A stretch of 64,000 nt of DNA from Prorocentrum cordatum. Its lineage: Eukaryota. The translations under genes were made by a program, and so were the position numbers. Each line of letters opens with the position of its first letter. Positions within the stretch are counted from its first letter, which is position 1. The stretch lies in contig CAUYUJ010000056.1 of the NCBI GenBank assembly GCA_963575745.1, forward strand, positions 1 to 64,000, written 5' to 3'. Under the pieces are notes generated by a model. It ran no database searches, was not told the origin of the DNA, and saw nothing but the letters and a program-made list of their open reading frames with translations. Of this stretch, positions 1 through 64,000 are shown in pieces.

Positions 1-1025
1 GAGGCCGAGGAGGAGGGGGAGGGGGAGGGGAAGGGGGAGGGGGCGTTACGTGCTCTCCCGCCGGAAAAACCACGTCCTGGATGTTCCCGAGGCCCTCTGG
101 CCGCACCAGCACCCGCAGCGCCGGATCGACCGAGAGCGAGGCGCCGTGGGCCCGCTCGTTCAGCACGCTCTTCTCCTGGCGCAGCTGCCAGACCTCGGGC
201 GGCAGCATCGGGGGCGGCTAAGAGGGGGGTGTCCATCCAAGAGGGGGGGGGGGGGGGGCACAAGTCATGGACGGGCGCATGTGCGCGGCCAGGGAGGGGG
301 GGGGACAGGGACGTGATGAAAGAACAAGGAGGCGCAGAATACGATGAATATCATGGGCCCCGTCATGATATCGCCCCCCCCAACTACGTCTATCACACCC
401 CTCTTGGCCGCCCCCGAGCAGGCCGGGGCCCGCGAACGGGGGAGCCGGAGCAGAGAGCGGAGGAGCGAGGAGCGGGCCGAGAGGAGCAGCAGCGGCGGTG
501 GCGAGAGGAGCGGGCGATCCGTGGCCATTTGCGCTCGAGGATTCTGCGTGCACAGTCCTTCCACGGCCGTGCCCCCCTCCCTCCTGGGGATTGAGGGCTC
601 TCTTTGCTCGGTATTGGATTTCACACCTCGAGCAGCGATGCCTCGCAATCGGAAGGCGCCGAACATCGCGATTCGCCATGGTCATCTTCTCGTTCATCAT
701 TCCAGCCACCAAGAGGCTGCGGAATTCATCAGGGAGCTGGAGCAGCGGGAGAGCACGAGCTCTGAAGGGTCGATCCTTGGTCATTTCGAGGGCGCCCTCA
801 GGAAAGCAGGTGGGGCGCTGGGCCTGGAGAGGAAGGCCACCACTGAGGAGGTCAGGCGGGGCTTAATAGCGCGGGGCCAAGGCGAGCTGGCCAAGCGCTG
901 GTGCAGGGCCCGCGATGGCCGCAGGATGGAGGCCCACAAAGATCCGAATGTGTTTGACGAGACTTCGAATACTCTCGCCAAGCCGCACAAGTCGGACACC
1001 ATGATCCAGGAGAGTGGCGCCACTA

Positions 1026-1139
1026 GGGGAACGAACAATGACATAGACATAAAAATTCAGAGGTCCGCGACTCCAGCGCGGATCCAAAAAATCCGCGCGG
1101 ACCTCCGAGTTTTTATATTTATGACACCTTTCGTTCCCC
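1026..1139. mobile_element. MITE-like palindromic element with GGGGAACGAA terminal inverted repeats and TA target duplication
   Basis: Reads ta|ggggaacgaa...ttcgttcccc|ta (TA at 1024-1025 and 1140-1141). The internal arms are also imperfectly complementary, and a related copy lies at 5602-5790. Confidence 0.7.
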
Positions 1140-1944
1140 TAGCCACCCACACGAGCAGCACGGACGAGAGCCTTGACGAGCCCGTCTGGGGCGAGGGCCA
1201 GACGACGGGCTGTGCTGTATAGCAGTTGCAGGAGAAGCTGCCAAACAACAAGACCCTCTTCCTCGAAATCCGAGCGGGTGTGATCACCCAGTCCCCGCTG
1301 CCGCCCTGGCGCGGCATGGCCGAGGAAACCGCTCAGACCGAGGTCGAGATAAAGAGCACCATGCAGACCACGGAGAATAAGCTGGACCACACCATGCAAA
1401 TGGCAGCGCCGCCTCTTAGCTTCTGGTATCCTGTCTGTGGAAGCCTGGAGGTGGAGTCCCAGCACGTTAAATTGTTCCACATCGGCTCAGGCGCAGCAGA
1501 GGTGGACGAGCCCCACGCCACTTTCGGCCCTGAAGGTGAAAGTGGAAGCTGCCAGGAGCCACAGCCCGCTGGTTGGAAGACCTTGCCACAGAAGCAGAGT
1601 GAGGCGAGATTTCTGGAAGACGGCCAGACCAAGCCAGGCGCGCAAGGAGGCAATGTGATCAACAGCTCCACTGTAGACAACACCGTGCAGGAGGAGCAGC
1701 AGCGGGTCAATGGTGAGCAAAGGAAGGAGACATGTCTGCTCGACGTCACGCCGCTAACGCAGAGCCTGGTGACCGCGATCCCGACCAATTGGAACCAGCA
1801 GCACATCAAAGCGGATTTTGCCATAGACGACGGTTGTCTGACAGTGGCAGTGCGCTCTAACCTGGAGCACTTGGACACCGAGGCAAGCGAGAAGCCCCAG
1901 GGAGTACAAGCTGAGCATCAGCCAGAGCTTCAGGCAGAGGGGTC

Positions 1945-2086
1945 CTTGAAATGCGCTCGTTGTCTCAACATGGATGGAACTGAATTCCTTTGTGCCGTGA
2001 CTTCTCCGTCGACAGCTTGAAATGCGCTCGTTGTCTCAACATGGATGGAACTGAATTCCTTTGTGCCGTGACTTCTCCGTCGACAG
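1945..2086 (+). repeat. Exact 71-bp tandem duplication
   Basis: cttgaaatgcgctcg...cgtcgacag occurs at 1945-2015 and 2016-2086. The junction creates the stop that ends ORF 1226..2020. Confidence 0.9.
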
Positions 2087-4959
2087 CCAAGTGTGGACAG
2101 TACATGTTTGGAGTGCAAAAAGCTGATGCCAGCACATTTCTGTAGAGGTTGCCAAAGTTGGGCCCATTCGAGCTGTGTCTCAGAGTTCGTGAGCGCTGAA
2201 TTTCAGCAATCCCAGCAATAATGCAGCATCATTTTGCTGTCTCCCTCCCTCCTCCCCCGCAGCAGTCCCAGTCCTGCTGCAGCTGCCATTTAGCAGCGAT
2301 GGCTGAAAGGCTTGGGAGGGCATGGAGGGAAGGGTGAGGACTTGCACTCAACAGCTTCCACATTTCAGGGCCCATGGCGAGTTGGCCTGACATGGCACGC
2401 AGCAGAGCCGAGCGGTAACCAGCTCACGGCACGTTCTCCCGCCCCCACTTTCCCTCCCATAGGTGATTCCCCATTGTTTTCTGCCCCTGCCATCTCAGGT
2501 GTGTAGCATATGCTCTTATCAGTGTGACGACAGTAAGCAGCAGGTAGACAGCACCAGATATGTTGAGGTACGAATTCCGTACATACCACAAGAAAGCCTG
2601 GGGGAGGAGGGGAAGCGGAGGAGGGTTTCGAGTATGAGGGTGCGTGTGCGTGCGTGTGTTGGTCCTTCTGTGTGCGTGTATACTGGAGGGGGAGTACGGT
2701 GAGTCCACCTCCTCTCTCCGAGCGTGCGGATCCTAGCCGAAGGGATCGCTCGTTCCAGAAGCTCCCACAGCTAAGCTGGCTGGGGAGTGATACGGCAGCC
2801 GCTGCTCCTTGAGTAAGGGGGTGCACAGAGGAATTGCGGGGGTGACTCATGGGGGATCATAATCTTCAAGGTGGTTCATTTGCTTGGGCACTCCCTCCCT
2901 TCCCCTCCTTGCCGCGCCCGCGCAGGAGCACAGGAGTTGGGTTGGGCGCGTTTCTCTCTCCCTCTCTCCCCCCCTCTCTCTCTCTCTTTCTCCCTCAGGG
3001 CATCCTTGAGCGCGTGCAGCTTTTCAGCTCCTGTCCAGGTGCCCGTTCGCATGTCTCTGTCGGCAATGGGTGTATGTGTGTAGTCAGGGGCGACGCCCCG
3101 GCGCTGCCTCGCCGCGGCCTGGCCCCGCTCTGAGCGGGCCCGGCCTCCGTCTCCCTCCCGCCCGCGCCGGGCCTTCCCCCTCCTCCTCACGTGCACCGCG
3201 GCTTCATTAGCAGTTGTATGCCCTACGTTTGCCCAATCCGCCAGCGCAGTCACTCTGCCTAGCCGCCGACGCAAGAAGTGTGCAGGACCGGGCGGAGAAG
3301 GAGCGGAGCTGCGCATAGCGGAGCGAGCACCGTCGCTCCGACGGACTGGCCCTGCGGGTGCAGCGCGGGCGTGCCAGGGCCCGAGCCGGAGATGTGGGCA
3401 GCGGGAGGGGCAGCAGGAGGGGCGGGAAGACACCCCAGGACGAGGGAGGCTGGTGAGAAAAGACCGGCGAGCGTTTTTTCATTCGGCGTTTCGACATTGG
3501 GCGGAAAAGGGGGGGGAGGGGGGGTTTTGGCTCCGGACCTCTGCTTAGTGCGACTGTCTGCAGCAGTGCGTCCTGTGGGGGAGACTCCACCTGCTCGAAG
3601 CATGTGCGCCAAAACAGCCAATATCCACTCCATGCATGGGGGGAGGGGGGGTGCGAGGGCCCGCGCCTCTCGGCAAAACAATGAATAAAAAAAACGAGCA
3701 CCAGCGGGAAGACGCCCCAGGACGAAAAAGGCTGGTGAGCAAGGACTGCGACCCGTGCTGGGACCTCCGAGGGACCTTCCCAAGGGGTCGGTGCAACCTG
3801 GGAGCCTGACATCCACCGGCACGGTTGTGTCAATCCGCGTCCCCGAAGGTCCCGACCACTTCCCCACGGGCAGGTTGTGTTGCGGATCCGTGTTCGTTTC
3901 GCATCCCAAGGCCCGAAAAGCCCCCACGATTGCCGAACACGAGGAAGACACGCCGGTTGGACAAAGATCATACCGTCGGATATGTGAAGGCGCGGGAGCA
4001 GAAGAGGCGACCAACTCCAAAAATCGCTGTCCAAATTTGGACGACCTAAATGGGTACGGAAAGCATGGGCACAACTACAGCAACACATGTTGTCCAAAAC
4101 CGACAGCCGCCGCTGTTGGGCAGGCGGCTCTACGTCTTCAGTGAACAACGTCCGCGGCGGCGCGGACAGCGAGTCTTGTTCAAAATGAACAGGAACTGCT
4201 GTCGGTCTTTGTACCCATTCTTTCCGTACTAATTTCGATCGTGCCGACCCGAGGCCCAGTCGGTCGCTACTCAGAGGGCACTGGCATCTTCTGCGAGGGC
4301 CTCTCGGGAGGTAAGGGGCGCCTCTGAGAGGCGCCATGCCTTCTCCTCCCGCCACCCCCGCATCCTGCGCACGGGGCTCCCCTTTTCCGATTGTGTATAA
4401 CACGGTGTGGTCTTTTTCTCCGCAGACGCAGGCCGGAACATAATCTACCCAACCTTGTCTGGATGGCTGTCTTGCTACATCAGCCGCTGTTGCAGCAGGG
4501 AGGCGATCGCACCACGACTTCGGGTGCACCCAGGTCACCGAGTCTCTACTGCACTGCGCACGATGCAGCCTTTAGTTGCAGGTCGGCCATGACATCCCAT
4601 CCCTTCCCATTGCAGTGCAATGGGAAAGGATGGGAGGGAGGGAGGGGTAGGCTGTGAGATAAGGCGCGAGCGCACCTAGCTTCCCTCCCTCCTCCCACTC
4701 CTTGCTTTATCAGGAGGCCTCAGGAGGCTGAGCCCCTTGCGCCGAGAACCCCTGGACAGGGTCCGAACAGGACCGGCCGCCAGCCTTTCCCGAAGGGATC
4801 GCCGGCCTCTGCCCGGTGCCCACCCTGGCCAGTTTTCCGACGGCAGCCCCCACCCTTGGCGACGAGAGGGGACGGCCGAGGGGCCCAGAAACTGAAAAAA
4901 CGAGGGCGAAGAGGAGGAGGGAGAAAGGAGGGGGGGCTCGTCGCCGTGCATCTTCTTCG

Positions 4960-5220
4960 ACGTCCGTCCGTCCTCCTCGCCGTCGTCGTCGTGCGTCGGC
5001 GAAAGCGTCGGTCGTCGGTCGTCAGTCGTCTGCCTTTGTCGTTCGTCTGTGGTCGGTGTCGCCGTCGTCGTCGGTCGTCGGTCGTCGGTCGTCGGTCGCC
5101 GGTCTTCGGTCATCGGTCGTCCGTCGGTCGTCGGTCGTCGGTCGCCGGTCTTCGGTCATCGGTCGTCCGCCGTCGTCGTCGCCGTCGCCGTCGTCGTCGC
5201 CGACGTCGTCGTCGTCATCT
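4960..5220. repeat. (GTCG)n/(GTC)n degenerate microsatellite
   Basis: Runs of gtcgtcggtcgtcggtc are directly visible. Confidence 0.85.
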
Positions 5221-5601
5221 CGCCGCAAACCTCGGTCGCCGCGCTTCCCTCCCCCCGCCCCGTCCCGACTCCTTGGAGCCCCTTCGTTAATTCGGGCCGG
5301 TCACTTGCGTGACCGGGGGGGGGGGGTTACGCCGCGCCGGTCACGCCACGGCAGGGGTGCGCCTGGGGTGCCGCAACATGCCCGTAAGCACCGCGCGTGA
5401 TCGCGCGGGGGCTTTTCCGAACGGGCTCTTGTGAGGCCAGGCCCCGCTGCCCTTCATCAGGCCGTGTCGGCGGGAGGGCCACCGCCCGAGGGGGCCGCCA
5501 CCTCCTCGAGGCCACGGGCCCCAGACCACCCAAAGGGAGCCTTCCAGGACTCCCAGAGGCGCCCAGGAACGCCCCCTCCTTCCCTCCCTCCCTTCCTCCC
5601 T

Positions 5602-5790
5602 GAACGACGAATGACATAAACATAAAAACTCGGAGGTCCGTGCGGATTTCTCGGATCGGCGCTGGACCCCTTGGAAGCGCCTCCGGCGCCGCCCCTGGCG
5701 CGCTCCGCGCGCCAGGGAGGGGGTCCAGCGCGATCCGCGAAATCCGCGCGGACCTCCGAGTTTTTATATTAATGTCATTCTTCGTTCCCC
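5602..5790. mobile_element. Second copy of the GGGGAACGAA MITE family (long inverted arms, left tip truncated)
   Basis: gaacgacgaatgacataaacataaaaactcggaggtccg... pairs with ...cggacctccgagtttttatattaatgtcattcttcgttcccc|ta, and it is similar to 1026-1139. Confidence 0.65.
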
Positions 5791-7074
5791 TAAGAATCCC
5801 CTCGATGCTGGGCCCTCCCCACCCAGCCCTCGATTTCCAGGAGGAGCTGGAGACACCCCTGGAGGTGACTCCCGCTGCCCGACCCTTGTTTCGGATCGAG
5901 TCTCGAGCGAACGAAGCTACGCCTTTCGCCCCCCCACCCACCCCACGGCTCTTCGGGCAAAATTGCCCACGGTGCTGCATCGAACAAGCAGCGTCGGAGC
6001 GGAGAGGTGCAGTGCACCATGGAGGTTTTTCAAACAACGCGATCCCGCCCGCCCTTCCGGCCTATCGAGGCCCACTGCGCACGCGAATTTTCTCGCGGGC
6101 GCGAGCGAAAGCGCAGGCGCCGAGTTGAAAGGTCCGGGCCGCGGGCCGATCAAATTAGGGGAGGTGCTACGCGCGAGCCTAAATGCACAGCGACCGAGCG
6201 CGGGATCAGAACCTACCGCCGGGGAGGCAGCTGGCTGAGGCTGAGCTGGCTGAGCTGAGTGTAAACGACCAGGGTAGCGGCTGCGCGCGTGCGAGACCCA
6301 GAAGACAAGCGGGTGAATTGGATCCTGCACGCCAGGAGACGTCGAGACCTGTTCTGTATCTACAGACCAAACGCCCGCCCAGCGAGGCGGTGCCACCAAC
6401 GGTCAGACCCGGGGGGGCGGCGCGCAACCAGGAAGAACAGAGTCAGAGAGGTGCAAGCACACTCAGACTCGAAGTGGGTACCGTGGGAGGAAATCACCAG
6501 GTACGCTGCCGGACCTTGTCGCCGCCGGGCGCCAGGGGTCAGGGCCACAGCTGTGGCTAGGTACGAGCCACGACAAGTCGGAACGATGCGCCAGTGGGGG
6601 GTGCGCTGACCACTGCAAGAAGGCTGAACCACCCCTGAGTAAGACGGCAGACGTCACCCCAAAGGGCCAGCATCAGACACGGCCGGCTGAGGCAAATACC
6701 GTAGACCAGATGCCGAGGGATTGCAAACGCCAGCGCGGGAACTTGCCAGGGGGCGTGTGTCGGGGACGCCGCTCAGAGGGAACCGCGTTTTGCGCGGGAT
6801 GGGGAGGCCGGGGCAGGTGGGAACTGACATCACCTTACCGGCGAAGGGAAAGAAGCGTCCTCCAGGACTATCCAGCGCCAGGGGACCGCTGACGGCCGCA
6901 TGAGCGATGCATGCCAGAGACTGCAGGTACATGCGGCCGATGGCCGCCCCGTCCTTCTCAGTGCAAGAAGCGTCCTCCAGGACTGCCCAGCGCCAGGGGA
7001 CGGCCGATGGCTGTATGAGCGATGCAAGCCAGACTGCAGGTACATACGGCTGATGACCGCCCCGTCCTTCTTGT

Positions 7075-7148
7075 AGAGAGACAAAGAGAGAATGAGAGAG
7101 AGAGAGAGAGAGAGAAAAATAGAGAGAGAGAGCGAGAGAGAGAGAGAG

Positions 7149-7180
<32 letters not shown>

Positions 7181-7500
7181 GGACCAGAAGAGAGAGAGAC
7201 AGAGAGAGAGAGAGCCATTGGACGGCTGATGGCCGCAGGAGCAATGCACGTCGGAGACTGCAGGGACGCGCGGCTGATGGCCGACTCCGTGCCAGGGGGC
7301 GGCCGATGGCCGCATGAGCGATGCACGACAGAGACCGCGGGCATCTACGGCTGATGGCCGTCTCATCCTTTCCCAGTAGAGAGAGAGAGAGAGAGAGAAA
7401 AAAAAAAAAAGAGAGAGAGAGAGAGAGAGAAAGAGAGCGAAAAAAGAGAGAGAGAGAGAACAAACAGAGAGAGAGAGAGAAAAGAGAGAGAGAGAGAGAA
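7075..7500. repeat. (GA)n microsatellite blocks
   Basis: Two GA-rich tracts at ~7075-7213 and ~7378-7500. Confidence 0.9.
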
Positions 7501-8524
7501 TAAACAAAAAGAGCGAGTGCCAGGGGACGGCTGATGGCCGTATGAGCGATGCACGTCGGAGACTGCAGGTACATACGGCTGATGGCCCTCTCGTCGGATG
7601 CCAAGGGTGCCTCGTTCCCCTGGGATCCCTCCGCGAGTGACGGCCGCGCCTGGAAGCATCTCCCAGGCTACCCGAATTGCGAGGGACGTCTCCGGGCGCG
7701 GGCGCGCCCCCTGCGGCGCTGCCAACTGTCGCGCCGATGCTGTCTCCAGGAGTGTCTGAAGTGGGATATTCTTGACTGTCGCCAGGGGGCTGCTGCTGCT
7801 GCTGCGGTGGATGCTGACGCAGGGGGGCTGTCGCCAGGGGGCTGGTGCTGCTGTCATCCACCTCCATCGCGGACGGCTGTCCTTCCAACGCGCCGCTGTC
7901 CGATCCGAGGTGCGGGCTTCTGGTGGCTGCTGAGGCTCTGTCGGGAGGGCGTGCGCCTTCCCGACGGTGGCTCTCCCCCAGGGCGGTCGCGGGTAGCTGC
8001 TGTGGGGCGCTGCTGTGACCCAGGGTCTGACCTCTTGAAGAGGTCTACTGGCTGCCAACACTGGTGACCGCCAGGGTTGTCCGTGCGGACGTGGAGACCC
8101 GGACATCGGATGCAGACTTGCCACGAAGGTAATTAGCTGTGCCAGGGAAAGGAATCCAGGAACGGCTGACGGCCGTCTGCACGTGCGTAGCAGGAGACCG
8201 AAGCCAATCCAGGAATGGCATGGCGACCAAGGCAGGGCATAGCACCCGAAGGCCAGGAACGGCTGACGGCCGCACATACGCGTGTAAACCTGAGAGAACA
8301 CGGCTGGTGGCCGTAGACACAAGGGGAGTGGGAAAGCCAGGGATACGGCTGATGGCCGTCTGCACGTGTTCATGCCCCATTTACCTGATGCCGAATGCTG
8401 CCACAGCCGCCCCCTACTCCTTCCATCGTGCTGCCACTGCCGTCGTCGTGCTCTCCATCTCTTGCCGCCGTGCCACTGCCGCGGCCGCTGCACTCCCTGC
8501 CGCTGCCTTCGAGGCAGCTGCCGC

Positions 8525-10760
8525 TGCGAACGCGTGCTATTCTCGCGCGCGCTGTTCAGGGTGCCGTGCGTGATGGCGTTGGGCTCCAGCTCCACGCCTG
8601 CCGTCTCGCCCAGCAGCGCCACAGCCTGCTGCCACTGCCAGCGCCTGCTCTTCTCGCGCGCGCGCTGCTCAAGGCGTCGTAGGTGATGATGTTGGGCTCC
8701 AGCTTCACGTCTGCCGTCTCGCTCAGCAGCGCCATTGCCTGCTGCCTCTGGCAACGCCTGCTCCTCTCGCGCTCGCAGTTGAGGGCGCCGTAGGTGATGA
8801 TACCCGGCTCCAGCCCCACGACCACCATCTCGCTCAGCGACGCCACCAACTGCTGCCGCTGGCAACGCCTGCTCTCCTCGCACGGCCTGTTCAGAATGCT
8901 GTAGGCGAGGCTGTTGGGCTCCAGCTTCACGATCATCATCTGGCTCAGCAGCGCCACGACCTGCTGCCACAGCCAACGCCTGCTCATCTCGCATTCGCTG
9001 TCCACAGTGCCGTAGATGATGATGCTGGGCTCCAGCTTCACAACCGTCATCTCGCTCAGCAGCACCACGGGTAGCTGCCACAACCGACGCCTGCTCTTCT
9101 CGCACGCGTTGTACACAGTGACGTAGGTGATGTTGGCTGGCTCCAGCTTCGCGACCGCCATCTCGCTCGGCAGCGCCACTGCCCACTGCCACTGCCAGCG
9201 CCTGCTCCTCTCGCACGCGCTGTTGAGGGCGCCGTAGGTGAGGATGTTGGGCTCCGGCTGCGTGACCACCATCTCGCTGGGCGACGCCGCCAACTGCCGC
9301 CGCTGGCAACGCCTGCTCTCCTCGCACGACCTGTTCAGGACGCCGTAGGTGATGAAGTTGGTCTCCAGCTTCGCGAACACCATCTGGCTCAGCAGCGCCA
9401 CGACATGCTGCCACTGCCAACGCCTGCTCTCCTCACGCTCGCTTTTCAGGGCGCCGTAGGTGATGATGTTGGGCTCCAGCTTCGCGACCCAGATCTCGCT
9501 CAGCAGCGTCACAACCTGCTGCCATTGCCAACGCCTGCTCTTCTCGCACGCGCTGTTCACAGTGGCGTAGGTGAAGGTGCTGGGCTCCAGCTTCGCGTCC
9601 CGGATCTCGCTCCGCAGCGCCGCGATGCGCTGCCGCTGCCAACGCCTGCTCTTCTCGCACGCGCTGTTCACAGGGACGTAGGTGGTAATGATGTCGGGCC
9701 CCAGCTTCACGACTGCCGTCTCGTTCAGCAGTGCCGCAACGTTCTGCCACTGCGAGCGCCTGCTCTTCTCGCACGCGCTGTTCACAATGCCGTAGGTGAT
9801 GATAAGGGGCTCCGGCTTCACGACCACGATCTCGCTCCGCATCGCTACTGCTGGCTGCCACTGCCAGCGCCTGCTCTTCTCACACGTCCTGCTCGCAGTG
9901 CCGCAGGTGATGACACCAGGCTCCAGCTTCGCGACCAGGATCTCGCTCAGCAGCGCCACGGGTAGCTGCGATTGCCAACGCCTGCTCTTCTCGCACGTCC
10001 TGTTCATAGTGCCGTAGGTGATCTTGGCGGGCTCCGGCTTCACGACCACCATCTCGCTCAGCAGCGCCACTGCAAACTGCCACCTCCAACGCGTGCCCTT
10101 TTCGCACGCGCTGTTCAGGACGCAGTGGGCGATGTTGGGTTCCAGCTTCACGACCGCGATCTCGCTCCGCAGCGCCTCGACCAGCTGCCACTGCCAACGC
10201 CTGCTCTTCTCGCAGACGCTGTTCACAGTGCCGTTGGTGATGATGGTTGGCTCCGGCTTCGCTCCCAACATCTCGCTGAGCCGAGCCAGAGCTGCCTGCC
10301 ACTGCCCCCTATCGCAGGCGCTGATCACAGTGCTGTAGCGGCTGATGTTGGCCTCCAACTTCACGACTGCCATCTCGCTCAGCAGCGCCACAACCTGCTG
10401 CCAATGCCAACGCCTGCTCTTCTCGCACGTGCTGTTCACGATGCCGTAGGTGATGATGTCGGGCTCCAGCTTCGCAACCACGATCTCGCTCAGCAGCGCC
10501 ACTGCTCGCTGCCACTGCCAACGCCTGCGCTTCTCGTCCGCGCTGTTCACAGTGCCGTGGGTGATGATGTTGGGCTTCAGCTTCACGACTGCCATCCCGC
10601 TCAGCAGCGCCATGGCCGTCAGCCACTGCCGCAGCCTTCTCGCCTCGCACGCGCTGTTCGGGCTGCTCTGACTGATGATGGTGGTTGGCTCCAGCTTCAT
10701 TCTCCGCATCTCGCTGGTCAGCGCCAGGGCCGTCTGCCAGTGCGCTTGTCCTTCCCTCGC
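8525..10760 (-). pseudogene. PPR-like tandem-repeat protein gene (about 20 repeats, mostly 37 aa/111 bp), frameshifted near the 3' end; start not defined
   Basis: ORF 8556..11081 repeats ITYGxxNSACEKSRRWQWQxAVALLSEMxVxKLEPNI, resembling the dinoflagellate PPR pattern SYSAxISACEKGxQWQxALxLLxEM..LEP. The last repeats continue in the frame of ORF 7363..9420 after a slip in a (CG)n run at ~8655-8665. Confidence 0.8.
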
Positions 10761-11227
10761 GCGCGCGCTGCCCAGGGCGCAGCGGCAGAAGGGCCCCTGC
10801 AACAGGCGCGGCCGCGCCCAGCCGCGGCGACAAGGAAAAAGGCCGGGAGGGGGAAGGAGGGCGGGGGGGGGGGGGGAACGCGGGAGGGGGCGAGCAAGGA
10901 AGCCAGGCACGGCTGATGGCCGTTTTGTCGGGGAGGTCCATGCCAGGGACGGCCGATGGCCGTTTGTCAGGATCGTAGAGCCAGGGACGGATGATGGCCG
11001 TTTTGTCGTAGATGTAACTGCACGGAGCGCGTGGCTCCGGGGGGGCCTCTGACGGCAGCCTGCTCCTCGGCTCCAGACCATGGGCCCATCTCACGGCTGA
11101 TTGCCGCCTGCTCACTTGGGGGAGTGGGACTGCCAGGGATGCAGCTGATAGCCGTCTGCTCGCGTTCATTTCCCACTGCGTTGCCAGGGCCGGGGAAATC
11201 AGAGCACGGGCAACAGGCGCTTCGACG

Positions 11228-11655
11228 GCGCGCGCGGCGCCCCCGCTGCATGCGGCGCCGGCCGCGCCCGCGGCGGCCGCGGCCGCGGCGGCGCCCGCGG
11301 CGCGGGCGGCGCTGGCGCGCGCGCGCGCCGCGGTGGCCCGCGGCGCGGGGGGGCCCCGCGGCGCACCCACAGCGCCCGCGGCGCCCGCAGCGCGCGCGGC
11401 GCCCGCGGCACCCGCGGCGCCCACGACAGCCGCGGCGCAGGCGGCGAAGGCGGCGCAGGAGCGCCAGCAGCGCACGTGGCGCACCCGGCGCCGCGGCGCC
11501 AGCGACGCCCGCGACATCGCGGCGCGGCAGCGCCGCAGCGCCCGCGGCACCCGAGCGCGCGCGACGCGCGCGGCGCCCAAGGCGCAAGCGGCGCCCGCGG
11601 CGCCCGCGGCGCCGGCGGCGCCCGCCGAGCCGCGGCGCCAGCGGTGCCCGCGGCG
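11228..11655. repeat. Almost pure G/C low-complexity tract (cgcggcgcc-type units)
   Basis: Directly visible; it explains the many overlapping A/R/P/G-rich ORFs here. Confidence 0.8.
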
Positions 11656-11773
11656 GATCCACGCCCACCACGCGAGCGGCGGGCAACTCCTGCTCGTCGG
11701 TGTCTTCTGGCTCCTGCTCCGCATGCTGCTCGCGCACGCTACTCTGCGGCAGTCCGCGCGCAGCCCGCATTAA

Positions 11774-13267
11774 TCAAACGGTCTCTCTGTTCGCTGGCCG
11801 CACTGTCCATGCCGGCCGCTCTGCAGCTAGCCCTCGCCGGGCGATCCGCGCAGCGGTGGCGCTCTTGTACGTCACCAGACCAGCTCTGCCCTGGCAGTCG
11901 CGCCGCCGACGCAGCAGAACAAACGCAGAGATCTCGCCGCGCTGCAGGCGCGCGTGCTCCGCCTGGCCGGCGTCGTCGTCGGGGAAGAGCTTGCGCAGGC
12001 CACCGTGCCCCAGCGGCCCCGGCGCCGACGCCCAAGCGTCATGGACAGAAACGTCGCTGATCTCATAGTGCTCGGTTAGGACAGCTTTGCCCACTTTGAA
12101 ACGACCGCCAACGGCAGACATCCAGGATCCACCCTCGGTCGTCGCCAACAGGAACGCGTCGATCCGCTCCAAGGTTGCAACATTGCTACCGCGATCTGAC
12201 CGGGCAATCGGCTGCCGCGAAGCCGGCCGCTCACGGCGAGCGACGCGGGCAGACGATGCGCGCGAGGCCGCCCGGCCCCCAGAATCGCCAGACCCATCCC
12301 GGCGTCCGCCGACAGAGTCGCCCGTGGCATCGCATGGCGCGGTGGCCACTGGGGCCAGGACGCCTGGCGAGGCCATGCGGGCCGGAGCGGGCGGCGCGGT
12401 TGGCCGCCAGGCAGGGGCTGGGTCGCCTCCGGCAGCTGGGGCAGAGAGGAACGCTGCATTGTGACATGCGGGGACGGGCCCCTCTCGCTGGCGTTCGCCT
12501 TCAGACCTGCGTCTGTCCACGCTCGCTGGCGCGCCCGCGCCTGTCGCCGCGACGCTATCGTCCGATGTGGGAGTGCTGTGGGTCGCACCGGGCGCGTGCG
12601 CGTTGTCAGACACCGCTTCTTTCGGGGCGGGCGTTGCCTTCCCCGGCGAGGCCCGGGCTTCGAGAGGGAGGGGCAGCGGTTCGCTGTCCGCTCGGGCGGA
12701 TTCGCTGCCAGGAGAAAAAGGGCGAATGGGCGCGAAGGGGTTTTTGTCGACAAGCTGGCGGATGGCCTCGTCGTCCTGTCTCTGCCAGGCAGGTCCGTTG
12801 TTCCCCCGCGAGGAAGCTTCGAAAGCACCGGGGGCGGCGGCGGGCGGAGTCGCAGTGAGGCGTCGCTGGGTCTCGCCCTCAACCAGGTGCGACGACATCC
12901 CCAGACTCTGCAGGTAGCGGGCTCCATGTCTGGCGTCTGCCACGGGGGAGGCCTCGGAGGCGCCGGCCGGAGCGTCTGCGCCGAACGCGAGGACGCGCCC
13001 GTCTGTGGCCCGCGCGCACATCCAGGAGTCAGGCGAGCCCTCCAGTCGCGAATGCCCTGGGTCACGGTCAGTCGCGCTTACGTCCACGCACCCGACGCGA
13101 GAACTGTAGCAGCTGACGGCCGCTCCTGGATATACGGCACCCTGGCTCTCTTCTATGTGTGGTGGGTATCCTTTTTCGGGCGCTCTCTCTGCAGCCTTCC
13201 GAACTGCCGCCACGATGCCGTCGCCAGGAGTGGGCGCCGTTCCAGGCGCACCTTCGGCCTCCACCAA
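11774..13267 (-). CDS. Hypothetical protein with possible C-terminal RRM-like segment
   Basis: 497-codon ORF, mostly low complexity. Its C-terminus LRKLF...GEISAFVLLRRRRDCQGRAGLVTYKSATAARIARRGL loosely follows RRM spacing (RNP1-like GLVTY). Confidence 0.25.
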   Translation of the reverse strand: MVEAEGAPGTAPTPGDGIVAAVRKAAERAPEKGYPPHIEESQGAVYPGAAVSCYSSRVGCVDVSATDRDPGHSRLEGSPDSWMCARATDGRVLAFGADAPAGASEASPVADARHGARYLQSLGMSSHLVEGETQRRLTATPPAAAPGAFEASSRGNNGPAWQRQDDEAIRQLVDKNPFAPIRPFSPGSESARADSEPLPLPLEARASPGKATPAPKEAVSDNAHAPGATHSTPTSDDSVAATGAGAPASVDRRRSEGERQREGPVPACHNAAFLSAPAAGGDPAPAWRPTAPPAPARMASPGVLAPVATAPCDATGDSVGGRRDGSGDSGGRAASRASSARVARRERPASRQPIARSDRGSNVATLERIDAFLLATTEGGSWMSAVGGRFKVGKAVLTEHYEISDVSVHDAWASAPGPLGHGGLRKLFPDDDAGQAEHARLQRGEISAFVLLRRRRDCQGRAGLVTYKSATAARIARRGLAAERPAWTVRPANRETV

Positions 13268-13520
13268 AACTCCGACCCAGGGGCGCTGACGGGAGTGAGG
13301 AGCTGTAGGAGCTCCCGTTTCGGCCTGTGGCTCGCTCGAAGGACTGCTGCGTCTGAAAGCTGCTTGTTCCGATATGTGACCTCCTGACTGCCTTCTGGCC
13401 TAACGGGCCCTGCTTCTCCTTGTGAGTCCGACGTCACAACTGCTCCGTTCCCTTTCTGGCCTCGCGGGCCCTGTTTCGTCTTGCGAGGTCTGCTGGCCGC
13501 CAGGGGTGCCTGGCAGGGCG

Positions 13521-13745
13521 TCAACTATCGTCGCGACGCTGTCTTGGGGGACCGAGTTGGAGTTGCGAGGAAGCAAGAGTGCCTTGAGCTCTCGCAGATC
13601 CCTCGTCGCCAGGGTTACGGTTGATGGCCGTCGACTCTGATTGCCCCAGATGGATGCCAGGGTCACGGCTGATGGCCGTCTGAACGCACTGCATCTCCAT
13701 GGACTCACCCAGGCTGTGCACCTGCGCTCCATCGGGAGAGATTTC

Positions 13746-13777
<32 letters not shown>

Positions 13778-14411
13778 TGCTGTCGACGATCTCCTGCACA
13801 TCGCCCACTGCAGCGTCGGTGTTGCAGCCCGCGTCCACGCGGCTCGGCGCGGCCACCCAGCCTCCCGCTGTGTCGGGCCGCGGGTGGAAGCGACACTCTG
13901 CTGGGGACCACGCGCCGCACACCCAGCAGGTTGTCCCGAAGGTCGGCGCCCCGCAGTGTCCGCTGGCGAGGGGCTGGACGAGGGGCTGGGCGTGGGGCAG
14001 GCCGTCGGCGGGGGCGGCCGCAGCGGCCGAGGCGCCGCCCGGCGCGGCGGCGGCCGCCGACGCGGAGCTGCCCGCGGCCGCCGCAGAGGGGCGGACCGCG
14101 GCAGCGGGGGGCGCGGCCGCGCGCGCGGCCAGCAGGGGCCGCCGGGCCACAGCGGCGACGGCGGCCAGAGGCTGGCGACCGCCGCGGCCTCCGCGGGCGC
14201 CAGGGCCGCGCCGCAGGCGGCCGCGGCTGCTCGGGGCCGGCCTGGCAGGCGTCAGCGGCCGAGCCCAGGGTCGCGCCAGGGGCGGCGGCGGCGGCCGCCC
14301 CGCGGCGCGGGGGGCGTCGGCGGCGCCAGCGGCGGCCGCGGCGCCCGGGGCGCTGGCGGCAGCGGCAGCAGCCCGGCGCCGCCGCCGCCGCCGCGCCGAG
14401 GGCGGTTCCAT
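13521..14411 (-). CDS. Hypothetical Ala/Arg/Pro-rich ORF (MEPPSARRR...) downstream of stacked SL relics; possible retrocopy
   Basis: The ATG at 14411 lies ~45 nt downstream of the relict spliced leaders. The ORF contains a Cys cluster HCGAPTFGTTCWVCG; no family recognised. Confidence 0.3.
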
Positions 14412-14455
14412 CCGGCCGGCCCCAGAGGCGGCGGACCCAGGTCGCGCCGACCAAC

Positions 14456-14525
14456 CTCGAGCCAGAGCGGCTTGAGCCAGATGGATTGAGCCAATGGCTA
14501 CGGACTTGAGCCAGAAGGGTACGGA
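14456..14525 (-). other. Four stacked relict dinoflagellate spliced-leader (DinoSL) sequences
   Basis: Minus strand reads TCCGTACCCTTCTGGCTCAAG-TCCGTAGCCATTGGCTCAA-TCCATCTGGCTCAAG-CCGCTCTGGCTCGAG, versus DinoSL DCCGTAGCCATTTTGGCTCAAG. Confidence 0.85.
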
Positions 14526-17386
14526 CATTGCGCACGCGAAAGGAGCGACAATGATTTCTTTGCGTCGGCCTGGCCTCCCCGAGAGCCCTTCGGGGCCTCG
14601 AGCCAGGGCGGTCCACAGACCCCCGCCGTCACCGCGCACAAAGGGGGCTGGCGCGAGGCGGGGCGGCCTCCCGAGGGACGGGCGGGGGCCGCCTCCTCGG
14701 AGAGGCCCGCGCGCTTCCAAGTACAGTGGGGGCCCGGCCACGAGAAACCTTCCACAAGAAACCAAGCCCTGAGACCCCAGGACGTCCATCGATTTCTAGT
14801 GGGCACGTCACGCGTTCCATCGCAAAACCATCGAAACCCAAGAAACCCAGGGCGCCCTGGAGACGAGCAGGGTGTTTCTTGGCATGGTCCTCCACTGTAG
14901 GCTTTTGCCCTGCCAGGGCGGCTTCTGACAGGCCGCCCACGGCTTATCAGACGCCCCTCGGGCCTCCTGGAAGGCCGCCCCCCCTCGCGCCACCCCTGTG
15001 CGCACACCGCCGCGTCCTTCCTGCACTGCTTCGGTGCGGGAAGCCCCTTCAGGCGCGCCTTCCACGCAATCGTGAACATCGTTTAACCGATCCCTATCCC
15101 CACTGGCTGGCGCTGCCTGGGTCCCACTTGGCCGGTGCACTCCACTAGATAGGGGATATCGGTTGCCTCCTTTGGGTTTCGAAGGGTACATCCCCAACTG
15201 GGGTGGTGGGATGGTGGGGCTCAGGATTGGTATGGGGATGGGAATAAGGATCGGGCAAACGATACTGAAATCGAGCCACAATTCTGAAGTAATCCTAGAA
15301 GGCTCCAGAGAGCCAGGCCCTGGCCTTGGTCTAAAATGCCACCAAGAGACCGCGTAGCCCCCCGCCCCTCTCAGGCGGCTTCAGGCCGTGCGCCCAAAGG
15401 GCCCAGAAGTGCCGAGGGGGCGGAGAGGGGGGACAAGAAAACGCAGAACTTCGTGGTTGCCAGATGATCGACCCCGATACGAAAAAACACAAGTGGCCAT
15501 GCTGAGCATTCCTTATCAAGTCTTGTATCGAAAACTGTTAAGGAATGGCCAGCAATGCCACTTGTGTTTTTGCGACGGAGTGTCTAAGATGGCAACTTGC
15601 GAAGGGATGTCGCCCACGTAAGAAAATCTGCCTTTCGCCATGCCGTTTATTTTCAGCGTCGCACGCGCCGCCGACCGGGGGGGGCGGTAAAGAACAGAAA
15701 GAGGAACAGCGACGAGGGCCAGAAGGCCGTTGCGGGGGATTTTGCGAGGAGCGTCCAAGACGAGCGCGCCAATGATGTCCAAAGAACGTTGTATTAGGAT
15801 CCTGTACAGAACCTATACGGCTTGTACAGGGTCGTATACACATCCGACATGGGCTGTGAACACACTCCACACAAAAGAGATACGGACTCTATGGGGTCCT
15901 ATACAGAGCCGATGTGGACGCGATCGGATCCTGTACAAACCGATACGGGGCGCATCGGACCCCATACATATCGAATACGACATGTATATGACACTATACG
16001 TACTCATCATGGACAGCATAGGATCCTGCACATATTCGATAAGGAGTGTATAGGATATTGTACACATCTGGCACGGACTGCATCATATCCCACAGACGGC
16101 CGGAGGCGCCTGTCCTCAGCAACAGCGAAGCCCTTGTTTATGCCGACCACCGCCGGTGGCGTCAAAACAGTTTTATTTTTATTTATTTTTCTCTCGGGGT
16201 TGGATGTTACGCAACGACTTCGCGAGGAGAAAAGCAGCCGCCGCCGACGCCGTCGCCGCCTCCGTCGCCACTCCCCCGCCGTCGCTGCCCGCATCTCGGC
16301 AGGAGGGGAGCGGATCCTGAGGGAAGGGATCCCGGGCCCCAGGGCATCCCCACGCGACCAAATCCTCGTCCCGAGTCGTCTCCTGACAATTCCTGGGCTC
16401 GCGGAGGGCCCCAGGAGATCCGAAACGACCAGAAACCTCCAGGACCCGTTTTCGACAAGGCCCGGCTACTTCACGCCGAGCCTCTGTCGCCCCCCGACGC
16501 CACCGCCGCCTGCGCGGCCCGGCCGGGGACGGACGGCCAGGAGCTCTCGGCCCCATCGTTGTATGTCTCCGCGCGGGGTGGCCTGGCGAGCAAGGGCCGA
16601 GATGCGCGAGGGCCCCTTGGGGCCTGGGGCAACGGCGCCTGGAGGCTGCCTTTTGATTTTCTGAGATGACCATGTTATCCGGTGGAGGGGTGTGGGGGAG
16701 GTGCCCGCCGATAGCCTGAACCGTTTTCGCTTTCGGCAGCCCCACGCATGCCCACGCGCACCAAGGCTGCGTGCCCCTTTCGGACTCGAGCAACCAGCAA
16801 TATCATGTTATCCGGAGGGGGAGGAGAGGGGGGGCAGACCGGCCCGATAACCCAGGTTATCGCCGAACCCTCAACAAAAACAGTCTCCTGTGGGGCCTTC
16901 CCACGACGCTCCGACTTGAGGGAGCCCCAGAGGCCGCGCAGCAACTGCATTTGCGACAGCCACCTGGCCGGCCCCAGACACCCGAAGACAGAAGAGGACA
17001 AGACAGCATGTCTTGGAGGGCCGATGTTTACCCCCTCTGCGTCCACGGGCCGTCCGCGGGCTTCACACCGAGGAAAAAACGCCAGCCTCTCCACACCCCG
17101 ATGACGAAGCCCTTTCTGGAGCACCCCGCCTGGGTCCATGACTGAAGAGAAGGGGGCACTGAAAGGCGGCCCCCCTTCCTTCAGGCACGTGCATGGGCGC
17201 CGAAACGTGCAGCACCACACCAGGGTGGCGCTCTACGGGTCGCTCTGCGGCGCAAGTCTGCCTGGCCACTTTTTTGCGAGCGGCGCCCAGCTGTGGCTGC
17301 GAGGGGCCCCCGCCGAGGCCCGAGCAGGGATGACAACTTCATCCGAGCAACCACCACTCACTCACTCACCCACCCACCCACTCACT

Positions 17387-17549
17387 TGAAGGGGCCCCAG
17401 GACACACACATAAATACACACAAATAAAAGGATTCCCCATATTTTCCTGCATTTTCTGGGTTTCTGTCTTCCCGCCCAATTCCCATATTTTCCGATATTT
17501 TCCTGGGAGTCGACGATTAATTGTGTCTGTGTGTTTTTTCCTCTCCTGA
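17387..17549. mobile_element. 163-bp solo-LTR-like element with 5-bp TSD (TCACT)
   Basis: Reads tcact|tgaaggggcc...ctcctga|tcact. A near-identical 163-bp copy at 60634-60796 has a different TSD. Confidence 0.75.
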
Positions 17550-19611
17550 TCACTCAACCACTGAACCATGCACCCCGCGAAGCGGCGACGGCAGCCGGAT
17601 TGCTGCGAGCAACGGTCATGCTATGGATGCGCGTTGGCGATCCTTAGCTTTGAGCTTAAATTCTTGCCACATCGAGCCGCATCGCCGATGCATCGGCGAT
17701 GCGGCGCGATCCTCCGACCCCATCGACTCGGACCCAACCTAGGAGGCCTGGAGCTATTCCTCGCGCCTTCATCCGTGTGCGCCTCCTCGATGGAAGAGGA
17801 ACAACTGCTCGGCGGCGCGCACCAGGGAGTAGGGGGAGGAGGGAAGGGTTCCTAGGAGCAGGGTGCTTCTAAGAAGCCTTCCCCCCTTCCCCCTACCCCC
17901 CTCTGCGCGTTGCCGAGATGTGGTGAGGATTGGGTTGATAACTCCGAGCGCCCACGCTCGCCATGAAGGAGACGGGTCCTGGGGAGCGTTTTTTGGTTCC
18001 CGGGCGACAACTGGCGTTACCAGGGGGCGGGGGGCCGGTCACGTCACGTTTCGCGCGGGCGCCGTCTGGAAGCGTCTCGAAATAACAAAAGCCACCTCGG
18101 AGGTCAGCATGAGTCGTGACGTTACCAGGGGGGGGAACTCCTGGGGCCTGTAACGGCCGCTATCGCGAAAGATAGAACAACGATCTCCTGCAGGAGCGGG
18201 GGCCCTGGGATTCTATCGCCGTGTTCGGGCCCCCGGGCACTCCACGGCCCGCGGGGCCATCAGATAGCCACTCGGGATTGAGAGCTGGTCCCCGGCAAAG
18301 GCCCTCGGGGCCAGGACCCCTTCCCCTCCAGCCCCCTTTCCTTCATGGCGACCACATGGCCCTTCCACATCAATCAGCATCAAATCGGGAAATCGGATTG
18401 GATCACTGCGTCGGATCGGGCCGCATCGGTATGGAGTCGAAATGGCATCGGATCGGTTGCGCCAGGATGCACAACTGCGCCATGCAAGCATCGGGCCACA
18501 TCGGATCGATGGGAAAGCCGAGACGAGTCCAGTGAACTCGAGCTCGAATCGCTTCGACCGAACCGGAATGGACCCTGCAACAAACATCGTCGTAGTCCTA
18601 GATTTCCGGCGGTCCGTGCGGAATCCTTGCAGCGGAGGTGCCCCCCTCCCCAGCGCCGCCACGGGGGTGCAGCGCCGATCCAAGACCTCAGCGCGGAGGG
18701 CGCAGGGCGCTCGACTGGGCGCGGGGCCCTGGCCAGGTACTGGCCGCCGGCGGACTCCTCGACGCGGAACTGCAGCACCCCGAGGCGCCCCTCGGCGGCC
18801 GCGTCCTCAGAAGGGCGGCGAGGGGCATTCTCTCAGTGTCGGCCAGCAGCCAGCGGGGGAGAGAGCTTCACCATTCCGACCCAGCACTAGGCACACCCAT
18901 CCATTTTTCAAATGCGAGGTCCCCGGACACCCCGACCCTTTCCCCAGGACCCGTTGTTTTATCCCGAGTCACTTTTAGATGCTCCCCAAGCCCAGTGGGG
19001 AACCCTGGAGGCCGAAAACGACGAAAAAACTCCCTCCGGACACTTCTTCACGGCGCGAGCGAGTCTGGTGCTTCCTCCTCGAGCATAGAGGAGGTGCCGA
19101 CCCACGCCCGTGGCCCTGCTCCAGAAAGGTGTGCTGGGCCCCCCATGTCTGCGGGACAACGACAGGTGGGACCAGCTGAAAGGGGGAAACATCGAGCTAG
19201 GGTCGGCGATACATCGACGATGGATCGGCGATAGCCCCCCAGTGTCGAATCCGCACGTTCCTAGGCGGGGTGGGGCTATCAGGCCCCCATCGGCGATGAA
19301 TGGGCGATTGGGGGTCGATGCATCCCGAAGGAGAGCCCAGAATCGAATCGATAAATCGGATCGGCAATCGAAATAAATCGGATCGGCGGAAATCGGCAAA
19401 CACGTCGGGAGAAGTCGAATCGGCAGAAATCGGCAGGCTCGTATGCCTCCAATGAGAAATCGGAACCCAAATTGGAATCCCAAATCGAATCGAATCGGAA
19501 TCGGAAGCCATAGAAATCGAATCGAATCGGAGGTATCGAAACGAGCCGAGATCCCCCCTGAGCCTATCCCCCCCATCGTTGCTCCTGATGTCCGCGCGTC
19601 ACAGAAGACGG

Positions 19612-21982
19612 CACTCCCGCTCTCCGACCCTGGCGCGCATAGAGGCCGCGCTGAGAGACCACTCCCTGCGCACCCCCCTCTGGTTGTCGAGACAGTGCCA
19701 CGCCTGCCACGCTCTCCGACCTTGGCACGCATAGAGGCCGCGCTGAGAGACCACACCCTGCGCACCCCCCCCTGGTTGTCGAGACAGTGCCACGCCTGCC
19801 ACGCTCTCCGACCCTGGCACGCATAGAGGCCGCGCTGAGAGACCACTCCCTGCGCACCCCCTCTGGTGTCGAGACAGTGCCACGCCTGCCACGCTCTCCG
19901 ACCTTGGCACGCATAGAGGCCGCGCTGAGAGACCACCCCCTGCGCACCCCCTCTGGTTGTCGAGACAGTGCCACGCCTGCCACGCTCTCCGACCCTGGCA
20001 CGCATAGAGGCCGCGCTGAGAGACCACCCCCTGCGCACCCCCTCTGGTGTCGAGACAGTGCCACGCCTGCCACGCTCTCCGACCCTGGCGCGCATAGAGG
20101 CCGCGCTGAGAGACCACTCCCTGCGCACCCCCCTCTGGTTGTCGAGAAAGTGCCACGCCTGCCACGCTCTCCGACCCTGGCACGCATAGAGGCCGCGCTG
20201 AGAGACCACTCCCTGCGCACCCCCTCTGGTGTCGAGAAAGTGCCACGCCCTGCCACGCCTGTGACCCTGGTGTCGAGAAAGTGCCACGCCTGCCACGCTC
20301 TCCGACCCTGTGAGAGACCACCCCCTGCGCACCCTCTCTGGTGTCGAGAAAGTGCCACGCGCCACGCTCTCCGACCCTGGCACGCATAGAGGCCGCGCTG
20401 AGAGACCACCCCTGCGCACCCCCTCTGGTGTCGAGACAGTGCCACGCCTGCCACGCTCTCCGACCCTGGCACGCATAGAGGCCGCGCTGAGAGACCACCC
20501 CTGCGCACCCCCCTCTGGTTGTCGAGAAAGTGCCACGCCTGCCACGCTCTCCGACCCTACTAGACCCGCCTGGCTGACGATAGAGGCCGCGCTGAGAGAC
20601 CACCCCCTCCCTGCGCACCCTGTGTGACGCGCACCCCCTCTGAGACAGTGCCACGCCTGCCACGCTCTCCGACCTTGGCACGCATAGAGGCCGCGCTGAG
20701 AGACCACACCCTGCGCACCCCCCTCTGGTTGTCGAGACAGTGCCACGCCTGCCACGCTCTCCGACCCTGGCACGCATAGAGGCCGCGCTGAGAGACCACC
20801 CCCTGCGCACCCCCTCTGGTGTCGAGACAGTGCCACGCCTGCCACGCTCTCCGACCCTGGCACGCATAGAGGCCGCGCTGAGAGACCACTCCCTGCGCAC
20901 CCCCCTCTGGTTGTCGACCCACGCCTGCCACGCTCTCGACCCTGGCAAGCTAGAGGCCGCGCTGAGAGACCACCCTGCGCACCCCCTCTGTTGTCGAGAA
21001 ACGCCTGCCACGACCTTGGCACGCATAGAGCCGCGCTCCACCCATGACCCCCTGGCGTCGAGAAAGTGCCACGCCTGCCACGCTAGAGGCCGCCGCTGAG
21101 AGACCACCCCTGCGCACCCCCTAGAGCACGCCTGCCACGCTCTCCGACCCTGGCACGCATAGAGGCCGCGCTGAGAGACCACCCCCTGCGCACCCCCTCT
21201 GGTGTCGAGAAAGCCACGCCTGACCCTGGCGCGCACCTGAGAGACCACCCGCGCACCCCCTCTGGTGTCTGCCACGCCTGCCACGCTCTCCGACCCTGGC
21301 GCGCATAGAGGCCGCGCTGAGAGACCACTCCCTGCGCACCCCCCTCTGGTTGTCGACAAAGTGCCACGCCAGCCACGCTCTCCGACCCTGGCACGCAAAG
21401 AGGCCGCGCTGAGAGACCACTCCCTGCGCACCCCCTCTGGTGTCGAGACAGTGCCACGCCTGCCACGCTCTCCGACCTTGGCACGCATAGAGGCCGCGCT
21501 GAGAGACCACACCCTGCGCACCCCCCTCTGGTTGTCGAGAAAGTGCCACGCCTGCCACACTCTCCGACCACCACGCATCTCCGACCCTGGCACGCATAGA
21601 GGCCGCGCTGAGAGACCGGTGTCGAGACAGTGCCACGCCTGCCACGCTCTCCGACCCTGGCACGCATAGAGGCCGCGCTGAGAGACCACACCCTGCGCAC
21701 CCCCCTCTGGTTGTCGAGACAGTGCCACGCCTGCCACGCTCTCCGACCCTGGCACGCATAGAGGCCGCGCTGAGAGACCACTCCCTGCGCACCCCCTCTG
21801 GTGTCGAGACAGTGCCACGCCTGCCACGCTCTCCGACCCTGGCACGCATAGAGGCCGCGCTGAGAGACCACACCCTGCGCACCCCCTCTGGTGTCGAGAC
21901 AGTGCCACGCCTGCCACGCTCTCCAACCCTGGCACGCATAGAGGCCGCGCTGAGAGACCACCCCCTGCGCACGCCTGCCACG
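19612..21982. repeat. Tandem satellite, ~90-92 bp unit, about 26 copies
   Basis: Unit ctctccgaccctggcacgcatagaggccgcgctgagagaccac.ccctgcgcaccccctctggttgtcgagacagtgccacgcctgccacg, with degraded or truncated units at ~20560-21270. Confidence 0.95.
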
Positions 21983-22149
21983 CACTGCGAATCCTACACG
22001 CACGTCTTGCATATGGCATGTCAAGTGTATGTGGATGATGCGGGTGCGGCCGTATCGGGACGTGTGCCTCATGTGTGTGCCCGGTATGTAGCGCGTACGT
22101 TGTGGGTGTACGGTGCAGTGAACACAACAGGCGTACACTAGCGTTGTAT

Positions 22150-22350
22150 GGTGTGTGTGTGTTTGTGTTTGTGTTTGTGTTTGTGTTTGTGTTTGTGTTT
22201 GTGCTTGTGCTTGTGCTTGTGCTTGTGCTTGTGCTTGTGCTTGTGTTTATGTTTGTGTTTGTGTTTGTGTTTGTGTTTGTGTTTGTGTTTGTGTTTGTGT
22301 TTGTGTGTGTGTGTGGGGGGGGGGGGAGGTGTGTGTGTGTGTGTGCGTGC
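22150..22350. repeat. (GTGTTT)n/(GTGCTT)n and (GT)n microsatellite
   Basis: Directly visible. Confidence 0.9.
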
Positions 22351-24279
22351 GCGCGTGCGGGAGACGCGGGTGCGACGCGGCAGAGAAGAAAACCACAACC
22401 CCACAAAACATGTGGGGAAAACAAATCCAAGAAGCCTTCCAACTGGCAAATCAAAATGGAATGCCAACCATTTTTGTGTACGGTTCGGCGCCCTCCTGAA
22501 TCTAATCCTCCTCCCCTAGTCCTCCGCATCGCCCTCCTCCATTCATTCGCCTGGCCCCAGGCCCCCCCGCGCTGCAACTACAATTACAAGGTGAATGTCT
22601 CGCTTGACACCTGGAAATTTAAGCGAACAAACAAGATAGAGCACAATGGAAAGAAAAGGGAGGGAGGGGTAGAACGCCAGATGTGGCGCGAACGTTATTA
22701 TGTTGGCTCTCTCTCTATATATATACATATACACGGCAGATTGTAGAAACCTTTGATCACATAATGTTGTTATGTACTTCCGCCGCCTTCCGTCTGCCTT
22801 CCGCTGGCATTCCGCTGGCGGAGCCAGCCACGGCCGTTTCTTGCCGCCGGCCTTGCTGGAACGCTCCATCTGCTCTCTCTTCACTCCCCCTTTCTATAGA
22901 AACCCGAAGGGAAATATGAACAGTAAGATGCTGCAGAACGGAATTGACGATACCACAGTGGCAACAATTGAGCCAAACCGCTACAGACCGCACATGCCAC
23001 AAAACTGCCTCGGCGTCAATCTTAGGACTGACTGGCCCGAGCTGCGCTACCGTTACATTTAGGTCGGGCATGTCCTCCTACAGGCGGATTCGGGAGGAGA
23101 AAATAACCTGATATTGCCACGAACCCCGACCTTGGAGGACAACTGGGCGTGACTTGCGAGAACGAGAACAGCAAAGAAGAGCATGCCTATAGAGCGCATT
23201 ACGTTGGTTCCCGTGTTGTCCGTTTGACGCTGTGACGCTTTGTCGAGGCGCCTCCAGCCGTCCTGGGGCTCTCTTGGGGCAGTCCTTGGGCCGTCTTGGG
23301 CGCTTCTGGGGGCTTGCTGGAGGCCTGTTCAGGGTTCTTGGGGCCTCTTGGGGGCTTCTTGGGGGTCTCTTGGGGCCTCTTGAGGGGTTATTTGGGCGGA
23401 GAACCTCAAAAGTCGGCCCCTGCCTCCGCTCCGGGGGCGCTCTTGGGGCGTGCCTGGGGCTCTTCTGAGGCCGTCTCGGAGGCCTCGTGGGTCGTCTTGA
23501 GGGCCTCTTGGGCCGTCTGGGCGCTCTCTTGGGGGTCTCTGAGGCCGTCTTCGGGCCATCTTTGGGGCCTCTTGGGCTGTCTTGGAGAGGCGGGAAGGCG
23601 AAAAGGCGAGAACCCCCAAAACCTTCAAAAACCGTAGAAAAAGCTATGATCTTGGACGCTACGGGCTCTCCTGGAGGGCCTCTTGGAGGCCTCTCGTGGC
23701 GTCTTTGGGGCTCCCTGGGCCGTCGGGACGCAATCCTGGGCGTCTTGGGCCGCTCTTTCGGCGACTCGAGGCCTTCTTGGTCCATCTTGTGGACCATCTT
23801 GGGGCCGTCCGTGCCTCCTGGAAGCGTCTGCAGAAATCGGGCCGTGAGCGGCCGTCTTCCGCCGACTTCCGCCGGCGTTCCGCCCGTGGCCGGGGCCATG
23901 TCCCGGGGGGTCCCCCCCCAGACCCCCCCAGGGGGACACTAAACGGGAACCCCTCCGCCAGGTCGGGGAACAACGGTGCGTCTTGGAGGTGAGCTCAGCA
24001 CACGACCATGCGAGCCACGAAGTGAGCTGAGCACGTTTCCATGCGAGCCACCGGGAGGAGGGGGGTCGCGGGTTCACATGGCGAGCGGGCAGAGGGATAG
24101 CGAGGGCTGTCCACAAACATTGGCGGCGGACAAATTATCCCGGCAAAGCAACCTAACAGCGATGTGTATAAGCATATCTGGAAGCATTCCCCGTAAGATT
24201 CAGGTGAGAATCCAGTTGTAGAATTCTGCTGTTCTCGCAGTCGCAGTCGCATTCGCAATGACAGTCGCAGTGGCAACGG

Positions 24280-24556
24280 CCTTAGGATCCAATGGAATCC
24301 TACGGATTCCTAGGGATTCCTAAGGCATCCTTAGACATCCTTAGGAATCCATAGGAATCCTTAGGAAACCTTAGGAATCCGTAGGAATCCTGATTCCTAG
24401 GGATTCCTAGGGATTCCTAAGGATTCCTGAGGAATCCTAAGGATTCCTAAGGATTCCTGAGGATGCTGAACTATGCCTACGGATTCCTAAGGATGCCTAC
24501 GGATTCCTAAGGATTCCTAGGGATTCCTGAGGATTCCTATGGATTCCTACGGATGC
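24280..24556. repeat. 10-bp GGATTCCTAR minisatellite with internal inversions
   Basis: ggattcctaa/ggattcctag units alternate with a block of the reverse complement ttaggaatcc. Confidence 0.85.
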
Positions 24557-25231
24557 CTCAGCCTGTCTCAGCCTCAGCCTCAGCCTCAGCCTGCCTCGGC
24601 TTGCCTCAGCCTCAGCCTCAGCCTGCCTCGGCCTCAGCCTCAGCCTGCCTCAGCCTCAGCCTCAGCCTGCCTCGGCCGCAGCCTGCGTCAGCCTCAGCCT
24701 CAGCCTGCCTTAGCCTCAGCCTGCCTCAGCCTCAGCCTCAGCCTCAGCCTCAGCCTCAGCCTCAGCCTGCCTCGGCTTGCCTCAGCCTCAGCCTCAGCCT
24801 GCCTCGGCCTCAGCCTGCCTCGGCCTCAGCCTGCCTCAGCCTCCCCTCCTCCCCCCCCCATTCAGCCTCACCTTGTCTCAGCTTCGGCCTGCCTCGGCCT
24901 CATCCTCAGCCTCAGCCGCAGTCTCAGCCTCAGCCTGTCTCGGCCTGAGCCTGCCTCGGCCTTAGCCTCAGCCTGCCTCAGCCTCAGCCTGCCTCAGCCT
25001 CAGCCTCAGCCTGTCTCAGCCTCAGCCTGCCTCAGCATCAGCCTCAGCCTCAGCCTCAGCCTGCCTCGGCTTGCCTCGGCCTCAGCCTCAGCCTGCCTCG
25101 GCCTCAGCCTCAGCCCCAGCCTCAGCCTGCCTCAGCTTCAGCCTCAGCCTCAGCCTGCCTCGGCTTGCCTCAGCCTCAGCCTCAGCCTCAGCCTCAGCCT
25201 CAGCCTGCCTCGGCCTCAGCCTCAGCCTGCA
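24556..25231. repeat. (CCTCAG)n / CCTG-interrupted hexamer array
   Basis: Directly visible. Confidence 0.9.
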
Positions 25232-26761
25232 TCAGACTTCCGCCGGCGTTCCGCCCGTGGCCGGGGCCATGTCCCGGGGGGTCCCCCCCCAAACCCCCCC
25301 AGGGGGACACTAAACGGGAACCCCTCCGCCAGGTCGGGGAAAAATGCCCCAACAATACTCCAAAATGGCAAAAAATAGTCAAACAATCGCCCCGTTAACT
25401 ATTTTTTGAATTGTCCTCCTGTAGAGGGACGTGCCCGACTTAACGCTACATGCTCTCCCCCAGGCATGGGGTCACATAATTCACCATGTCCTCCTCCTCC
25501 TCCTCCGCCACCGCCGCCGCCAGAGGACAGTGGCGCGGAGCGCCCTCCTCGGAGGCCGCCTGTTCCGCAGCCCAAGGCGGCGTCAGCTCCTGCGCTTTGG
25601 CCTGTCGGGAGCCAGGGCGCCGGCAAGTGCATCGAGGGTGGTGCCTCCTCGCGAGGCCACCTCTTCCCCGTCCTCCCCATCCGAAGATATGGGAAATTCA
25701 ACCAACACTTTGTCCTCAGTCCCGATCCTCAGGAGCCGTCGCCGGGACCGTCAAAAACTGACCCAGGGCGAAAACTTACCCCACGGAAGGGGTTGGGAGC
25801 TCTGGGGCAGCAGATTGAACCTGATATTGCCACGAACCCCGACCTTGGAGGACAACTGGGCGTGACTTGCGAGAACGAGAACAGCAAAGAAGAGCATGCC
25901 TATAGAGCGCATTACGTTGGTTCCCGTGTTGTCCGTTTGACGCTGTGACGCTTTGTCGAGGCGCCTCCAGCCGTCCTGGGGCTCTCTTGGGGCAGTCCTA
26001 GGGCCGTCTTGGGCGCTTCTGGGGGCTTGCTGGAGGCCTGTTCAGGGTTCTTGGGGCCTCTTGGGGGCTTCTTGGGGGTCTCTTGGGGCCTCTTGAGGGG
26101 TTATTTGGGCGGAGAACCTCAAAAGTCGGCCCCTGCCTCCGCTCCGGGGGCGCTCTTGGGGCGTGCCTGGGGCTCTTCTGAGGCCGTCTCGGAGGCCTCC
26201 TGGGTCGTCTTGAGGGCCTCTGATTGAAAAAGTCATGTCGGAGGATGTCTGTGAACGGGCCCTGTAGTTTGTTCGCCGGCCCCCATGAAAGGAAAGAGGC
26301 ATCGGAGGGCGGAGAAGCGACCCTACCATCGGGGAGATGTTAGACGCGGGCGCGGGGGACTCGAGTGGGCCTGACAGGGCCGTCAGGAAAATGACGAGAT
26401 CCAGTCTGAAATTTGACGCGAGCTCCCGCTGCAAACATCCCACGAAAACTGAACGGTCAAAACCCAGGATGGACACATCAAAAAGCGTCGGCAGACCGGA
26501 GTTCCGGCGAACTACTGGAGATGTCTCGAGCCGAGCAGGGGGACCACACCACCAGGAGGACCCCTGGCTGCTCGCGCTGGTGGTGATGGTGTCGGTTTTC
26601 CTTGTTCCTGGGGAAGGGACTAGAGAGGAAGGGCAAAGGGAAAAGAAGAGGGCGAAGAAGAAACGGATGGCTGCGAGGCCATTGCCTGGCCGGCGTTGCC
26701 TGGGGTCCCTCGGGGTTGTCTGGGGGTTGCCAGCGTTGCTCGGGGCCGCCTGGGGCCAGAC

Positions 26762-27846
26762 ATTGCCAAGCAGTGCCACTCAACGCCAAGCAATGCAATG
26801 CGAAATAATGCCAAGCAATGCCAAGCAATGCCAACCAATGCAAATCAATGCCAGACAATGCCAAGCACTGCAAATCAACGCCAAGCAACGCAACTCCACA
26901 AAGCAATGCCAAGCAGCGCCATGCAATTCCAAGCATTGTTGAGCAATGCAAGACAATGTCAAACAATGCAAAGCAAAGCCCGACAATGTCAAGCAATGCC
27001 AAGCAAAACCAAGCAATGCCAAGCAATGCGAAGCGCTGCACATCAATGCCGAGCAACGCGAATCAATGCAAAGCAACCATTCCACGCAATGCAAAGCAAT
27101 GCAAACCAATGCAAGGCAAGGCAAAGCACCGCAGGGAAGTGCCAACTCATGCAAAGCAACGCAAACCAATGCCACGCAGCGCCAAGAAATGCCCAGCAAT
27201 GCTCATCAATGCCAAGCAATGCCAAGCAACGCGAATCAATGCAAAGCGACGCCATGCAATGCCAAGCAAGCCAAGCAATGCCAAGCAATGCGAAGAAATG
27301 CGAAGAAATACCAAGCAATGCAAAACATCGATTCCAAGCACTGGCAAGCAACGCAAAGCCATGTTGATCAACGCGAAACAATGCAGAGCGACGCCATGCA
27401 ATGCCAAGCAAAGCCAAGCAATGCCAAGGAAGGCAAAACACTGCGGAGCAATGACAAGGTAATGCCAAGCAACGCCAAGCAGTGCAAATCAACGCCAAGC
27501 AATGCAACGCAAAGCAATGCCAAACCAGGCAGCGATTCGAACCAATGCCAAGCAGTGCCGACCAGTTCTAAGCCAATGCAAGTGAATGCAAAGCAATGCC
27601 AAGCAAGGTAAATACATGCAGAGCGATGTCTTGCAAGTCCAAGCAAATCCAAGCAATGCAATGCAATGCAATGCGGAGAACTGCCAAGCAACGTCAAGCA
27701 ATGCAAAGCAGTTCAAATCAACGCTAAGCAACACAAGCAATGTCAAGCACTGCCAAGCAAAGCCAAGCAATGCCAAGCGACGGAAAGTAATGCAAAGCAA
27801 TGGTTGCAAGCAGTGCCAAGCAACGCCAAGAAATGCCAAGCAATGA
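26762..27846. repeat. Degenerate AAGCAATGCC (5/10-bp period) minisatellite
   Basis: Recurring ccaagcaatg/caaagcaatg units across ~1.1 kb. Confidence 0.85.
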
Positions 27847-28699
27847 TAGGCACTTTCAAGCTATGCTTTGCATTGCATTGGTCAGAACTGATTCGAACTG
27901 CTTCTGAAGAAAGAAGACCCCTAAGTGGGCTCGCGCGCGGCTCATGTAATTACTGTAGGCTGCTCCTCTTTGCACCGAAAACGCACAAGCGCACGCCTCG
28001 TGCGGACCGGGAGAAGCCAGAGGCTTGAGCGAAGACTTGTGTCGTGGGCGGACGGGAGAAGCAAGCTCTACGCGTGCTCTTGCGTCAATGCACCCTCCAC
28101 TGCACTCTGGGTGGAAGATCAAGCTGATCCGTGCTCTTGCCATGCCCTCCCTTCCCCTTCTGCCCCCTTCGCGCGCCATTGCTCCCCCTCGTACAATGCT
28201 CCTTGATCCCATCATCCTTCCCTTTCCCTTGCTTCCATGCTCCCCCTTGCTCCCTCATCCTGGATCCCCCGCTCTCCATCCCTCCCTCCCTCGCTCCTCC
28301 CCCCCTCGCTCCTCCCTCATCGTTCTTCCCTCCCTCCCGCCTCTTCCCTACTCCCTCCTCCATCCTCCCCCCTCCTTCCGTACCCCTGCTCAATCGATCA
28401 TTCCCTCGTCCCTCCTCCATCCCTTTCCCTCCTGCCTTCTCAGACGGTTGGCGTTGCAATCCCGGCATCGAGTGACAAGGCCGCAGCAGTTAATTCTCTA
28501 GTAAGAAGGAAAATAGAATGCATGTGTCCTTACTCGCAGGGAAAAACGACATACCGTTCTCCAGTTATCAAGGGCGAATATAGGAAGCATGTTTCCTAGT
28601 AGTATAACGCGTAATATATATTACGTATGTGTGTATATATCTATCTATGCACATATAGATCTTTGTCTATATATATATATATACACACATATATATGTA

Positions 28700-31600
28700 T
28701 GTATATATGTATATATATACATATCGGAGGTGAGGGGGTGAGATCGAACTGGAACGGAGAGCCCCCCTACCGGGAAATCGATTTCGTGTTCGTGCGTGCC
28801 GTGCGGGCGAGGCGAAGCTGCGTGGGCGGGCGAGAGAAAATCTCCTGCGGCTGAAGCGCGGCCGGACCAAATGATTCTCCACCGGGCGGCCGGTGGCCCG
28901 CGGTGTCCCGCCGGTGTCCCGCGAAAGTCCCGCGAAAGTCCCGTGTGGCTGAGGCGCGGCCGGACCAAATGACTCCCTTCCGGGCGGCCGGTGGCCCGCG
29001 GTGTCCTGCCGGTGTCCCGCGAAAGTCCCGCGGTGTCCCGCGGTGCCCCGCGGTGTCCCGCCGGTGTCCCGCGGTGTCCCGCGATGATGATGATGATGAT
29101 GATGATGAGATGATGATAGTGGTGATGATGATGGTGATGCTGAGGATGATGCTGCTGATGATGATGATGATTACGTCGATGATGATGGTGATGCTGCTGA
29201 TGATGATGATGATGAGGACGATGATGATGATGATATGATGATGATGGTGTCCCGATGATGATGATAATGATGATGTCGATGATGATGATGATGACGATGA
29301 TGAAGATGCTGATGGTGTCCCGATGGTGAAGATGATGATGATCATGATGATTATGTTGATGATCATGATGATGACGATGATGGTGTCCCGATGGTGATGA
29401 GTATGATGATGTTGATGTTGACGATGCTGATTATGATTGTGTCCCGATGATGATGATGTTGATGATGATGAGGTTGATGATGAATTAGGCGTCCCGATGA
29501 TGATGATTATTATGATGGCGATTGTGATGATGTTGATGATGATGGCGTCCCGATGGTGATGATGATGATGTTGATGCTGATGTTGTTAATGATGATGATG
29601 GTGCCTCGATGATGACGACGATGATGATGCTGATGCTGATGTTGGTGATGCTGATGATGATGTCGATGATGAGGATGAGATGATGATGATGATGGTGTTC
29701 CGATGATGATGATGATGCTAACGATGGTGATCATGATGGTGTCCCGATCATGATGCTGCTGATGATGATGGTGACGATGACTGTGTCCCGATGCTGCTGA
29801 TGATGATGACGTTGATGATGATGATTGTGACGATGGTGATGATGATGATGATGATGGTGGTGTCCCGATGATGCTGATGACCGTGATGATGATGATGATG
29901 ATGTTGGTGTTGATGATGAGGACGGTGTCCCGATTATGATGATGTTGGTGATGATGATGTTGATGTTGATGTTGTTGTTGTTGATGGTGATGACGTTGAT
30001 TGTGAGAGCGGTTGTGATATCGATAGTGAAATCGATAGTGAGACCAAATGTGATATCGATTGTGAGATCGGTAGTCAAAGCAATTGTGAGATAGATCGAT
30101 TGAGATCGACTGTGAGATCGATCGAGGGAGATCGATCGAGCGAGACCGATACTGAGATCGATCGTGAGATCGATAATGAGACCGATCGAGTGAGACGTTG
30201 GTTCCTCCCCCCCCGAACCTCCTTATCACCCGAAGTGTGGTCGTATAGGTGTGTATATATATATATATATATGTGTATCGGAGGTGAGGGGGTGAGATCG
30301 AAGTGGAACGGAGAGCCCCCCCACCGGGAAATCGATTTCGGTTTCGTGTTCGTGCGTGCCGTGCGGGCGAGGCGAAGCTGCGTGGGCGGGCGAGAGAAAG
30401 TCTCGTGTGGCTGAGGCGCGGCCGGACCAAATGTCTCCCTTCCGGGCCCGGGGGCCCGCGGTGTCCCGCCGGTGTCCCGCTAGTGTCCCGTGTGGCTGAG
30501 GCGCGGCCGGACCAAATGACTCCCTTCCGGGCGGCCGGGGGCCCGCGGTGTCCCGCCGGTGTCCCGTCGGTGCCCCGTCGGTGTCCCGATAATGATGATG
30601 TTGATGATGATCATTGGTTGTGTTGATGGTGATGATGATGACGATGATGGTGTCCTGGTGATGATGACGATGATGATGTTGATGATGATGATGAGATGAC
30701 GATGATGTTGATGTTTTGCCCGTTGTTGATGATGGTGTTGGTAATGCTGATGCTGCTGATGATGATTATGGTATCCCGATGATGATGATTATGACGGTGG
30801 TGATGATGATGGTGATGGTGATGGTGTACCGATGATGATATTGATGATGATGTTGGTGATGATGATGCTGCTGATGATGATGGTGCCCCGATGATGTTGA
30901 TGATGCTGTTGATGATGATGATAATGCGCTGATGATGATGAGGGTGTCCCGATGTTGTTGGTGATTTTGGCGATGACAACGATGGTGACCATGATGGTGT
31001 CCCAATGATGATGATGCTGATGGTGCTGATGACGATGGCTGTGTCCCGCTGGTGATGTTGACGATGTTGTTGATGATGATGAGATGACGATGATGTTGAT
31101 GTTTCTGCCCGTTGTCGTTGATGATGATGTTGGTAATGATGATGCTGCTGATGATGATTATGGTATCCCGATGATAATGATTATGACGGTGGTGATGATG
31201 ATGGTGATGGTGATGGTGTACCGATGATGCTGCTGCTGATGATGGTGTCCCGATGATGTTGATGATGCTGTTGATTATGATGATGCTGATGATTAAATGA
31301 TGATGATGATGGTGTCCCGATGTTGTTGATGATGTTGGCGATGACAATGATGGTGACCATGCTGGTGTCCAGATGATGATGATTATGCTGATGGTGATGA
31401 TGACGAAGGCTGTGTGCCGATGATGATGATGATGTTCCTGACTATGACGAGATGATGATGGGGATGATGATGATGATGATGATGGCCTGATGATGATGGC
31501 GTTGATGATGATGACGATGATGATGATGGTCCCGATGACGATGAAAATGATGGTGTTGGTGATGATGATGACGTTGAATGTTAGATCGATGGTGATATCG

Positions 31601-31827
31601 GTAGTGAAATCGATGGTGAGACCGAATGTGAGATCGATTGTGAGATCGATATTCAAATCAATTGTGAGACCGAGCGAATGAGATATATCGAGTGAGATGG
31701 GTTGTGAGATCGATCGAGGGAGATCGATCGAGCGAGACCGATAGTGAGATGGATAGTGAGACCGATCGAGTGAGACGCTGCATCCTCCCCCCCCCGAACC
31801 TCCTTATCACCCGAAGGGTGGTCGTAT

Positions 31828-31863
<36 letters not shown>
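28700..31863. repeat. Two tandem ~1.56-kb composite units with (GAT)n bodies punctuated by GGTGTCCCGA
   Basis: 28723-28880 resembles 30277-30440, and 30000-30270 resembles 31570-31860; GAT-rich tracts lie between. Confidence 0.8.
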
Positions 31864-31865
<2 letters not shown>

Positions 31866-32759
31866 CGGGGGAGACCCCCCTGTCAGGGCGGGGACGCTGT
31901 AATCCGGGCGGGGTTCATTTTTCCCGGGAGGGCTGCGTTGGACTATGCGCGGGGGGCCTTTGCAGTCCAGGGGGGGGCCCTTGAAGTCCGGGGCGTTGCC
32001 TCTGTAGTATGGGGAGGGCGCTTGGTTCTCCAGGGAAGGAACGCGCTGGTCTTCTATGGGAAGGGGCCCTTGCAATCGGGGGGGGCCCTTGTAGTCAGGG
32101 GGGAGGGACCTTGTAATCCGGGAGGGGGGGTCGTGTTTTCTGGGGGGGCGATCATTGATCTGCGCGGAAGGGTCCTTGTAGTCGGAGTAGGGGGCCATTG
32201 TTGTCCGATGGGGGGTCTCTGTAGTCCAAGGGAAGGAAGGCCTTGCAAACGGGGAAGGAGCCCTTGTACTCCGGGGCGGGGGGCCCATGCAGTCAGGCGG
32301 GGTCCTTTCTTCCTGGGGCGAGATGCGTTGGCGCACGCACAAGAGCGCCTGTGGTCTGGGGGCCCCCTTTGCAATCCGAGAAAAGGGCCCTTGCAATCAG
32401 GGGTCGTGCTTTCCTGGGGAGAAGTGCATGGTGCACGTGGAAAAGCCCCTGTAATCTTGGGGTGGGGGGGGCGCTCTTGTAATCTTGGAGGGAGGGCTTC
32501 GTGGTCCGTGGAGGGGGCCCTTGTGGTCGGAGGGGGGGCCCCGATAGTCTGGGGAGCAGCATCGTGGCCTGGGGGCCCATTAGGTCCTCTGGGGGGGGGG
32601 GGCGATTGAGGTATTCCGAATTATGAGGAACATGGAAACGCTCGGACCGGGCGGGCGGACCCTCGCGGGCGGGCGGGCGGGCCGAGCGAAGCAGGACATT
32701 TGAGCAGAGCGCAATGCATCGAACAGGACATCCACAAGGGCGGCGACAACATTGAAGGC

Positions 32760-32796
32760 GGCGACGATGACGCCGGCGACGACGACGGCGAACGCA

Positions 32797-32834
<38 letters not shown>

Positions 32835-32990
32835 AACGCCAGCGACGACGAGCACAACGAAAACGAAGATAACGACGACGACGTCGATGAATGCGACGAA
32901 GACGACGGCGTCGACGCCGACGACGACGACGTGGGCGACTACGACGACGAGGAAAACACTGACCACGACGACAAGACGACGACGACGACT
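32760..32990. repeat. (GAC)n microsatellite
   Basis: Directly visible. Confidence 0.85.
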
Positions 32991-34390
32991 CCTCCCTCCC
33001 TCGTCCTACCTTCCTTCCCCTCCTCCCTCTCTCCTCCCTCTCCCCTCTTGCCCCCACCAGGTATGCCAGCGTTGCCGAGCCACTCTTAAGCCTTCGCACG
33101 TTGGCAGAAAAGCCGAGCCAGTATTAAGCCTCGGCTGAGATCCCAGGTGGCTTCGTGGGGCGCCTGTGACAGCTTCAGGATGCGTGTTGGTCCATCCGCC
33201 CCACCTTCCCTCCCCCGCGCCCCCGCGGAGTTGCCGCAGCTTGGCAACCCTGCTATGCGTGCGAGCGCGGGCGTGCGTCTCGCGTGACATTGCCTCGCCG
33301 CGAAGCCTGCCGCTGTCGCGCGAGGCGTCTCGCGCGACGGGTCGCGCGCGCCCGCGGCGGTAACGCGGCGCTAAAACGAGAGCCACATTTGGAGAAAGGC
33401 CCACCCTCCATCCATAAAGCCGTGGCAAGCTTTTAGCACGAATCTCCCAAACGAGAGCCGCATTTTGAAAACAACTGGCCTTCCATCCTTGAGACGGTTG
33501 CACACATGTAAACATATATGCGCGGCGCCAGACGAGAACCACATTATGTAAAGGAACCCTCTTTATCTTTGAAACGGTTTCAAACTAAGCAGACGAATGT
33601 GCACGGCGCTGAAACGAGAGAGCCGCACAAAAAAAACACCTGCACTCCATCCACAAACTTGTTACAACTTTCAGGCTCCAGAACGACAAATAATTAGGAA
33701 GTCTCAGGCGAAGCGCCTGGCCCGCCCTACCGACACGTGCAAGGGCGCGACAATGGGGAGTTGTGCATAAGAGATATGAGCGGAGGAGGAGGAGAGATCA
33801 GGGGAGGTAAGAACTGGCAAAGGAAGGAGATGAGACACAAAGTGGGGAAGACTGAGAGCCAGAGAAAGATATATGTGTATATATACAGATATTGAAGGGT
33901 TGAGGAAGAGAGAGAGAGAGAGAGAGAGAAACAACAAAACAAGAAAGAGGGAGAAAGAGAGAGAGGGAGAGGGAGAGAGAGAGAGAGAGGGGGTGTGAGA
34001 GAGAAAGAGAGATAGAGAGAGAGAGAGAGAGAGAAAGCAAAAAGAGAGGGGCAGGCGCGAGAAAGGGCACAGAACATGGTCTGGACGAGGAACGGCGGGA
34101 TCCGCAGCCGCGTGTCGGGGCACGGGCGCCTTGTAGGCCGCCACTGCCTTCCGCAACATGTCGACCTTCTCCTCACGGTAAAGCATCATCCGCTCGACGT
34201 GATCCTCCTCCTCCTCCTCATCATCATCATCATCACGACAACCATCACCATCACCATAACCATCATATCCACCATCACCAGCAGTACCATCTCTCCCCAT
34301 CTCTCCCTTCCTCCTCCTCCCCGTTACCTACTTCATCCTCCCACTTTTCCTCTTGGCGCATCATCTCGATTTACATCGTCATCCTCAAGC

Positions 34391-34654
34391 AGTCGAAAGT
34401 GAGCCCGGTAACTCCAATAGCATCCGATACCATGGGGATCGGATGGCAGATAGCGTCCATTCCTCTGCTGCGGTGGTTCAGTATGGGGAATGTGCGGGTA
34501 TGATAGGATAAGATCGATGTATCGGTCTTTCCAGCACATAGCGAACACAAGCAGTGTCCGGGCAAATAGGGCGCGCGTGCCTTGAGCCAAAGGCAACGGC
34601 ACGCGAGCTATGCTCCCGATACTATAACATCTCCCAAAGAGCTACCCTTAAAGT
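34391..34654 (-). repeat. 3' LTR (264 bp)
   Basis: Matches 50129-50392 with 5 substitutions by manual comparison. The boundary is uncertain by 1 nt. Confidence 0.95.
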
Positions 34655-35034
34655 CGGGAGGGGAGGAGACGGAGAGCATAGCCGCGCAGCCGTTAGGCTT
34701 TTCAAAGGCCGCGCGCACGACTGCTTGCAAGAAAGAAAACAGTGCGTACAGTCTGGCCTAACACCAGACTGTAAGGCGAGTTTCCTCGCAAGGCATTTCG
34801 CGCAAATACAAGATAGCCCCTTCGAACGATGAAGGGCTATCGGCTCAGTTAGAGGCAAACCAAACAGGCCATACCTTACCGAGCAAATATGTATTAAGGC
34901 AAAGAGCCTGAGTCATACAAAGCCGGCTCGCTGCCAGGCGTGAAATGTGAGGCTCGTTTCCGAGCAACTAGAAGGGCGCCTCTATAGTAGGCGCCCATGC
35001 TGGCAAATCGGACCGCGGGGGCAACAAGGACAGA

Positions 35035-35733
35035 CTAAAATTGATTAGACTTGGGTTTGTCTCTGTCCTCGGGACCCCGAAAGGGAACAAACTGCTTAAC
35101 GTCATACTTGAATGACTGGGTGCCTGACATCACTTCCAGAAGCAGCTCCCGATCGATGCTTCCCTTTGTATGCCCGTCTGCGGTCATATCCCTAGTATCA
35201 CACCACTGCACGTTATGTACTATACCTATATCCATAAGCTCACGTATCCAACTGATATGTCCAAGCAGGGTCCGTTCTGTCGGTATCTTAAGATCCTTGC
35301 TTGATAATGATTTATAAACGGACTCAGCGTCTATGGTAAGAGATACTTTGATGGCTAGGCCTCCAACTTCACGCATATCTCGTAGTTGTCGTGGAGTCAG
35401 AGCTCCTGCCTTGAGCTCGTGGAGAGTGATGAGCGTAGGGTAACACTCATCGAGGTTATGCGCCGCTGCGAGTGCCTCCGCAGCATAGCTGGACCTCACC
35501 TGCAGTCGGTGTGATTTGCATAGTCCGTCACAGAGGTGAACGACGGACTTGCCTTGAATCGAGTTTCCTCGCCGTAGTACATTCGCCCCGCGTATGCCGT
35601 AGCCCTTGGTCTCATCATCCTCCTCCCCGGTAAGCTTCCGATACCCCGAATCGCTGTGGATGTCAACTTCATTCGTCGGCTTCATCCGAGGGAAGGTGAT
35701 GCGTTTCGGGCTGCTGATCAGCTTTCGCGTCAC
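35035..35733 (-). CDS. pol: Copia-type RNase H segment of Pol
   Basis: Motifs DIHSDSGY...VRSSYAAEALA...TIDAESVY...WCDTRDMTADGHTK. It joins the RT segment if a TG duplication at ~35730 (GCTGTGTGACG) is removed. Confidence 0.9.
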   Translation of the reverse strand: MTRKLISSPKRITFPRMKPTNEVDIHSDSGYRKLTGEEDDETKGYGIRGANVLRRGNSIQGKSVVHLCDGLCKSHRLQVRSSYAAEALAAAHNLDECYPTLITLHELKAGALTPRQLRDMREVGGLAIKVSLTIDAESVYKSLSSKDLKIPTERTLLGHISWIRELMDIGIVHNVQWCDTRDMTADGHTKGSIDRELLLEVMSGTQSFKYDVKQFVPFRGPEDRDKPKSNQF

Positions 35734-37409
35734 ACAGCATTCAGGCGTCTGACTTGCAGATTGGCGGGCTCTTGGATTTTCTGGAGAGAGACCACGTATA
35801 CCATGAGCCAGATTTGAATAAGAAGGGCATAGGCGAGGGCTCCTCGCAAGCTGACGAACATGTCGGTAATGAGTTTCGTGGCTTTGGCATCGGCCGCCGC
35901 TCCTGTAAGTTCTGGGTGTGTGATAAGACGTAGTTGTTTGATATACTCGTCCTGATCCATAATCGCATCCCCTTGATCATTCTTAGTGTAGCGAACGGCG
36001 CAGTTCGTATGCGTGTGTTTGTTTAGCTTGCATTTGCCAAACACCTTTTCGACACGCTGGACGTAGTCGTCTATATTTTTCTCTAGACCAGTCATGTTAT
36101 TATCATCGACATGTTTTGCCGTTAGCAGATCTTGGCTGAATTCAAATTCAGGGTCATAACTGGTCGGTGTAAGACCCATAGCTCGTGTGGTCGTACGAAG
36201 TTTGAAAGAGAACGCTCTTGGAGCATCCTTTGTACCCGTTCCTGGTTTGAGGCATCTGAGGCAGTGTCGGCTTTCGTCATAGGATGAGAAGCCGGGTAGT
36301 GCACGAAGTACCTGGGCACTTCCCGGTGGAAGAGTGAAGCAGACCATGCGAGTTTCCTCGCCTGTGGCATGGGCAAGTTCCTCATAGGTCAAACCCTTGA
36401 GGAACGCCTTGTCGATATCCATGGATGCTAAGATCCACTCTGGATGGCATGCCGCCTCACTTGCCAGGAGTCTTTGGGACTGCCTTCGGACGGTTCCAGA
36501 GAATGTTTCCACATCGAAAGCCTCAGTATCCATAAATCCGCGAAGGACAAGTCTGAGACGAATGGTTTTAACGTTCTCGGTACCCACCTTTACAAACTTC
36601 CACTTGTATACATACCTGGATGTCATGATGTTGGAAGCTTTGGATAGATCATACATCTCAAAGCATCGGTTGTCAATCCAGATTTTGAGCTCAGTATACA
36701 AAGCTTCACTAACCTCCTTTGGGTGTGCTGCTATGTCGGCTTTGGTCAGTAGATCATCTTCTTTAACGACCACAGCACGTTTAGCAGCAGAGGATACATA
36801 TACTCTCATCGTTGCGACCATATCGGTGTCGAGCTGTGCAAGTTGAGTCTGATCTAACACTATTTTTGACATTTCTGATGTAAAACATAACTCAACGTAA
36901 GGACCATATTCATCACTATCAAGAGAGTAGCTCTCGTCAGGTGTGGTTGAGCAGAGAGAGACTATACAGGACTCTCGTGGTTCAGGCTCGTCTCCGAGCG
37001 TGACCGATGATATGGTATCTTCTTCGTCCATAGATGCTGAAACCAAAACACATTGGTCAGGCAGCATGGTTGTTGGGACGCAGTAAAGATAATCGTCGGT
37101 AGTCGTCGTAGGATGAAGGTCCATACGTAGTTCGTCGTACCACTCTTCCAGCATCATAGCTTCGATATTATGTTCCTCATTTTCCTCATAGATTGTCGAC
37201 AGACGACCTTCGCTCGGCGATGAAGCACCCGGGGTGTCTGGAGGAGGCCTGTTTCCAGGCGAATCGTGTTCTCCAGACGTGTTGCTTGAGTGCTGATATT
37301 TAGCCAGGTCGTCGTGAAATCCTAAGGAAGGGACACGTGAAGTCAAGCATTGAATGAGTCTGGAATGAGTGCTACCAGTGATCTGAGAAATGTTTAGGCC
37401 GGTGCCCAC
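35730..37409 (-). CDS. pol: Copia-type (RVT_2-like) reverse transcriptase segment of Pol
   Basis: Motifs SRYVYKWK...RLRLVLRGF...MDIDKAFLKG...GTKDAPRAF...HVDD. Confidence 0.93.
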   Translation of the reverse strand: MGTGLNISQITGSTHSRLIQCLTSRVPSLGFHDDLAKYQHSSNTSGEHDSPGNRPPPDTPGASSPSEGRLSTIYEENEEHNIEAMMLEEWYDELRMDLHPTTTTDDYLYCVPTTMLPDQCVLVSASMDEEDTISSVTLGDEPEPRESCIVSLCSTTPDESYSLDSDEYGPYVELCFTSEMSKIVLDQTQLAQLDTDMVATMRVYVSSAAKRAVVVKEDDLLTKADIAAHPKEVSEALYTELKIWIDNRCFEMYDLSKASNIMTSRYVYKWKFVKVGTENVKTIRLRLVLRGFMDTEAFDVETFSGTVRRQSQRLLASEAACHPEWILASMDIDKAFLKGLTYEELAHATGEETRMVCFTLPPGSAQVLRALPGFSSYDESRHCLRCLKPGTGTKDAPRAFSFKLRTTTRAMGLTPTSYDPEFEFSQDLLTAKHVDDNNMTGLEKNIDDYVQRVEKVFGKCKLNKHTHTNCAVRYTKNDQGDAIMDQDEYIKQLRLITHPELTGAAADAKATKLITDMFVSLRGALAYALLIQIWLMVYVVSLQKIQEPANLQVRRLNAV

Positions 37410-40400
37410 ACACTCGTAGTAGTGGAAAGCGGGCTGATATCGTTGTCATAGTGGATCAGCGTAGACCCGGTGGCGTACTTTACTGCAGGTAGGATTGACA
37501 CACTTTTGGCCAATCTAACTGCCACTACATGTTCTACTCGAAAGTAGTTTCGTACGAGATACTGCAGTGCTAGATGTACGCGCGGGTGAAACTTGCTGTC
37601 GTCTGAAAGATTAAGGTTTCCCTTGTAATCGGGGATATAGCCGAAAACTTTGGCAGGTTTCCCTGCGCCGAGGTGTGCCACATATGTAAGGGCGGTTTGC
37701 ATGGCCATATTATCCATGCCAAGTTCCCGTGTGAGGAGGCATTCAATGTATAGTGTGTGACGAGCATCAGGATACATCACAATTACCTCACGAGATCCTG
37801 CCTTGACAACAATATGTCCTCTTTCAGGCACATTACGGATCACCGGGAATGGGCCATTCCAGCCTCCATGGTCGTCCTTGGTGGCAGTGGGTCGGTGGTA
37901 ATCGACCAAATCCCCTGCAGAATAAAGGCGAGCACCATCAGGAGTCGTTTTAGCCCTAAGAGCCCGATTTGTCTTGGCCACAGCAGTGGCCTGAGTTATA
38001 GCTTCTAGGCTGACTTCCCGTACACGGCGTTCTCGTTCGTGTCCTGAAGTCTCGGGTCCCTTGGGAAAGTCAAGGGTATCGAGATCGGGAAGGAAGGAGG
38101 GCTGACGCCCTGTGTGTGCTTGGTATGGCGATACTCCGATATAAAACGTAAAAGCATTAGTAACGAAGATGCCTTCCGCCAATACTCTAGTGAATACAAC
38201 AGGGATGTTGTGTTTATTCAGTTCTTCCTCAATCATGTGGAGGACGCCTCTGAGGATGCCGTTCCGTGACTCAATTGAAGTCGCGTGTTGGCCAGGTGCT
38301 CGGATGCGAAGTTCCGTGCCCTTGTTGGCCATCATGGTTTCAGCGGCATCGTTATTCAGGGCGCCTTCTCCGTCTGAGTATAAGACTTTGAAGGGTCCGT
38401 GATAGGCAATCCAGCAGTAGTGGTAGGCGTCAATGATAGCGTCACGGTCTCTGTCGGAAATTTCTAGGCCAGCTGCCAGGCGAATACAGCGATCCATAAT
38501 GTGAAATATGGTCCGCTTTTTGTAGAACATGAGGTCCATTTCACCTTCGTCAAGCCAGTTACCAGGAAGGCTCACCGTGGGTAGTGTTGAGTTTCCTGGA
38601 CGTTCCCATGCTCTGCATTCCCGACAGGTATCGCAAACTTCCTTGATCATGTTCAGTCGAACTTTATCAAGCCCCACTTTGTCGAGGATTAGCCTCATCT
38701 TTGGTTCCTTCGCATGATGCCATCGCAGATGTAGTTTTCGGAGTTCCTTTTTCACGACGTGAGGTTCGTGACTACGGAGACTCTGTAGACTGTGTTGGAT
38801 GTCGAATCTAGTCCAGTCAGGTAGTCGAGGAGCCCCAGAGCCGGTAGAGGCAAGAGGGTTCCTTGTAGCTCTCCGTAGTTGGTCCCCTGTATTGACTGCA
38901 TCTGGAGGTGGTGGTACGCCTTGTAGGCGGCCCCGACGGGCCGCTACCTGTGGCGTTTCGCTAGAGGACGCAGAAGGCGTGTTTCCACGCTCGGGGGCGT
39001 CTTGTAGCATGTCGTAGCTGCTGGCACCAGATGTCGGATCGACGTTACCGAAGGATCGTGGTCGTGGTGGCCTGGCGTGTGCGCCTTGGCGGCCACCTGA
39101 AGCTGAAGCTTGGCCCTCACCCGGTTTAGGTAAGGGTTTCCACCAAGCTGGCACGGTTTTGCCTTCGGGGTCGTGATCGTCTGGAAGTTTAAATGGTTCA
39201 GCAAAACGACATTTACCAGGTTCGGTATCGAGGTGGTTCTTAACACCCTTGCTTCTCGTAAGATCCCTCTGGCATGCCGGACATGGCCAGTATACAGAGA
39301 TGGAATCATGATATTTACACTGTGTAGGGTCTCTGTTATGGCTAGGACTGTCCTTTCGGACGTTGTCGACGCATGCCGGGCAAGTGGCCACCTTTGGGAT
39401 GATACGATCACCGATGCGTCTCATACCTTCGCCTGGTTCAGCTTGATCGGGAAGGTCTGCAGGGTAAGCATGTGCAGTATTTATAAGCGCGTTTCCGCGC
39501 GTAGTGTCAATGGCTTTCGCCAGATAGACGGCTTCCACGAAGGCAGACTGCAGTCGTCGAGTGTATTTTTGTGCCAGTGAAAGCTCTTTATTGCACGGTT
39601 GTGCGTGCACATGCTGACCGTTGCACTTGAGTCGCTCAAAGGGTTTAAGAATTGTCTCGTCGTTGCTGGTGATATTTGTCGGCTTCTTAATATAGTCACC
39701 AGTTGTATCTTTGAGTCCCGTAGCACATTGGTCAATGCGTACGGTTGTAATGTGTGGTCGGTTGGCAAGTTTCTTCCATGGGGAAATATCATCCACCCAT
39801 GTTCCTGTAGGTTGTTCGCGTATAAACCACCTCCGAGCGTCATCTTGGGTTACAGCAATTTTACCACAATAAGTTATGTGTGGTAAATCTTCTCTGTGGT
39901 GCTGTTCCCAAGTGTTGTAGTTGACTTTGTAGTTGTAGTAGGATGGTGGTCCTGTGGTGCGGCAACTGGGTTGTAGCATGGCAACTCGTACGTAGCATAT
40001 AGCGAAGTAATGATCTATAACCCGCTGCACCGAGGGGTCTCCCAGGTCGACATATGTAGTCTTGTCTAGGTTGCCTCCTGAGGAGAGTCCCCTTGAGAAG
40101 GCAAGCTCTGAGATACCACCCTCACCGCCACAAAGCTCCAACATATCCACGCAGTTGTTATGACCATAGCATAGTGTAGCAACTATGCTGTATATGTTAG
40201 CGCGTGTGTCGGGCATAGATGTGGGGAGGGTAAGGAACAGGTCATCGTCCTCATCGGAGCTTATCAGCTCAATAGGGACGTCAGTACTCCAGGTTGCCAT
40301 CAGATCTTGTCCGAGTCCTGATAAATCGTCGCCGCAATCATCGTTTCCGTCTTCAGCGTGCTTTTTAATGCGGCGAAGCTTGATGCCTGCTTCCTTTTCG

Positions 40401-41500
40401 GCTTTGAGCCTTTCCTTCTGCTTGATACGCGATTCTGTGGGTAGAACTTGCTCATCTTGTTCGCCGGTCTGTGTGCCCATTGTCGTGGTTGAGTGGGTAC
40501 ATGCGTCAATCGCCAGAGTCGGGAGGGGGAGAGAACAGTCATCTATGATGGCGCGTCGAGGTTTCTGTGGTGATTGAATAGGCTCGTTTCCGAGCAAGAC
40601 CGGTTCTTCGGGTTGCCAATACAGCCGAGTACTGATGTTGGCAACCCCTGCAGGTAGTGGTGCATGCCAATCATACCCTGTTGGTTGATCGGTAACTGAG
40701 ATATCCTGAATAACCGCATTGGTATCCAGGTTAATTGTTACACGTCGGATAACTTCAGACCATTTCGGTCCTCCCTTATTGGTCGTCACGTAGTGACGGA
40801 TGTTGTGGTCTGTACGTGTATAGGTGTTTAAATATATAGGCACGTTTCCGTGCGTGGTGGTGCCCCCCAGGATGTTGTCGTTCAGATGACGGATGAGTGT
40901 AGTACGTGTCTGAGCTCGCCATTCAGCATGCCGTACTGCATGGCCGTACCAATCCAATACATGTTGTGGTATAGCCTGTTTGCATGTACATGCCCACAGC
41001 TTCGAGCTAATCGGTATTGATGACGCTACCTGCATATAAGTACCACTCGGTGTACTGTCTTGCATATTGAACCGAATACCGAAATGACACAAACGCATCC
41101 GTACTACTGACAACTTAAGATCTTCCAGGGTATCACGTACTGGAGATAACTTCCAAACATATCCTGGGGGACCACATATTATGATTTTCATACGGAGTTT
41201 CTTGGCTTTTATCAACAGGTTCTGGATACGTGACCAATGCGGGGCCACTCTCTTTCCTGGAGTCCGTACATACCAGTCACCCAGGGTACTAATCCATATG
41301 AGAGTATAATCTCCACTGATCACCGCACCCAGGTAATCTGTGCCCACGCTTGTCATAAGCTCATTGTGGGAAATACGATCACATATATAACCTCGGGTGC
41401 GGAGGTCGGCGCAAGCCTCTCTCGTATCCTCAATGACAAAAGCCCTCTTACTAAGGCAGGTTACCCCGCTGTCCTTGTTACCCCCCGGCTTTTCGGCCAA
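37394..41500 (-). CDS. pol: Pol segment: degenerate DNMT-like, C5-DNMT-like, two Cys/His fingers, integrase (HHCC, DDE, C-terminal SH3-like)
   Basis: Integrase motifs LHLRWHH..CREC, EMDLMF, LYSDGEG, IESRNG, PYQAHTG, GDLVDYHR..WNGP. DNMT-like motifs MLELCGGEGG, QPSC, REQP, IDQCATG..KKPT. Confidence 0.88.
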   Translation of the reverse strand: MAEKPGGNKDSGVTCLSKRAFVIEDTREACADLRTRGYICDRISHNELMTSVGTDYLGAVISGDYTLIWISTLGDWYVRTPGKRVAPHWSRIQNLLIKAKKLRMKIIICGPPGYVWKLSPVRDTLEDLKLSVVRMRLCHFGIRFNMQDSTPSGTYMQVASSIPISSKLWACTCKQAIPQHVLDWYGHAVRHAEWRAQTRTTLIRHLNDNILGGTTTHGNVPIYLNTYTRTDHNIRHYVTTNKGGPKWSEVIRRVTINLDTNAVIQDISVTDQPTGYDWHAPLPAGVANISTRLYWQPEEPVLLGNEPIQSPQKPRRAIIDDCSLPLPTLAIDACTHSTTTMGTQTGEQDEQVLPTESRIKQKERLKAEKEAGIKLRRIKKHAEDGNDDCGDDLSGLGQDLMATWSTDVPIELISSDEDDDLFLTLPTSMPDTRANIYSIVATLCYGHNNCVDMLELCGGEGGISELAFSRGLSSGGNLDKTTYVDLGDPSVQRVIDHYFAICYVRVAMLQPSCRTTGPPSYYNYKVNYNTWEQHHREDLPHITYCGKIAVTQDDARRWFIREQPTGTWVDDISPWKKLANRPHITTVRIDQCATGLKDTTGDYIKKPTNITSNDETILKPFERLKCNGQHVHAQPCNKELSLAQKYTRRLQSAFVEAVYLAKAIDTTRGNALINTAHAYPADLPDQAEPGEGMRRIGDRIIPKVATCPACVDNVRKDSPSHNRDPTQCKYHDSISVYWPCPACQRDLTRSKGVKNHLDTEPGKCRFAEPFKLPDDHDPEGKTVPAWWKPLPKPGEGQASASGGRQGAHARPPRPRSFGNVDPTSGASSYDMLQDAPERGNTPSASSSETPQVAARRGRLQGVPPPPDAVNTGDQLRRATRNPLASTGSGAPRLPDWTRFDIQHSLQSLRSHEPHVVKKELRKLHLRWHHAKEPKMRLILDKVGLDKVRLNMIKEVCDTCRECRAWERPGNSTLPTVSLPGNWLDEGEMDLMFYKKRTIFHIMDRCIRLAAGLEISDRDRDAIIDAYHYCWIAYHGPFKVLYSDGEGALNNDAAETMMANKGTELRIRAPGQHATSIESRNGILRGVLHMIEEELNKHNIPVVFTRVLAEGIFVTNAFTFYIGVSPYQAHTGRQPSFLPDLDTLDFPKGPETSGHERERRVREVSLEAITQATAVAKTNRALRAKTTPDGARLYSAGDLVDYHRPTATKDDHGGWNGPFPVIRNVPERGHIVVKAGSREVIVMYPDARHTLYIECLLTRELGMDNMAMQTALTYVAHLGAGKPAKVFGYIPDYKGNLNLSDDSKFHPRVHLALQYLVRNYFRVEHVVAVRLAKSVSILPAVKYATGSTLIHYDNDISPLSTTTSVWAPA
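39520..40155 (-). other. Cytosine-5 DNA methyltransferase-like domain
   Basis: Motif I-like ELCGGEG (40115-40150), motif IV-like PSC (~39962-39970) and motif VI-like EQP (39809-39817) occur in the expected order. Confidence 0.65.
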
Positions 41501-41539
41501 CAGGCAAGACGACGAGGGGGCGACGTCGCCCTGCCATCT

Positions 41540-43906
41540 TCAAGATAAAGAAGATGTGCCTGCAATGTCTGCCAGCATCTGGGCTTCCCTCAGATGCTGG
41601 AGCTCAGCACTGCAGCGCGCCGTGGCCTCAGAGGCGGATTGCTCCGCAAATGCTGTCAGCATGGATGGATTATCCATCAGCTGTTTCAGCACGCCTTTGG
41701 ACCTAGCGTCGCTGACCGTCTGCAGCTCACGGTTAGTGTATCCCATCACTATATTTCTGCTGGACTGTACAGCGTCCAAGGGTACACTTCCACCATGCTG
41801 GGCCAGTGTCCTGGCAACAAAGCAATCGAACGTCTCAAGATCGTCGATGCTGTCGCCTCGCATAGTGGCCTTGGCGAGCGTCTCCATCAACCCCTGAGGC
41901 AGGTTTCCCTGCAATTGCTCGCGCTCCTGCGCCGGGGTCGGCTCGCCCGTCAGCACTGTCTGGAATGACGTGCTGCTTGAGCTCGAGGCGGGTTGCCCCG
42001 CAGCTCCAAAACAATCACACCTGATCGACAGATGCCCTGACGGCAACTTCGTCGTCGGCATGATCTTGGAGCCCTCAGGGAGCTCCATTTTGACCTGCCC
42101 CTTACCAGGGAATATCAGCTTCTCCTGGCCTCGTTCAAGCACGATGATCGTGCGTTTGTCCTGCGTACTATCGAGGCCTAGGATGGCTGGCAGGTCCTTG
42201 CCACAGCCTGACACAATGTTCGTCTTGTATGAATCGAGTTGGGCCGACCCCTGGTACTCGCAGGCAATACTGAATGTGCCTACGGTATCCGCTGGGGCCG
42301 ACCCTTCTCCCACTCCGTTGATATTCAAACGAGAGCGGGGCTCGAACGTACAAGTACGGCCATGTGCCTCGGCAGCCTGGACGAACTTGCGGCTCGTGTT
42401 CTCGCCCATGATATTGATCTTCGAGCCGACATCGATGAGGATGGAATTTCCACCATCATCCAAGAACGTCTTACTCGGCTGCTTGATGTGCACCGTTTCT
42501 GAAGTGTCGGCTGTGCTGTTAGGCGGGTTTCCCCGCAGCCCAGTCGTACTCCCTGGCGGGTTGCCCCGCGTGACACTGGCATGCGACCTGCTTTCGGCCA
42601 TGCGCGCCAGGTCGATGTACTGGAAGTACGACACGTGCTGGGCGTGGTCGCCACGCTCCTCCCGCCAGTTGGCATACTCATCACGTATGCTCTTATACTG
42701 CTCGCGGGTCGTGCGCCTCGTCAGCGTCAGGTACGAGTGAAGGGCAATGTCCTGCAGCCCCTCATTCGTGATGTGATCCCGGTATTGCAGCCACTCCTCG
42801 AACTCCTCGTTCGTCGCTGTGATGTTGACGGCCCTGGCTGCCGTTGCTGCTGTTGCCACTGAGGAGTCTGATATGTCAAGCGACGGACTATCAGTCTCAG
42901 GATTGTCGGCATCCAGCATAAATGTTGTGTGCGCATTATCCATCTGGTTCTGGAAATATCGAACACGCAACTCACGCAGCTGGTCAGGGTCCAGTGCCAT
43001 CTCAGCCCCGCCTCCACTCTGGGGAGACATATGAGGGGTATTAGGCAGGTTTCCCTGCTGAGGCGCCGTCATCGGGATAAGCTGATCAAAATATCCCGTC
43101 TCCATCGGCGGCCTTACCTCCTCTGGCAGGTTTCCCTGCTGTTGGGGCTGAACTGTCTGCATATCTAGCATCCTGGCCGTCATCTCCTCCACCATGCTCC
43201 TCAACTCCCGCAGCTCCCCCGCTGCTTGCTCAGGAGTCTGAATGAAGGAGCCGGTCCACGGAAATGATGACGCTATGATGCCAGGTGCTCTGCAGATAGC
43301 ACATGGTGGCTGCTGAGGATCTCCCTCGCGCTGATTTGTGACATGGCCCACCACATTTGAATTCCAGCACCCTTCATGGAACAAGTGATTACACCTCAAA
43401 CGGTAAACACTTTCCCTGGGCTGAAATTCTTCGAGGCATACCGCGCAGGTATCTTCCATCCCAGCGAAGACCTCTACATCTGCTGCTCTGGGATATACCC
43501 GCCGCTGTCTCTTCAATACCGTCTCGGAGGGCATGAAGGCTGCTGGGGGAGTCCCCGTTGGGTCCAGCACCTCCGGCACTCCGGCATTTGGCACGGAGGT
43601 GGTAGGAGTCACAGCAGGCGAGTTTCCTCGCAAAGGTGAGCCCCTATTTCTTACAACCTCAAGTGCAGCTGCACGTGAATGATCTCGTACACTTTGCACG
43701 GCCTGCCTTCTCCTGAAACATGCCTGTTGAGTGTGGTAAGTCTGCCTGATGTAATCAGGCACGCCCCTACTGCCAGACGATATTGAATGGGCAGTGGGCT
43801 GGACAGCCACCTCTGGTGATGTCGGTGAAGGCATGAAGGCCATGTGCGGGTACATAGATTGGTCACTGCAGCGCACGTTAGTGAGGCTATGCATCTGATC
43901 CGCCAA
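41540..43906 (-). CDS. Polyprotein segment: RING-H2 finger plus retropepsin-like aspartic protease
   Basis: RING CAVCLEEF..RLRCNHLFHEGCW..CAICR (43289-43447); protease ILIDVGSKINIMG (~42405-42442), flap INGVG, and ILGLD. Confidence 0.85.
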   Translation of the reverse strand: MADQMHSLTNVRCSDQSMYPHMAFMPSPTSPEVAVQPTAHSISSGSRGVPDYIRQTYHTQQACFRRRQAVQSVRDHSRAAALEVVRNRGSPLRGNSPAVTPTTSVPNAGVPEVLDPTGTPPAAFMPSETVLKRQRRVYPRAADVEVFAGMEDTCAVCLEEFQPRESVYRLRCNHLFHEGCWNSNVVGHVTNQREGDPQQPPCAICRAPGIIASSFPWTGSFIQTPEQAAGELRELRSMVEEMTARMLDMQTVQPQQQGNLPEEVRPPMETGYFDQLIPMTAPQQGNLPNTPHMSPQSGGGAEMALDPDQLRELRVRYFQNQMDNAHTTFMLDADNPETDSPSLDISDSSVATAATAARAVNITATNEEFEEWLQYRDHITNEGLQDIALHSYLTLTRRTTREQYKSIRDEYANWREERGDHAQHVSYFQYIDLARMAESRSHASVTRGNPPGSTTGLRGNPPNSTADTSETVHIKQPSKTFLDDGGNSILIDVGSKINIMGENTSRKFVQAAEAHGRTCTFEPRSRLNINGVGEGSAPADTVGTFSIACEYQGSAQLDSYKTNIVSGCGKDLPAILGLDSTQDKRTIIVLERGQEKLIFPGKGQVKMELPEGSKIMPTTKLPSGHLSIRCDCFGAAGQPASSSSSTSFQTVLTGEPTPAQEREQLQGNLPQGLMETLAKATMRGDSIDDLETFDCFVARTLAQHGGSVPLDAVQSSRNIVMGYTNRELQTVSDARSKGVLKQLMDNPSMLTAFAEQSASEATARCSAELQHLREAQMLADIAGTSSLS

Positions 43907-46900
43907 TTCGCGAACAAATTTGTTCGAACCCTTGACCCATCAGGGTATAATGGCGGGTCCATCTGCGCTGGTGGTGGCCTCTGGCCCTGGGACATGCTCG
44001 GATGAGCATTGAACGCTGGGATGAAGGCTCGCTGCCGAGCAGGATCCCTTGGGTTGGGACCCTCAGGTTCCCAGGACCAGGCCGGCCTCCACCTCTGCCC
44101 ACTTGGGTGAGGCAGATTATGGCTCTGCACCTGCTGCACAGCGGCCGCCACTCTTGCACGGTAGTCGTCGGGCACACCAGCCCGATGGTGGCTTGGTGTG
44201 CCAGGCAGGTTTCCCTGCTGACTCGTTGGAGTGCCGGGCGGCATCATGTTCAGGAGAGCTGTGCCATGCTCAGCCCTAGCCGCAGCAATCCTCTCCATGA
44301 GGGTGCCGTTTGTGGCAGGGCGGCCAGGAGTCCCGAACGGAGACTGTGCAGGTGGTGTGGCCATTGGAGTCATGCCCCTCGGAGTGTGCATGCTCTGCGA
44401 GGGGCTTCCCTGCATTTGTTCAAACCGAGCAGGTCCGTTTATAGGCAGGTTTCCCTGCATGGCCTGACGGCTTCGCATTGCCATGGCGGACATTGCTCCC
44501 TGGCCTGCGGCCCAGGGGTCCTGCTGATATAACCTGTCCGCCAGTTGCTCTACCTGGTCAGGGTTCAGCGCGGCCGCTATCTGATCCAGGTCCGAGGTGC
44601 TGATGGCCTGCCAAGACACGGCACTAGGCCCTTGGCTTGGGGCACGGCTTGGAGCCGCGCTCCCGGCCTCACTCTCGGTGATCAGGAAGATCCGGTGGAT
44701 CTCGGGCTGGTTTCCCAGCTTGGTGGGACTATAGTGGTCCCCAACTTCCCTGTGGAGGTAGACCATGGGAGGGTCGACGCCCTCTTGGTCTCGGGACCAC
44801 TGGTATTTAACGCTAGCACTGCCAACGTTAGCCCACCTGTCAGGGGCAGACATTGTAGAAACGGGGACTCGCGTCCAGCGATTCCCCAGATACTCTGGAT
44901 TACGCCAGTGCTTTCCCGTGGCAAGGTCCTCTACATGAGAAATGCAGTACGGTTCAATGATACCGTTGTTTCCCTCAGACAAGAGGACTCCGTTATCGGA
45001 CCAACAGAACTTCATACCATCTTGCATGGCCTTGTGCCAATCCACGAAGATGATGATGTCTGAGTCTGGGTCCCACCCACTATTCACGGCACGACGGCGG
45101 ACCGTCGGCACGAAGTGGATGTGCGACCGGCCTGTCCCCCGTTTCTTCGTGTTGTGCTCGGGTCTACAGGACAGACCGTGCCACATAATGCCTTCGAAGG
45201 CATTCCACCGAGTGCCATGCATGGCGACTTCGGGGTATGGGGCCGGTCTCCCGGCAGGTTGGTCGCACAGTGCAATGTAGTTGTACAGCGACCATGGAGC
45301 TTTCAGTGTCCATGAATGCCCCTGAGAGGCGCGGATGAAGATAGCGGGCTCACCGGAGTCCCGCACCAACACCTTGAACTGAAGGCGCTGTTTTTCTTCT
45401 CCGTCTGGTTCACGGACATGAACAACTTCCATCATGATGGCTGCCAGTTGGTCAACCGAGCGAGCAAATAGCTGCTCATTGATGACTTTGGCCTCGTCAT
45501 ATCGTGGATTATACCCATCGTGTCTCGATTTTCCTGTGTTCCACGGATATTCACTCACGAGCTCCACGAGGTTAACCCAACCATCATGATCATCGAAGGA
45601 GTCCAGGCCCCACACGGGATTGTGAGGTTTGTCTGGCGCATGTCTGCATATCCTGCTGAGAGCTTTACTCAGCTGTTTGAGAGTGTGATTGGATGTAGGA
45701 AGGATTTTGTCTTGCCTGCACTTCTTCATGAATGCCTCGTCCACCGAACGTATCGGTGGGAGCTTCCGCAGAGCAAGTCTATCCCTGATCACACTCGGAC
45801 TCCCACTAGTGAAGGACGTGTCGCCTGGGTGGTGCAGCTGATCCACGGGCGGGTTTCCCCGCATAGGAACCTCTGTTGCTGAAGAGGCTGCGGCTCCTGA
45901 AGAGGAGGAAGCTGCAGCGGCAGCGCCTGGCGGGTTTCCCCGCGGTGATCCGCGACTGGCGCTGCCCCTAATCGTCGGCACCCAGGTACCCCTAGACATA
46001 GCACCTTCGTCGGACCTTTTGGAACGGGCCGCCACCGGCGAAGCTGGCGCAGGGGCATACCCGGTGCGCTCGAAAGCTGCGGCTCTTTTCGCAATGGAGC
46101 TGCTGCGACTGGGCGGACGTCTCCGTTCCTCCACAGGGTCCTGAGGTTGCTGCTTGGGCTCAGACGCTTGTGCAGGAGTTGCGCCAATCGGCGGCCTCGG
46201 AGTTGCAGACCGAGGCACCTCCATCTGCGCATCTGGCCCAGGGTCCTGAGAGTGCGCCTTCGGTTTCGCCTCCGAAGACGGCTTCGGTGCAGGGGTTTCA
46301 CTCTTAGCCTTCGACAGTAGTGGGAGTGGGGGTTTTCTAGCCCCCTTCATGTAAATTTTGCTGGAATCCTCCAACATCTGGCGAGTTGCCTCGCGTGCGC
46401 GTTCGTCTGCTATCCGCATGCGCTCCTCGTCCTCCGCAACGCGTTGGGCCTTCTGTTCATCCTTGGATGTCAGATCTGGTTGCTGGGACTGACTTGAAAC
46501 TCCGGGCGAGTTTCCTCGCATTCCAGGAAGACTAAAGAGCGCGTCTTTTTCTTCCTGGGTCATGGGCGCCAGTCCCCTTGGAGCCGTGGGAGGTTTATCC
46601 TCTTCGTCTTTCGGACCCAAGTGGCTCAAGATCCCGAGGCGGTGATTCACTTCTGCGATCTCGTCCTGTGTCATCGGGATAAGTTGCGGATGGCCCTCTT
46701 CATGAGGGGTTTTGCCCCTGCTGGGGCTCAGGCCTTCATTGTTGCCAACGGGGCATCCCGGCCTGTGGTTCTGGAACGGCTCGGAAAAAGGTCCGCAAGC
46801 TGCTTGGGGCCTATACTGCTTGCGAGCTGCGATGATGTCTCGCAGCTGAGTCCGCGCTTCTTGAATTTCAGGGCGGCGGATGTTTGTTGCAAGCTGATAT

Positions 46901-49900
46901 CCTCCACGGATAGCCTTGCCCTCAGTGTCCCTATGGGCAGGGTTGCCCTTGCCGAAGGCCGAGTGTTCCCCTTTTCGGCGTCTTGGGTCATTATACGGAA
47001 GCAGCTGGCCACCTCTCCTGAGAGCGTGTTCTTTCGGGCCAGCTTGCCTCCACTCACGAGGCAGCCGAGCCTGTGGATGTGGCTCTCCTCTGACGCGCGC
47101 ATGGGAACGCGACCTTCTGGTGTTCTCATCAGAAGAGGCGGCCGAAGCAGCCTGAGCGGCCACCGGTGGAGGCGCCTGCGGAGGCTCCTGTGCGATCCCA
47201 AGTGGATCGTCCGTCAGAGGCAGGTTTCCCTTCTGGCTGGAGCTTGGCGCAAATGGCGCTTGTGCCGATGGTGATGATGATTCAGACTCGTCGGGATCGA
47301 AGTCAACCTCTTCCTCACCATTAACTTCCATCATGAGGATTGTGACTTCATCCTCATCTAGTCCGCAACCATCGCCTTCTTCTTCTTCTGATGTAGAACT
47401 ACCGATGATGATGGCCATTGGCGTATCAGGTACAGGCAGGTTTCCCTGCATGGCCGGCGTCTGTGCGTCGCTCGGCTGCCCCGGGGTAGGAGGCGCTGTT
47501 GTCGGCTCAGGCTCGTTGCCGAGCACAGGCTGCCCGGCAATGTTGCGCATGGCCGTATGGTTTGGCCGCATTCCCACCGCCTGGAGACCCCATCCTGGCG
47601 GAGAAAGATCATGACCGCGCATGGCGATAGCCATTTCCAGAGCATTGCGCCATCTACCGCGGGAATATATCAGGTGTCTCTGCACGTCCTCAGGATGCAC
47701 GCTGTCAATGAGAGTCAGAGCTGCCAACAGCAACTCCGAGCTACCGCAGGCGTCGGTATCCTGCAGTATCATGCTGTCAGCTTCGATGTGCTCTTGACTC
47801 TCGGGATACGCGGTGATAAGTATCTCATGCATCCTCATGAGGGTATGCAGAAGAGTGCGTGGTCCGTATTCGCCTGGAGCAAGCGAACCAGGAGGTACAA
47901 ATGGGGTCTCTGGTTCACCTGCAATGAAAGCTTGTACGAAAGCCTGAGACTCCATTTCTATCAAGTCTTCAGTGGTTTGGGGATATTCTCCCATCAAAGA
48001 AGGCCTGTTTCCAGGCGGGATTCCGGGGGGAGGTTGGAGGTGGCGTTCAACCTCAGAAGGCGAGGCCTCTACAGTGATATCCTCGTCACTGCTTTCGTAG
48101 GCCATGATGTTACCTGGGTTCCCGAACATCCAGTCGAAGAAAGAAAGAGGCTGGTTTCCCAGCGTACCGTGATCCACGGGAGTGAGCTCGTTATTGCCAA
48201 TAACGAACCGGCGGACGTACTCGAGGTAGTACGCGTACAATCCATGACCATACGCCTCGAGCTCGTCGACGTTGTCCATGCAACTGACCCAAGTGTAAAA
48301 TATCTGCTCCATGGCTTCAAAATCCTGGAGGCTCAGATACTCAATGAATGGTTCACTTGAGCCAAAATGGACTTCGGTCGACCTGCCCTTTCCTTTTCCC
48401 TTCGCTGGACAATCTCGCGCAAGATGGTCGGTACTGTCACATTCATGGCATTTAAGAACCTGGCCGTCTCTACCTCGCGGGTTTCCCCGCCTACCCTTGC
48501 CTTTTCCTGAGGTCTCTCTACGGCCCTTGCCGCGGCCCTTTCCCCCAAAGAAGATCTCATCATATTGTTCATCTGAGAGCCTCTGGAGAAATGCCGCGAT
48601 GCCTCGTCCGTTCAACCTCCGACGACCACGCTTACCTTTACCTTTTCCCTTAAAACTCCTCCGAATCCTCCTTCTAACACGACGCACTGGTTTTCGCGTG
48701 AACCTCCTCCACCTTCGTTTGGCCTGTTGTAGTAACCAGAACAAATGTTCAGCGCGCTGATTGTCATTATCCATATTCATCATACCTGACCAATCTAAAG
48801 CCTCAACACCATCTGATGATACAGTATCTGTGTCGGTGCCGGAATCGAAATCCTCGTCTCCCAAGTAGGTGGATACACCGTCGGTTAGGGGGTTTGATTC
48901 ACCCCATAAGGAGCGGTGTGGTTGTGGTTCTCTGGAAGGAGGGCTGGTTGCCCAGCTTGGTTGTGATCGATCTCCTGCTAGTAGAGCAGTGGATTCTCCA
49001 GGATCATCAGCCCATATGCTTGAGGGCCCGTTCCCAGGCTGGGCTTCAGTAGTTAGGGTAGTGTAGAAATTTCCACTACCAGATCCCCTTCCCCTTCCAA
49101 ACACAGATCCTATATTGCCAGGAGACCGTTCGGATAGGTGGCCTATCGAACGCATCCTCTCCAGCAACTCATCATACTGTTGTTGTGTTCGGGGCATTTG
49201 GTGATTGAGTGGCTGTAAGAGTTGCATGGCTCGCTGGTTGCCGACGCCTAAGGCGCGGAACAAGATCGTGGTTAGTAGTTGGAAGTTGGGAAGGTCAAAT
49301 CCCACCGACTGTGCCTCAAGTCGGGCCATTTCGAATCGTGTAAGGGTGACATCGATTCGTTCCCCGTGAGGCACGTGGAAGTCGATGAGTTGTGTGCCGG
49401 AAGTGAGCTGGCGCTCATCTTCCAGGCGCTCGAACTTCATGCTTAGGAGGAACATGATGTAGGTCACTGGGTCAGTGTGGACCCCATCGATGTCAGCACC
49501 ATAATTTATAATGTCAGGCGGTACCCTCATGGCGAGTGTCCTCGCTAGGCCACCTAGGCCGCGTTGTATTGCGGCCGCTTGGGCCTGTGGCGTCATACGT
49601 CCGCTTGTGACGTTGAGCCATGCGTTGACCTCATAAACGTACTCACGGAAAGGTACGTTGCCTTGAGGGTCCCAATATGGGCCATGTGTTTGCCCATCGG
49701 TGCTGTTGTCTCCACGACGCATGTGTCCGATTGCTGCCCCCAGCGCGAACCATATGATAGCGAAGATAACCAGCCCAAGGCTGTGTAGATAAGGGCGGTT
49801 ATTAGGCGCGTTGCCGCGCTGGGGTAGCGCCTTGTCGAGTCTTCGAGGCGCTCTATCTGGCGGATCTCTCCGCCCCTGCTTCAAGTATTGCGCTTTTGGC

Positions 49901-50340
49901 TCGTTGCCGAGCGGTTGGTGGTAGCGCAATGATGAAGCGTATATGGTACCAATGTCGTTGTCTAGACGTCGTACCTCTCGTGTCGCTTCTTGCTCTTGGA
50001 TAGATCCTCGTAAACGTACTGGGAGTAATAGCGCAGGGTGGTAGGTGGTCACGAAGATCGTGCCGAAGAGTATGAGGCTAAAAAGAGCAAGAGCTGACCA
50101 CACGAGAGTGCGGCCAGCTCCGCTACCAAGTCGAAAGTGAGCCTGGTAACTCAAATAGCATCCGATACCATGGGGATCGGATGGCAGATAGCGTCCATTC
50201 CTCTGCTGCGGTGGTTCAGTATGGGGAATGGGCGGGTATGATAGGATAAGATCGATGTATCGGTCTTTCCAGCACATAGCGAACACAAGCAGTGTCCGGA
50301 CAAATAGGGCGCGCGTGCCTTGAGCCAAAGGCAACGGCAC
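43651..50340 (-). CDS. gag: Gag-like polyprotein with CCHC knuckle and embedded Tpt1/KptA domain (likely Gag ATG at 49722)
   Basis: 2229-codon ORF containing Gag-like PYWDP..FREY..W, a KGKGKG basic tract, CHECDSTDHLARDC (48409-48450) and Tpt1 motifs at ~44920-45680. Confidence 0.88.
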   Translation of the reverse strand: MPLPLAQGTRALFVRTLLVFAMCWKDRYIDLILSYPPIPHTEPPQQRNGRYLPSDPHGIGCYLSYQAHFRLGSGAGRTLVWSALALFSLILFGTIFVTTYHPALLLPVRLRGSIQEQEATREVRRLDNDIGTIYASSLRYHQPLGNEPKAQYLKQGRRDPPDRAPRRLDKALPQRGNAPNNRPYLHSLGLVIFAIIWFALGAAIGHMRRGDNSTDGQTHGPYWDPQGNVPFREYVYEVNAWLNVTSGRMTPQAQAAAIQRGLGGLARTLAMRVPPDIINYGADIDGVHTDPVTYIMFLLSMKFERLEDERQLTSGTQLIDFHVPHGERIDVTLTRFEMARLEAQSVGFDLPNFQLLTTILFRALGVGNQRAMQLLQPLNHQMPRTQQQYDELLERMRSIGHLSERSPGNIGSVFGRGRGSGSGNFYTTLTTEAQPGNGPSSIWADDPGESTALLAGDRSQPSWATSPPSREPQPHRSLWGESNPLTDGVSTYLGDEDFDSGTDTDTVSSDGVEALDWSGMMNMDNDNQRAEHLFWLLQQAKRRWRRFTRKPVRRVRRRIRRSFKGKGKGKRGRRRLNGRGIAAFLQRLSDEQYDEIFFGGKGRGKGRRETSGKGKGRRGNPRGRDGQVLKCHECDSTDHLARDCPAKGKGKGRSTEVHFGSSEPFIEYLSLQDFEAMEQIFYTWVSCMDNVDELEAYGHGLYAYYLEYVRRFVIGNNELTPVDHGTLGNQPLSFFDWMFGNPGNIMAYESSDEDITVEASPSEVERHLQPPPGIPPGNRPSLMGEYPQTTEDLIEMESQAFVQAFIAGEPETPFVPPGSLAPGEYGPRTLLHTLMRMHEILITAYPESQEHIEADSMILQDTDACGSSELLLAALTLIDSVHPEDVQRHLIYSRGRWRNALEMAIAMRGHDLSPPGWGLQAVGMRPNHTAMRNIAGQPVLGNEPEPTTAPPTPGQPSDAQTPAMQGNLPVPDTPMAIIIGSSTSEEEEGDGCGLDEDEVTILMMEVNGEEEVDFDPDESESSSPSAQAPFAPSSSQKGNLPLTDDPLGIAQEPPQAPPPVAAQAASAASSDENTRRSRSHARVRGEPHPQARLPREWRQAGPKEHALRRGGQLLPYNDPRRRKGEHSAFGKGNPAHRDTEGKAIRGGYQLATNIRRPEIQEARTQLRDIIAARKQYRPQAACGPFSEPFQNHRPGCPVGNNEGLSPSRGKTPHEEGHPQLIPMTQDEIAEVNHRLGILSHLGPKDEEDKPPTAPRGLAPMTQEEKDALFSLPGMRGNSPGVSSQSQQPDLTSKDEQKAQRVAEDEERMRIADERAREATRQMLEDSSKIYMKGARKPPLPLLSKAKSETPAPKPSSEAKPKAHSQDPGPDAQMEVPRSATPRPPIGATPAQASEPKQQPQDPVEERRRPPSRSSSIAKRAAAFERTGYAPAPASPVAARSKRSDEGAMSRGTWVPTIRGSASRGSPRGNPPGAAAAASSSSGAAASSATEVPMRGNPPVDQLHHPGDTSFTSGSPSVIRDRLALRKLPPIRSVDEAFMKKCRQDKILPTSNHTLKQLSKALSRICRHAPDKPHNPVWGLDSFDDHDGWVNLVELVSEYPWNTGKSRHDGYNPRYDEAKVINEQLFARSVDQLAAIMMEVVHVREPDGEEKQRLQFKVLVRDSGEPAIFIRASQGHSWTLKAPWSLYNYIALCDQPAGRPAPYPEVAMHGTRWNAFEGIMWHGLSCRPEHNTKKRGTGRSHIHFVPTVRRRAVNSGWDPDSDIIIFVDWHKAMQDGMKFCWSDNGVLLSEGNNGIIEPYCISHVEDLATGKHWRNPEYLGNRWTRVPVSTMSAPDRWANVGSASVKYQWSRDQEGVDPPMVYLHREVGDHYSPTKLGNQPEIHRIFLITESEAGSAAPSRAPSQGPSAVSWQAISTSDLDQIAAALNPDQVEQLADRLYQQDPWAAGQGAMSAMAMRSRQAMQGNLPINGPARFEQMQGSPSQSMHTPRGMTPMATPPAQSPFGTPGRPATNGTLMERIAAARAEHGTALLNMMPPGTPTSQQGNLPGTPSHHRAGVPDDYRARVAAAVQQVQSHNLPHPSGQRWRPAWSWEPEGPNPRDPARQRAFIPAFNAHPSMSQGQRPPPAQMDPPLYPDGSRVRTNLFANWRIRCIASLTCAAVTNLCTRTWPSCLHRHHQRWLSSPLPIQYRLAVGACLITSGRLTTLNRHVSGEGRPCKVYEIIHVQLHLRL
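44920..45680 (-). other. TPT1: Tpt1/KptA NAD+-dependent RNA 2'-phosphotransferase domain
   Basis: Motifs in canonical order: LSKALSRICRH, DGWV, KQR, IRASQGHS, HGT, GL..RSHIHF, IFVDWHKAMQDGMKF.WSDNGVLLSEG..GII.P. Confidence 0.88.
50117..50128 (-). promoter_or_regulatory. Primer-binding site TGGTAGCGGAGC (tRNA-iMet-like)
   Basis: It abuts the 5' LTR. TGGTAGC is complementary to the GCUACCA 3' end typical of eukaryotic initiator tRNA-Met. Confidence 0.85.
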
Positions 50341-50392
50341 GCGAGCTATGCGCCCGATACTATAACATCTCCCAAAGAGCTACCCTTAAAGT
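50129..50392 (-). repeat. 5' LTR (264 bp)
   Basis: Direct repeat of 34391-34654, followed by the PBS in element orientation. Confidence 0.95.
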
Positions 50393-52164
50393 CAAGCCTC
50401 CTCTTCATCACTATCTTTATATATTCCAAGCTCCTCCAATTCCGCTTCCTCCCCATCCACCTCTTGCCCCGCCTCGTACTCCTCCCCATCATCCCGATCA
50501 ATCCCCTCATAATCACCATCCACAGAATTATTCACATCATTGCAAATGCCACACTCATCAGACTTAGACTGAAATTAATCATCCCAGTTCTCTTCCCACA
50601 ATCTGACGCGTTTCAACGTCTTGCCTGGGACTGTCCGCAAGAGAAGAAGCACTACACTTCATCAATTGGCATGTTTGCGCTGCCAAAGAACGAAAAACCG
50701 CATGGGTGTGTTAAAATGTGCGTGCGTGGCTGGTGAGCGGCAACCGTGAAAACCTAAACGGCTGCGAATACCTATATAACATAAAACATGTACGCCCACG
50801 TATTTACACATACTCATATGGCAACCCACCACACCACATGATCATACATGTGGGCCCCAATGATCATTGTGGGCTCAGCCTCTTCCTCTTTTTCGATTTC
50901 TGATTCGTTCTTTCTCTCCCTCTCTCTCTCTCTGTCTATATGCTTCTCCTCCCCTCTTCTTCTCCTCCTCCTGCAGGAGCGGCCTTGCCAAAGGATTCGC
51001 GTTGAGGCGGTCGTGCAAATGTGTTTTCCTGGTGGCGGCCTTACAGAAGGATCTCCTTTTGAAAAGCCTTGCAGTGACTACTCTCTGAAGGGAGCCCTGT
51101 GTAAACACAGATACGCCATATTAATTCGAGGCTCTCTTAAGGAAAATCGTTAAAACCACATGGCTATGATGATATATATATATATACACATATATATGTA
51201 TATATACATATATATACATATCGTTTCTTCGATGTGGTAAGGAAAAACGCCGAACACACATACATACCATGTGCATGTATATAACTAATACATAATATAT
51301 CCAAGTTTTCTGGAGACGGGCACGCCTCCTCCGTCTCCTGCTTCTTCTTCGTCTCCAAGCCGCCCAGGGACAAGGTTTTTGCAAGGAAACCCGATTGATA
51401 AAACACAGATGTTCCACATACTGTTGTATGTCTTGGCAAGGAAGTCATGCAAACACATACCGGTCACACCTATTCTTACATGTTCTGGCACTGGGCACCC
51501 TTCCTGCTCGTGCCCCCCAGCCTCCTTGCAGCGCGTCCGTATCCAGAAACGCTTAAATCTCTCCCTCTCTCTCTCTCTCTCTCTTTCTCCCTTATATGTA
51601 TGTATAGATGAGGGACATATATGTGTTGTTGCAGGGTTTTCTTACCAAAACCTGGACAATACATTGACTATGTGTTTTCCCAGGGCTTCCTTGCCACAAT
51701 CTTCATCTCGAAACATCTATACGTATATACACATACATGCATACGTACGTACATACATACATACACAGCAACATACGTACGCGCACACACACATACATAT
51801 ATATATGTATATGTATACATATACAAGTGGCACGTGTGTGCCCAGGCTCGTACAAAAACACTGAAAGGGCGTTTGAAGCAGGAACGACATGCAACAGCGA
51901 AGTCACACCCGAGCGCAAGTGGGGTTGCCACACCTTGCGATGTGTGTACCAGGGCCCCCCAGGACGCATCAGGAGGCCCGACTTGGACACCAGAAGAGGT
52001 TCCAGGATGCCCCAGGATCGTGAGTGTTGTGTGTGTGTTTGTGTGTGTGATGTGTGCTCTGTGTTGTGCGTGCTTTTTGTACGTTGTAGGTGTTGTGTGT
52101 GTTATGTTTGTCTAGCGTGTGATGTGTTGGGCGTGATTTGTGTCTCTGTGTGTGCATGTAGTTC

Positions 52165-52420
52165 TGAGGCCCCAGGAGGCCCCAGAAAGCCCCAGGCGGC
52201 CTCAGGAGGCCCCAGGAGACCCCAGGAGGCTTCAGGAGGCCCCAAGAGGCTCCAGGAGGCCGCAGGAGGCCGCAGGAGGCCCCAGAGGTTTCAGGAGACC
52301 CCCAGGAGGCTCCGAGGCGGGGTCTGGGGTACCAGAAAGTTCAGAAAGCCCCAGGAGGCCCCAGGGACTTCCAGGAGGCCCCCAGGAGGCTCCGAGGCGG
52401 GGTCTGGGGTACCAGAGGAG
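52165..52420. repeat. 10-bp CCCCAGGAGG minisatellite
   Basis: Directly visible. Confidence 0.8.
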
Positions 52421-54511
52421 AGGGTACGTCGGGGCTCGATTTTGGGAGGATGTTTCAAGCGAAACCGCCATTCTCTGAGAATCGGGGTCAAAATCATTGA
52501 AACCATGTGTTTTTGAAGGTGTTATGTTAAAACGTTAAAATTCCCATGTGTTTTTGGACCCTGACGTCACGATCTGCGTGAGGGGTGCCACCGATGTTCA
52601 GAACTTGGAGGATGTCCCTAGCGAAACGGCCAGAAAAATCGCGAACGCCCCGCGTACGCATTGATCGCCTCTGAGCTCTACTCCCTCGGAGAGGTGCGTA
52701 TGATAATATGTGTATATATATACACATATCGGAAAGAGCGTGTTCTACCGCTGCTGGCGGAAAACCGGGAGGGTCACTACCGGTAGTGACCCCACCCAGT
52801 TTTCGAGGGGGAAAGGGGGGGGGGGGGGGGGTTAGGGGAGGGGGGGGGTTTTGCCGGAAGAGGGGGGGGTGCAGCAGCAGGGGGGATTTTCGGAGGGGGG
52901 GGGGGCGGGGGGAACCCCGGGTTCCGGAGGATGAGGGGGGGGGGAATTTTCCACAGTGAAGCAGCGGTGGACCACGCTCTCTCATATATGTATATGTGTA
53001 TATATATACACACATACATATGGTCCCCAATCAATGCTTGCACTGAAAGGGTCCTGGCACATTTTGGAAGATTGGCAAAAAAGTCTGGGCCGATTTCGGT
53101 TGGCGGCCGGGTTTCCGGGTTCCCGGTTCCAGGTCCACGGTTTCCCGGTTCTGGGCCGATTCGGTGTGCGGCAGGGTTCCCATGTTCCTGGTCGATCTTC
53201 TTATCGATCGGCCTCACTATCGATCTCGTTACCCACCTCTCTAACAATCTCACGATCGATACCACAGTCGATCTCACTATCGATCTCTGACCGGCTACGC
53301 CAGCCCACTACCCGATCTGCAGCATGCGCAGCGCAGAGGAGGAAGCCATTATTCTCGGTGGTCTTCTCGAGGAAGCACTTGGAACGGGCACACTTCCTCT
53401 GAGCTGCCTGGGCCTCGTAAGACTGGGCGTAAAACGGGCGGGCCCTGAACGAGCGAGTGCCGTTCACCTCCGGGGATTCACGCACGTCGGAGATGGCGGT
53501 GCCCTCAACCAGCATCATCATAACCATCATCTCCACCATCACCATGATTATCATCTCTCCCCATCTCTCCTTTCCTCCTCCTCTTCCTCCCCGTTATCTA
53601 CTTTATCCTCACATTTTCCTCTTGGCACATCATCTCGATTTACATCGTCATCCTCAAGCCTCCTCTTCATCACTATCTTTATAAATTCCAAGCTCCTCCC
53701 ACTCTGCTTCCTCCCCATCCACCTCTGGCTCCGCCTCGTACTCCTCCCCATCATCCCGATCAACCTCCTCATAATCACCATGCACCAAAGTGTTCACACT
53801 ATTACAACTGCCACGCTCATCATACTTATACTGCTACTGAAATGAACCATCCCATGTCTCTTTCCACAATCTGACGCGTTTCAACTTCTTGCCTGGGACT
53901 GTCCGCAAGAGAAGACCCACTACACTTCATCATTTGGCATGCTTGCGTTGCCAAAGAACGAAGAACCGCGTGGGTGTGTTAATATGTGCGTGCGTGCACT
54001 AGCGAAGCGCACCATGACCACGGGGTTGCGCTGTTGACCGTGACTGGTGAGCGGCAACCGTGAAAACCCAAACGGCTGCGTATACCTATATAGAACAAAA
54101 CATATACACCTACATATTTACACACATTCATATGGCAACCCACCACACCGCATGATCATACATGTGGGCCCCAATGATCATTGTGGGCTCAGCCTCTTCC
54201 TCTTTTTCGATTTCTGATTTGTTCTTTCTCTCCCTCTCTCTCTCTGTCTATATGCTTCTCCTCCCCTCCTCTTCTTCTCCTCCTCCTCCTGCAGGAGCGG
54301 CCTTGCCAAAGGATTCGTTTTGAGGCGGTCGTGCGGTTTTTGCAAGGAAGCCCGATGAATAAAACACAGATGTTCCACATACTGTTGCATGTCTTGGCAA
54401 GGAGGTCATGCAAGCACATACCAATTACACCTAGTCTAACATTTTCTGGCAATAGGCACCCTTCCTGCTCATGCCCCATAGCCTCCTTTCAGAGCGTCCG
54501 TATCCAGAAAC

Positions 54512-54549
<38 letters not shown>

Positions 54550-55019
54550 TATATGAATATGTATATGTATGAGGGACATATATGTGTTGTTGCAAGATTT
54601 CCTTACCAAAACCTGGGCTATACATGGACTATGTGCTTTCCCAAGGCTTCCTTGCCACAACCTTCATCTCGAAACATATAGACGTATATACACATACATA
54701 CGTACGTCCGTATATACACACATAGCACCATACGTACGCACATACGCATATATGGTCGAGGGTTTGGGCCCCCTCCCCATGCTAATACCATCGGCCCCCT
54801 CCCGCGCCATTCGCCCCCCCCCCCTCCCCCCCCCCTGTGGGCGTGGGCGTGGCGTGGTGGCTCCCCCCCCCTTGTGGATGTGGTGTCGGTGTGGTGTGTT
54901 TCTGTACGTGTGTGCGGGGTGACGCCATGGTCCCCCTCCCCTCCCCTTCCCCCCTTGTGGGTGCGGTGTGGGTGCGGCGCGTGGCTGGGATTGGCGTCAT
55001 GTTGACAGCTCCGGTGCTC

Positions 55020-55210
55020 GACGTCGTCGCCGCCGCCGCTGGTGGTGCCGTCGACGTCGTCGTCGTTGTCGTCGTCGTTGTCGTCGTCATCGTTGTCGGT
55101 GTCGGTGTCGTCCTCGTCGTCGTCGTCGTCGTCGTCGTCGTGGTGGTCGTCGTCGTCGTCATTGCCGTCGTCGTCGTCCTCCTCCTCCTCTTCCTCCTCC
55201 TCCTCGTCCC
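55020..55210. repeat. (GTC)n microsatellite
   Basis: Directly visible. Confidence 0.85.
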
Positions 55211-58049
55211 CGCCCTCCCCCCCCATCCCATCGGGGGGGGGCCGAGGACCCTGGGACCCATCCCATCTGGGGGGGGGGGCGAGGACCCGGAGCCCGCGAT
55301 CATATATACACGTGTGGTCCCCAATCAGTGCTTGCATTGAAAGGGTCCTGGCAAGAAATTATTGAAAGATTTGGCAAAATGTCCGTGCCGATTTCGGTTG
55401 GCGGCTGGGCTCCCCGTTCCAGCTCCACGGTTCCCCGGTTCTGGGCCGATTCGGTGTGCGGCAGGGTTCCCAAGTTCCTGGTCGATCTTCTTATCGATCG
55501 GCCTCACCATCGATTTCGTCACCCACCTCTCTAGCAATCTCACGATCGATATCACAGTCGATATCACTATCGATCTCTGACCGGCTACGCCAGCCCACTA
55601 CCCGATCTGCAGCACGCGCAGCGCAGAGGGGGAAACCATTCTTCTCGGTGGTCTTCGCGCAGAAGCACTTGGAACGGGCACACATCCTCTGAGCTGCCTG
55701 GGCCTCGTAAGACTGGGCGTAAAACGGGCGGGCCTTGAACGAGCGAGTGCCATTCACCTCCGGGGATTCACGCACGTCGGAGAGGGCGGCGCCCTCAACC
55801 AGCATCAGCACGGGTTCCTTCCTCGCCGAGTCCCGACAACCCTTGGCACACAACACCTGCGCACATCCGGTAGCCCAGAAGGCGATCGCTCCTCGCTCGG
55901 CTCCGACTCAGACGCTCGGCGCCGACTCAGTTTCAGAGTTGGGGTCCATGGCTACCGCTGCCGCCTCGGTCGAGCTGCTGCCCGGGCGTGGGCGCCCCCA
56001 CCTCCGGGGCGCAAAGCACCCGCGCGCCCTCCTAGCAAACCCCGACAATCCACTACACGTTCAAGAGCAGCTGCTCTGCTCCCCGTCCTGGCTCGCCCCG
56101 CAGGCGTGAGCTCGGCCAGGTCAGACACGTTGATCGTGGAGTTACGGCCGACAACGCACGACGAACCCACATAAACCATCGGCCTGTCGCCCGGAGGCAA
56201 GGTGCACGGCGTCGCCGAGCACAAATGCACCAGGCCGATCCCGGCGTCGTAGCCTCCAGATCGGCCTCGAGGTGCCGATGCGAGCTGCCCTTGACCCCCT
56301 CGAAGCGGTGGGCGCACCCGTGGCGGGTGATGCGGCTGCCCTTAATGGGCCCCTGCTCCAGCTGCGCGACTGCCCCGCTCGACTTGATGACGAGGTCTTT
56401 GGGCATCATGTTCTCTGAGCTGCCTCCTCGCGTTCTCACCTGATCCTTGACGTAGTCTGCGTCGACGGCCTCAGCCTCATCCGGGCCATGCCAGGTCAGA
56501 GCAGCACCAGGCTTGACGTCCAGGGCGACCTGCACGCCATGGCCCGTCTTGCCCCCCTTGACGAAGCCGTGCGCAATCGTAAATGCGAACGAGCAGCACG
56601 TTCAAGCCGTGCGCAAGACCCAAGAGATGAGGCTGATCATGGAACCGACGACGATGACCAACCCCGCTGCCGCCACACTCAGGGTGAGCCCTTGGGGCCG
56701 ATGTACTCGCCCATGACGTTCACCATGCCCATGAGGAAACCGATCGCTCGGTGGAGCATAGCACCCAGTGCGTGGCCGACTGTCTCGCCCAGCCACTTGA
56801 GCGCTGCCTCGAACCACGCGTTGGCCAGGCAGAGCCCGCCCGGCTCGGCGTTGCCTGCCCCTGGGAAGCCGTTGGAGGGGCGGTCTGAGGGTGGCGGCGC
56901 TTCCTCAGCGGCCACGCCCTCGCCTCCTCCGGCTGGCGGCTCCTCTGGCGGAAGAGGTGGCGCCGACGCGGGCTGCGCGCGGGTGGCGTTGCCAGCCTGT
57001 TGAGGCGCGGCCACAGCCGGGCGCCGCAGTGGTGCGGGCGGCTGCCGCTCGCCCACCCGAGGTAGCTCCGACTCTCTAGGCATTGCCTAATCCTCTGGCA
57101 ACGATCTGGGCGCCGCTGGCGCCGCTCGCTGCTCCGCCGGGGGGTGGGCTCGGCGCCTCCCCGTCTTCGTAGTAGCACGCGAAGTAGTCGTACTCCTCGT
57201 AATTGGTGGCGCGCCCACCCGAACCGGCCATGGCTGGCGGCGGGCTCGTGGTCGGGGGCGCCTCGAGCCGCGGCGCCGCCGCCTCTTCCTGCTGCCCCGT
57301 CCCTGCGGGCAGCGCGGGGTCGGCTGGCTGGCCTTCCGCAGCACTCTCTGCGCAGCTTGCGCCGTAGCAGAAGTACGCCTCGAAGTCGGTGCGACTCTCG
57401 TGCGTCTCCTCTGTGCCGGCGCCGCTCGCGGCGCCTGGCTCCTCCCGCGCGCGGCCCTCGGGCCCAGCGCGTAGCTGGCTGAAGCCGAGAAGGCGGCCGA
57501 CAGCCCCACGCCCAGGGAAGCGTCTAGCCACCCGAGCGTGGCCACCAGCGCAGTAGAGATGATGCACTCGAGGGACACATGCCGCATCGCCGACGCCTCC
57601 TCTCGGCTTCTTCCTCCCTCAGACCGCGGGCGCCTTGCTGGGGCGTCCGCCGCGGGCCGCGGGGCTCCCCTACGGAGCCCCCGCCCGCACCGGAGGGGGG
57701 ACCTGGCCCAGCCACTACCCAGCACTCCTCGGACTGCCTGGCTGAGCCGCAGGCTGGACCAGCGAGCTATGACCCCGCCCGCCCACTCCAAAAGAGATCC
57801 AAGGCTCTCACGAGCCTTGAGCAAACGGCAGCGGAAGGGGGAAAGAGAGGACAGGGACGAGCATAGGAGAGGCTGCGAGAGGTGGGGAAGCCTGCTGTGG
57901 TAGCGAACGTCTAAAACCCTCCCCTGGGGAAGCCTGTCGGTCTGATGACAAATTTCTTTACGGATCTCCTAGTTCGATCACCCCCCAGGGGCAAACGCCC
58001 CCGGGGGGCTGCGTCGGATGGGCACCACAACCAACATCTGCATGTCTGA

Positions 58050-58260
58050 AGGAAGAGGAGAAGCAGGAGGAGGAGGAGGAGGAGGAGGAGGAAGAGGAGC
58101 AGGAGGAGGAGGAGGAGGAGGAGTGGGAAAACGAGGAGGAAGAGGAAGAGGCGGAGGAGGAGGAGGAGGAGGAGGAGGAGGAGGAGGAGGAGGAGGAGGA
58201 GGAGTGGGAAAACTAGGAAGAGGAGGAGAAGGAGGAGGAGGAGGAGGAGGAGGGGGAGAT
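58050..58260. repeat. (GGA)n microsatellite
   Basis: Directly visible. Confidence 0.9.
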
Positions 58261-58960
58261 GAAGTCCCTCCATTCCTTCCCCTGTCCCCTCTCCCACCTC
58301 CCCCTCCCTTCGCCCCCCTCCCCCCCCGCCATCTCCTCCTCCATCCCCCTCCCTGGGATACCGATACCGCTACTCCTGGGACCTCTCCCGGGGTGCGTTC
58401 CGACCAAATTTTCGAAGCGAATCCAGCGGCAGCGACGAGGGCCTCACAGGAGGCTCCAAAAGGGAAAAACGAGGGAGAGCAGCGATATGGGTACCGTTTC
58501 CTCCTCTGACCCCCCTCCCCCTTGCACGGGTCCTGCACGCGGAGCCGCCCGCCACGCCTGCGCATCCCCGCCAGCAGCCGCTCCTCCAGCGCCACGGCCT
58601 CCTCGGGGAGCGCCGGGGGTGCTGGGGCGCGGCTCGCCCCCCCAACCCCCAGCTGTGGGCGCCGCGCGTCTCTCCGCGGGGCCTCGCCCCCCCTCCCCCC
58701 CACCCCACGAAGCCGCAGCGTGATCCTCTGCCCATACCGGCGCCAGAGACCGTCAAGGCAGCTCTGAAGCGACCACAGGTGACCCCGACGACGGCCCCAA
58801 GGGGGTCCCAAGAAGCCCCCAAGAGTCTCCAGGAGGCCTGCTGGAGGCCCCCAAAAAGGCCCCAGGAGGCCGCAAGAGACCTCCTCTCCCTCCTCCTCCT
58901 CCTCCTCCTCCTTCTCCTCCTCCTCCTCCTCCGCCTCCTCCTCCTAGTTACATTCGAAAT

Positions 58961-58991
<31 letters not shown>

Positions 58992-59130
58992 CTTCTGCTC
59001 TGTTCCCACTGTCGATGGAGTGACGATACCGAATTGGATGATTACGCAACGAATGACACAAGCGAAAAGGGCACCACGTGGTCACTTTCAAACACATGCT
59101 CCTGTTCTTCCTCCTCCTCCCCCTCCTCCT

Positions 59131-59152
59131 TCCGTCGCCATTTTGGCCCAAA
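59131..59152 (+). other. Relict DinoSL spliced leader
   Basis: TCCGTCGCCATTTTGGCCCAAA versus TCCGTAGCCATTTTGGCTCAAG, 19/22 ungapped. Confidence 0.75.
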
Positions 59153-60633
59153 CTCGAACGCCACGCCTCGGGCTTGTCCGCAACTGTACAGCAAGCTCGG
59201 GTGCTTGCGGCGATCAGTCCTGGTCTCACTTGCAGGGGGTTCGCGACCCCACGCACTCTCACAACTTTCGTTGCCGCGCGGCATGGTCCCGGAGCCTCCC
59301 TCGGGGCGCTTCCCCAGGCCATGTGCCGCCCAGAGTGGCTACAAGTCGTCAGAGTGGCTACAAGTCGTGATGTGGTAAAGGCTCCTGAGGATGCCAGTGC
59401 AACCTCGTGGACTGGAGCAGGTGCTCTCGATACTATGCGGGGTCATTTTTGTCCATGGGCAGACGGTGAACCACTGATTGAGTAAGCATGGCAGTTGGTC
59501 GTCAAAGGCAGCCGTGGCCGTGGAGGCCAGTCAGCCGATCCAAAAGCCCCTGGTGGCATCCGCAGACGTGCGGCTCAACCGAGGGGGGGGCACAACTGCG
59601 GGAGCTGGCAGAGGAGCCGGTCTGGCCAACAATGGGAAGGGAGTCTCGTCGTCTGGCGGGCGCGATCGTCTTTCAAAAGCTCACTGGGCAGCTCAAGCTG
59701 GCAGGTCTCCACTATGGTCTTCACATACTGGTCGCTGCTCGACGAGTCGTGCCCCTCGTCACCGCCGACGGGGAATTTCCTCCACGGCCCCTCGCGCACT
59801 CCTCACGCGGGTCGAATTCTTCTTCGCACCACGCATCGTCTTCGTTACACGCCTCGTCTACATCGAAGCATTCCTCTGGGCTTGCGTCAGCAGTGGTTGC
59901 AGCAGGATGAAGATTGGTCCTGGGATTGTGTCGTCAGCCCCCTCGAAGCCCATTGCAGCAATGCTTGCAGTAAAGGGCTTCAAGGAGGAGGGGTGCACGC
60001 AGCCGAGGGGGCGCATCCACGAGATCAGGCGGCCGCAGAAAGACGCACCGCACGCGACCGGGCCCTCAGGCCCACCGCCAGTGAAGTCAAGCGCCACCGC
60101 CGGTGTCCGTGTGGGTGCAGCCAGCGCGCACTGGACGGAAGCGCCAAGGCTTCGAGGAGGAGGAGGAGGAGCCCTTCCTTTGCACGCCAAGAAGTCTGCT
60201 CTTCGTCGCGATCAGCTTTGGAACATCGGTACCCGCGCGCCCGTCGCCGAGCTCCGAGACGGCAGGAACCTGACGTACCTGCAACAGCAACAACACAACC
60301 GCCAGCGACTCTGCGCGTAGGCTGCGGCTGGCCAAACGTTGTCCTAGAGCTCGGCGGCGTTCGGGAGTCTTCGTCGGTTCTTGAAGACCTTGATCGCCTC
60401 GGAATGCTCTCCAGCAGCTGCGCCTCGCCGAGAGCGTTCCAGGAGTGCCCCTGATCGTTCCGATCGGCCGCCGGAGGCCCGCGCTATGGCCCAAAGGCCA
60501 CTCGGCAGCTTCGGGTCGTGACGACCTGTCCTTTTGGTTATCTGAGACACCGCGTGGATCGTTCAGCCCCGAGCGATCGCGGCTGTCCGATAGCGCCGAT
60601 CGTTCGCTAGCAGCCGACTCCGGGCCACCAGTA

Positions 60634-60796
60634 TGAAGGGGCCCTGGGACACACAAATAAATACACACAAATAAAAATATTCCCCATATTTTCCAATATT
60701 TTCTGGGTTTTTGTCTTCCCGCCCAATTCCCATATTTTCCCATATTTTCCTGGGAATCGACGATTAATTGTGTCTGTGTGTTTTTTCCCCTCCTGA
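60634..60796. mobile_element. 163-bp solo-LTR-like element with 5-bp TSD (CAGTA)
   Basis: Reads cagta|tgaaggggcc...ctcctga|cagta; paralog of 17387-17549. Confidence 0.75.
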
Positions 60797-63700
60797 CAGT
60801 AGCGTTCCACCTCCAAAATCCTGCGCTAGGGGCGCCGCCGCGTCGGCACGACACGGACCTGCCGTTGGCTGGGCGTGCGGGCGGTCCCAAAGCTGATGAC
60901 GCCCCTGTCCATGACAGGAGAGAGAGACAGACAGGAGCGCGCCGAGTCCGCCAGCCGGTCGGCCAGCGGGCCCCCTGGGGGCAGCGCGGATGGGCCGGGG
61001 CCCGGTTACGACTGCACTTGCTGGACGAAGGCGCGTGTCCCAACGGCGTCGGAGCCGGAGTCGGAGAGATGGGAAGGGACCAAGAGCACACCTGTGCACC
61101 TGCGCATGGAAAAAACAAAACATCAGGCCAGAAATCAGTACAGCCACCCAATCAAGACAGCATCGATTCAAGGCTTCCTCGAACCTGATTCACGACTGGC
61201 TCGATTCACGCTTATCTCATAATGGATCCTCTTCCCTCTTCCCACCTTCGCCTCGCGCGACAGTGGCAGGAGGCTCCAAAACGCGAGCATGCGGTGGGAC
61301 GAAGAGGGCTCCTCCTTCTCCGCGATGGCTCGCTGGAACCGGTACACCTCCCAAATGACCTTCCTCATGCCCTCGGCAAGCGTTCCTCGTTGGCCTTGGC
61401 AGGCGCGGCTCTCGGATACATTCACCACATGAAATCTCAGGCAAGGAGAAAGCAGACCACAACTCGTGCCATCCCAGGCGACCGGTGATCGACCACCCCT
61501 CGCCCCCGTCAACCATACGCGCATCCTGGTCTCGCTGAACACATCATGTTGCACGAATCCGTAGCGAAAAGCACCACAAAGCCACGCGCCCGCACATGCC
61601 GAAATCATACCAACCAAATGAACTCTACAAGCGCAGCCCCATTACCTTCTTCTACAGGAAACTGCACGTGCTCTGCCCGCGGGCACTTGCTAAAATCCGC
61701 CGACCTCTGGTTACCGGGGGCGACAAGGCGTTTGAGATACTTGGTTGTCTCCCTCACCCTTTCCCCCTCCCCCAGGGTCGTAAAACGCGTTTGAGAAATC
61801 CCCCCCCCCCCCTCGGGGGAGCACGAGCTCGTCAACGCACCCCAGGGGGCGCACAGAGCCTCCGAATCCTAACTCCGTGGTCTCCAATATGCCTAAGATT
61901 CCATCTGAACTTGCTCCGACTGGGCTCCAAGACGCAGAAAAAGCCCCAAAGACACCCACAATAGCCTCAAAATGGCTCACGAGGCTTCAAAGACGCCCCG
62001 GGAGGGCTCCAAAAGGATCTCCACGAGGGTCCCAAAAGGCGAAACTCGTCTCAATGCCTACAGACAGCGTGCATTATTTGCATGTTGCCCTCCTCGTCTT
62101 CACAGCGTCCTAGGCGTCTCAAGAAGTCAGCAAGATCATTCCACAGCGAGCTAACAAACCCCCTTGATGGTCCCAAGACCGCCCAGGAGGGCCCCAATAC
62201 GGCCCAAGAGGCGCACAAGACGGCCCAAGGGGACCCCAGCAGGGCCCTCAAACAGGGCCCAAAAAGGTAAGCCGCTCACTTTTCAAATCTTCCGCCCCAA
62301 TGGAGCCCCCGAAACCGCAGGCAAGTGCCCAAGGGCCCCCCAAATAGGCCACAAGAAAACCCGCACATGCCCAACAGAAGTATCCATATTCCCTCGAAAT
62401 GTCCCCATGAAGCTCCAAAAGGCATTACTGGTGAACATTTTACCTCTCCTGGTGGACATTCAATGCTTGCGTTCACCTCATAATCCGCCTCTTCCTGCTC
62501 CAGTCCTCATCCTGTTCCTCCTCCTCCGCCGCCTCCTCCCCCTCGTCCTCCTCCATCTCTCACTTCTGCCTAGTCCTCGTGGTCTTGAGAGCGCCATGGC
62601 TGTCGCATTCGTCGGGCATTTGTCGGACTCCTGGCCCCATGGTCGGGTGCTCATACGTTTCCAAGAACACGCTGCGTAGACTCTGCACTGCTTTTCAACT
62701 AGTTACGACAACCACGCAAACTGCCCAAACATTGCGTTCAAGTACTTTTGTGCCAGTGTCGACCTCTTCCATGCGCGGCGACTGCGCTATTGGCCCTCGC
62801 CCTCCCAAACATGTATCAACCCAACACGGCTGCAACCCATGTCGTCATGCACGCCCGTATAAACAACAGCTCGCCCTACCAATTCCTATGGGCTCCTCAC
62901 CTCGTCTGGTGCTAGCGGAGTGGCGTAAGCCTCTGTAACAAAAAACGCCACATCACTTTTGCACTCCCGCCCAGAAACACGTTTTCTCATGTCACCACGC
63001 GGTGCATCTGCGATGACCCGGCATGCGCCCAATGCACGAGCCCGTATGAAAGAACACAGTGCGGGCCACAGGCGCGCGCCGCCACGCGCACGTGCCGAGG
63101 CCCGTACCAAACGATTGGTTCTCGAAGCATTTCAAGATCGAGCTCTTTCAAACAGATATCAAAATCACCTTTGCCGAACCATCAACATTCCATGTGTATT
63201 GGACTCCTGAGCGCGCGCAGCTCTTCACCATCACCCCCATGAACGTCATCGCATCACCACCGTCATCGTCATCGCCTGTTGCCACCACCATCAGCACAAT
63301 CACCTTCATCCGACACGTGGACATCATCATCATCGTCATCGCCGTCACCAGCATCGCCGTCAGTGGCCTTGCCGTCATCATCGCCATCATCGCCACCACC
63401 ATCGCTATCATTATAATCATCGTTGCTGGCATTGTCGACATCATCATGATACCGCGCCCGCCCGCCCCACCGACCTGCACTGAAACGCCCGCGCGCCAGC
63501 GTGGCCTTTGAGACGCGCTGGGGATTCCCATAGGAAAGCGCCATCTCGGCCTCCCTTGCTGTGCCAAACCAGCTGGTCGCTCTGCGCGCGAGGGTGCGCG
63601 CGCCAGCACGGCCGCAGAAGTGAACCAGCCAGTGCCACGCAATCACTGCAATCGCGGCCGCGTGGATCGAGGGCCGGTATCGACCCGCCCACGCCATCCC

Positions 63701-64000
63701 TCTCAACTCACACAGCGCGCCCACGCCGGTTTATCTCAAGATACATTGTTTCGATCACCTTTGCAAAACATACCGCGAAGTCCACGCGCGCGCAAATCTC
63801 GAAATCACACCAAACACATTAGTTGTGCAAGCATTTCAATATAAAAGCCATGGGCTTCTCATCAGCCATCTTGCCGATGTTCTGCTCGCGCGCGCTGGCT
63901 GAATCATCGGAAAACCATATGAATTTCAAAATCTCGCCCAGAACCTTCATTCTCATCCCCTCAGTCGGTGCATCCGCGTTGATCGAGCATGCGCCCAGTG

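What the first reader, a model, noticed from the sequence alone, without database searches (positions are those of the whole stretch)
34776..49912. At least 29 strand-specific GNRA-tetraloop hairpins (GCNNG-G[A/C]AA-CNNGC) with covarying stems across the whole element
Seen: perfect 5-bp-stem copies start (+ coordinates, 14 nt each) at 34776, 34952, 36348, 37247, 37653, 38977, 39487, 40582, 40840, 41899, 41988, 42523, 42556, 43045, 43126, 43618, 44205, 44445, 44706, 45849, 45930, 46506, 47436, 47511, 48003, 48150, 48477, 49806 and 49899. Imperfect copies occur at 35560, 37613, 41456, 46937 and 47220. Stems vary but stay paired (GCAGG/CCTGC, GCGAG/CTCGC, GCGGG/CCCGC, GCTCG/CGAGC, GCGTG/CACGC, GCACG/CGTGC, GCGCG/CGCGC, GCTGG/CCAGC, GCCTG/CAGGC). 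All read GAAA/GCAA on the sense strand. They occur in the 3' non-coding region and in different reading frames (GNLP, AGKP, EETR), so the signal is nucleic acid rather than peptide. Chance expectation at uniform base composition is about 0.002 per 16 kb, and I saw none outside the element. Inference: dispersed packaging or compaction signals for an oversized RNA genome, or multivalent binding sites for an element or host protein.
Basis: partly seen in the sequence, partly recalled or inferred. Interest (0 to 1): 0.88.

Follow-up and report, generated by a model that had tools for sequence, protein, structure and literature searches.

The report
Dispersed RNA hairpins in giant retrotransposon
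A 16-kb jumping gene of a marine protist carries about 37 copies of one small RNA hairpin scattered along its message, and related elements carry different hairpins of their own, so each lineage may use its hairpin as a private tag by which its proteins recognise its RNA.

Summary
All 29 listed hairpins exist. The strict pattern GCNNG-G[A/C]AA-CNNGC gives 32 hits on the minus (sense) strand and 0 on the plus strand, all inside a 16,003-bp LTR element (34391-50393). Five more have GAGA or GACA loops. Synonymous-codon shuffling gives 0.8 where 29 are seen. Of 35 skeleton matches in the element, 33 pair perfectly and the other 2 are G·U wobbles. Six other-frame copies and 2 untranslated copies still show that the signal is nucleic acid.

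The new result is comparative. Relatives of this giant Ty1/copia-like element, probably from dinoflagellates, carry their own dispersed, sense-only hairpins (NNNNN-ATCA-NNNNN, TCACG-GNRA-CGTGA, a UNCG type and others). Each type is confined to one RT clade. The ATCA family keeps hairpin positions, shows 8 compensatory pair changes, and tolerates wobble on the sense strand.

Best reading (about 0.45): multivalent, lineage-specific RNA sites for an element-encoded protein, most likely the basic, zinc-knuckle part of Gag, used to select or package the 15.7-kb RNA. No binding or expression data exist. My literature searches found no earlier description.

The parts
34391..50393 (-). Whole LTR element, 16,003 bp, giant Ty1/copia-like retrotransposon (sense strand = window minus strand)
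   Evidence: Bounded by 265-bp direct repeats. A paralogous uninterrupted site at 53510-54752 joins 34246-34390 directly to 50392-51016.
50129..50393 (-). 5' LTR (265 bp)
   Evidence: 98.1% identical to 34391-34655.
34391..34655 (-). 3' LTR (265 bp)
   Evidence: The flanks share GCTT(GA) with the empty paralogue, so the target-site duplication is 4-6 bp.
50114..50128 (-). Primer-binding-site-like TGGTAGCGGAGCTGG directly after the 5' LTR
   Evidence: Read. The TGG start next to the LTR is the usual PBS position (established knowledge).
43651..50340 (-). ORF1 (2229 aa): Gag-like core, arginine-rich stretch, CCHC knuckle, long lineage-specific region with a Tpt1/KptA domain (aa 1555-1790)
   Evidence: Pfam. 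Gag core aa ~180-540 is conserved in other families by tblastn.
48652..48720 (-). Arginine-rich stretch of Gag (KRRWRRFTRKPVRRVRRRIRRSF), candidate RNA-binding part
48409..48450 (-). CCHC zinc knuckle (CHECDSTDHLARDC), NC-like; homologous knuckle present in other families
   Evidence: Pfam PF00098 E=0.0025, below its cut-off. Pattern and homologues.
41540..43906 (-). ORF2 (788 aa): RING finger (aa 152-206) and retropepsin-like LIDVGS (42422-42439). Continuous with ORF1 in many other copies.
   Evidence: Pfam; alignment. Many other copies have one extra base at 43925.
37394..41500 (-). ORF3 (1368 aa), conserved among relatives, position of integrase; no Pfam family detected
35730..37409 (-). 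Reverse transcriptase ORF (RVT_2, Ty1/copia type)
   Evidence: Pfam PF07727 E=4e-9; homologues.
49899..49912 (-). Hairpin GCTCG-GCAA-CGAGC
49860..49873 (-). Hairpin GCGGA-GAGA-TCCGC
49806..49819 (-). Hairpin GCGCG-GCAA-CGCGC
49532..49545 (-). Hairpin GCGAG-GACA-CTCGC
49026..49039 (-). Wobble hairpin GCCTG-GGAA-CGGGC (one U·G)
48943..48956 (-). Hairpin GCTGG-GCAA-CCAGC (other frame)
48477..48490 (-). Hairpin GCGGG-GAAA-CCCGC (inside the conserved NC peptide RRGNP)
48150..48163 (-). Hairpin GCTGG-GAAA-CCAGC
48003..48016 (-). Hairpin GCCTG-GAAA-CAGGC
47511..47524 (-). Hairpin GCTCG-GCAA-CGAGC
47436..47449 (-). Hairpin GCAGG-GAAA-CCTGC
47220..47233 (-). Mutated hairpin GAAGG-GAAA-CCTGC. All four sequencing runs laid read the base that makes it perfect.
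   Evidence: (place 47232).
46506..46519 (-). Hairpin GCGAG-GAAA-CTCGC
46381..46394 (-). Hairpin GCGAG-GCAA-CTCGC (other frame)
45930..45943 (-). Hairpin GCGGG-GAAA-CCCGC
45849..45862 (-). Hairpin GCGGG-GAAA-CCCGC
45242..45255 (-). Hairpin GCCGG-GAGA-CCGGC
44706..44719 (-). Hairpin GCTGG-GAAA-CCAGC
44445..44458 (-). Hairpin GCAGG-GAAA-CCTGC
44205..44218 (-). Hairpin GCAGG-GAAA-CCTGC
43618..43631 (-). Hairpin GCGAG-GAAA-CTCGC
43126..43139 (-). Hairpin GCAGG-GAAA-CCTGC
43045..43058 (-). Hairpin GCAGG-GAAA-CCTGC
42556..42569 (-). Hairpin GCGGG-GCAA-CCCGC
42523..42536 (-). Hairpin GCGGG-GAAA-CCCGC
41988..42001 (-). Hairpin GCGGG-GCAA-CCCGC (other frame)
41899..41912 (-). Hairpin GCAGG-GAAA-CCTGC
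41802..41815 (-). Hairpin GCCAG-GACA-CTGGC
41634..41647 (-). Hairpin GCGGA-GCAA-TCCGC (other frame)
41456..41469 (-). Wobble hairpin GCGGG-GTAA-CCTGC (one G·U)
40840..40853 (-). Hairpin GCACG-GAAA-CGTGC
40582..40595 (-). Hairpin GCTCG-GAAA-CGAGC
39487..39500 (-). Hairpin GCGCG-GAAA-CGCGC
38977..38990 (-). Hairpin GCGTG-GAAA-CACGC
37653..37666 (-). Hairpin GCAGG-GAAA-CCTGC (other frame). The orthologous site in L001 is GCGGG-GAAA-CCTGC with one G·U.
37247..37260 (-). Hairpin GCCTG-GAAA-CAGGC. L003 and L004 keep the skeleton with one mismatch.
36986..36999 (-). Hairpin GCTCG-GAGA-CGAGC
36348..36361 (-). Hairpin GCGAG-GAAA-CTCGC (inside the RT domain, other frame)
34952..34965 (-). Hairpin GCTCG-GAAA-CGAGC (3' untranslated region)
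34776..34789 (-). Hairpin GCGAG-GAAA-CTCGC (3' untranslated region)

Best explanation
The 37 hairpins are selected structural elements of the element's full-length sense RNA. Each has a 5-bp stem (fixed G-C, C-G and closing G-C pairs, with two free covarying pairs), a GNRA-type loop, and an unpaired 3' C-pyrimidine. They are embedded in the coding sequence wherever the encoded peptide is tolerated, mostly as xGNxP.

They most likely act together as many weak, sequence- and shape-specific docking sites for a protein that the element itself encodes. The best candidate is the NC-like part of Gag (arginine-rich stretch, Lys/Gly-rich stretch and one CCHC knuckle). Gag would then pick out, coat and package this 15.7-kb RNA and not the RNAs of the many related families in the same genome.

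Shown: the hairpins are real, sense-specific, not explained by the protein sequence, and paired beyond chance. Related lineages have their own different dispersed hairpins. In one sister family positions are conserved, stems change by compensation, and wobble pairs are tolerated on the sense strand.

Inferred: that a protein binds them, that this protein is Gag, and that the outcome is packaging.
For: 1. Enrichment and strand. 32 strict hits on the sense strand against 0 on the antisense strand, and 0 perfectly paired copies in 48 kb outside the element. GAAA is the loop 24 times against at most 2 for any loop in 30 dinucleotide shuffles.

2. Not peptide-driven. 29 observed against a mean of 0.8 and a maximum of 4 in 1000 synonymous-codon shuffles. 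6 coding copies are in other frames and 2 are in the 3' UTR.

3. Pairing. 33 of 35 skeleton matches have both free pairs Watson-Crick, and the other 2 are G·U. Of 81 GGNRAC sites on the sense strand, 33 have exactly 4 further pairs and 43 have 0-1, a bimodal split. On the antisense strand none of 25 has more than 2.

4. Fixed single-stranded context. The base after the stem is C in 29 of 32 and is then T in 21 of 32. The base before the stem is G in only 2 of 32, so the stem is kept at 5 bp. This is typical of a protein-recognised shape.

5. Family consensus. Four sequencing runs hold thousands of diverged copies. None of the 40 best-supported differences from the window copy breaks a hairpin, and one (47232) restores the only A·G-mismatched copy.

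6. Lineage-specific motifs in relatives (81 loci in all).
- NNNNN-ATCA-NNNNN: 15-26 per locus in L031-L038, with the reverse-complement loop seen 0-1 times.
- TCACG-GNRA-CGTGA: 10 in L010 and 7 in L013.
- GCACG-GNRA-CGT(G/T)GC: 8 in L011.
- Variable stem plus constant GGCTCTCGGAGTC: 15 sense against 0 antisense in L045, L046 and L048.
- G(T/G)CC-T(T/G)CG-GG(A/C)C in L047, and CC(T/A)C-GACC-G(A/T)GG in L030.
- Variable stem plus GRTCC-C-GGNNAC-A-GGATC: 10 sense against 0 antisense in L081.
- Each type maps to one supported RT clade and occurs in more than one reading frame.

7. Selection on pairing in the ATCA family. There are 54 orthologous site clusters among copies 76-99% identical and 8 both-sided compensatory pair changes. 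One full path is seen: C-G to U·G to U-A. One-mismatch stems have sense-strand wobble (T:G + G:T) 58 times against A:C + C:A 26 times, while the background is 113 against 176. This points to folding of the sense strand.

8. Deep covariation in the window's own clade, seen through proteins. At aligned hairpin sites, homologues 39-41% identical read RGNAP, RGNTP, HGNVP, RGDAP and RGDTP. All 7 of 7 are residue pairs that can be encoded by complementary codons. Among 152 homologues, 16 of 37 xGNxP have such pairs, against 5% expected and 3-7% in control motifs.

9. Candidate partner. An arginine-rich stretch plus CCHC knuckle is present in Gag and is homologous across the families, with differing knuckle residues.

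10. Folding. 25 of 37 hairpins are in the predicted minimum-energy fold of their 164-nt context, with mean pair probability 0.73.
Against: - There is no direct evidence that any protein binds the hairpins, that the RNA is made, or that particles form.
- The strong frame bias (24 of 30 as xGNxP; all 10 in L010 as HGNVN) leaves room for some contribution of the peptide.
- In the window's own family I could not examine nucleotide-level variation among copies. Only 40 of 2,626 variable places were shown.
- Between families of the GNRA clade most individual hairpin sites are not conserved.
- Several close relatives (L003, L004, L006, L008) and many other lineages show no repeated motif at all, so such hairpins are not indispensable for this kind of element.
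- 12 of 37 hairpins are not in the predicted local minimum-energy fold.
- Hairpins are not clustered near the 5' leader as classical retroviral packaging signals are. Their spacing is no different from random placement.
- The wobble asymmetry in the sister family rests mainly on T:G (48). G:T (10) is not above A:C or C:A.
Confidence: 0.45

Rival explanations
1. The hairpins are RNA sites for a protein, from the element or the host, but serve another step than packaging. Candidates are nuclear export of the unspliced 15.7-kb RNA, protection from decay or silencing, localisation to assembly sites, or translational control.
For: Everything that shows a selected, sense-strand, lineage-specific RNA structure fits this equally well. 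Spread over the whole RNA with random spacing fits coating or protection as well as packaging. The element also encodes other candidate partners of unknown role (RING region, large unassigned regions).
Against: Known export or stability elements of retroelements are single structured regions, not dozens of identical mini-hairpins (recalled knowledge, not tested here). Motifs that differ between lineages point to a partner that evolves with the element, for which Gag is the simplest candidate. Nothing here separates this reading from packaging.
Confidence: 0.22
2. The hairpins act during reverse transcription. They could be pause or strand-transfer sites, internal plus-strand priming sites for a very long template, or hairpins in single-stranded cDNA.
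For: No purine-rich tract lies next to the 3' LTR; the tract there is polypyrimidine. The 5' halves of the window's hairpins are purine-rich (for example AGGGAAA). A long template could profit from several initiation sites (inference).
Against: The ATCA, UNCG and CTCTCGGAG types of sister lineages are not purine-rich. Wobble tolerance in the ATCA family is on the sense strand, not on its complement, as expected for RNA and not for minus-strand cDNA. A general RT-pausing role needs no lineage-specific loop.
Confidence: 0.1
3. The hairpins have no function. They would be by-products of a mutational or insertional process, such as insertion of small palindromic units or template switching, or of repeat expansion inside the element.
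For: The window copy holds almost only perfect copies, with few decayed ones. Sites turn over quickly between families. L047's motif lies in a longer ~36-nt repeated unit.
Against: A 14-nt insertion would break the frame, yet the ORFs run through 30 coding copies of the strict 32. Homologous proteins align across the sites without 5-residue gaps, and some sites reuse an ancestral peptide (RRxNP in NC). Orthologous positions are kept for long periods with compensatory changes in the ATCA family. The constant loop, constant 3' C and avoided 5' G are not expected from a neutral process.
Confidence: 0.08
4. The real target of selection is the peptide xGNxP, for example a protease cleavage site or a short linear motif in disordered linkers, and the hairpin is incidental.
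For: 24 of 30 coding copies are in one frame. 25 xGNxP occur in 5,181 residues. Relatives keep G-N or G-D at aligned sites.
Against: Synonymous shuffling destroys the hairpins (0.8 against 29). The two variable residues follow base-pairing rules, not chemistry (L-E, R-A, R-P, Q-L, P-R, H-V). 6 copies are in other frames and 2 in the UTR. Sister families use 2-3 frames.
Confidence: 0.03
5. The hairpins are processing sites tied to the element's own Tpt1/KptA domain: RNA cut and religated at the loops, leaving 2'-phosphates that Tpt1 removes.
For: A Tpt1 domain (E=3e-24) sits in the polyprotein. That an RNA-repair enzyme is carried at all calls for an explanation.
Against: Hairpin systems exist in lineages without Tpt1. 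Pfam finds none in the ORFs of L034 and L038, which together cover the ATCA element. The Tpt1 region has no tblastn match in any of the 81 loci. No known endonuclease of tRNA or HAC1 type cuts a 4-nt GNRA loop (recalled).
Confidence: 0.03

Closest known systems
Dispersed packaging signals of single-stranded RNA viruses (MS2, STNV, parechovirus, enterovirus-E, HBV pgRNA): 'packaging-signal-mediated assembly' (PMC6281560, PMC5699041, PMC7793301; I saw only the search listing and the start of each abstract)
   Same: Many short stem-loops are spread over the whole genome, inside coding sequence. They share a loop motif and have variable stems. Each is weak and they act together, specific for the cognate coat protein.
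   Different: In those viruses the motifs are degenerate and were found by SELEX and modelling. Here the copies are nearly identical in shape and obvious by eye (37 perfect). The carrier is an LTR retrotransposon, not a virus. Binding is not shown.
Retroviral packaging (Psi) stem-loops bound by the NC zinc knuckles of Gag, e.g. HIV-1 SL2/SL3 tetraloops (recalled knowledge; MMTV example PMC8096270, seen as listing only)
   Same: A tetraloop hairpin with exposed purines is recognised by a basic, CCHC-knuckle domain of Gag. The element here has such a domain.
   Different: Retroviral signals are a few hairpins in the 5' leader. Here there are dozens along 15 kb, in ORFs and the 3' UTR, with no leader cluster.
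Ty1 Gag-RNA interactions (PMC8396678, listing only)
   Same: Same superfamily of elements (RVT_2 reverse transcriptase). Gag acts as RNA chaperone and packaging protein.
   Different: Ty1 Gag has no zinc knuckle, and its known cis signals are long-range pairings near the 5' end (recalled). To my knowledge there is no repeated hairpin motif.
Arginine-rich peptide / GNRA-like hairpin pairs such as phage lambda and P22 N protein with boxB (recalled knowledge)
   Same: A 5-bp stem carries a GNRA-type loop fold read by an arginine-rich stretch. Different phages have different loop and stem details matched to their own N protein.
   Different: boxB occurs once or twice per operon and acts in transcription antitermination in bacteria. 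There is no relation of sequence or host.
Dispersed palindromic repeats and miniature hairpin elements (bacterial REP, mitochondrial GC clusters, MITEs)
   Same: Short hairpin-forming units are found many times.
   Different: Those are intergenic or mobile insertions that occur genome-wide. Here the hairpins are in-frame parts of one element's coding sequence, absent from the surrounding 48 kb, and evolve by substitution.

Membership tests
Ty1/copia-type LTR retrotransposon (the carrier element) | Reverse transcriptase of the RVT_2 (PF07727) type | tested here: met
   E=4.3e-9, 36.8 bits against a cut-off of 31.6. 61 homologues were found, most carrying PF07727.
Ty1/copia-type LTR retrotransposon (the carrier element) | Two long terminal direct repeats flanked by a short target-site duplication | tested here: met
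   265-bp repeats, 98.1% identical. GCTT(GA) lies on both flanks and once in the paralogous empty site. The LTR ends are not the usual TG...CA.
Ty1/copia-type LTR retrotransposon (the carrier element) | Primer-binding site after the 5' LTR and polypurine tract before the 3' LTR | tested here: inconclusive
   TGGTAGCGGAGCTGG follows the 5' LTR. The 21 nt before the 3' LTR are polypyrimidine, not polypurine.
Ty1/copia-type LTR retrotransposon (the carrier element) | Gene order Gag - protease - integrase - RT/RNase H | tested here: inconclusive
   Found in this order: a Gag-like core with CCHC knuckle, a retropepsin-like LIDVGS, and RT. No integrase or RNase H family was detected by Pfam or PDB sequence search in ORF3 or ORF5.
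GNRA tetraloop hairpin | Loop G-N-R-A closed by a Watson-Crick pair on a regular stem | tested here: met
   35 of 37 loops are GAAA, GCAA or GAGA; 2 are GACA, which is not GNRA. The sheared G·A fold itself cannot be tested here.
GNRA tetraloop with 11-nt tetraloop receptor (RNA-RNA compaction) | Receptor halves CCUAAG / UAUGG present as partners | tested here: not met
   On the sense strand CCTAAG occurs once (4.3 expected) and TATGG 19 times (12.1 expected), with one pair within 200 nt.
Dispersed packaging signals (packaging-signal-mediated assembly) | Multiple stem-loops with a shared motif spread over the genomic RNA, on the packaged strand only | tested here: met
   37 on the sense strand, 0 on the antisense strand, from 217 nt after the 5' LTR to 121 nt before the 3' LTR.
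Dispersed packaging signals (packaging-signal-mediated assembly) | Sequence-specific binding by the cognate capsid protein, and dependence of assembly or packaging on the sites | not testable with these tools
   No RNA-protein tool is available here, and no RNA run was listed.
Dispersed packaging signals (packaging-signal-mediated assembly) | Conservation of the sites against synonymous drift among relatives | tested here: met
   Sister ATCA family: 54 orthologous clusters and 8 compensatory changes. Window family: indirect evidence only. Sites turn over between families.
Rfam families | Match at gathering score to any of 4,227 covariance models | tested here: not met
   0 matches in 34000-51000 on both strands.

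The most novel reading that the evidence does not exclude
Each lineage of these giant copia-like elements carries a private RNA 'barcode': one hairpin type repeated 10-40 times along its genomic RNA, co-evolving with its own Gag. Packaging would then stay within kin despite thousands of competing copies of related families in the same nucleus. This would be a natural set of orthogonal RNA-tag/protein pairs and the first case of packaging-signal-mediated assembly in a retrotransposon.
Probability: 0.3. Interest if true: 0.88.

Novelty: new variant of a known kind. Interest (0 to 1): 0.78.

Why it matters
If the reading holds, LTR retrotransposons can use the strategy known from small RNA viruses: many weak, identical stem-loops written into the coding sequence. 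This would solve selective packaging of a very long RNA.

The lineage-specific hairpin types would show cis-signal and protein co-evolving to keep competing families apart. This bears on how dinoflagellate-type genomes come to hold very large numbers of a few element families.

It also makes a long-standing question directly testable, namely what defines packaging specificity in Ty1/copia elements. The hairpins are short, countable and differ cleanly between lineages, so swap experiments are simple.

Practically, the hairpin/protein pairs could serve as orthogonal RNA tags. The motifs also give a cheap sequence signature for sorting these poorly annotated elements in marine metagenomes.

Tried and rejected
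- Whole genome: none is held, so the inside-versus-genome comparison is limited to this window (0 perfectly paired copies in 48 kb outside the element).
- Expression: no RNA holder was listed among 24 runs, so nothing can be said about expression.
- Variation among genomic copies of the window's family: read laying printed only 40 of 2,626 variable places and 12 of 53 indels and is capped at one call. A per-hairpin conservation test could not be done.
- Clustering in pairs (spacings of about 30-40 nt caught my eye): not supported. For WIN, 8 spacings of 100 nt or less are observed against 7.6 expected. L031, L032, L034 and L038 are likewise unremarkable. Only L010 shows 4 against 1.0.
- GAAA-receptor partners: not enriched. 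Two DNA-search runs for this failed on pattern syntax and were replaced by a script.
- I first took L001:2511 to be the orthologue of window hairpin 36348. The codon-level mapping shows it is not; it lies about 9 nt from the site of 36986.
- Wobble test in the window itself: too few imperfect copies (13 one-mismatch stems, about background level).
- Rfam: no family.
- Viral contigs: no relative.
- Genome contigs: one distant locus, L081.
- Earlier findings of this scan: nothing on this genome and nothing similar.
- Pfam and PDB sequence searches did not find integrase, RNase H or any RNA-binding domain beyond the CCHC knuckle.
- Literature: three full-text searches and one review searched for 'hairpin' and 'palindrom' (0 occurrences) gave no description of such hairpins. 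One search failed on term syntax and was not repeated.
- Motif discovery in other lineages found nothing repeated 5 or more times in L003, L004, L006, L008, L015, L058 and L070. A k-mer-rich motif without evident pairing (GACAGTGA, 14 times in L039) was left unexplained.

Full report
**1. The observation**

A regular-expression scan of both strands finds 32 perfect hairpins of the form GCNNG-G[A/C]AA-CNNGC on the minus strand and none on the plus strand. All lie between 34776 and 49912. Three were missed (48943, 46381, 41634).

Allowing any G..A loop adds five GC-closed hairpins: loop GAGA at 49860, 45242 and 36986, and loop GACA at 49532 and 41802. That gives 37.

- The base after the stem is C in 29 of 32, followed by T in 21 of 32.
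- The base before the stem is G in only 2 of 32, so the helix is held at exactly 5 bp.

**2. Chance and nulls**

- The element holds 62 perfect 5-bp/4-nt hairpins of any loop, against 16.2 in 30 dinucleotide shuffles. GAAA is the loop 24 times and its reverse complement 0 times. No loop exceeds 2 in the shuffles (shuffles were run for 21 of the 82 sources then in hand).
- A synonymous-codon shuffle of the five ORFs (1000 rounds), which keeps every protein and the codon usage, gives a mean of 0.8 and a maximum of 4 against 29 observed.
- I then selected sites only by the fixed letters (GC..GG.[AG]AC..GC). There are 35 sense-strand matches in the element, and 33 have both free pairs Watson-Crick, where chance is 1/16. 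The two exceptions (49026, 41456) are G·U wobbles.
- Outside the element there are 3 matches on that strand and 1 on the other. None has both free pairs Watson-Crick.
- Of 81 GGNRAC words on the sense strand, 33 have exactly four more contiguous pairs and 43 have none or one. On the antisense strand none of 25 has more than two.

**3. A correction: reading frames**

24 of the 30 coding copies lie in one frame and encode xGNxP (LGNEP, RGNPP, QGNLP and others). Three lie in each of the other two frames and two in the 3' untranslated region. 22 of the 25 xGNxP peptides in the ORFs are perfect hairpins.

The two variable residues follow base-pairing, not chemistry: L-E, R-A, R-P, R-S, R-T, Q-L, L-Q, P-R, H-V. 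I read the frame bias as a constraint on where a hairpin can be tolerated in a protein (small, flexible G-N-x-P), not as the cause of the hairpin.

One copy (48477) sits in a peptide that is conserved in all related families (GRRxNPxGRDG in the NC-like region). So hairpins can be built by substitutions on pre-existing sequence.

**4. The carrier element**

*Boundaries.* The hairpins lie in a 16,003-bp element bounded by 265-bp direct repeats (34391-34655 and 50129-50393, 98.1% identical). A paralogous stretch at 53510-54752 runs straight from the left flank to the right flank, so it is an empty site. The flanks share GCTT(GA).

*Priming signals.* On the minus strand a PBS-like TGGTAGCGGAGCTGG follows the 5' LTR.

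*Domains, in order:*
- a Gag-like core, conserved in other families
- an arginine-rich stretch and one CCHC knuckle
- a long lineage-specific region holding a Tpt1/KptA RNA 2'-phosphotransferase domain (E=3e-24)
- a RING finger
- a retropepsin-like LIDVGS
- a 1368-aa conserved ORF without a Pfam match
- an RVT_2 reverse transcriptase

*Reading-frame breaks.* The window copy has frame breaks at places where many other copies carry one extra base (43925, 37429). It also has one in-frame TGA (41540-41542).

*Copy number.* The family is very abundant. 25,597 contigs of one run were laid at 80% or more likeness, and it is held by runs labelled marine or plankton metagenomes.

*Likely host.* Named relatives are dinoflagellate proteins. 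One is from Polarella glacialis, 45% identical to the RT. One is from Prorocentrum cordatum, 88% identical over 12% of ORF2. The host is therefore probably a dinoflagellate.

**5. Relatives carry hairpins of their own**

An RT alignment was used to fetch 80 loci from metagenome contigs, and ORF2 fetched one more from a genome collection. All are oriented with the element's sense strand as +. Scanning them gave the main new result.

| Lineage (loci) | RT identity to window | Motif on the sense strand | Sense / antisense counts |
|---|---|---|---|
| L031-L035, L037, L038, L060 | 33-35% | NNNNN-ATCA-NNNNN with variable stems | 11-26 ATCA loops per locus of 5.9 kb or more / reverse-complement loop 0-1 |
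| L036 | not recorded | 5-nt loop AATCA | 14 / 0 |
| L010, L013 | 49% | TCACG-G[A/G][A/G]A-CGTGA | 10 and 7 |
| L011 | not recorded | GCACG-GNRA-CGT(G/T)GC | 8 |
| L045, L046, L048 | not recorded | variable, covarying lower stem capped by constant GGCTCTCGGAGTC | 15 / 0 |
| L047 | not recorded | G(T/G)CC-T(T/G)CG-GG(A/C)C, a UNCG-type loop with a covarying pair | 16 hits to the core word |
| L030 | not recorded | CC(T/A)C-GACC-G(A/T)GG | 7 |
| L081 | not recorded | variable stem plus GRTCC-C-GGNNAC-A-GGATC | 10 / 0 |

Further points:
- In every case the motif occurs in more than one reading frame.
- On an RT tree each motif type is confined to one supported clade. The tree holds 68 of 80 loci plus the window; 12 were left out because the RT match was shorter than 250 residues. 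It used a quick IQ-TREE search with SH-aLRT support only.
- Many lineages show nothing of the kind, including close relatives L003, L004, L006 and L008. The trait is frequent in this group but not universal.

**6. Selection on pairing, and on which strand**

*ATCA family.* The ATCA family offers copies 76-99% identical. Mapping each hairpin to its orthologous place in the other loci gives 54 site clusters with at least two loci. Among distinct variants, 528 pair cells are Watson-Crick, 27 are G·U, 16 are A·C and 19 are other. Eight pair positions have changed on both sides. One full path is seen: CACCA/TGGTG to CATCA/TGGTG (U·G) to CATCA/TGATG.

I then counted all stems with an ATCN loop and exactly one odd pair, in five loci (one per sub-lineage, of nine). 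The odd pair is T:G or G:T 58 times and A:C or C:A 26 times. For all other loops in the same loci the counts are 113 and 176. Wobble is thus tolerated on the sense strand and not on its complement. This is what an RNA fold of the transcript predicts, and what a fold of minus-strand cDNA or a double-strand DNA site does not. The excess rests on T:G (48); G:T (10) is unremarkable.

*The window's own family.* The evidence is indirect:
- The two imperfect skeleton matches are both wobbles.
- The consensus of four runs restores the one A·G-mismatched copy (47232).
- None of the 40 differences printed hits a hairpin.
- Fragments 75-87% identical keep QGNLP, RGNPP and the like at five of the sites examined. 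A few fragments have decayed versions: RGSPP, QGSLP, QGNLS.

*Deeper relatives.* Two homologues of ORF2 at 39-41% identity carry, at or beside the aligned hairpin sites, RGNAP, RGNTP, HGNVP, RGDAP (three times) and RGDTP. All 7 of 7 are residue pairs that complementary codons can encode. In 152 homologues, 16 of 37 xGNxP have such pairs, against 5% expected from composition and 3-7% in three control motifs.

*Turnover.* Codon-level mapping to loci of other families shows that most individual sites are not shared between families. There are two exceptions. At 37653, L001 has the same hairpin with one G·U. At 37247, L003 and L004 keep the skeleton with one mismatch.

Overall the sites are kept within a family and turn over between families. 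This is expected for many redundant sites under collective selection.

**7. What it most likely does**

A short hairpin has a fixed loop, fixed closing pairs, a fixed unpaired 3' base and a fixed stem length. It is repeated dozens of times on one strand of one transcript and is replaced by a different hairpin in each related lineage. That pattern is the signature of a cis signal read by a partner that evolves with the element.

The element encodes an obvious candidate: the NC-like part of Gag (arginine-rich stretch, Lys/Gly-rich stretch, CCHC knuckle). It is homologous in all these families and differs in its knuckle residues. Recognition of tetraloop hairpins by such domains is established for retroviruses. 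Many dispersed weak stem-loops that together specify packaging are established for small RNA viruses (recalled; papers seen only as listings).

I therefore favour multivalent Gag docking sites that select and condense the 15.7-kb RNA (0.45). Other roles for a bound protein (export, stability, localisation) fit the data equally in kind (0.22).

Roles in reverse transcription are less likely because of the sense-strand wobble pattern and the non-purine motifs of sister lineages. A link to the Tpt1 domain is unlikely because hairpin systems occur in lineages without it. Docking of GAAA loops into canonical receptors is not supported.

Local folding predicts 25 of 37 hairpins in the minimum-energy structure, with mean pair probability 0.73. 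Spacing is as for random placement. Density is higher in the 5' 8.6 kb (27) than in the 3' 6.9 kb (10), where the conserved enzymes lie.

**8. Comparison with what is known, and novelty**

No Rfam family matches. Three full-text searches and a search of a dinoflagellate genomics review (0 occurrences of 'hairpin' or 'palindrom') gave no description of repeated hairpins in retrotransposon coding sequence. This does not prove absence from the literature, because subscription journals are not covered.

The nearest concepts are packaging-signal-mediated assembly of RNA viruses and retroviral Psi/NC recognition. This would be a new variant of those: in an LTR retrotransposon, with unusually uniform copies and clean lineage-specific types. 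The function remains untested. The structural and evolutionary facts stand on the calls cited.

Noticed in passing
window 44971-45678 (minus strand; ORF1 aa 1555-1790): A Tpt1/KptA RNA 2'-phosphotransferase domain (PF01885, E=3e-24) sits inside the retrotransposon polyprotein. It lies in a ~4.6-kb region (ORF1 aa ~700-2229) that has no tblastn match in any of the 81 related loci. It looks like a captured host gene, and its role in a retroelement is unexplained.
   Followed up: partly
window 41540-41542 (minus strand); also L034:5409-5411, L038:3559-3561 and 11702-11704, L037:1825-1827 and 8152-8154, L071:4442-4444, L004, L007, L009, L011: Long ORFs in the same frame are separated by a single in-frame stop, mostly TGA and in some loci TAG, in many lineages. 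This suggests programmed read-through, or another reading of the stop, rather than decay.
   Followed up: partly
window 34656-34676 (minus strand): The 21 nt directly upstream of the 3' LTR are polypyrimidine on the sense strand, where a polypurine tract is expected. The LTR ends are not TG...CA.
   Followed up: no
window 43925 and 37429: Many other copies in four sequencing runs carry one extra base at these two places. With it, ORF1-ORF2 and ORF3-RT would be continuous, so the window copy is frame-shifted and the intact element probably encodes one polyprotein of about 5,000 residues.
   Followed up: partly
window 50277 (minus strand): The first ATG of the long ORF lies inside the 5' LTR, and homology to the Gag of relatives starts upstream of the next in-frame ATG (aa 207). 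Translation therefore probably begins in the LTR, as in yeast Ty1 (recalled).
   Followed up: no
window 53510-54752 versus 34246-34390 + 50392-51795: The element is inserted in a sequence that is itself repeated about 3 kb away (87-92% identical). This gives a natural empty-site control, and the surroundings are repeat-rich.
   Followed up: partly
window 29070-31720: Long imperfect tandem arrays rich in ATG/GATG triplets, with a recurring GGTGTCCCGATG unit about every 44-53 nt, in two blocks about 1.5 kb apart.
   Followed up: no
window 52163-52392: A tandem array of a 10-bp unit (CAGGAGGCCC-like), about 20 copies.
   Followed up: no
window 8556-11081 (minus strand): An 841-aa ORF with pentatricopeptide repeats (PPR_2, E=1e-25), probably a host gene.
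   Followed up: no
L039 (14 sites), L040, L057: The 8-mer GACAGTGA is repeated 14 times on the sense strand and 0 times on the antisense strand, in two reading frames, with no evident pairing. It may be a non-hairpin counterpart of the signals described here.
   Followed up: partly
L010:4528-5115, L042:1754-2422, L005:2920-3276, L011:8663-8974, L038:7838-8461: A Gag-like region lies 1-5 kb downstream of the RT in the same orientation. These contigs therefore run from one element copy into the next, either as tandem copies sharing an LTR or through assembly across repeats.
   Followed up: no
L081 (whole locus): A 9.9-kb contig filed under a bacterial metagenome-assembled genome (record title: uncultured Rickettsiales) encodes a eukaryote-type copia-like polyprotein. 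It is probably a mis-binned contig.
   Followed up: no

What the first reader, a model, noticed from the sequence alone, without database searches (positions are those of the whole stretch)
44920..45680. Tpt1/KptA RNA 2'-phosphotransferase fused in frame to retrotransposon Gag
Seen: all hallmark motifs lie within the uninterrupted Gag ORF: RH (45640-45645), KQR (45386-45394), IRASQGHS (45313-45336), HGT (45211-45219), RSHIHF and SDNGVLLSEG. Known: Tpt1 uses an Arg-His-Arg-Arg tetrad and NAD+ to remove RNA 2'-phosphates, and some homologues ADP-ribose-cap 5'-phosphorylated RNA or DNA. The tetrad looks intact here, although the usual SGxR motif reads SGWD. Inference: as part of Gag it would be delivered into the particle, where it could heal or alter the tRNA primer, remove RT-blocking 2'-phosphates, or cap RNA/cDNA 5' ends against host nucleases.
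Basis: partly seen in the sequence, partly recalled or inferred. Interest (0 to 1): 0.9.

Follow-up and report, generated by a model that had tools for sequence, protein, structure and literature searches.

The report
Tpt1 enzyme inside algal retrotransposon polyprotein
A 16-kb jumping gene of a marine green alga carries a complete copy of the RNA-repair enzyme Tpt1 inside its own giant particle-forming protein, which suggests that removing stray RNA phosphates, or tagging nucleic-acid ends with ADP-ribose, matters for copying such elements.

Summary
Window 44971-45678 (minus strand) encodes a Pfam PTS_2-RNA (Tpt1/KptA) domain (E 2.9e-24). [quoted passage not shown]

Only the conserved fifth arginine (SGxR) is missing. 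It reads SGWD here and is absent from all 10 element-type relatives that cover the site.

The domain sits in an unbroken 2208-aa ORF, about 900 residues downstream of a basic CCHC knuckle region. The ORF belongs to a 16,002-bp Ty1/copia-like LTR retrotransposon (34391-50392). The element has 264-bp LTRs, a 5-bp target duplication, an empty paralogous site and an RVT_2 reverse transcriptase.

The family is highly repeated in four public runs. Twenty-six protein fragments, all labelled Pyramimonas sp., carry the same domain.

My literature searches found no Tpt1 in any retrotransposon. KptA domains embedded in RNA-virus polyproteins are known. Function is inferred, not shown.

Also noticed: the sense strand carries about 35 covarying GNRA-tetraloop hairpins, and the rest of the window has none.

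The parts
44971..45678 (-). Tpt1/KptA (PTS_2-RNA) domain, ORF1 residues 1534-1769. Key residues: R1545, H1546, K1629, R1631, Q1652, H1687, T1689, R1717, H1719, H1721. D1736 stands where canonical enzymes have the SGxR arginine.
   Evidence: Pfam E 2.9e-24. phmmer against PDB: human TRPT1 7yw3 E 8.5e-12. AF2 pLDDT 85.5. Foldseek 7yw3 E 3e-13, TMt 0.74. Residue mapping.
43651..50277 (-). ORF1, 2208 aa from the first ATG. The first roughly 50 residues are LTR-encoded, and the first Met after the PBS is residue 186 (49722). It holds the basic region, the CCHC knuckle, long linker-like stretches and the Tpt1 domain.
48409..48450 (-). CX2CX4HX4C zinc knuckle (residues 610-623). It is preceded by an arginine-rich stretch (residues 519-558, window 48604-48723) with 23 R/K in 40 residues.
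   Evidence: Pfam zf-CCHC E 0.0011-0.0025, 18.3-19.4 bits, below the 20.8 cut-off. Motif and basic window.
50129..50392 (-). 5' LTR (264 bp), followed by the PBS-like TGGTAGCGGAGC at 50117-50128.
   Evidence: LTR pair 98.1% identical. Sequence.
34391..34654 (-). 3' LTR (264 bp).
34386..34390 (.). Target-site duplication CAAGC. The second copy is at 50393-50397.
   Evidence: The paralogous empty site has a single CAAGC.
53510..53968 (.). Paralogous empty site. Both flanks of the element lie next to each other here, 87-88% identical to the flanks, without the element.
41540..43939 (-). ORF2, with a RING finger (43289-43453) and a protease-like LIDVGS motif. It overlaps ORF1 by 289 nt in the -1 frame.
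   Evidence: zf-RING_11 35 bits (cut-off 27) and zf-RING_2 27.4 bits (cut-off 27.3). Frames. Extra base at 43925 in other copies. The protease motif was read by eye only.
37394..41539 (-). ORF3, in the same frame as ORF2 behind a single TGA. The N-terminal ~850 aa are unassigned. Integrase-like HHCC (38615-38731) and a D941/D995/E1029 triad (38270-38536) follow.
   Evidence: Motifs were read by eye. Pfam and PDB sequence searches found nothing.
36039..36668 (-). Reverse transcriptase of the copia type (RVT_2) within ORF4 (35730-37445).
   Evidence: Pfam E 4.6e-9, 36.7 bits against a cut-off of 31.6.
35035..35976 (-). ORF5, RNase H-like by position only.
   Evidence: No Pfam hit.
34776..49912 (-). 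35 dispersed 14-nt hairpins of the form GCNNG-GNRA-CNNGC, usually followed by C then T. First bases at 49912, 49819, 49039, 48956, 48490, 48163, 48016, 47524, 47449, 46519, 46394, 45943, 45862, 45255, 44719, 44458, 44218, 43631, 43139, 43058, 42569, 42536, 42001, 41912, 41469, 40853, 40595, 39500, 38990, 37666, 37260, 36999, 36361, 34965 and 34789.

Best explanation
The region encodes a genuine eukaryotic-type Tpt1/TRPT1 domain. An ancestor of a giant Ty1/copia-like LTR retrotransposon family of a Pyramimonas-like marine green alga captured it and has kept it as a built-in module of the element's polyprotein. The order is basic/CCHC region, long linkers, Tpt1, RING, protease, integrase, RT.

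Shown:
- domain identity, fold and catalytic residues;
- placement inside one ORF of an element that really transposed;
- presence of the domain in many diverged copies.

Inferred:
- The domain is made with, and packed alongside, the particle proteins.
- It uses NAD+ to ADP-ribosylate a nucleic-acid phosphate.
- Its most likely job is to strip internal 2'-phosphates left by the plant/fungal-type tRNA ligase on element RNA (or on the primer tRNA) before reverse transcription, because a 2'-phosphate hampers reverse transcriptases.
- The family-wide loss of the fifth arginine, which helps cage the 2'-PO4, suggests altered substrate handling. It may stall at the ADP-ribosylated intermediate or favour 5'-phosphate capping.

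My odds: about 0.9 that it is a real, selected Tpt1-family module of the element. About 0.6 that it is catalytically active. About 0.35 that 2'-PO4 removal for reverse transcription is the job. The confidence figure of 0.5 is for the statement as a whole.
For: Domain identity:
- Pfam PF01885 E 2.9e-24, full profile length.
- AF2 pLDDT 85.5, pTM 0.81.
- All 22 Foldseek PDB matches with E <= 0.001 are Tpt1/KptA; the best are human and mouse TRPT1 with TMt 0.74-0.77.
- Tetrad, K of KQR, HGT and HxH are present.

Element:
- LTR pair 98.1% identical.
- 5-bp target duplication and an empty paralogous site.
- PBS-like TGGTAGCGGAGC and RVT_2.

Family:
- 25,478, 10,448, 2,097 and 2,442 contigs at least 85% alike were laid from four runs. 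All 30 bins are covered, including the Tpt1 bins.
- 25 of 25 short hits and the best near-length hit are Tpt1 fragments labelled Pyramimonas sp., 57-89% identical.
- Tetrad arginines are kept in every fragment truly aligned there: 4 of 4, 15 of 15 and 9 of 9. This is after setting aside a chimeric row and a frameshifted row.
- Mean column identity to the window is only 0.70.
- A relative at 47% identity (P0004) still keeps KxR, QGHS, HGT and RxHxH. It groups with the query (SH-aLRT 97, quick tree).

Selection: of the 18 best-supported positions in ORF1 where the family differs from this copy, 12 are synonymous and 6 are not.

Against: - No activity, expression or particle data exist.
- This copy cannot make a full polyprotein as it stands. 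There is a frameshift between ORF1 and ORF2, a TGA between ORF2 and ORF3, and shifts between ORF3/4 and ORF4/5.
- The SGxR arginine is Asp here and is absent in 0 of 8 close and 0 of 2 distant relatives. Its alanine mutant is deleterious in Runella, though inessential in yeast (PMC10622864, passages).
- Many family fragments carry His-to-Arg changes at NAD-site histidines: 5 of 17, 2 of 13, 4 of 10 and 2 of 10. Much of the family is therefore decayed.
- No partner RNA-repair domain (ligase, 2H, Macro, Nudix) was found by Pfam in ORF1-3.
- No self-cleaving ribozyme was found by Rfam.
- Nothing shows that the element's RNA ever carries a 2'-phosphate.
Confidence: 0.5

Rival explanations
1. The domain is active but is not a 2'-phosphate remover. 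With the 2'-PO4-caging arginine lost, it acts mainly as a one-step ADP-ribosyltransferase that caps 5'-phosphorylated RNA or cDNA ends. Alternatively it leaves RNA 2'-phospho-ADP-ribose marks. Either would shield element nucleic acids from host nucleases or sensors.
For: SGWD, SGFV or SGFH replace SGxR in all 10 element-type relatives covering the site. That arginine contacts the 2'-PO4 and the NAD+ alpha-phosphate (PMC10622864). Runella tetrad mutants R64A and R119A accumulate the ADP-ribosylated intermediate (PMC6097658), so step-arrested variants are chemically plausible. Tpt1 enzymes can cap 5'-phosphates (title and abstract of PMC6182162 seen in the listing).
Against: The mutants that stall are tetrad mutants, not mutants of this arginine. 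The tetrad is intact here. The yeast enzyme tolerates loss of this arginine in vivo (PMC10622864). No data exist on the element's ends.
Confidence: 0.25
2. The domain is a passenger. A host TRPT1 sequence was picked up by chance and is carried along without benefit to the element, slowly decaying.
For: Many fragments have damaging-looking changes at histidines. This copy has broken pol frames.
Against: The domain persists in relatives down to 47% identity with its catalytic residues. Tetrad arginines are invariant in truly aligned fragments. Family-versus-copy differences are 12 synonymous to 6 non-synonymous in ORF1. The 2208-aa frame is unbroken.
Confidence: 0.1
3. The domain serves as a non-catalytic RNA-binding or NAD/ADP-ribose-sensing module, for example to pick RNA for packaging.
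For: The RNA-binding N lobe is retained and enlarged by insertions: 236 residues align to 174 profile positions.
Against: Residues needed only for chemistry (tetrad, HGT, HxH) are kept in this copy and as the majority state in the family.
Confidence: 0.07
4. Assembly chimera or nested insertion: the Tpt1 segment does not belong to the element.
For: None found. One database fragment (P0008) joins the end of ORF3 to the Tpt1 N lobe, so rearranged copies do exist.
Against: A single open frame runs through the region. There are no internal LTRs or target duplications. Contigs from four runs cover the region and its flanks. Fragments P0174 and P0158 run from the domain into the downstream ORF1 sequence.
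Confidence: 0.02

Closest known systems
Cellular eukaryotic Tpt1/TRPT1 (human 7yw3, mouse 7yw2, yeast 7yw4)
   Same: Two-lobe fold, Arg-His-Arg-Arg tetrad, KQR, QGHS, HGT, HxH and SDNGV motifs. These are the only PDB sequence hits at E <= 0.01.
   Different: It is embedded in a retrotransposon polyprotein. It has insertions in both lobes. The SGxR arginine is replaced by Asp. It sits on a divergent branch outside the main cluster of 64 of 74 homologues.
KptA domains embedded in polyproteins of positive-strand RNA viruses (Botrylloides leachii nidovirus, Beihai picorna-like virus 117)
   Same: A Tpt1/KptA module inside the polyprotein of a replicating RNA-based element. The nidovirus segment matches the model at Foldseek E 7.4e-11. 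It is described in PMC9503650 (passages) and PMC11848433 (passages).
   Different: Those are replicase polyproteins of animal RNA viruses. Here the host is a reverse-transcribing LTR element of an alga, and the module lies between the nucleocapsid-like region and the protease. PMC9503650 has no occurrence of 'retrotransposon' or 'retroelement' in its main text.
Retrotransposons that captured host enzymes (DNMT in Symbiodinium LINE/DIRS and Klebsormidium Gypsy elements)
   Same: A host enzyme domain is built into the coding region of a retrotransposon and kept over many copies (PMC5890265, passages).
   Different: The enzyme differs (an NAD+-dependent RNA/DNA phosphate ADP-ribosyltransferase rather than a DNA methyltransferase). 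The superfamily is copia-type. The host is a different lineage.
Ty1/copia LTR retrotransposons
   Same: LTRs, 5-bp target duplication, TGG-starting PBS next to the 5' LTR, RVT_2 reverse transcriptase, and an integrase-like region upstream of RT.
   Different: It is 16 kb with about 2000 extra residues, plus Tpt1 and RING modules. Pfam does not recognise its Gag, protease, integrase or RNase H. A pyrimidine run stands where a polypurine tract is expected.
Giant-virus, baculovirus and jumbo-phage Tpt1/KptA genes
   Same: A Tpt1 fold in mobile or viral genomes: Hyperionvirus, Sylvanvirus, Bodo saltans virus and Neodiprion sertifer NPV, at E 1e-12 to 7e-9.
   Different: Those are free-standing genes of DNA viruses, linked to tRNA repair (PMC9503650).
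Phage lambda boxB / N-peptide pairs and dispersed packaging signals of ssRNA viruses (recalled, not from a call)
   Same: For the hairpin array only: small GNRA-type hairpins that arginine-rich peptides can bind, and many dispersed copies along a packaged RNA.
   Different: No binding has been shown here. The hairpins lie mostly inside coding sequence, in one reading frame.

Membership tests
Tpt1/KptA RNA 2'-phosphotransferase (PF01885) | Profile match above the curated threshold over the full domain | tested here: met
   86.5 bits against a cut-off of 26, profile positions 4-177 of 177.
Tpt1/KptA RNA 2'-phosphotransferase (PF01885) | Two-lobe fold (winged-helix RNA lobe plus ADP-ribosyltransferase NAD+ lobe) | tested here: met
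   AF2 pLDDT 85.5. All 22 PDB matches with E <= 0.001 are Tpt1/KptA, and 268 columns align to 7yw3.
Tpt1/KptA RNA 2'-phosphotransferase (PF01885) | [quoted passage not shown] | tested here: met
   R1545, H1546, R1631 and R1717. They were mapped by counting yeast R23/H24/R71/R138 and Runella R16/H17/R64/R119 in the PDB chains. The definition comes from PMC6097658.
Tpt1/KptA RNA 2'-phosphotransferase (PF01885) | NAD+ contacts: His-Gly-Thr and the HxH histidine | tested here: met
   H1687-G-T1689 and H1719/H1721. Their roles come from PMC10622864.
Tpt1/KptA RNA 2'-phosphotransferase (PF01885) | Conserved fifth arginine (SGxR; Aeropyrum R134, Pyrococcus R133) that contacts the 2'-PO4 and the NAD+ phosphates | tested here: not met
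   It is D1736 here. The column holds R or K in 66 of 74 homologues. The equivalence with R134/R133 is inferred from spacing (+18 from the tetrad Arg, followed by His as in Runella GMRH), not from a direct alignment. The residue is outside the tetrad and is inessential in yeast.
Tpt1/KptA RNA 2'-phosphotransferase (PF01885) | NAD+-dependent 2'-phosphotransfer activity | not testable with these tools
   Needs biochemistry or yeast complementation.
Bacterial KptA equivalogs (NCBIfam NF002013-15) | Score above the equivalog cut-off | tested here: not met
   Best score is 38.1 bits against a cut-off of 239. The domain is of the eukaryotic type.
Ty1/copia LTR retrotransposon | Two LTRs flanked by a short target-site duplication | tested here: met
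   264-bp LTRs, 98.1% identical. CAAGC lies on both sides and appears once at the empty paralogous site.
Ty1/copia LTR retrotransposon | Reverse transcriptase of the RVT_2 type | tested here: met
   E 4.6e-9, 36.7 bits against a cut-off of 31.6.
Ty1/copia LTR retrotransposon | Integrase upstream of RT (order PR-INT-RT-RH) | tested here: inconclusive
   HHCC and D/D/E motifs were read by eye upstream of RT. No Pfam rve hit even at E <= 10. No PDB sequence hit at E <= 1.
Ty1/copia LTR retrotransposon | PBS next to the 5' LTR and a polypurine tract before the 3' LTR | tested here: inconclusive
   TGGTAGCGGAGC directly follows the 5' LTR. Its likeness to initiator-tRNA-Met primer sites is recalled; the window holds no tRNA gene. 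The 20 bases before the 3' LTR are pyrimidine-rich, not purine-rich.
Retroelement Gag | First ORF after the LTR/PBS, with a basic region and a CCHC knuckle | tested here: met
   CX2CX4HX4C at residues 610-623 and 23 R/K in 40 residues at 519-558. Pfam zf-CCHC scores 18.3-19.4 bits, just under the 20.8 cut-off.
Retroelement Gag | Homology to a capsid/Gag family | tested here: not met
   No Pfam Gag family at E <= 10 for residues 186-640. The fold was not tested because the atlas was not available.

The most novel reading that the evidence does not exclude
The Tpt1 module and the roughly 35 sense-strand GNRA hairpins are two halves of one RNA-handling programme unknown in retroelements. In this reading the element's genomic RNA is cut and re-joined by a tRNA-ligase-type pathway during its cycle, for repair, recombination or circularisation. 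The built-in Tpt1 then erases the resulting 2'-phosphates inside the particle so that reverse transcriptase can pass. The hairpins serve as boxB-like handles through which the arginine-rich Gag region selects that RNA.
Probability: 0.1. Interest if true: 0.85.

Novelty: new variant of a known kind. Interest (0 to 1): 0.62.

Why it matters
Retrotransposons rarely add enzymes beyond protease, integrase, RT and RNase H. Each addition, such as dUTPase, chromodomain or DNA methyltransferase, has pointed to a pressure on their replication.

A conserved Tpt1 module would point to a pressure not yet considered for retroelements. That could be internal RNA 2'-phosphates from tRNA-ligase-type joining. 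It could also be a need to cap nucleic-acid 5'-phosphates with ADP-ribose. Either way it links NAD+/ADP-ribose chemistry to reverse transcription.

The module is also a natural Tpt1 variant lacking the fifth arginine, which is useful for dissecting the two-step mechanism. It is directly testable with existing assays: yeast tpt1-delta rescue, 2'-PO4 oligonucleotides and 2''OMeNAD+ tagging.

The hairpin array may be the first case of many dispersed, covarying stem-loops along a retrotransposon RNA.

Tried and rejected
- **Whole genome:** none is held for this window, so copies could not be collected.
- **Long fused relatives:** none among 1988 candidates of 1214-3864 aa. The search is limited to shared words.
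- **JGI metagenome contigs:** a peptide-pattern scan found no relative. A degenerate DNA pattern for the FIRASQG(H/R)SW motif gave two loci, L001 and L002. Both are chance matches with stops and no tblastn hit.
- **IMG/VR viral contigs:** no match.
- **Alignment A2:** too gappy for the search for related loci.
- **Names or taxa of the unlabelled homologues:** The tree is therefore unlabelled. It is only the quick version, because the careful search did not finish. It cannot name a donor lineage.
- **Expression:** no RNA holder is listed among the 24 runs. This is no evidence either way.
- **Retrozyme-like idea** (self-cleaving ribozyme plus ligase, hence 2'-PO4): Rfam at E <= 1 gave 10 sub-threshold microRNA-type matches. 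Eight lie on an AT-rich repeat at about 51150-51240, outside the element; two weak ones (42725-42775 and 47890-47966, + strand) lie inside it. No ribozyme was found.
- **Unassigned ORF3 N-terminal region** (residues 395-720, methyltransferase-like motif seen by eye): single-sequence AF2 gave pLDDT 31, which is unusable. It was not searched further.
- **Protein atlas** for the Gag and integrase regions: not available.
- **My first guesses, both wrong:**
  - I guessed a dinoflagellate host; the labelled relatives are Pyramimonas sp..
  - I recalled that the SGxR arginine was the fourth tetrad residue. Counting residues in the PDB chains showed the tetrad Arg is the one before HxH.
- **Protease-site reading of the G-N-x-P peptides:** rejected as the sole explanation. 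The flanking codons covary as base pairs, and two hairpins lie in the 3' untranslated region.
- **Depth figures:** not used as copy numbers, as the tool advises.
Full report
**What is at the coordinates**

The minus strand carries an unbroken 2208-aa ORF, 43651-50277. Pfam places PTS_2-RNA (Tpt1/KptA, PF01885) on residues 1534-1769, window 44971-45678. The match has E 2.9e-24 and 86.5 bits against a cut-off of 26, and it covers profile positions 4-177 of 177.

A sequence search of the PDB finds only human and mouse TRPT1 at E <= 0.01 (8.5e-12 and 5.6e-10). An AlphaFold2 model built on 82 homologues has mean pLDDT 85.5 and pTM 0.81. All 22 Foldseek matches to solved structures with E <= 0.001 are Tpt1/KptA enzymes. 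Human and mouse TRPT1 lead with TMt 0.74-0.77. Bacterial KptA equivalog models score 38 bits against cut-offs above 230, so the domain is of the eukaryotic type.

**Catalytic residues**

I first recalled, wrongly, that the SGxR arginine was the fourth tetrad residue. I then counted residues in the solved yeast and Runella chains. The published tetrad is yeast R23-H24-R71-R138 and Runella R16-H17-R64-R119 (PMC6097658, passages). It lies in LRH, KQRF and sRxHvHl. K1629, Q1652, H1687-G-T1689, H1719 and H1721 are also there.

The one departure is SGWD. The arginine normally in that motif is R or K in 66 of 74 homologues of at least 150 aa. By spacing it is the Aeropyrum R134 / Pyrococcus R133 residue. 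That residue contacts the substrate 2'-PO4 and the NAD+ alpha-phosphate. It is dispensable in yeast but deleterious when mutated in Runella (PMC10622864, passages). Here it is Asp.

**The host element**

Two 264-bp direct repeats (34391-34654 and 50129-50392) are 98.1% identical. They are flanked by CAAGC on both sides. A diverged paralogue of the insertion site at 53510-53968 carries the two flanks side by side with a single CAAGC. The 16,002-bp unit 34391-50392 is therefore a true insertion with a 5-bp target duplication.

TGGTAGCGGAGC follows the 5' LTR directly. Its likeness to initiator-tRNA primer sites of copia elements is recalled, not tested.

Downstream of ORF1 on the same strand lie:
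- ORF2, with a RING finger above Pfam thresholds and a protease-like motif read by eye;
- a TGA, then ORF3 in the same frame, with about 850 unassigned residues followed by HHCC and D/D/E motifs read by eye;
- ORF4, with an RVT_2 reverse transcriptase (E 4.6e-9, above threshold);
- ORF5.

An integrase-like region ahead of an RVT_2 RT is the Ty1/copia order. However, Pfam does not recognise the Gag, protease, integrase or RNase H parts even at E <= 10.

ORF1 has a stretch of 23 R/K in 40 residues (519-558) and a CX2CX4HX4C knuckle (610-623). Pfam zf-CCHC scores just under its cut-off there. Tpt1 therefore sits about 900 residues downstream of a nucleocapsid-like region and upstream of the protease. 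'Fused to Gag' is loosely right. 'A module of a Gag-Pol-type polyprotein' is more exact.

**Is it a property of the family?**

Contigs of four public runs were laid on the whole element at 85% identity or more. This gave 25,478, 10,448, 2,097 and 2,442 contigs, with identities ranging from over 99% to under 90%. They cover all 30 bins, including the Tpt1 bins. The contigs are short, so none bridges the domain to pol. I do not use depth as copy number.

In those contigs one extra base at 43925 is present in 239 of 963, 1255 of 2303, 86 of 118 and 55 of 75 depth units. By frame arithmetic this puts ORF1 and ORF2 in one frame. Extra bases at 37429/37430 likewise join ORF3 and ORF4 in part of the depth. 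This copy therefore carries lesions, or subfamily states, that split a longer polyprotein.

In the protein collections, all 25 short hits (E <= 1e-8) and the best near-length hit are Tpt1 fragments labelled Pyramimonas sp. They are 57-89% identical to the window. The host is thus probably a Pyramimonas-like prasinophyte.

Across these fragments:
- Mean identity to the window is 0.70 over 234 columns.
- The tetrad arginines are unchanged in every fragment truly aligned there: 4 of 4, 15 of 15 and 9 of 9. Two rows are set aside here, a chimeric N-terminus (P0008) and a frameshifted tail (P0007).
- The tetrad histidine is kept in 3 of 4.
- NAD-site histidines are often Arg: 5 of 17, 2 of 13, 4 of 10 and 2 of 10.
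- The SGxR arginine is absent in all 8 close and both distant relatives.

The family is therefore a mix of intact-looking and decayed copies.

A relative at 47% identity (P0004) still has KxR, QGHS, HGT and RxHxH. It groups with the query (SH-aLRT 97) outside the main cluster, in a quick, unlabelled tree.

Of the 18 best-supported ORF1 positions where the family differs from this copy, 12 are synonymous and 6 are not. This is more synonymous changes than neutral drift would give. The sample is small, and only four of the positions lie in or near the domain.

**What it probably does**

Shown: a complete Tpt1-type active site in a module that is translated as part of the element's first ORF.

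Inferred: it travels with the particle proteins and uses NAD+ on a nucleic-acid phosphate.

The most economical job is the canonical one. The tRNA ligases of plants and fungi leave a 2'-phosphate at the junction (established knowledge). [quoted passage not shown] An element that depends on copying RNA would gain from clearing it.

The lost fifth arginine argues for changed substrate handling. The main rival is therefore a one-step ADP-ribose capping or marking enzyme.

Nothing in the window shows that element RNA is ever cut and re-ligated. No ribozyme was found. Pfam found no ligase, 2H, Macro or Nudix partner in ORF1-3.

**Comparison with what is known**

Tpt1/KptA domains embedded in polyproteins are known from two positive-strand RNA viruses. 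Free-standing copies are known from giant viruses, sawfly baculoviruses and jumbo phages (PMC9503650, passages; PMC11848433, passages). The nidovirus segment and several giant-virus proteins match my model.

Retrotransposons that absorbed host enzymes are known too, for example DNA methyltransferases (PMC5890265, passages).

I found no report of Tpt1 in a retrotransposon:
- Tpt1 + retrotransposon + phosphotransferase gave 5 papers, none on this topic by title or by the passages I read.
- PF01885, KptA, retrotransposon, LTR and Pyramimonas gave nothing relevant.
- Pyramimonas genome and transposable-element papers gave nothing relevant.

Supplementary files and subscription journals were not searched. 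I rate the finding a new variant of a known kind.

**Side finding**

The element's sense strand holds GG[AC]AAC 47 times, against a shuffle expectation of 10.5 +/- 3.4. Of these 47, 33 are flanked by three Watson-Crick pairs and 31 by four. The figure is 0 of 8 on the antisense strand and 0 of 47 on both strands of the other 48 kb.

The consensus is GCNNG-GAAA/GCAA-CNNGC, then C (32 of 35) and T (22 of 35). Ten different stem dinucleotides are used. Free energies run from -7.0 to -9.3 kcal/mol, and 29 of 35 hairpins appear in the minimum-energy fold of a 74-nt context.

Using looser criteria (39 hits), 30 of the 37 hairpins in coding sequence sit in one frame. In that frame 25 read G-N-x-P, against about 1 expected. 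The residue before Gly and residue x are tied only by codon complementarity (Q..L, R..P, L..Q, R..S and so on). Two further hairpins lie in the 3' untranslated region. The selected object is therefore a nucleic-acid hairpin, not just a peptide.

Two hairpins lie just upstream of the Tpt1 domain (45943, 45862) and one lies downstream (44719). I could not test conservation across copies. One literature search (GNRA tetraloop + retrotransposon + packaging) found nothing alike. Dispersed packaging handles for the arginine-rich Gag region are my leading guess, at about one in three.

**Verdict**

The domain is real, complete but for one non-tetrad arginine, and integral to a transposed, highly repeated copia-like element. 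Its function is unproven.

Noticed in passing
window 34776-49912, minus strand (35 sites, listed under parts): An array of covarying 5-bp hairpins with a GNRA tetraloop (GCNNG-GAAA/GCAA-CNNGC-C) is confined to the element's sense strand. Most sit in one reading frame as G-N-x-P, and two lie in the 3' UTR. None of this form occurs on the antisense strand or in the other 48 kb.
   Followed up: partly
window 43289-43453, minus strand (ORF2 residues 148-202): A RING finger (zf-RING_11 35 bits, zf-RING_2 27.4 bits, both above cut-off) lies between the Tpt1-bearing ORF and the protease-like region. This is a second unusual accessory module for a copia-type element.
   Followed up: no
window 38720-41356, minus strand (ORF3 residues 1-~850): About 850 residues upstream of the integrase-like motifs match no Pfam or NCBIfam family. 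A stretch around residues 400-470 looks methyltransferase-like by eye (a G-rich motif followed by P-S-C). Single-sequence AF2 was unusable (pLDDT 31).
   Followed up: partly
window 34655-34680, minus strand: The roughly 20 bases just upstream of the 3' LTR are a pyrimidine run (CTCCGTCTCCTCCCCTCCC) where LTR elements normally have a polypurine tract. The LTR termini read AC...CT rather than TG...CA.
   Followed up: no
window 43925, 37429-37430, 41540-41542, 35731: This copy's polyprotein is split by a -1 offset between ORF1 and ORF2, a TGA between ORF2 and ORF3, and offsets between ORF3/4 and ORF4/5. Part of the family contigs carry one extra base at 43925 and at 37429/30 that would put the neighbouring ORFs in one frame. 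Whether the split forms are lesions or recoding sites is open.
   Followed up: partly
proteins P0155, P0156, P0158-P0161, P0167, P0168, P0170 (alignment A2): His-to-Arg replacements recur at several different histidines of the Tpt1 domain in different family fragments. These are A-to-G changes at the second codon base. They could be ordinary decay or, if the fragments come from transcripts, RNA editing.
   Followed up: no
protein P0008 (102 aa): This database fragment joins the C-terminal end of the ORF3-type protein (a match to window ORF3 residues ~1245-1270) directly to the Tpt1 N lobe. It is a rearranged copy or a chimeric transcript of the same family.
   Followed up: no
window 50392-51673 versus 53654-54634; 53117-53416 versus 55407-55706: The element landed in a segmentally duplicated region of about 3.3 kb (87-94% identical blocks). 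That duplication is what provides the empty-site paralogue.
   Followed up: partly
window 26730-27740 and 29070-31770: Long degenerate tandem arrays occur here: a 10-nt GCCAAGCAAT-like unit, and 9/12-nt GATGAT-rich units with an embedded GGTGTCCCGATG motif. They include open frames of low complexity.
   Followed up: no
hairpins whose stem ends in G before GGAAAC, e.g. 47449, 44458, 44218, 43139, 43058: In the prevailing frame these read G_GGA_AAC. As recalled, this is a classical -1 frameshift slippery heptamer of luteoviruses. No downstream stimulator at the usual spacing was looked for.
   Followed up: no
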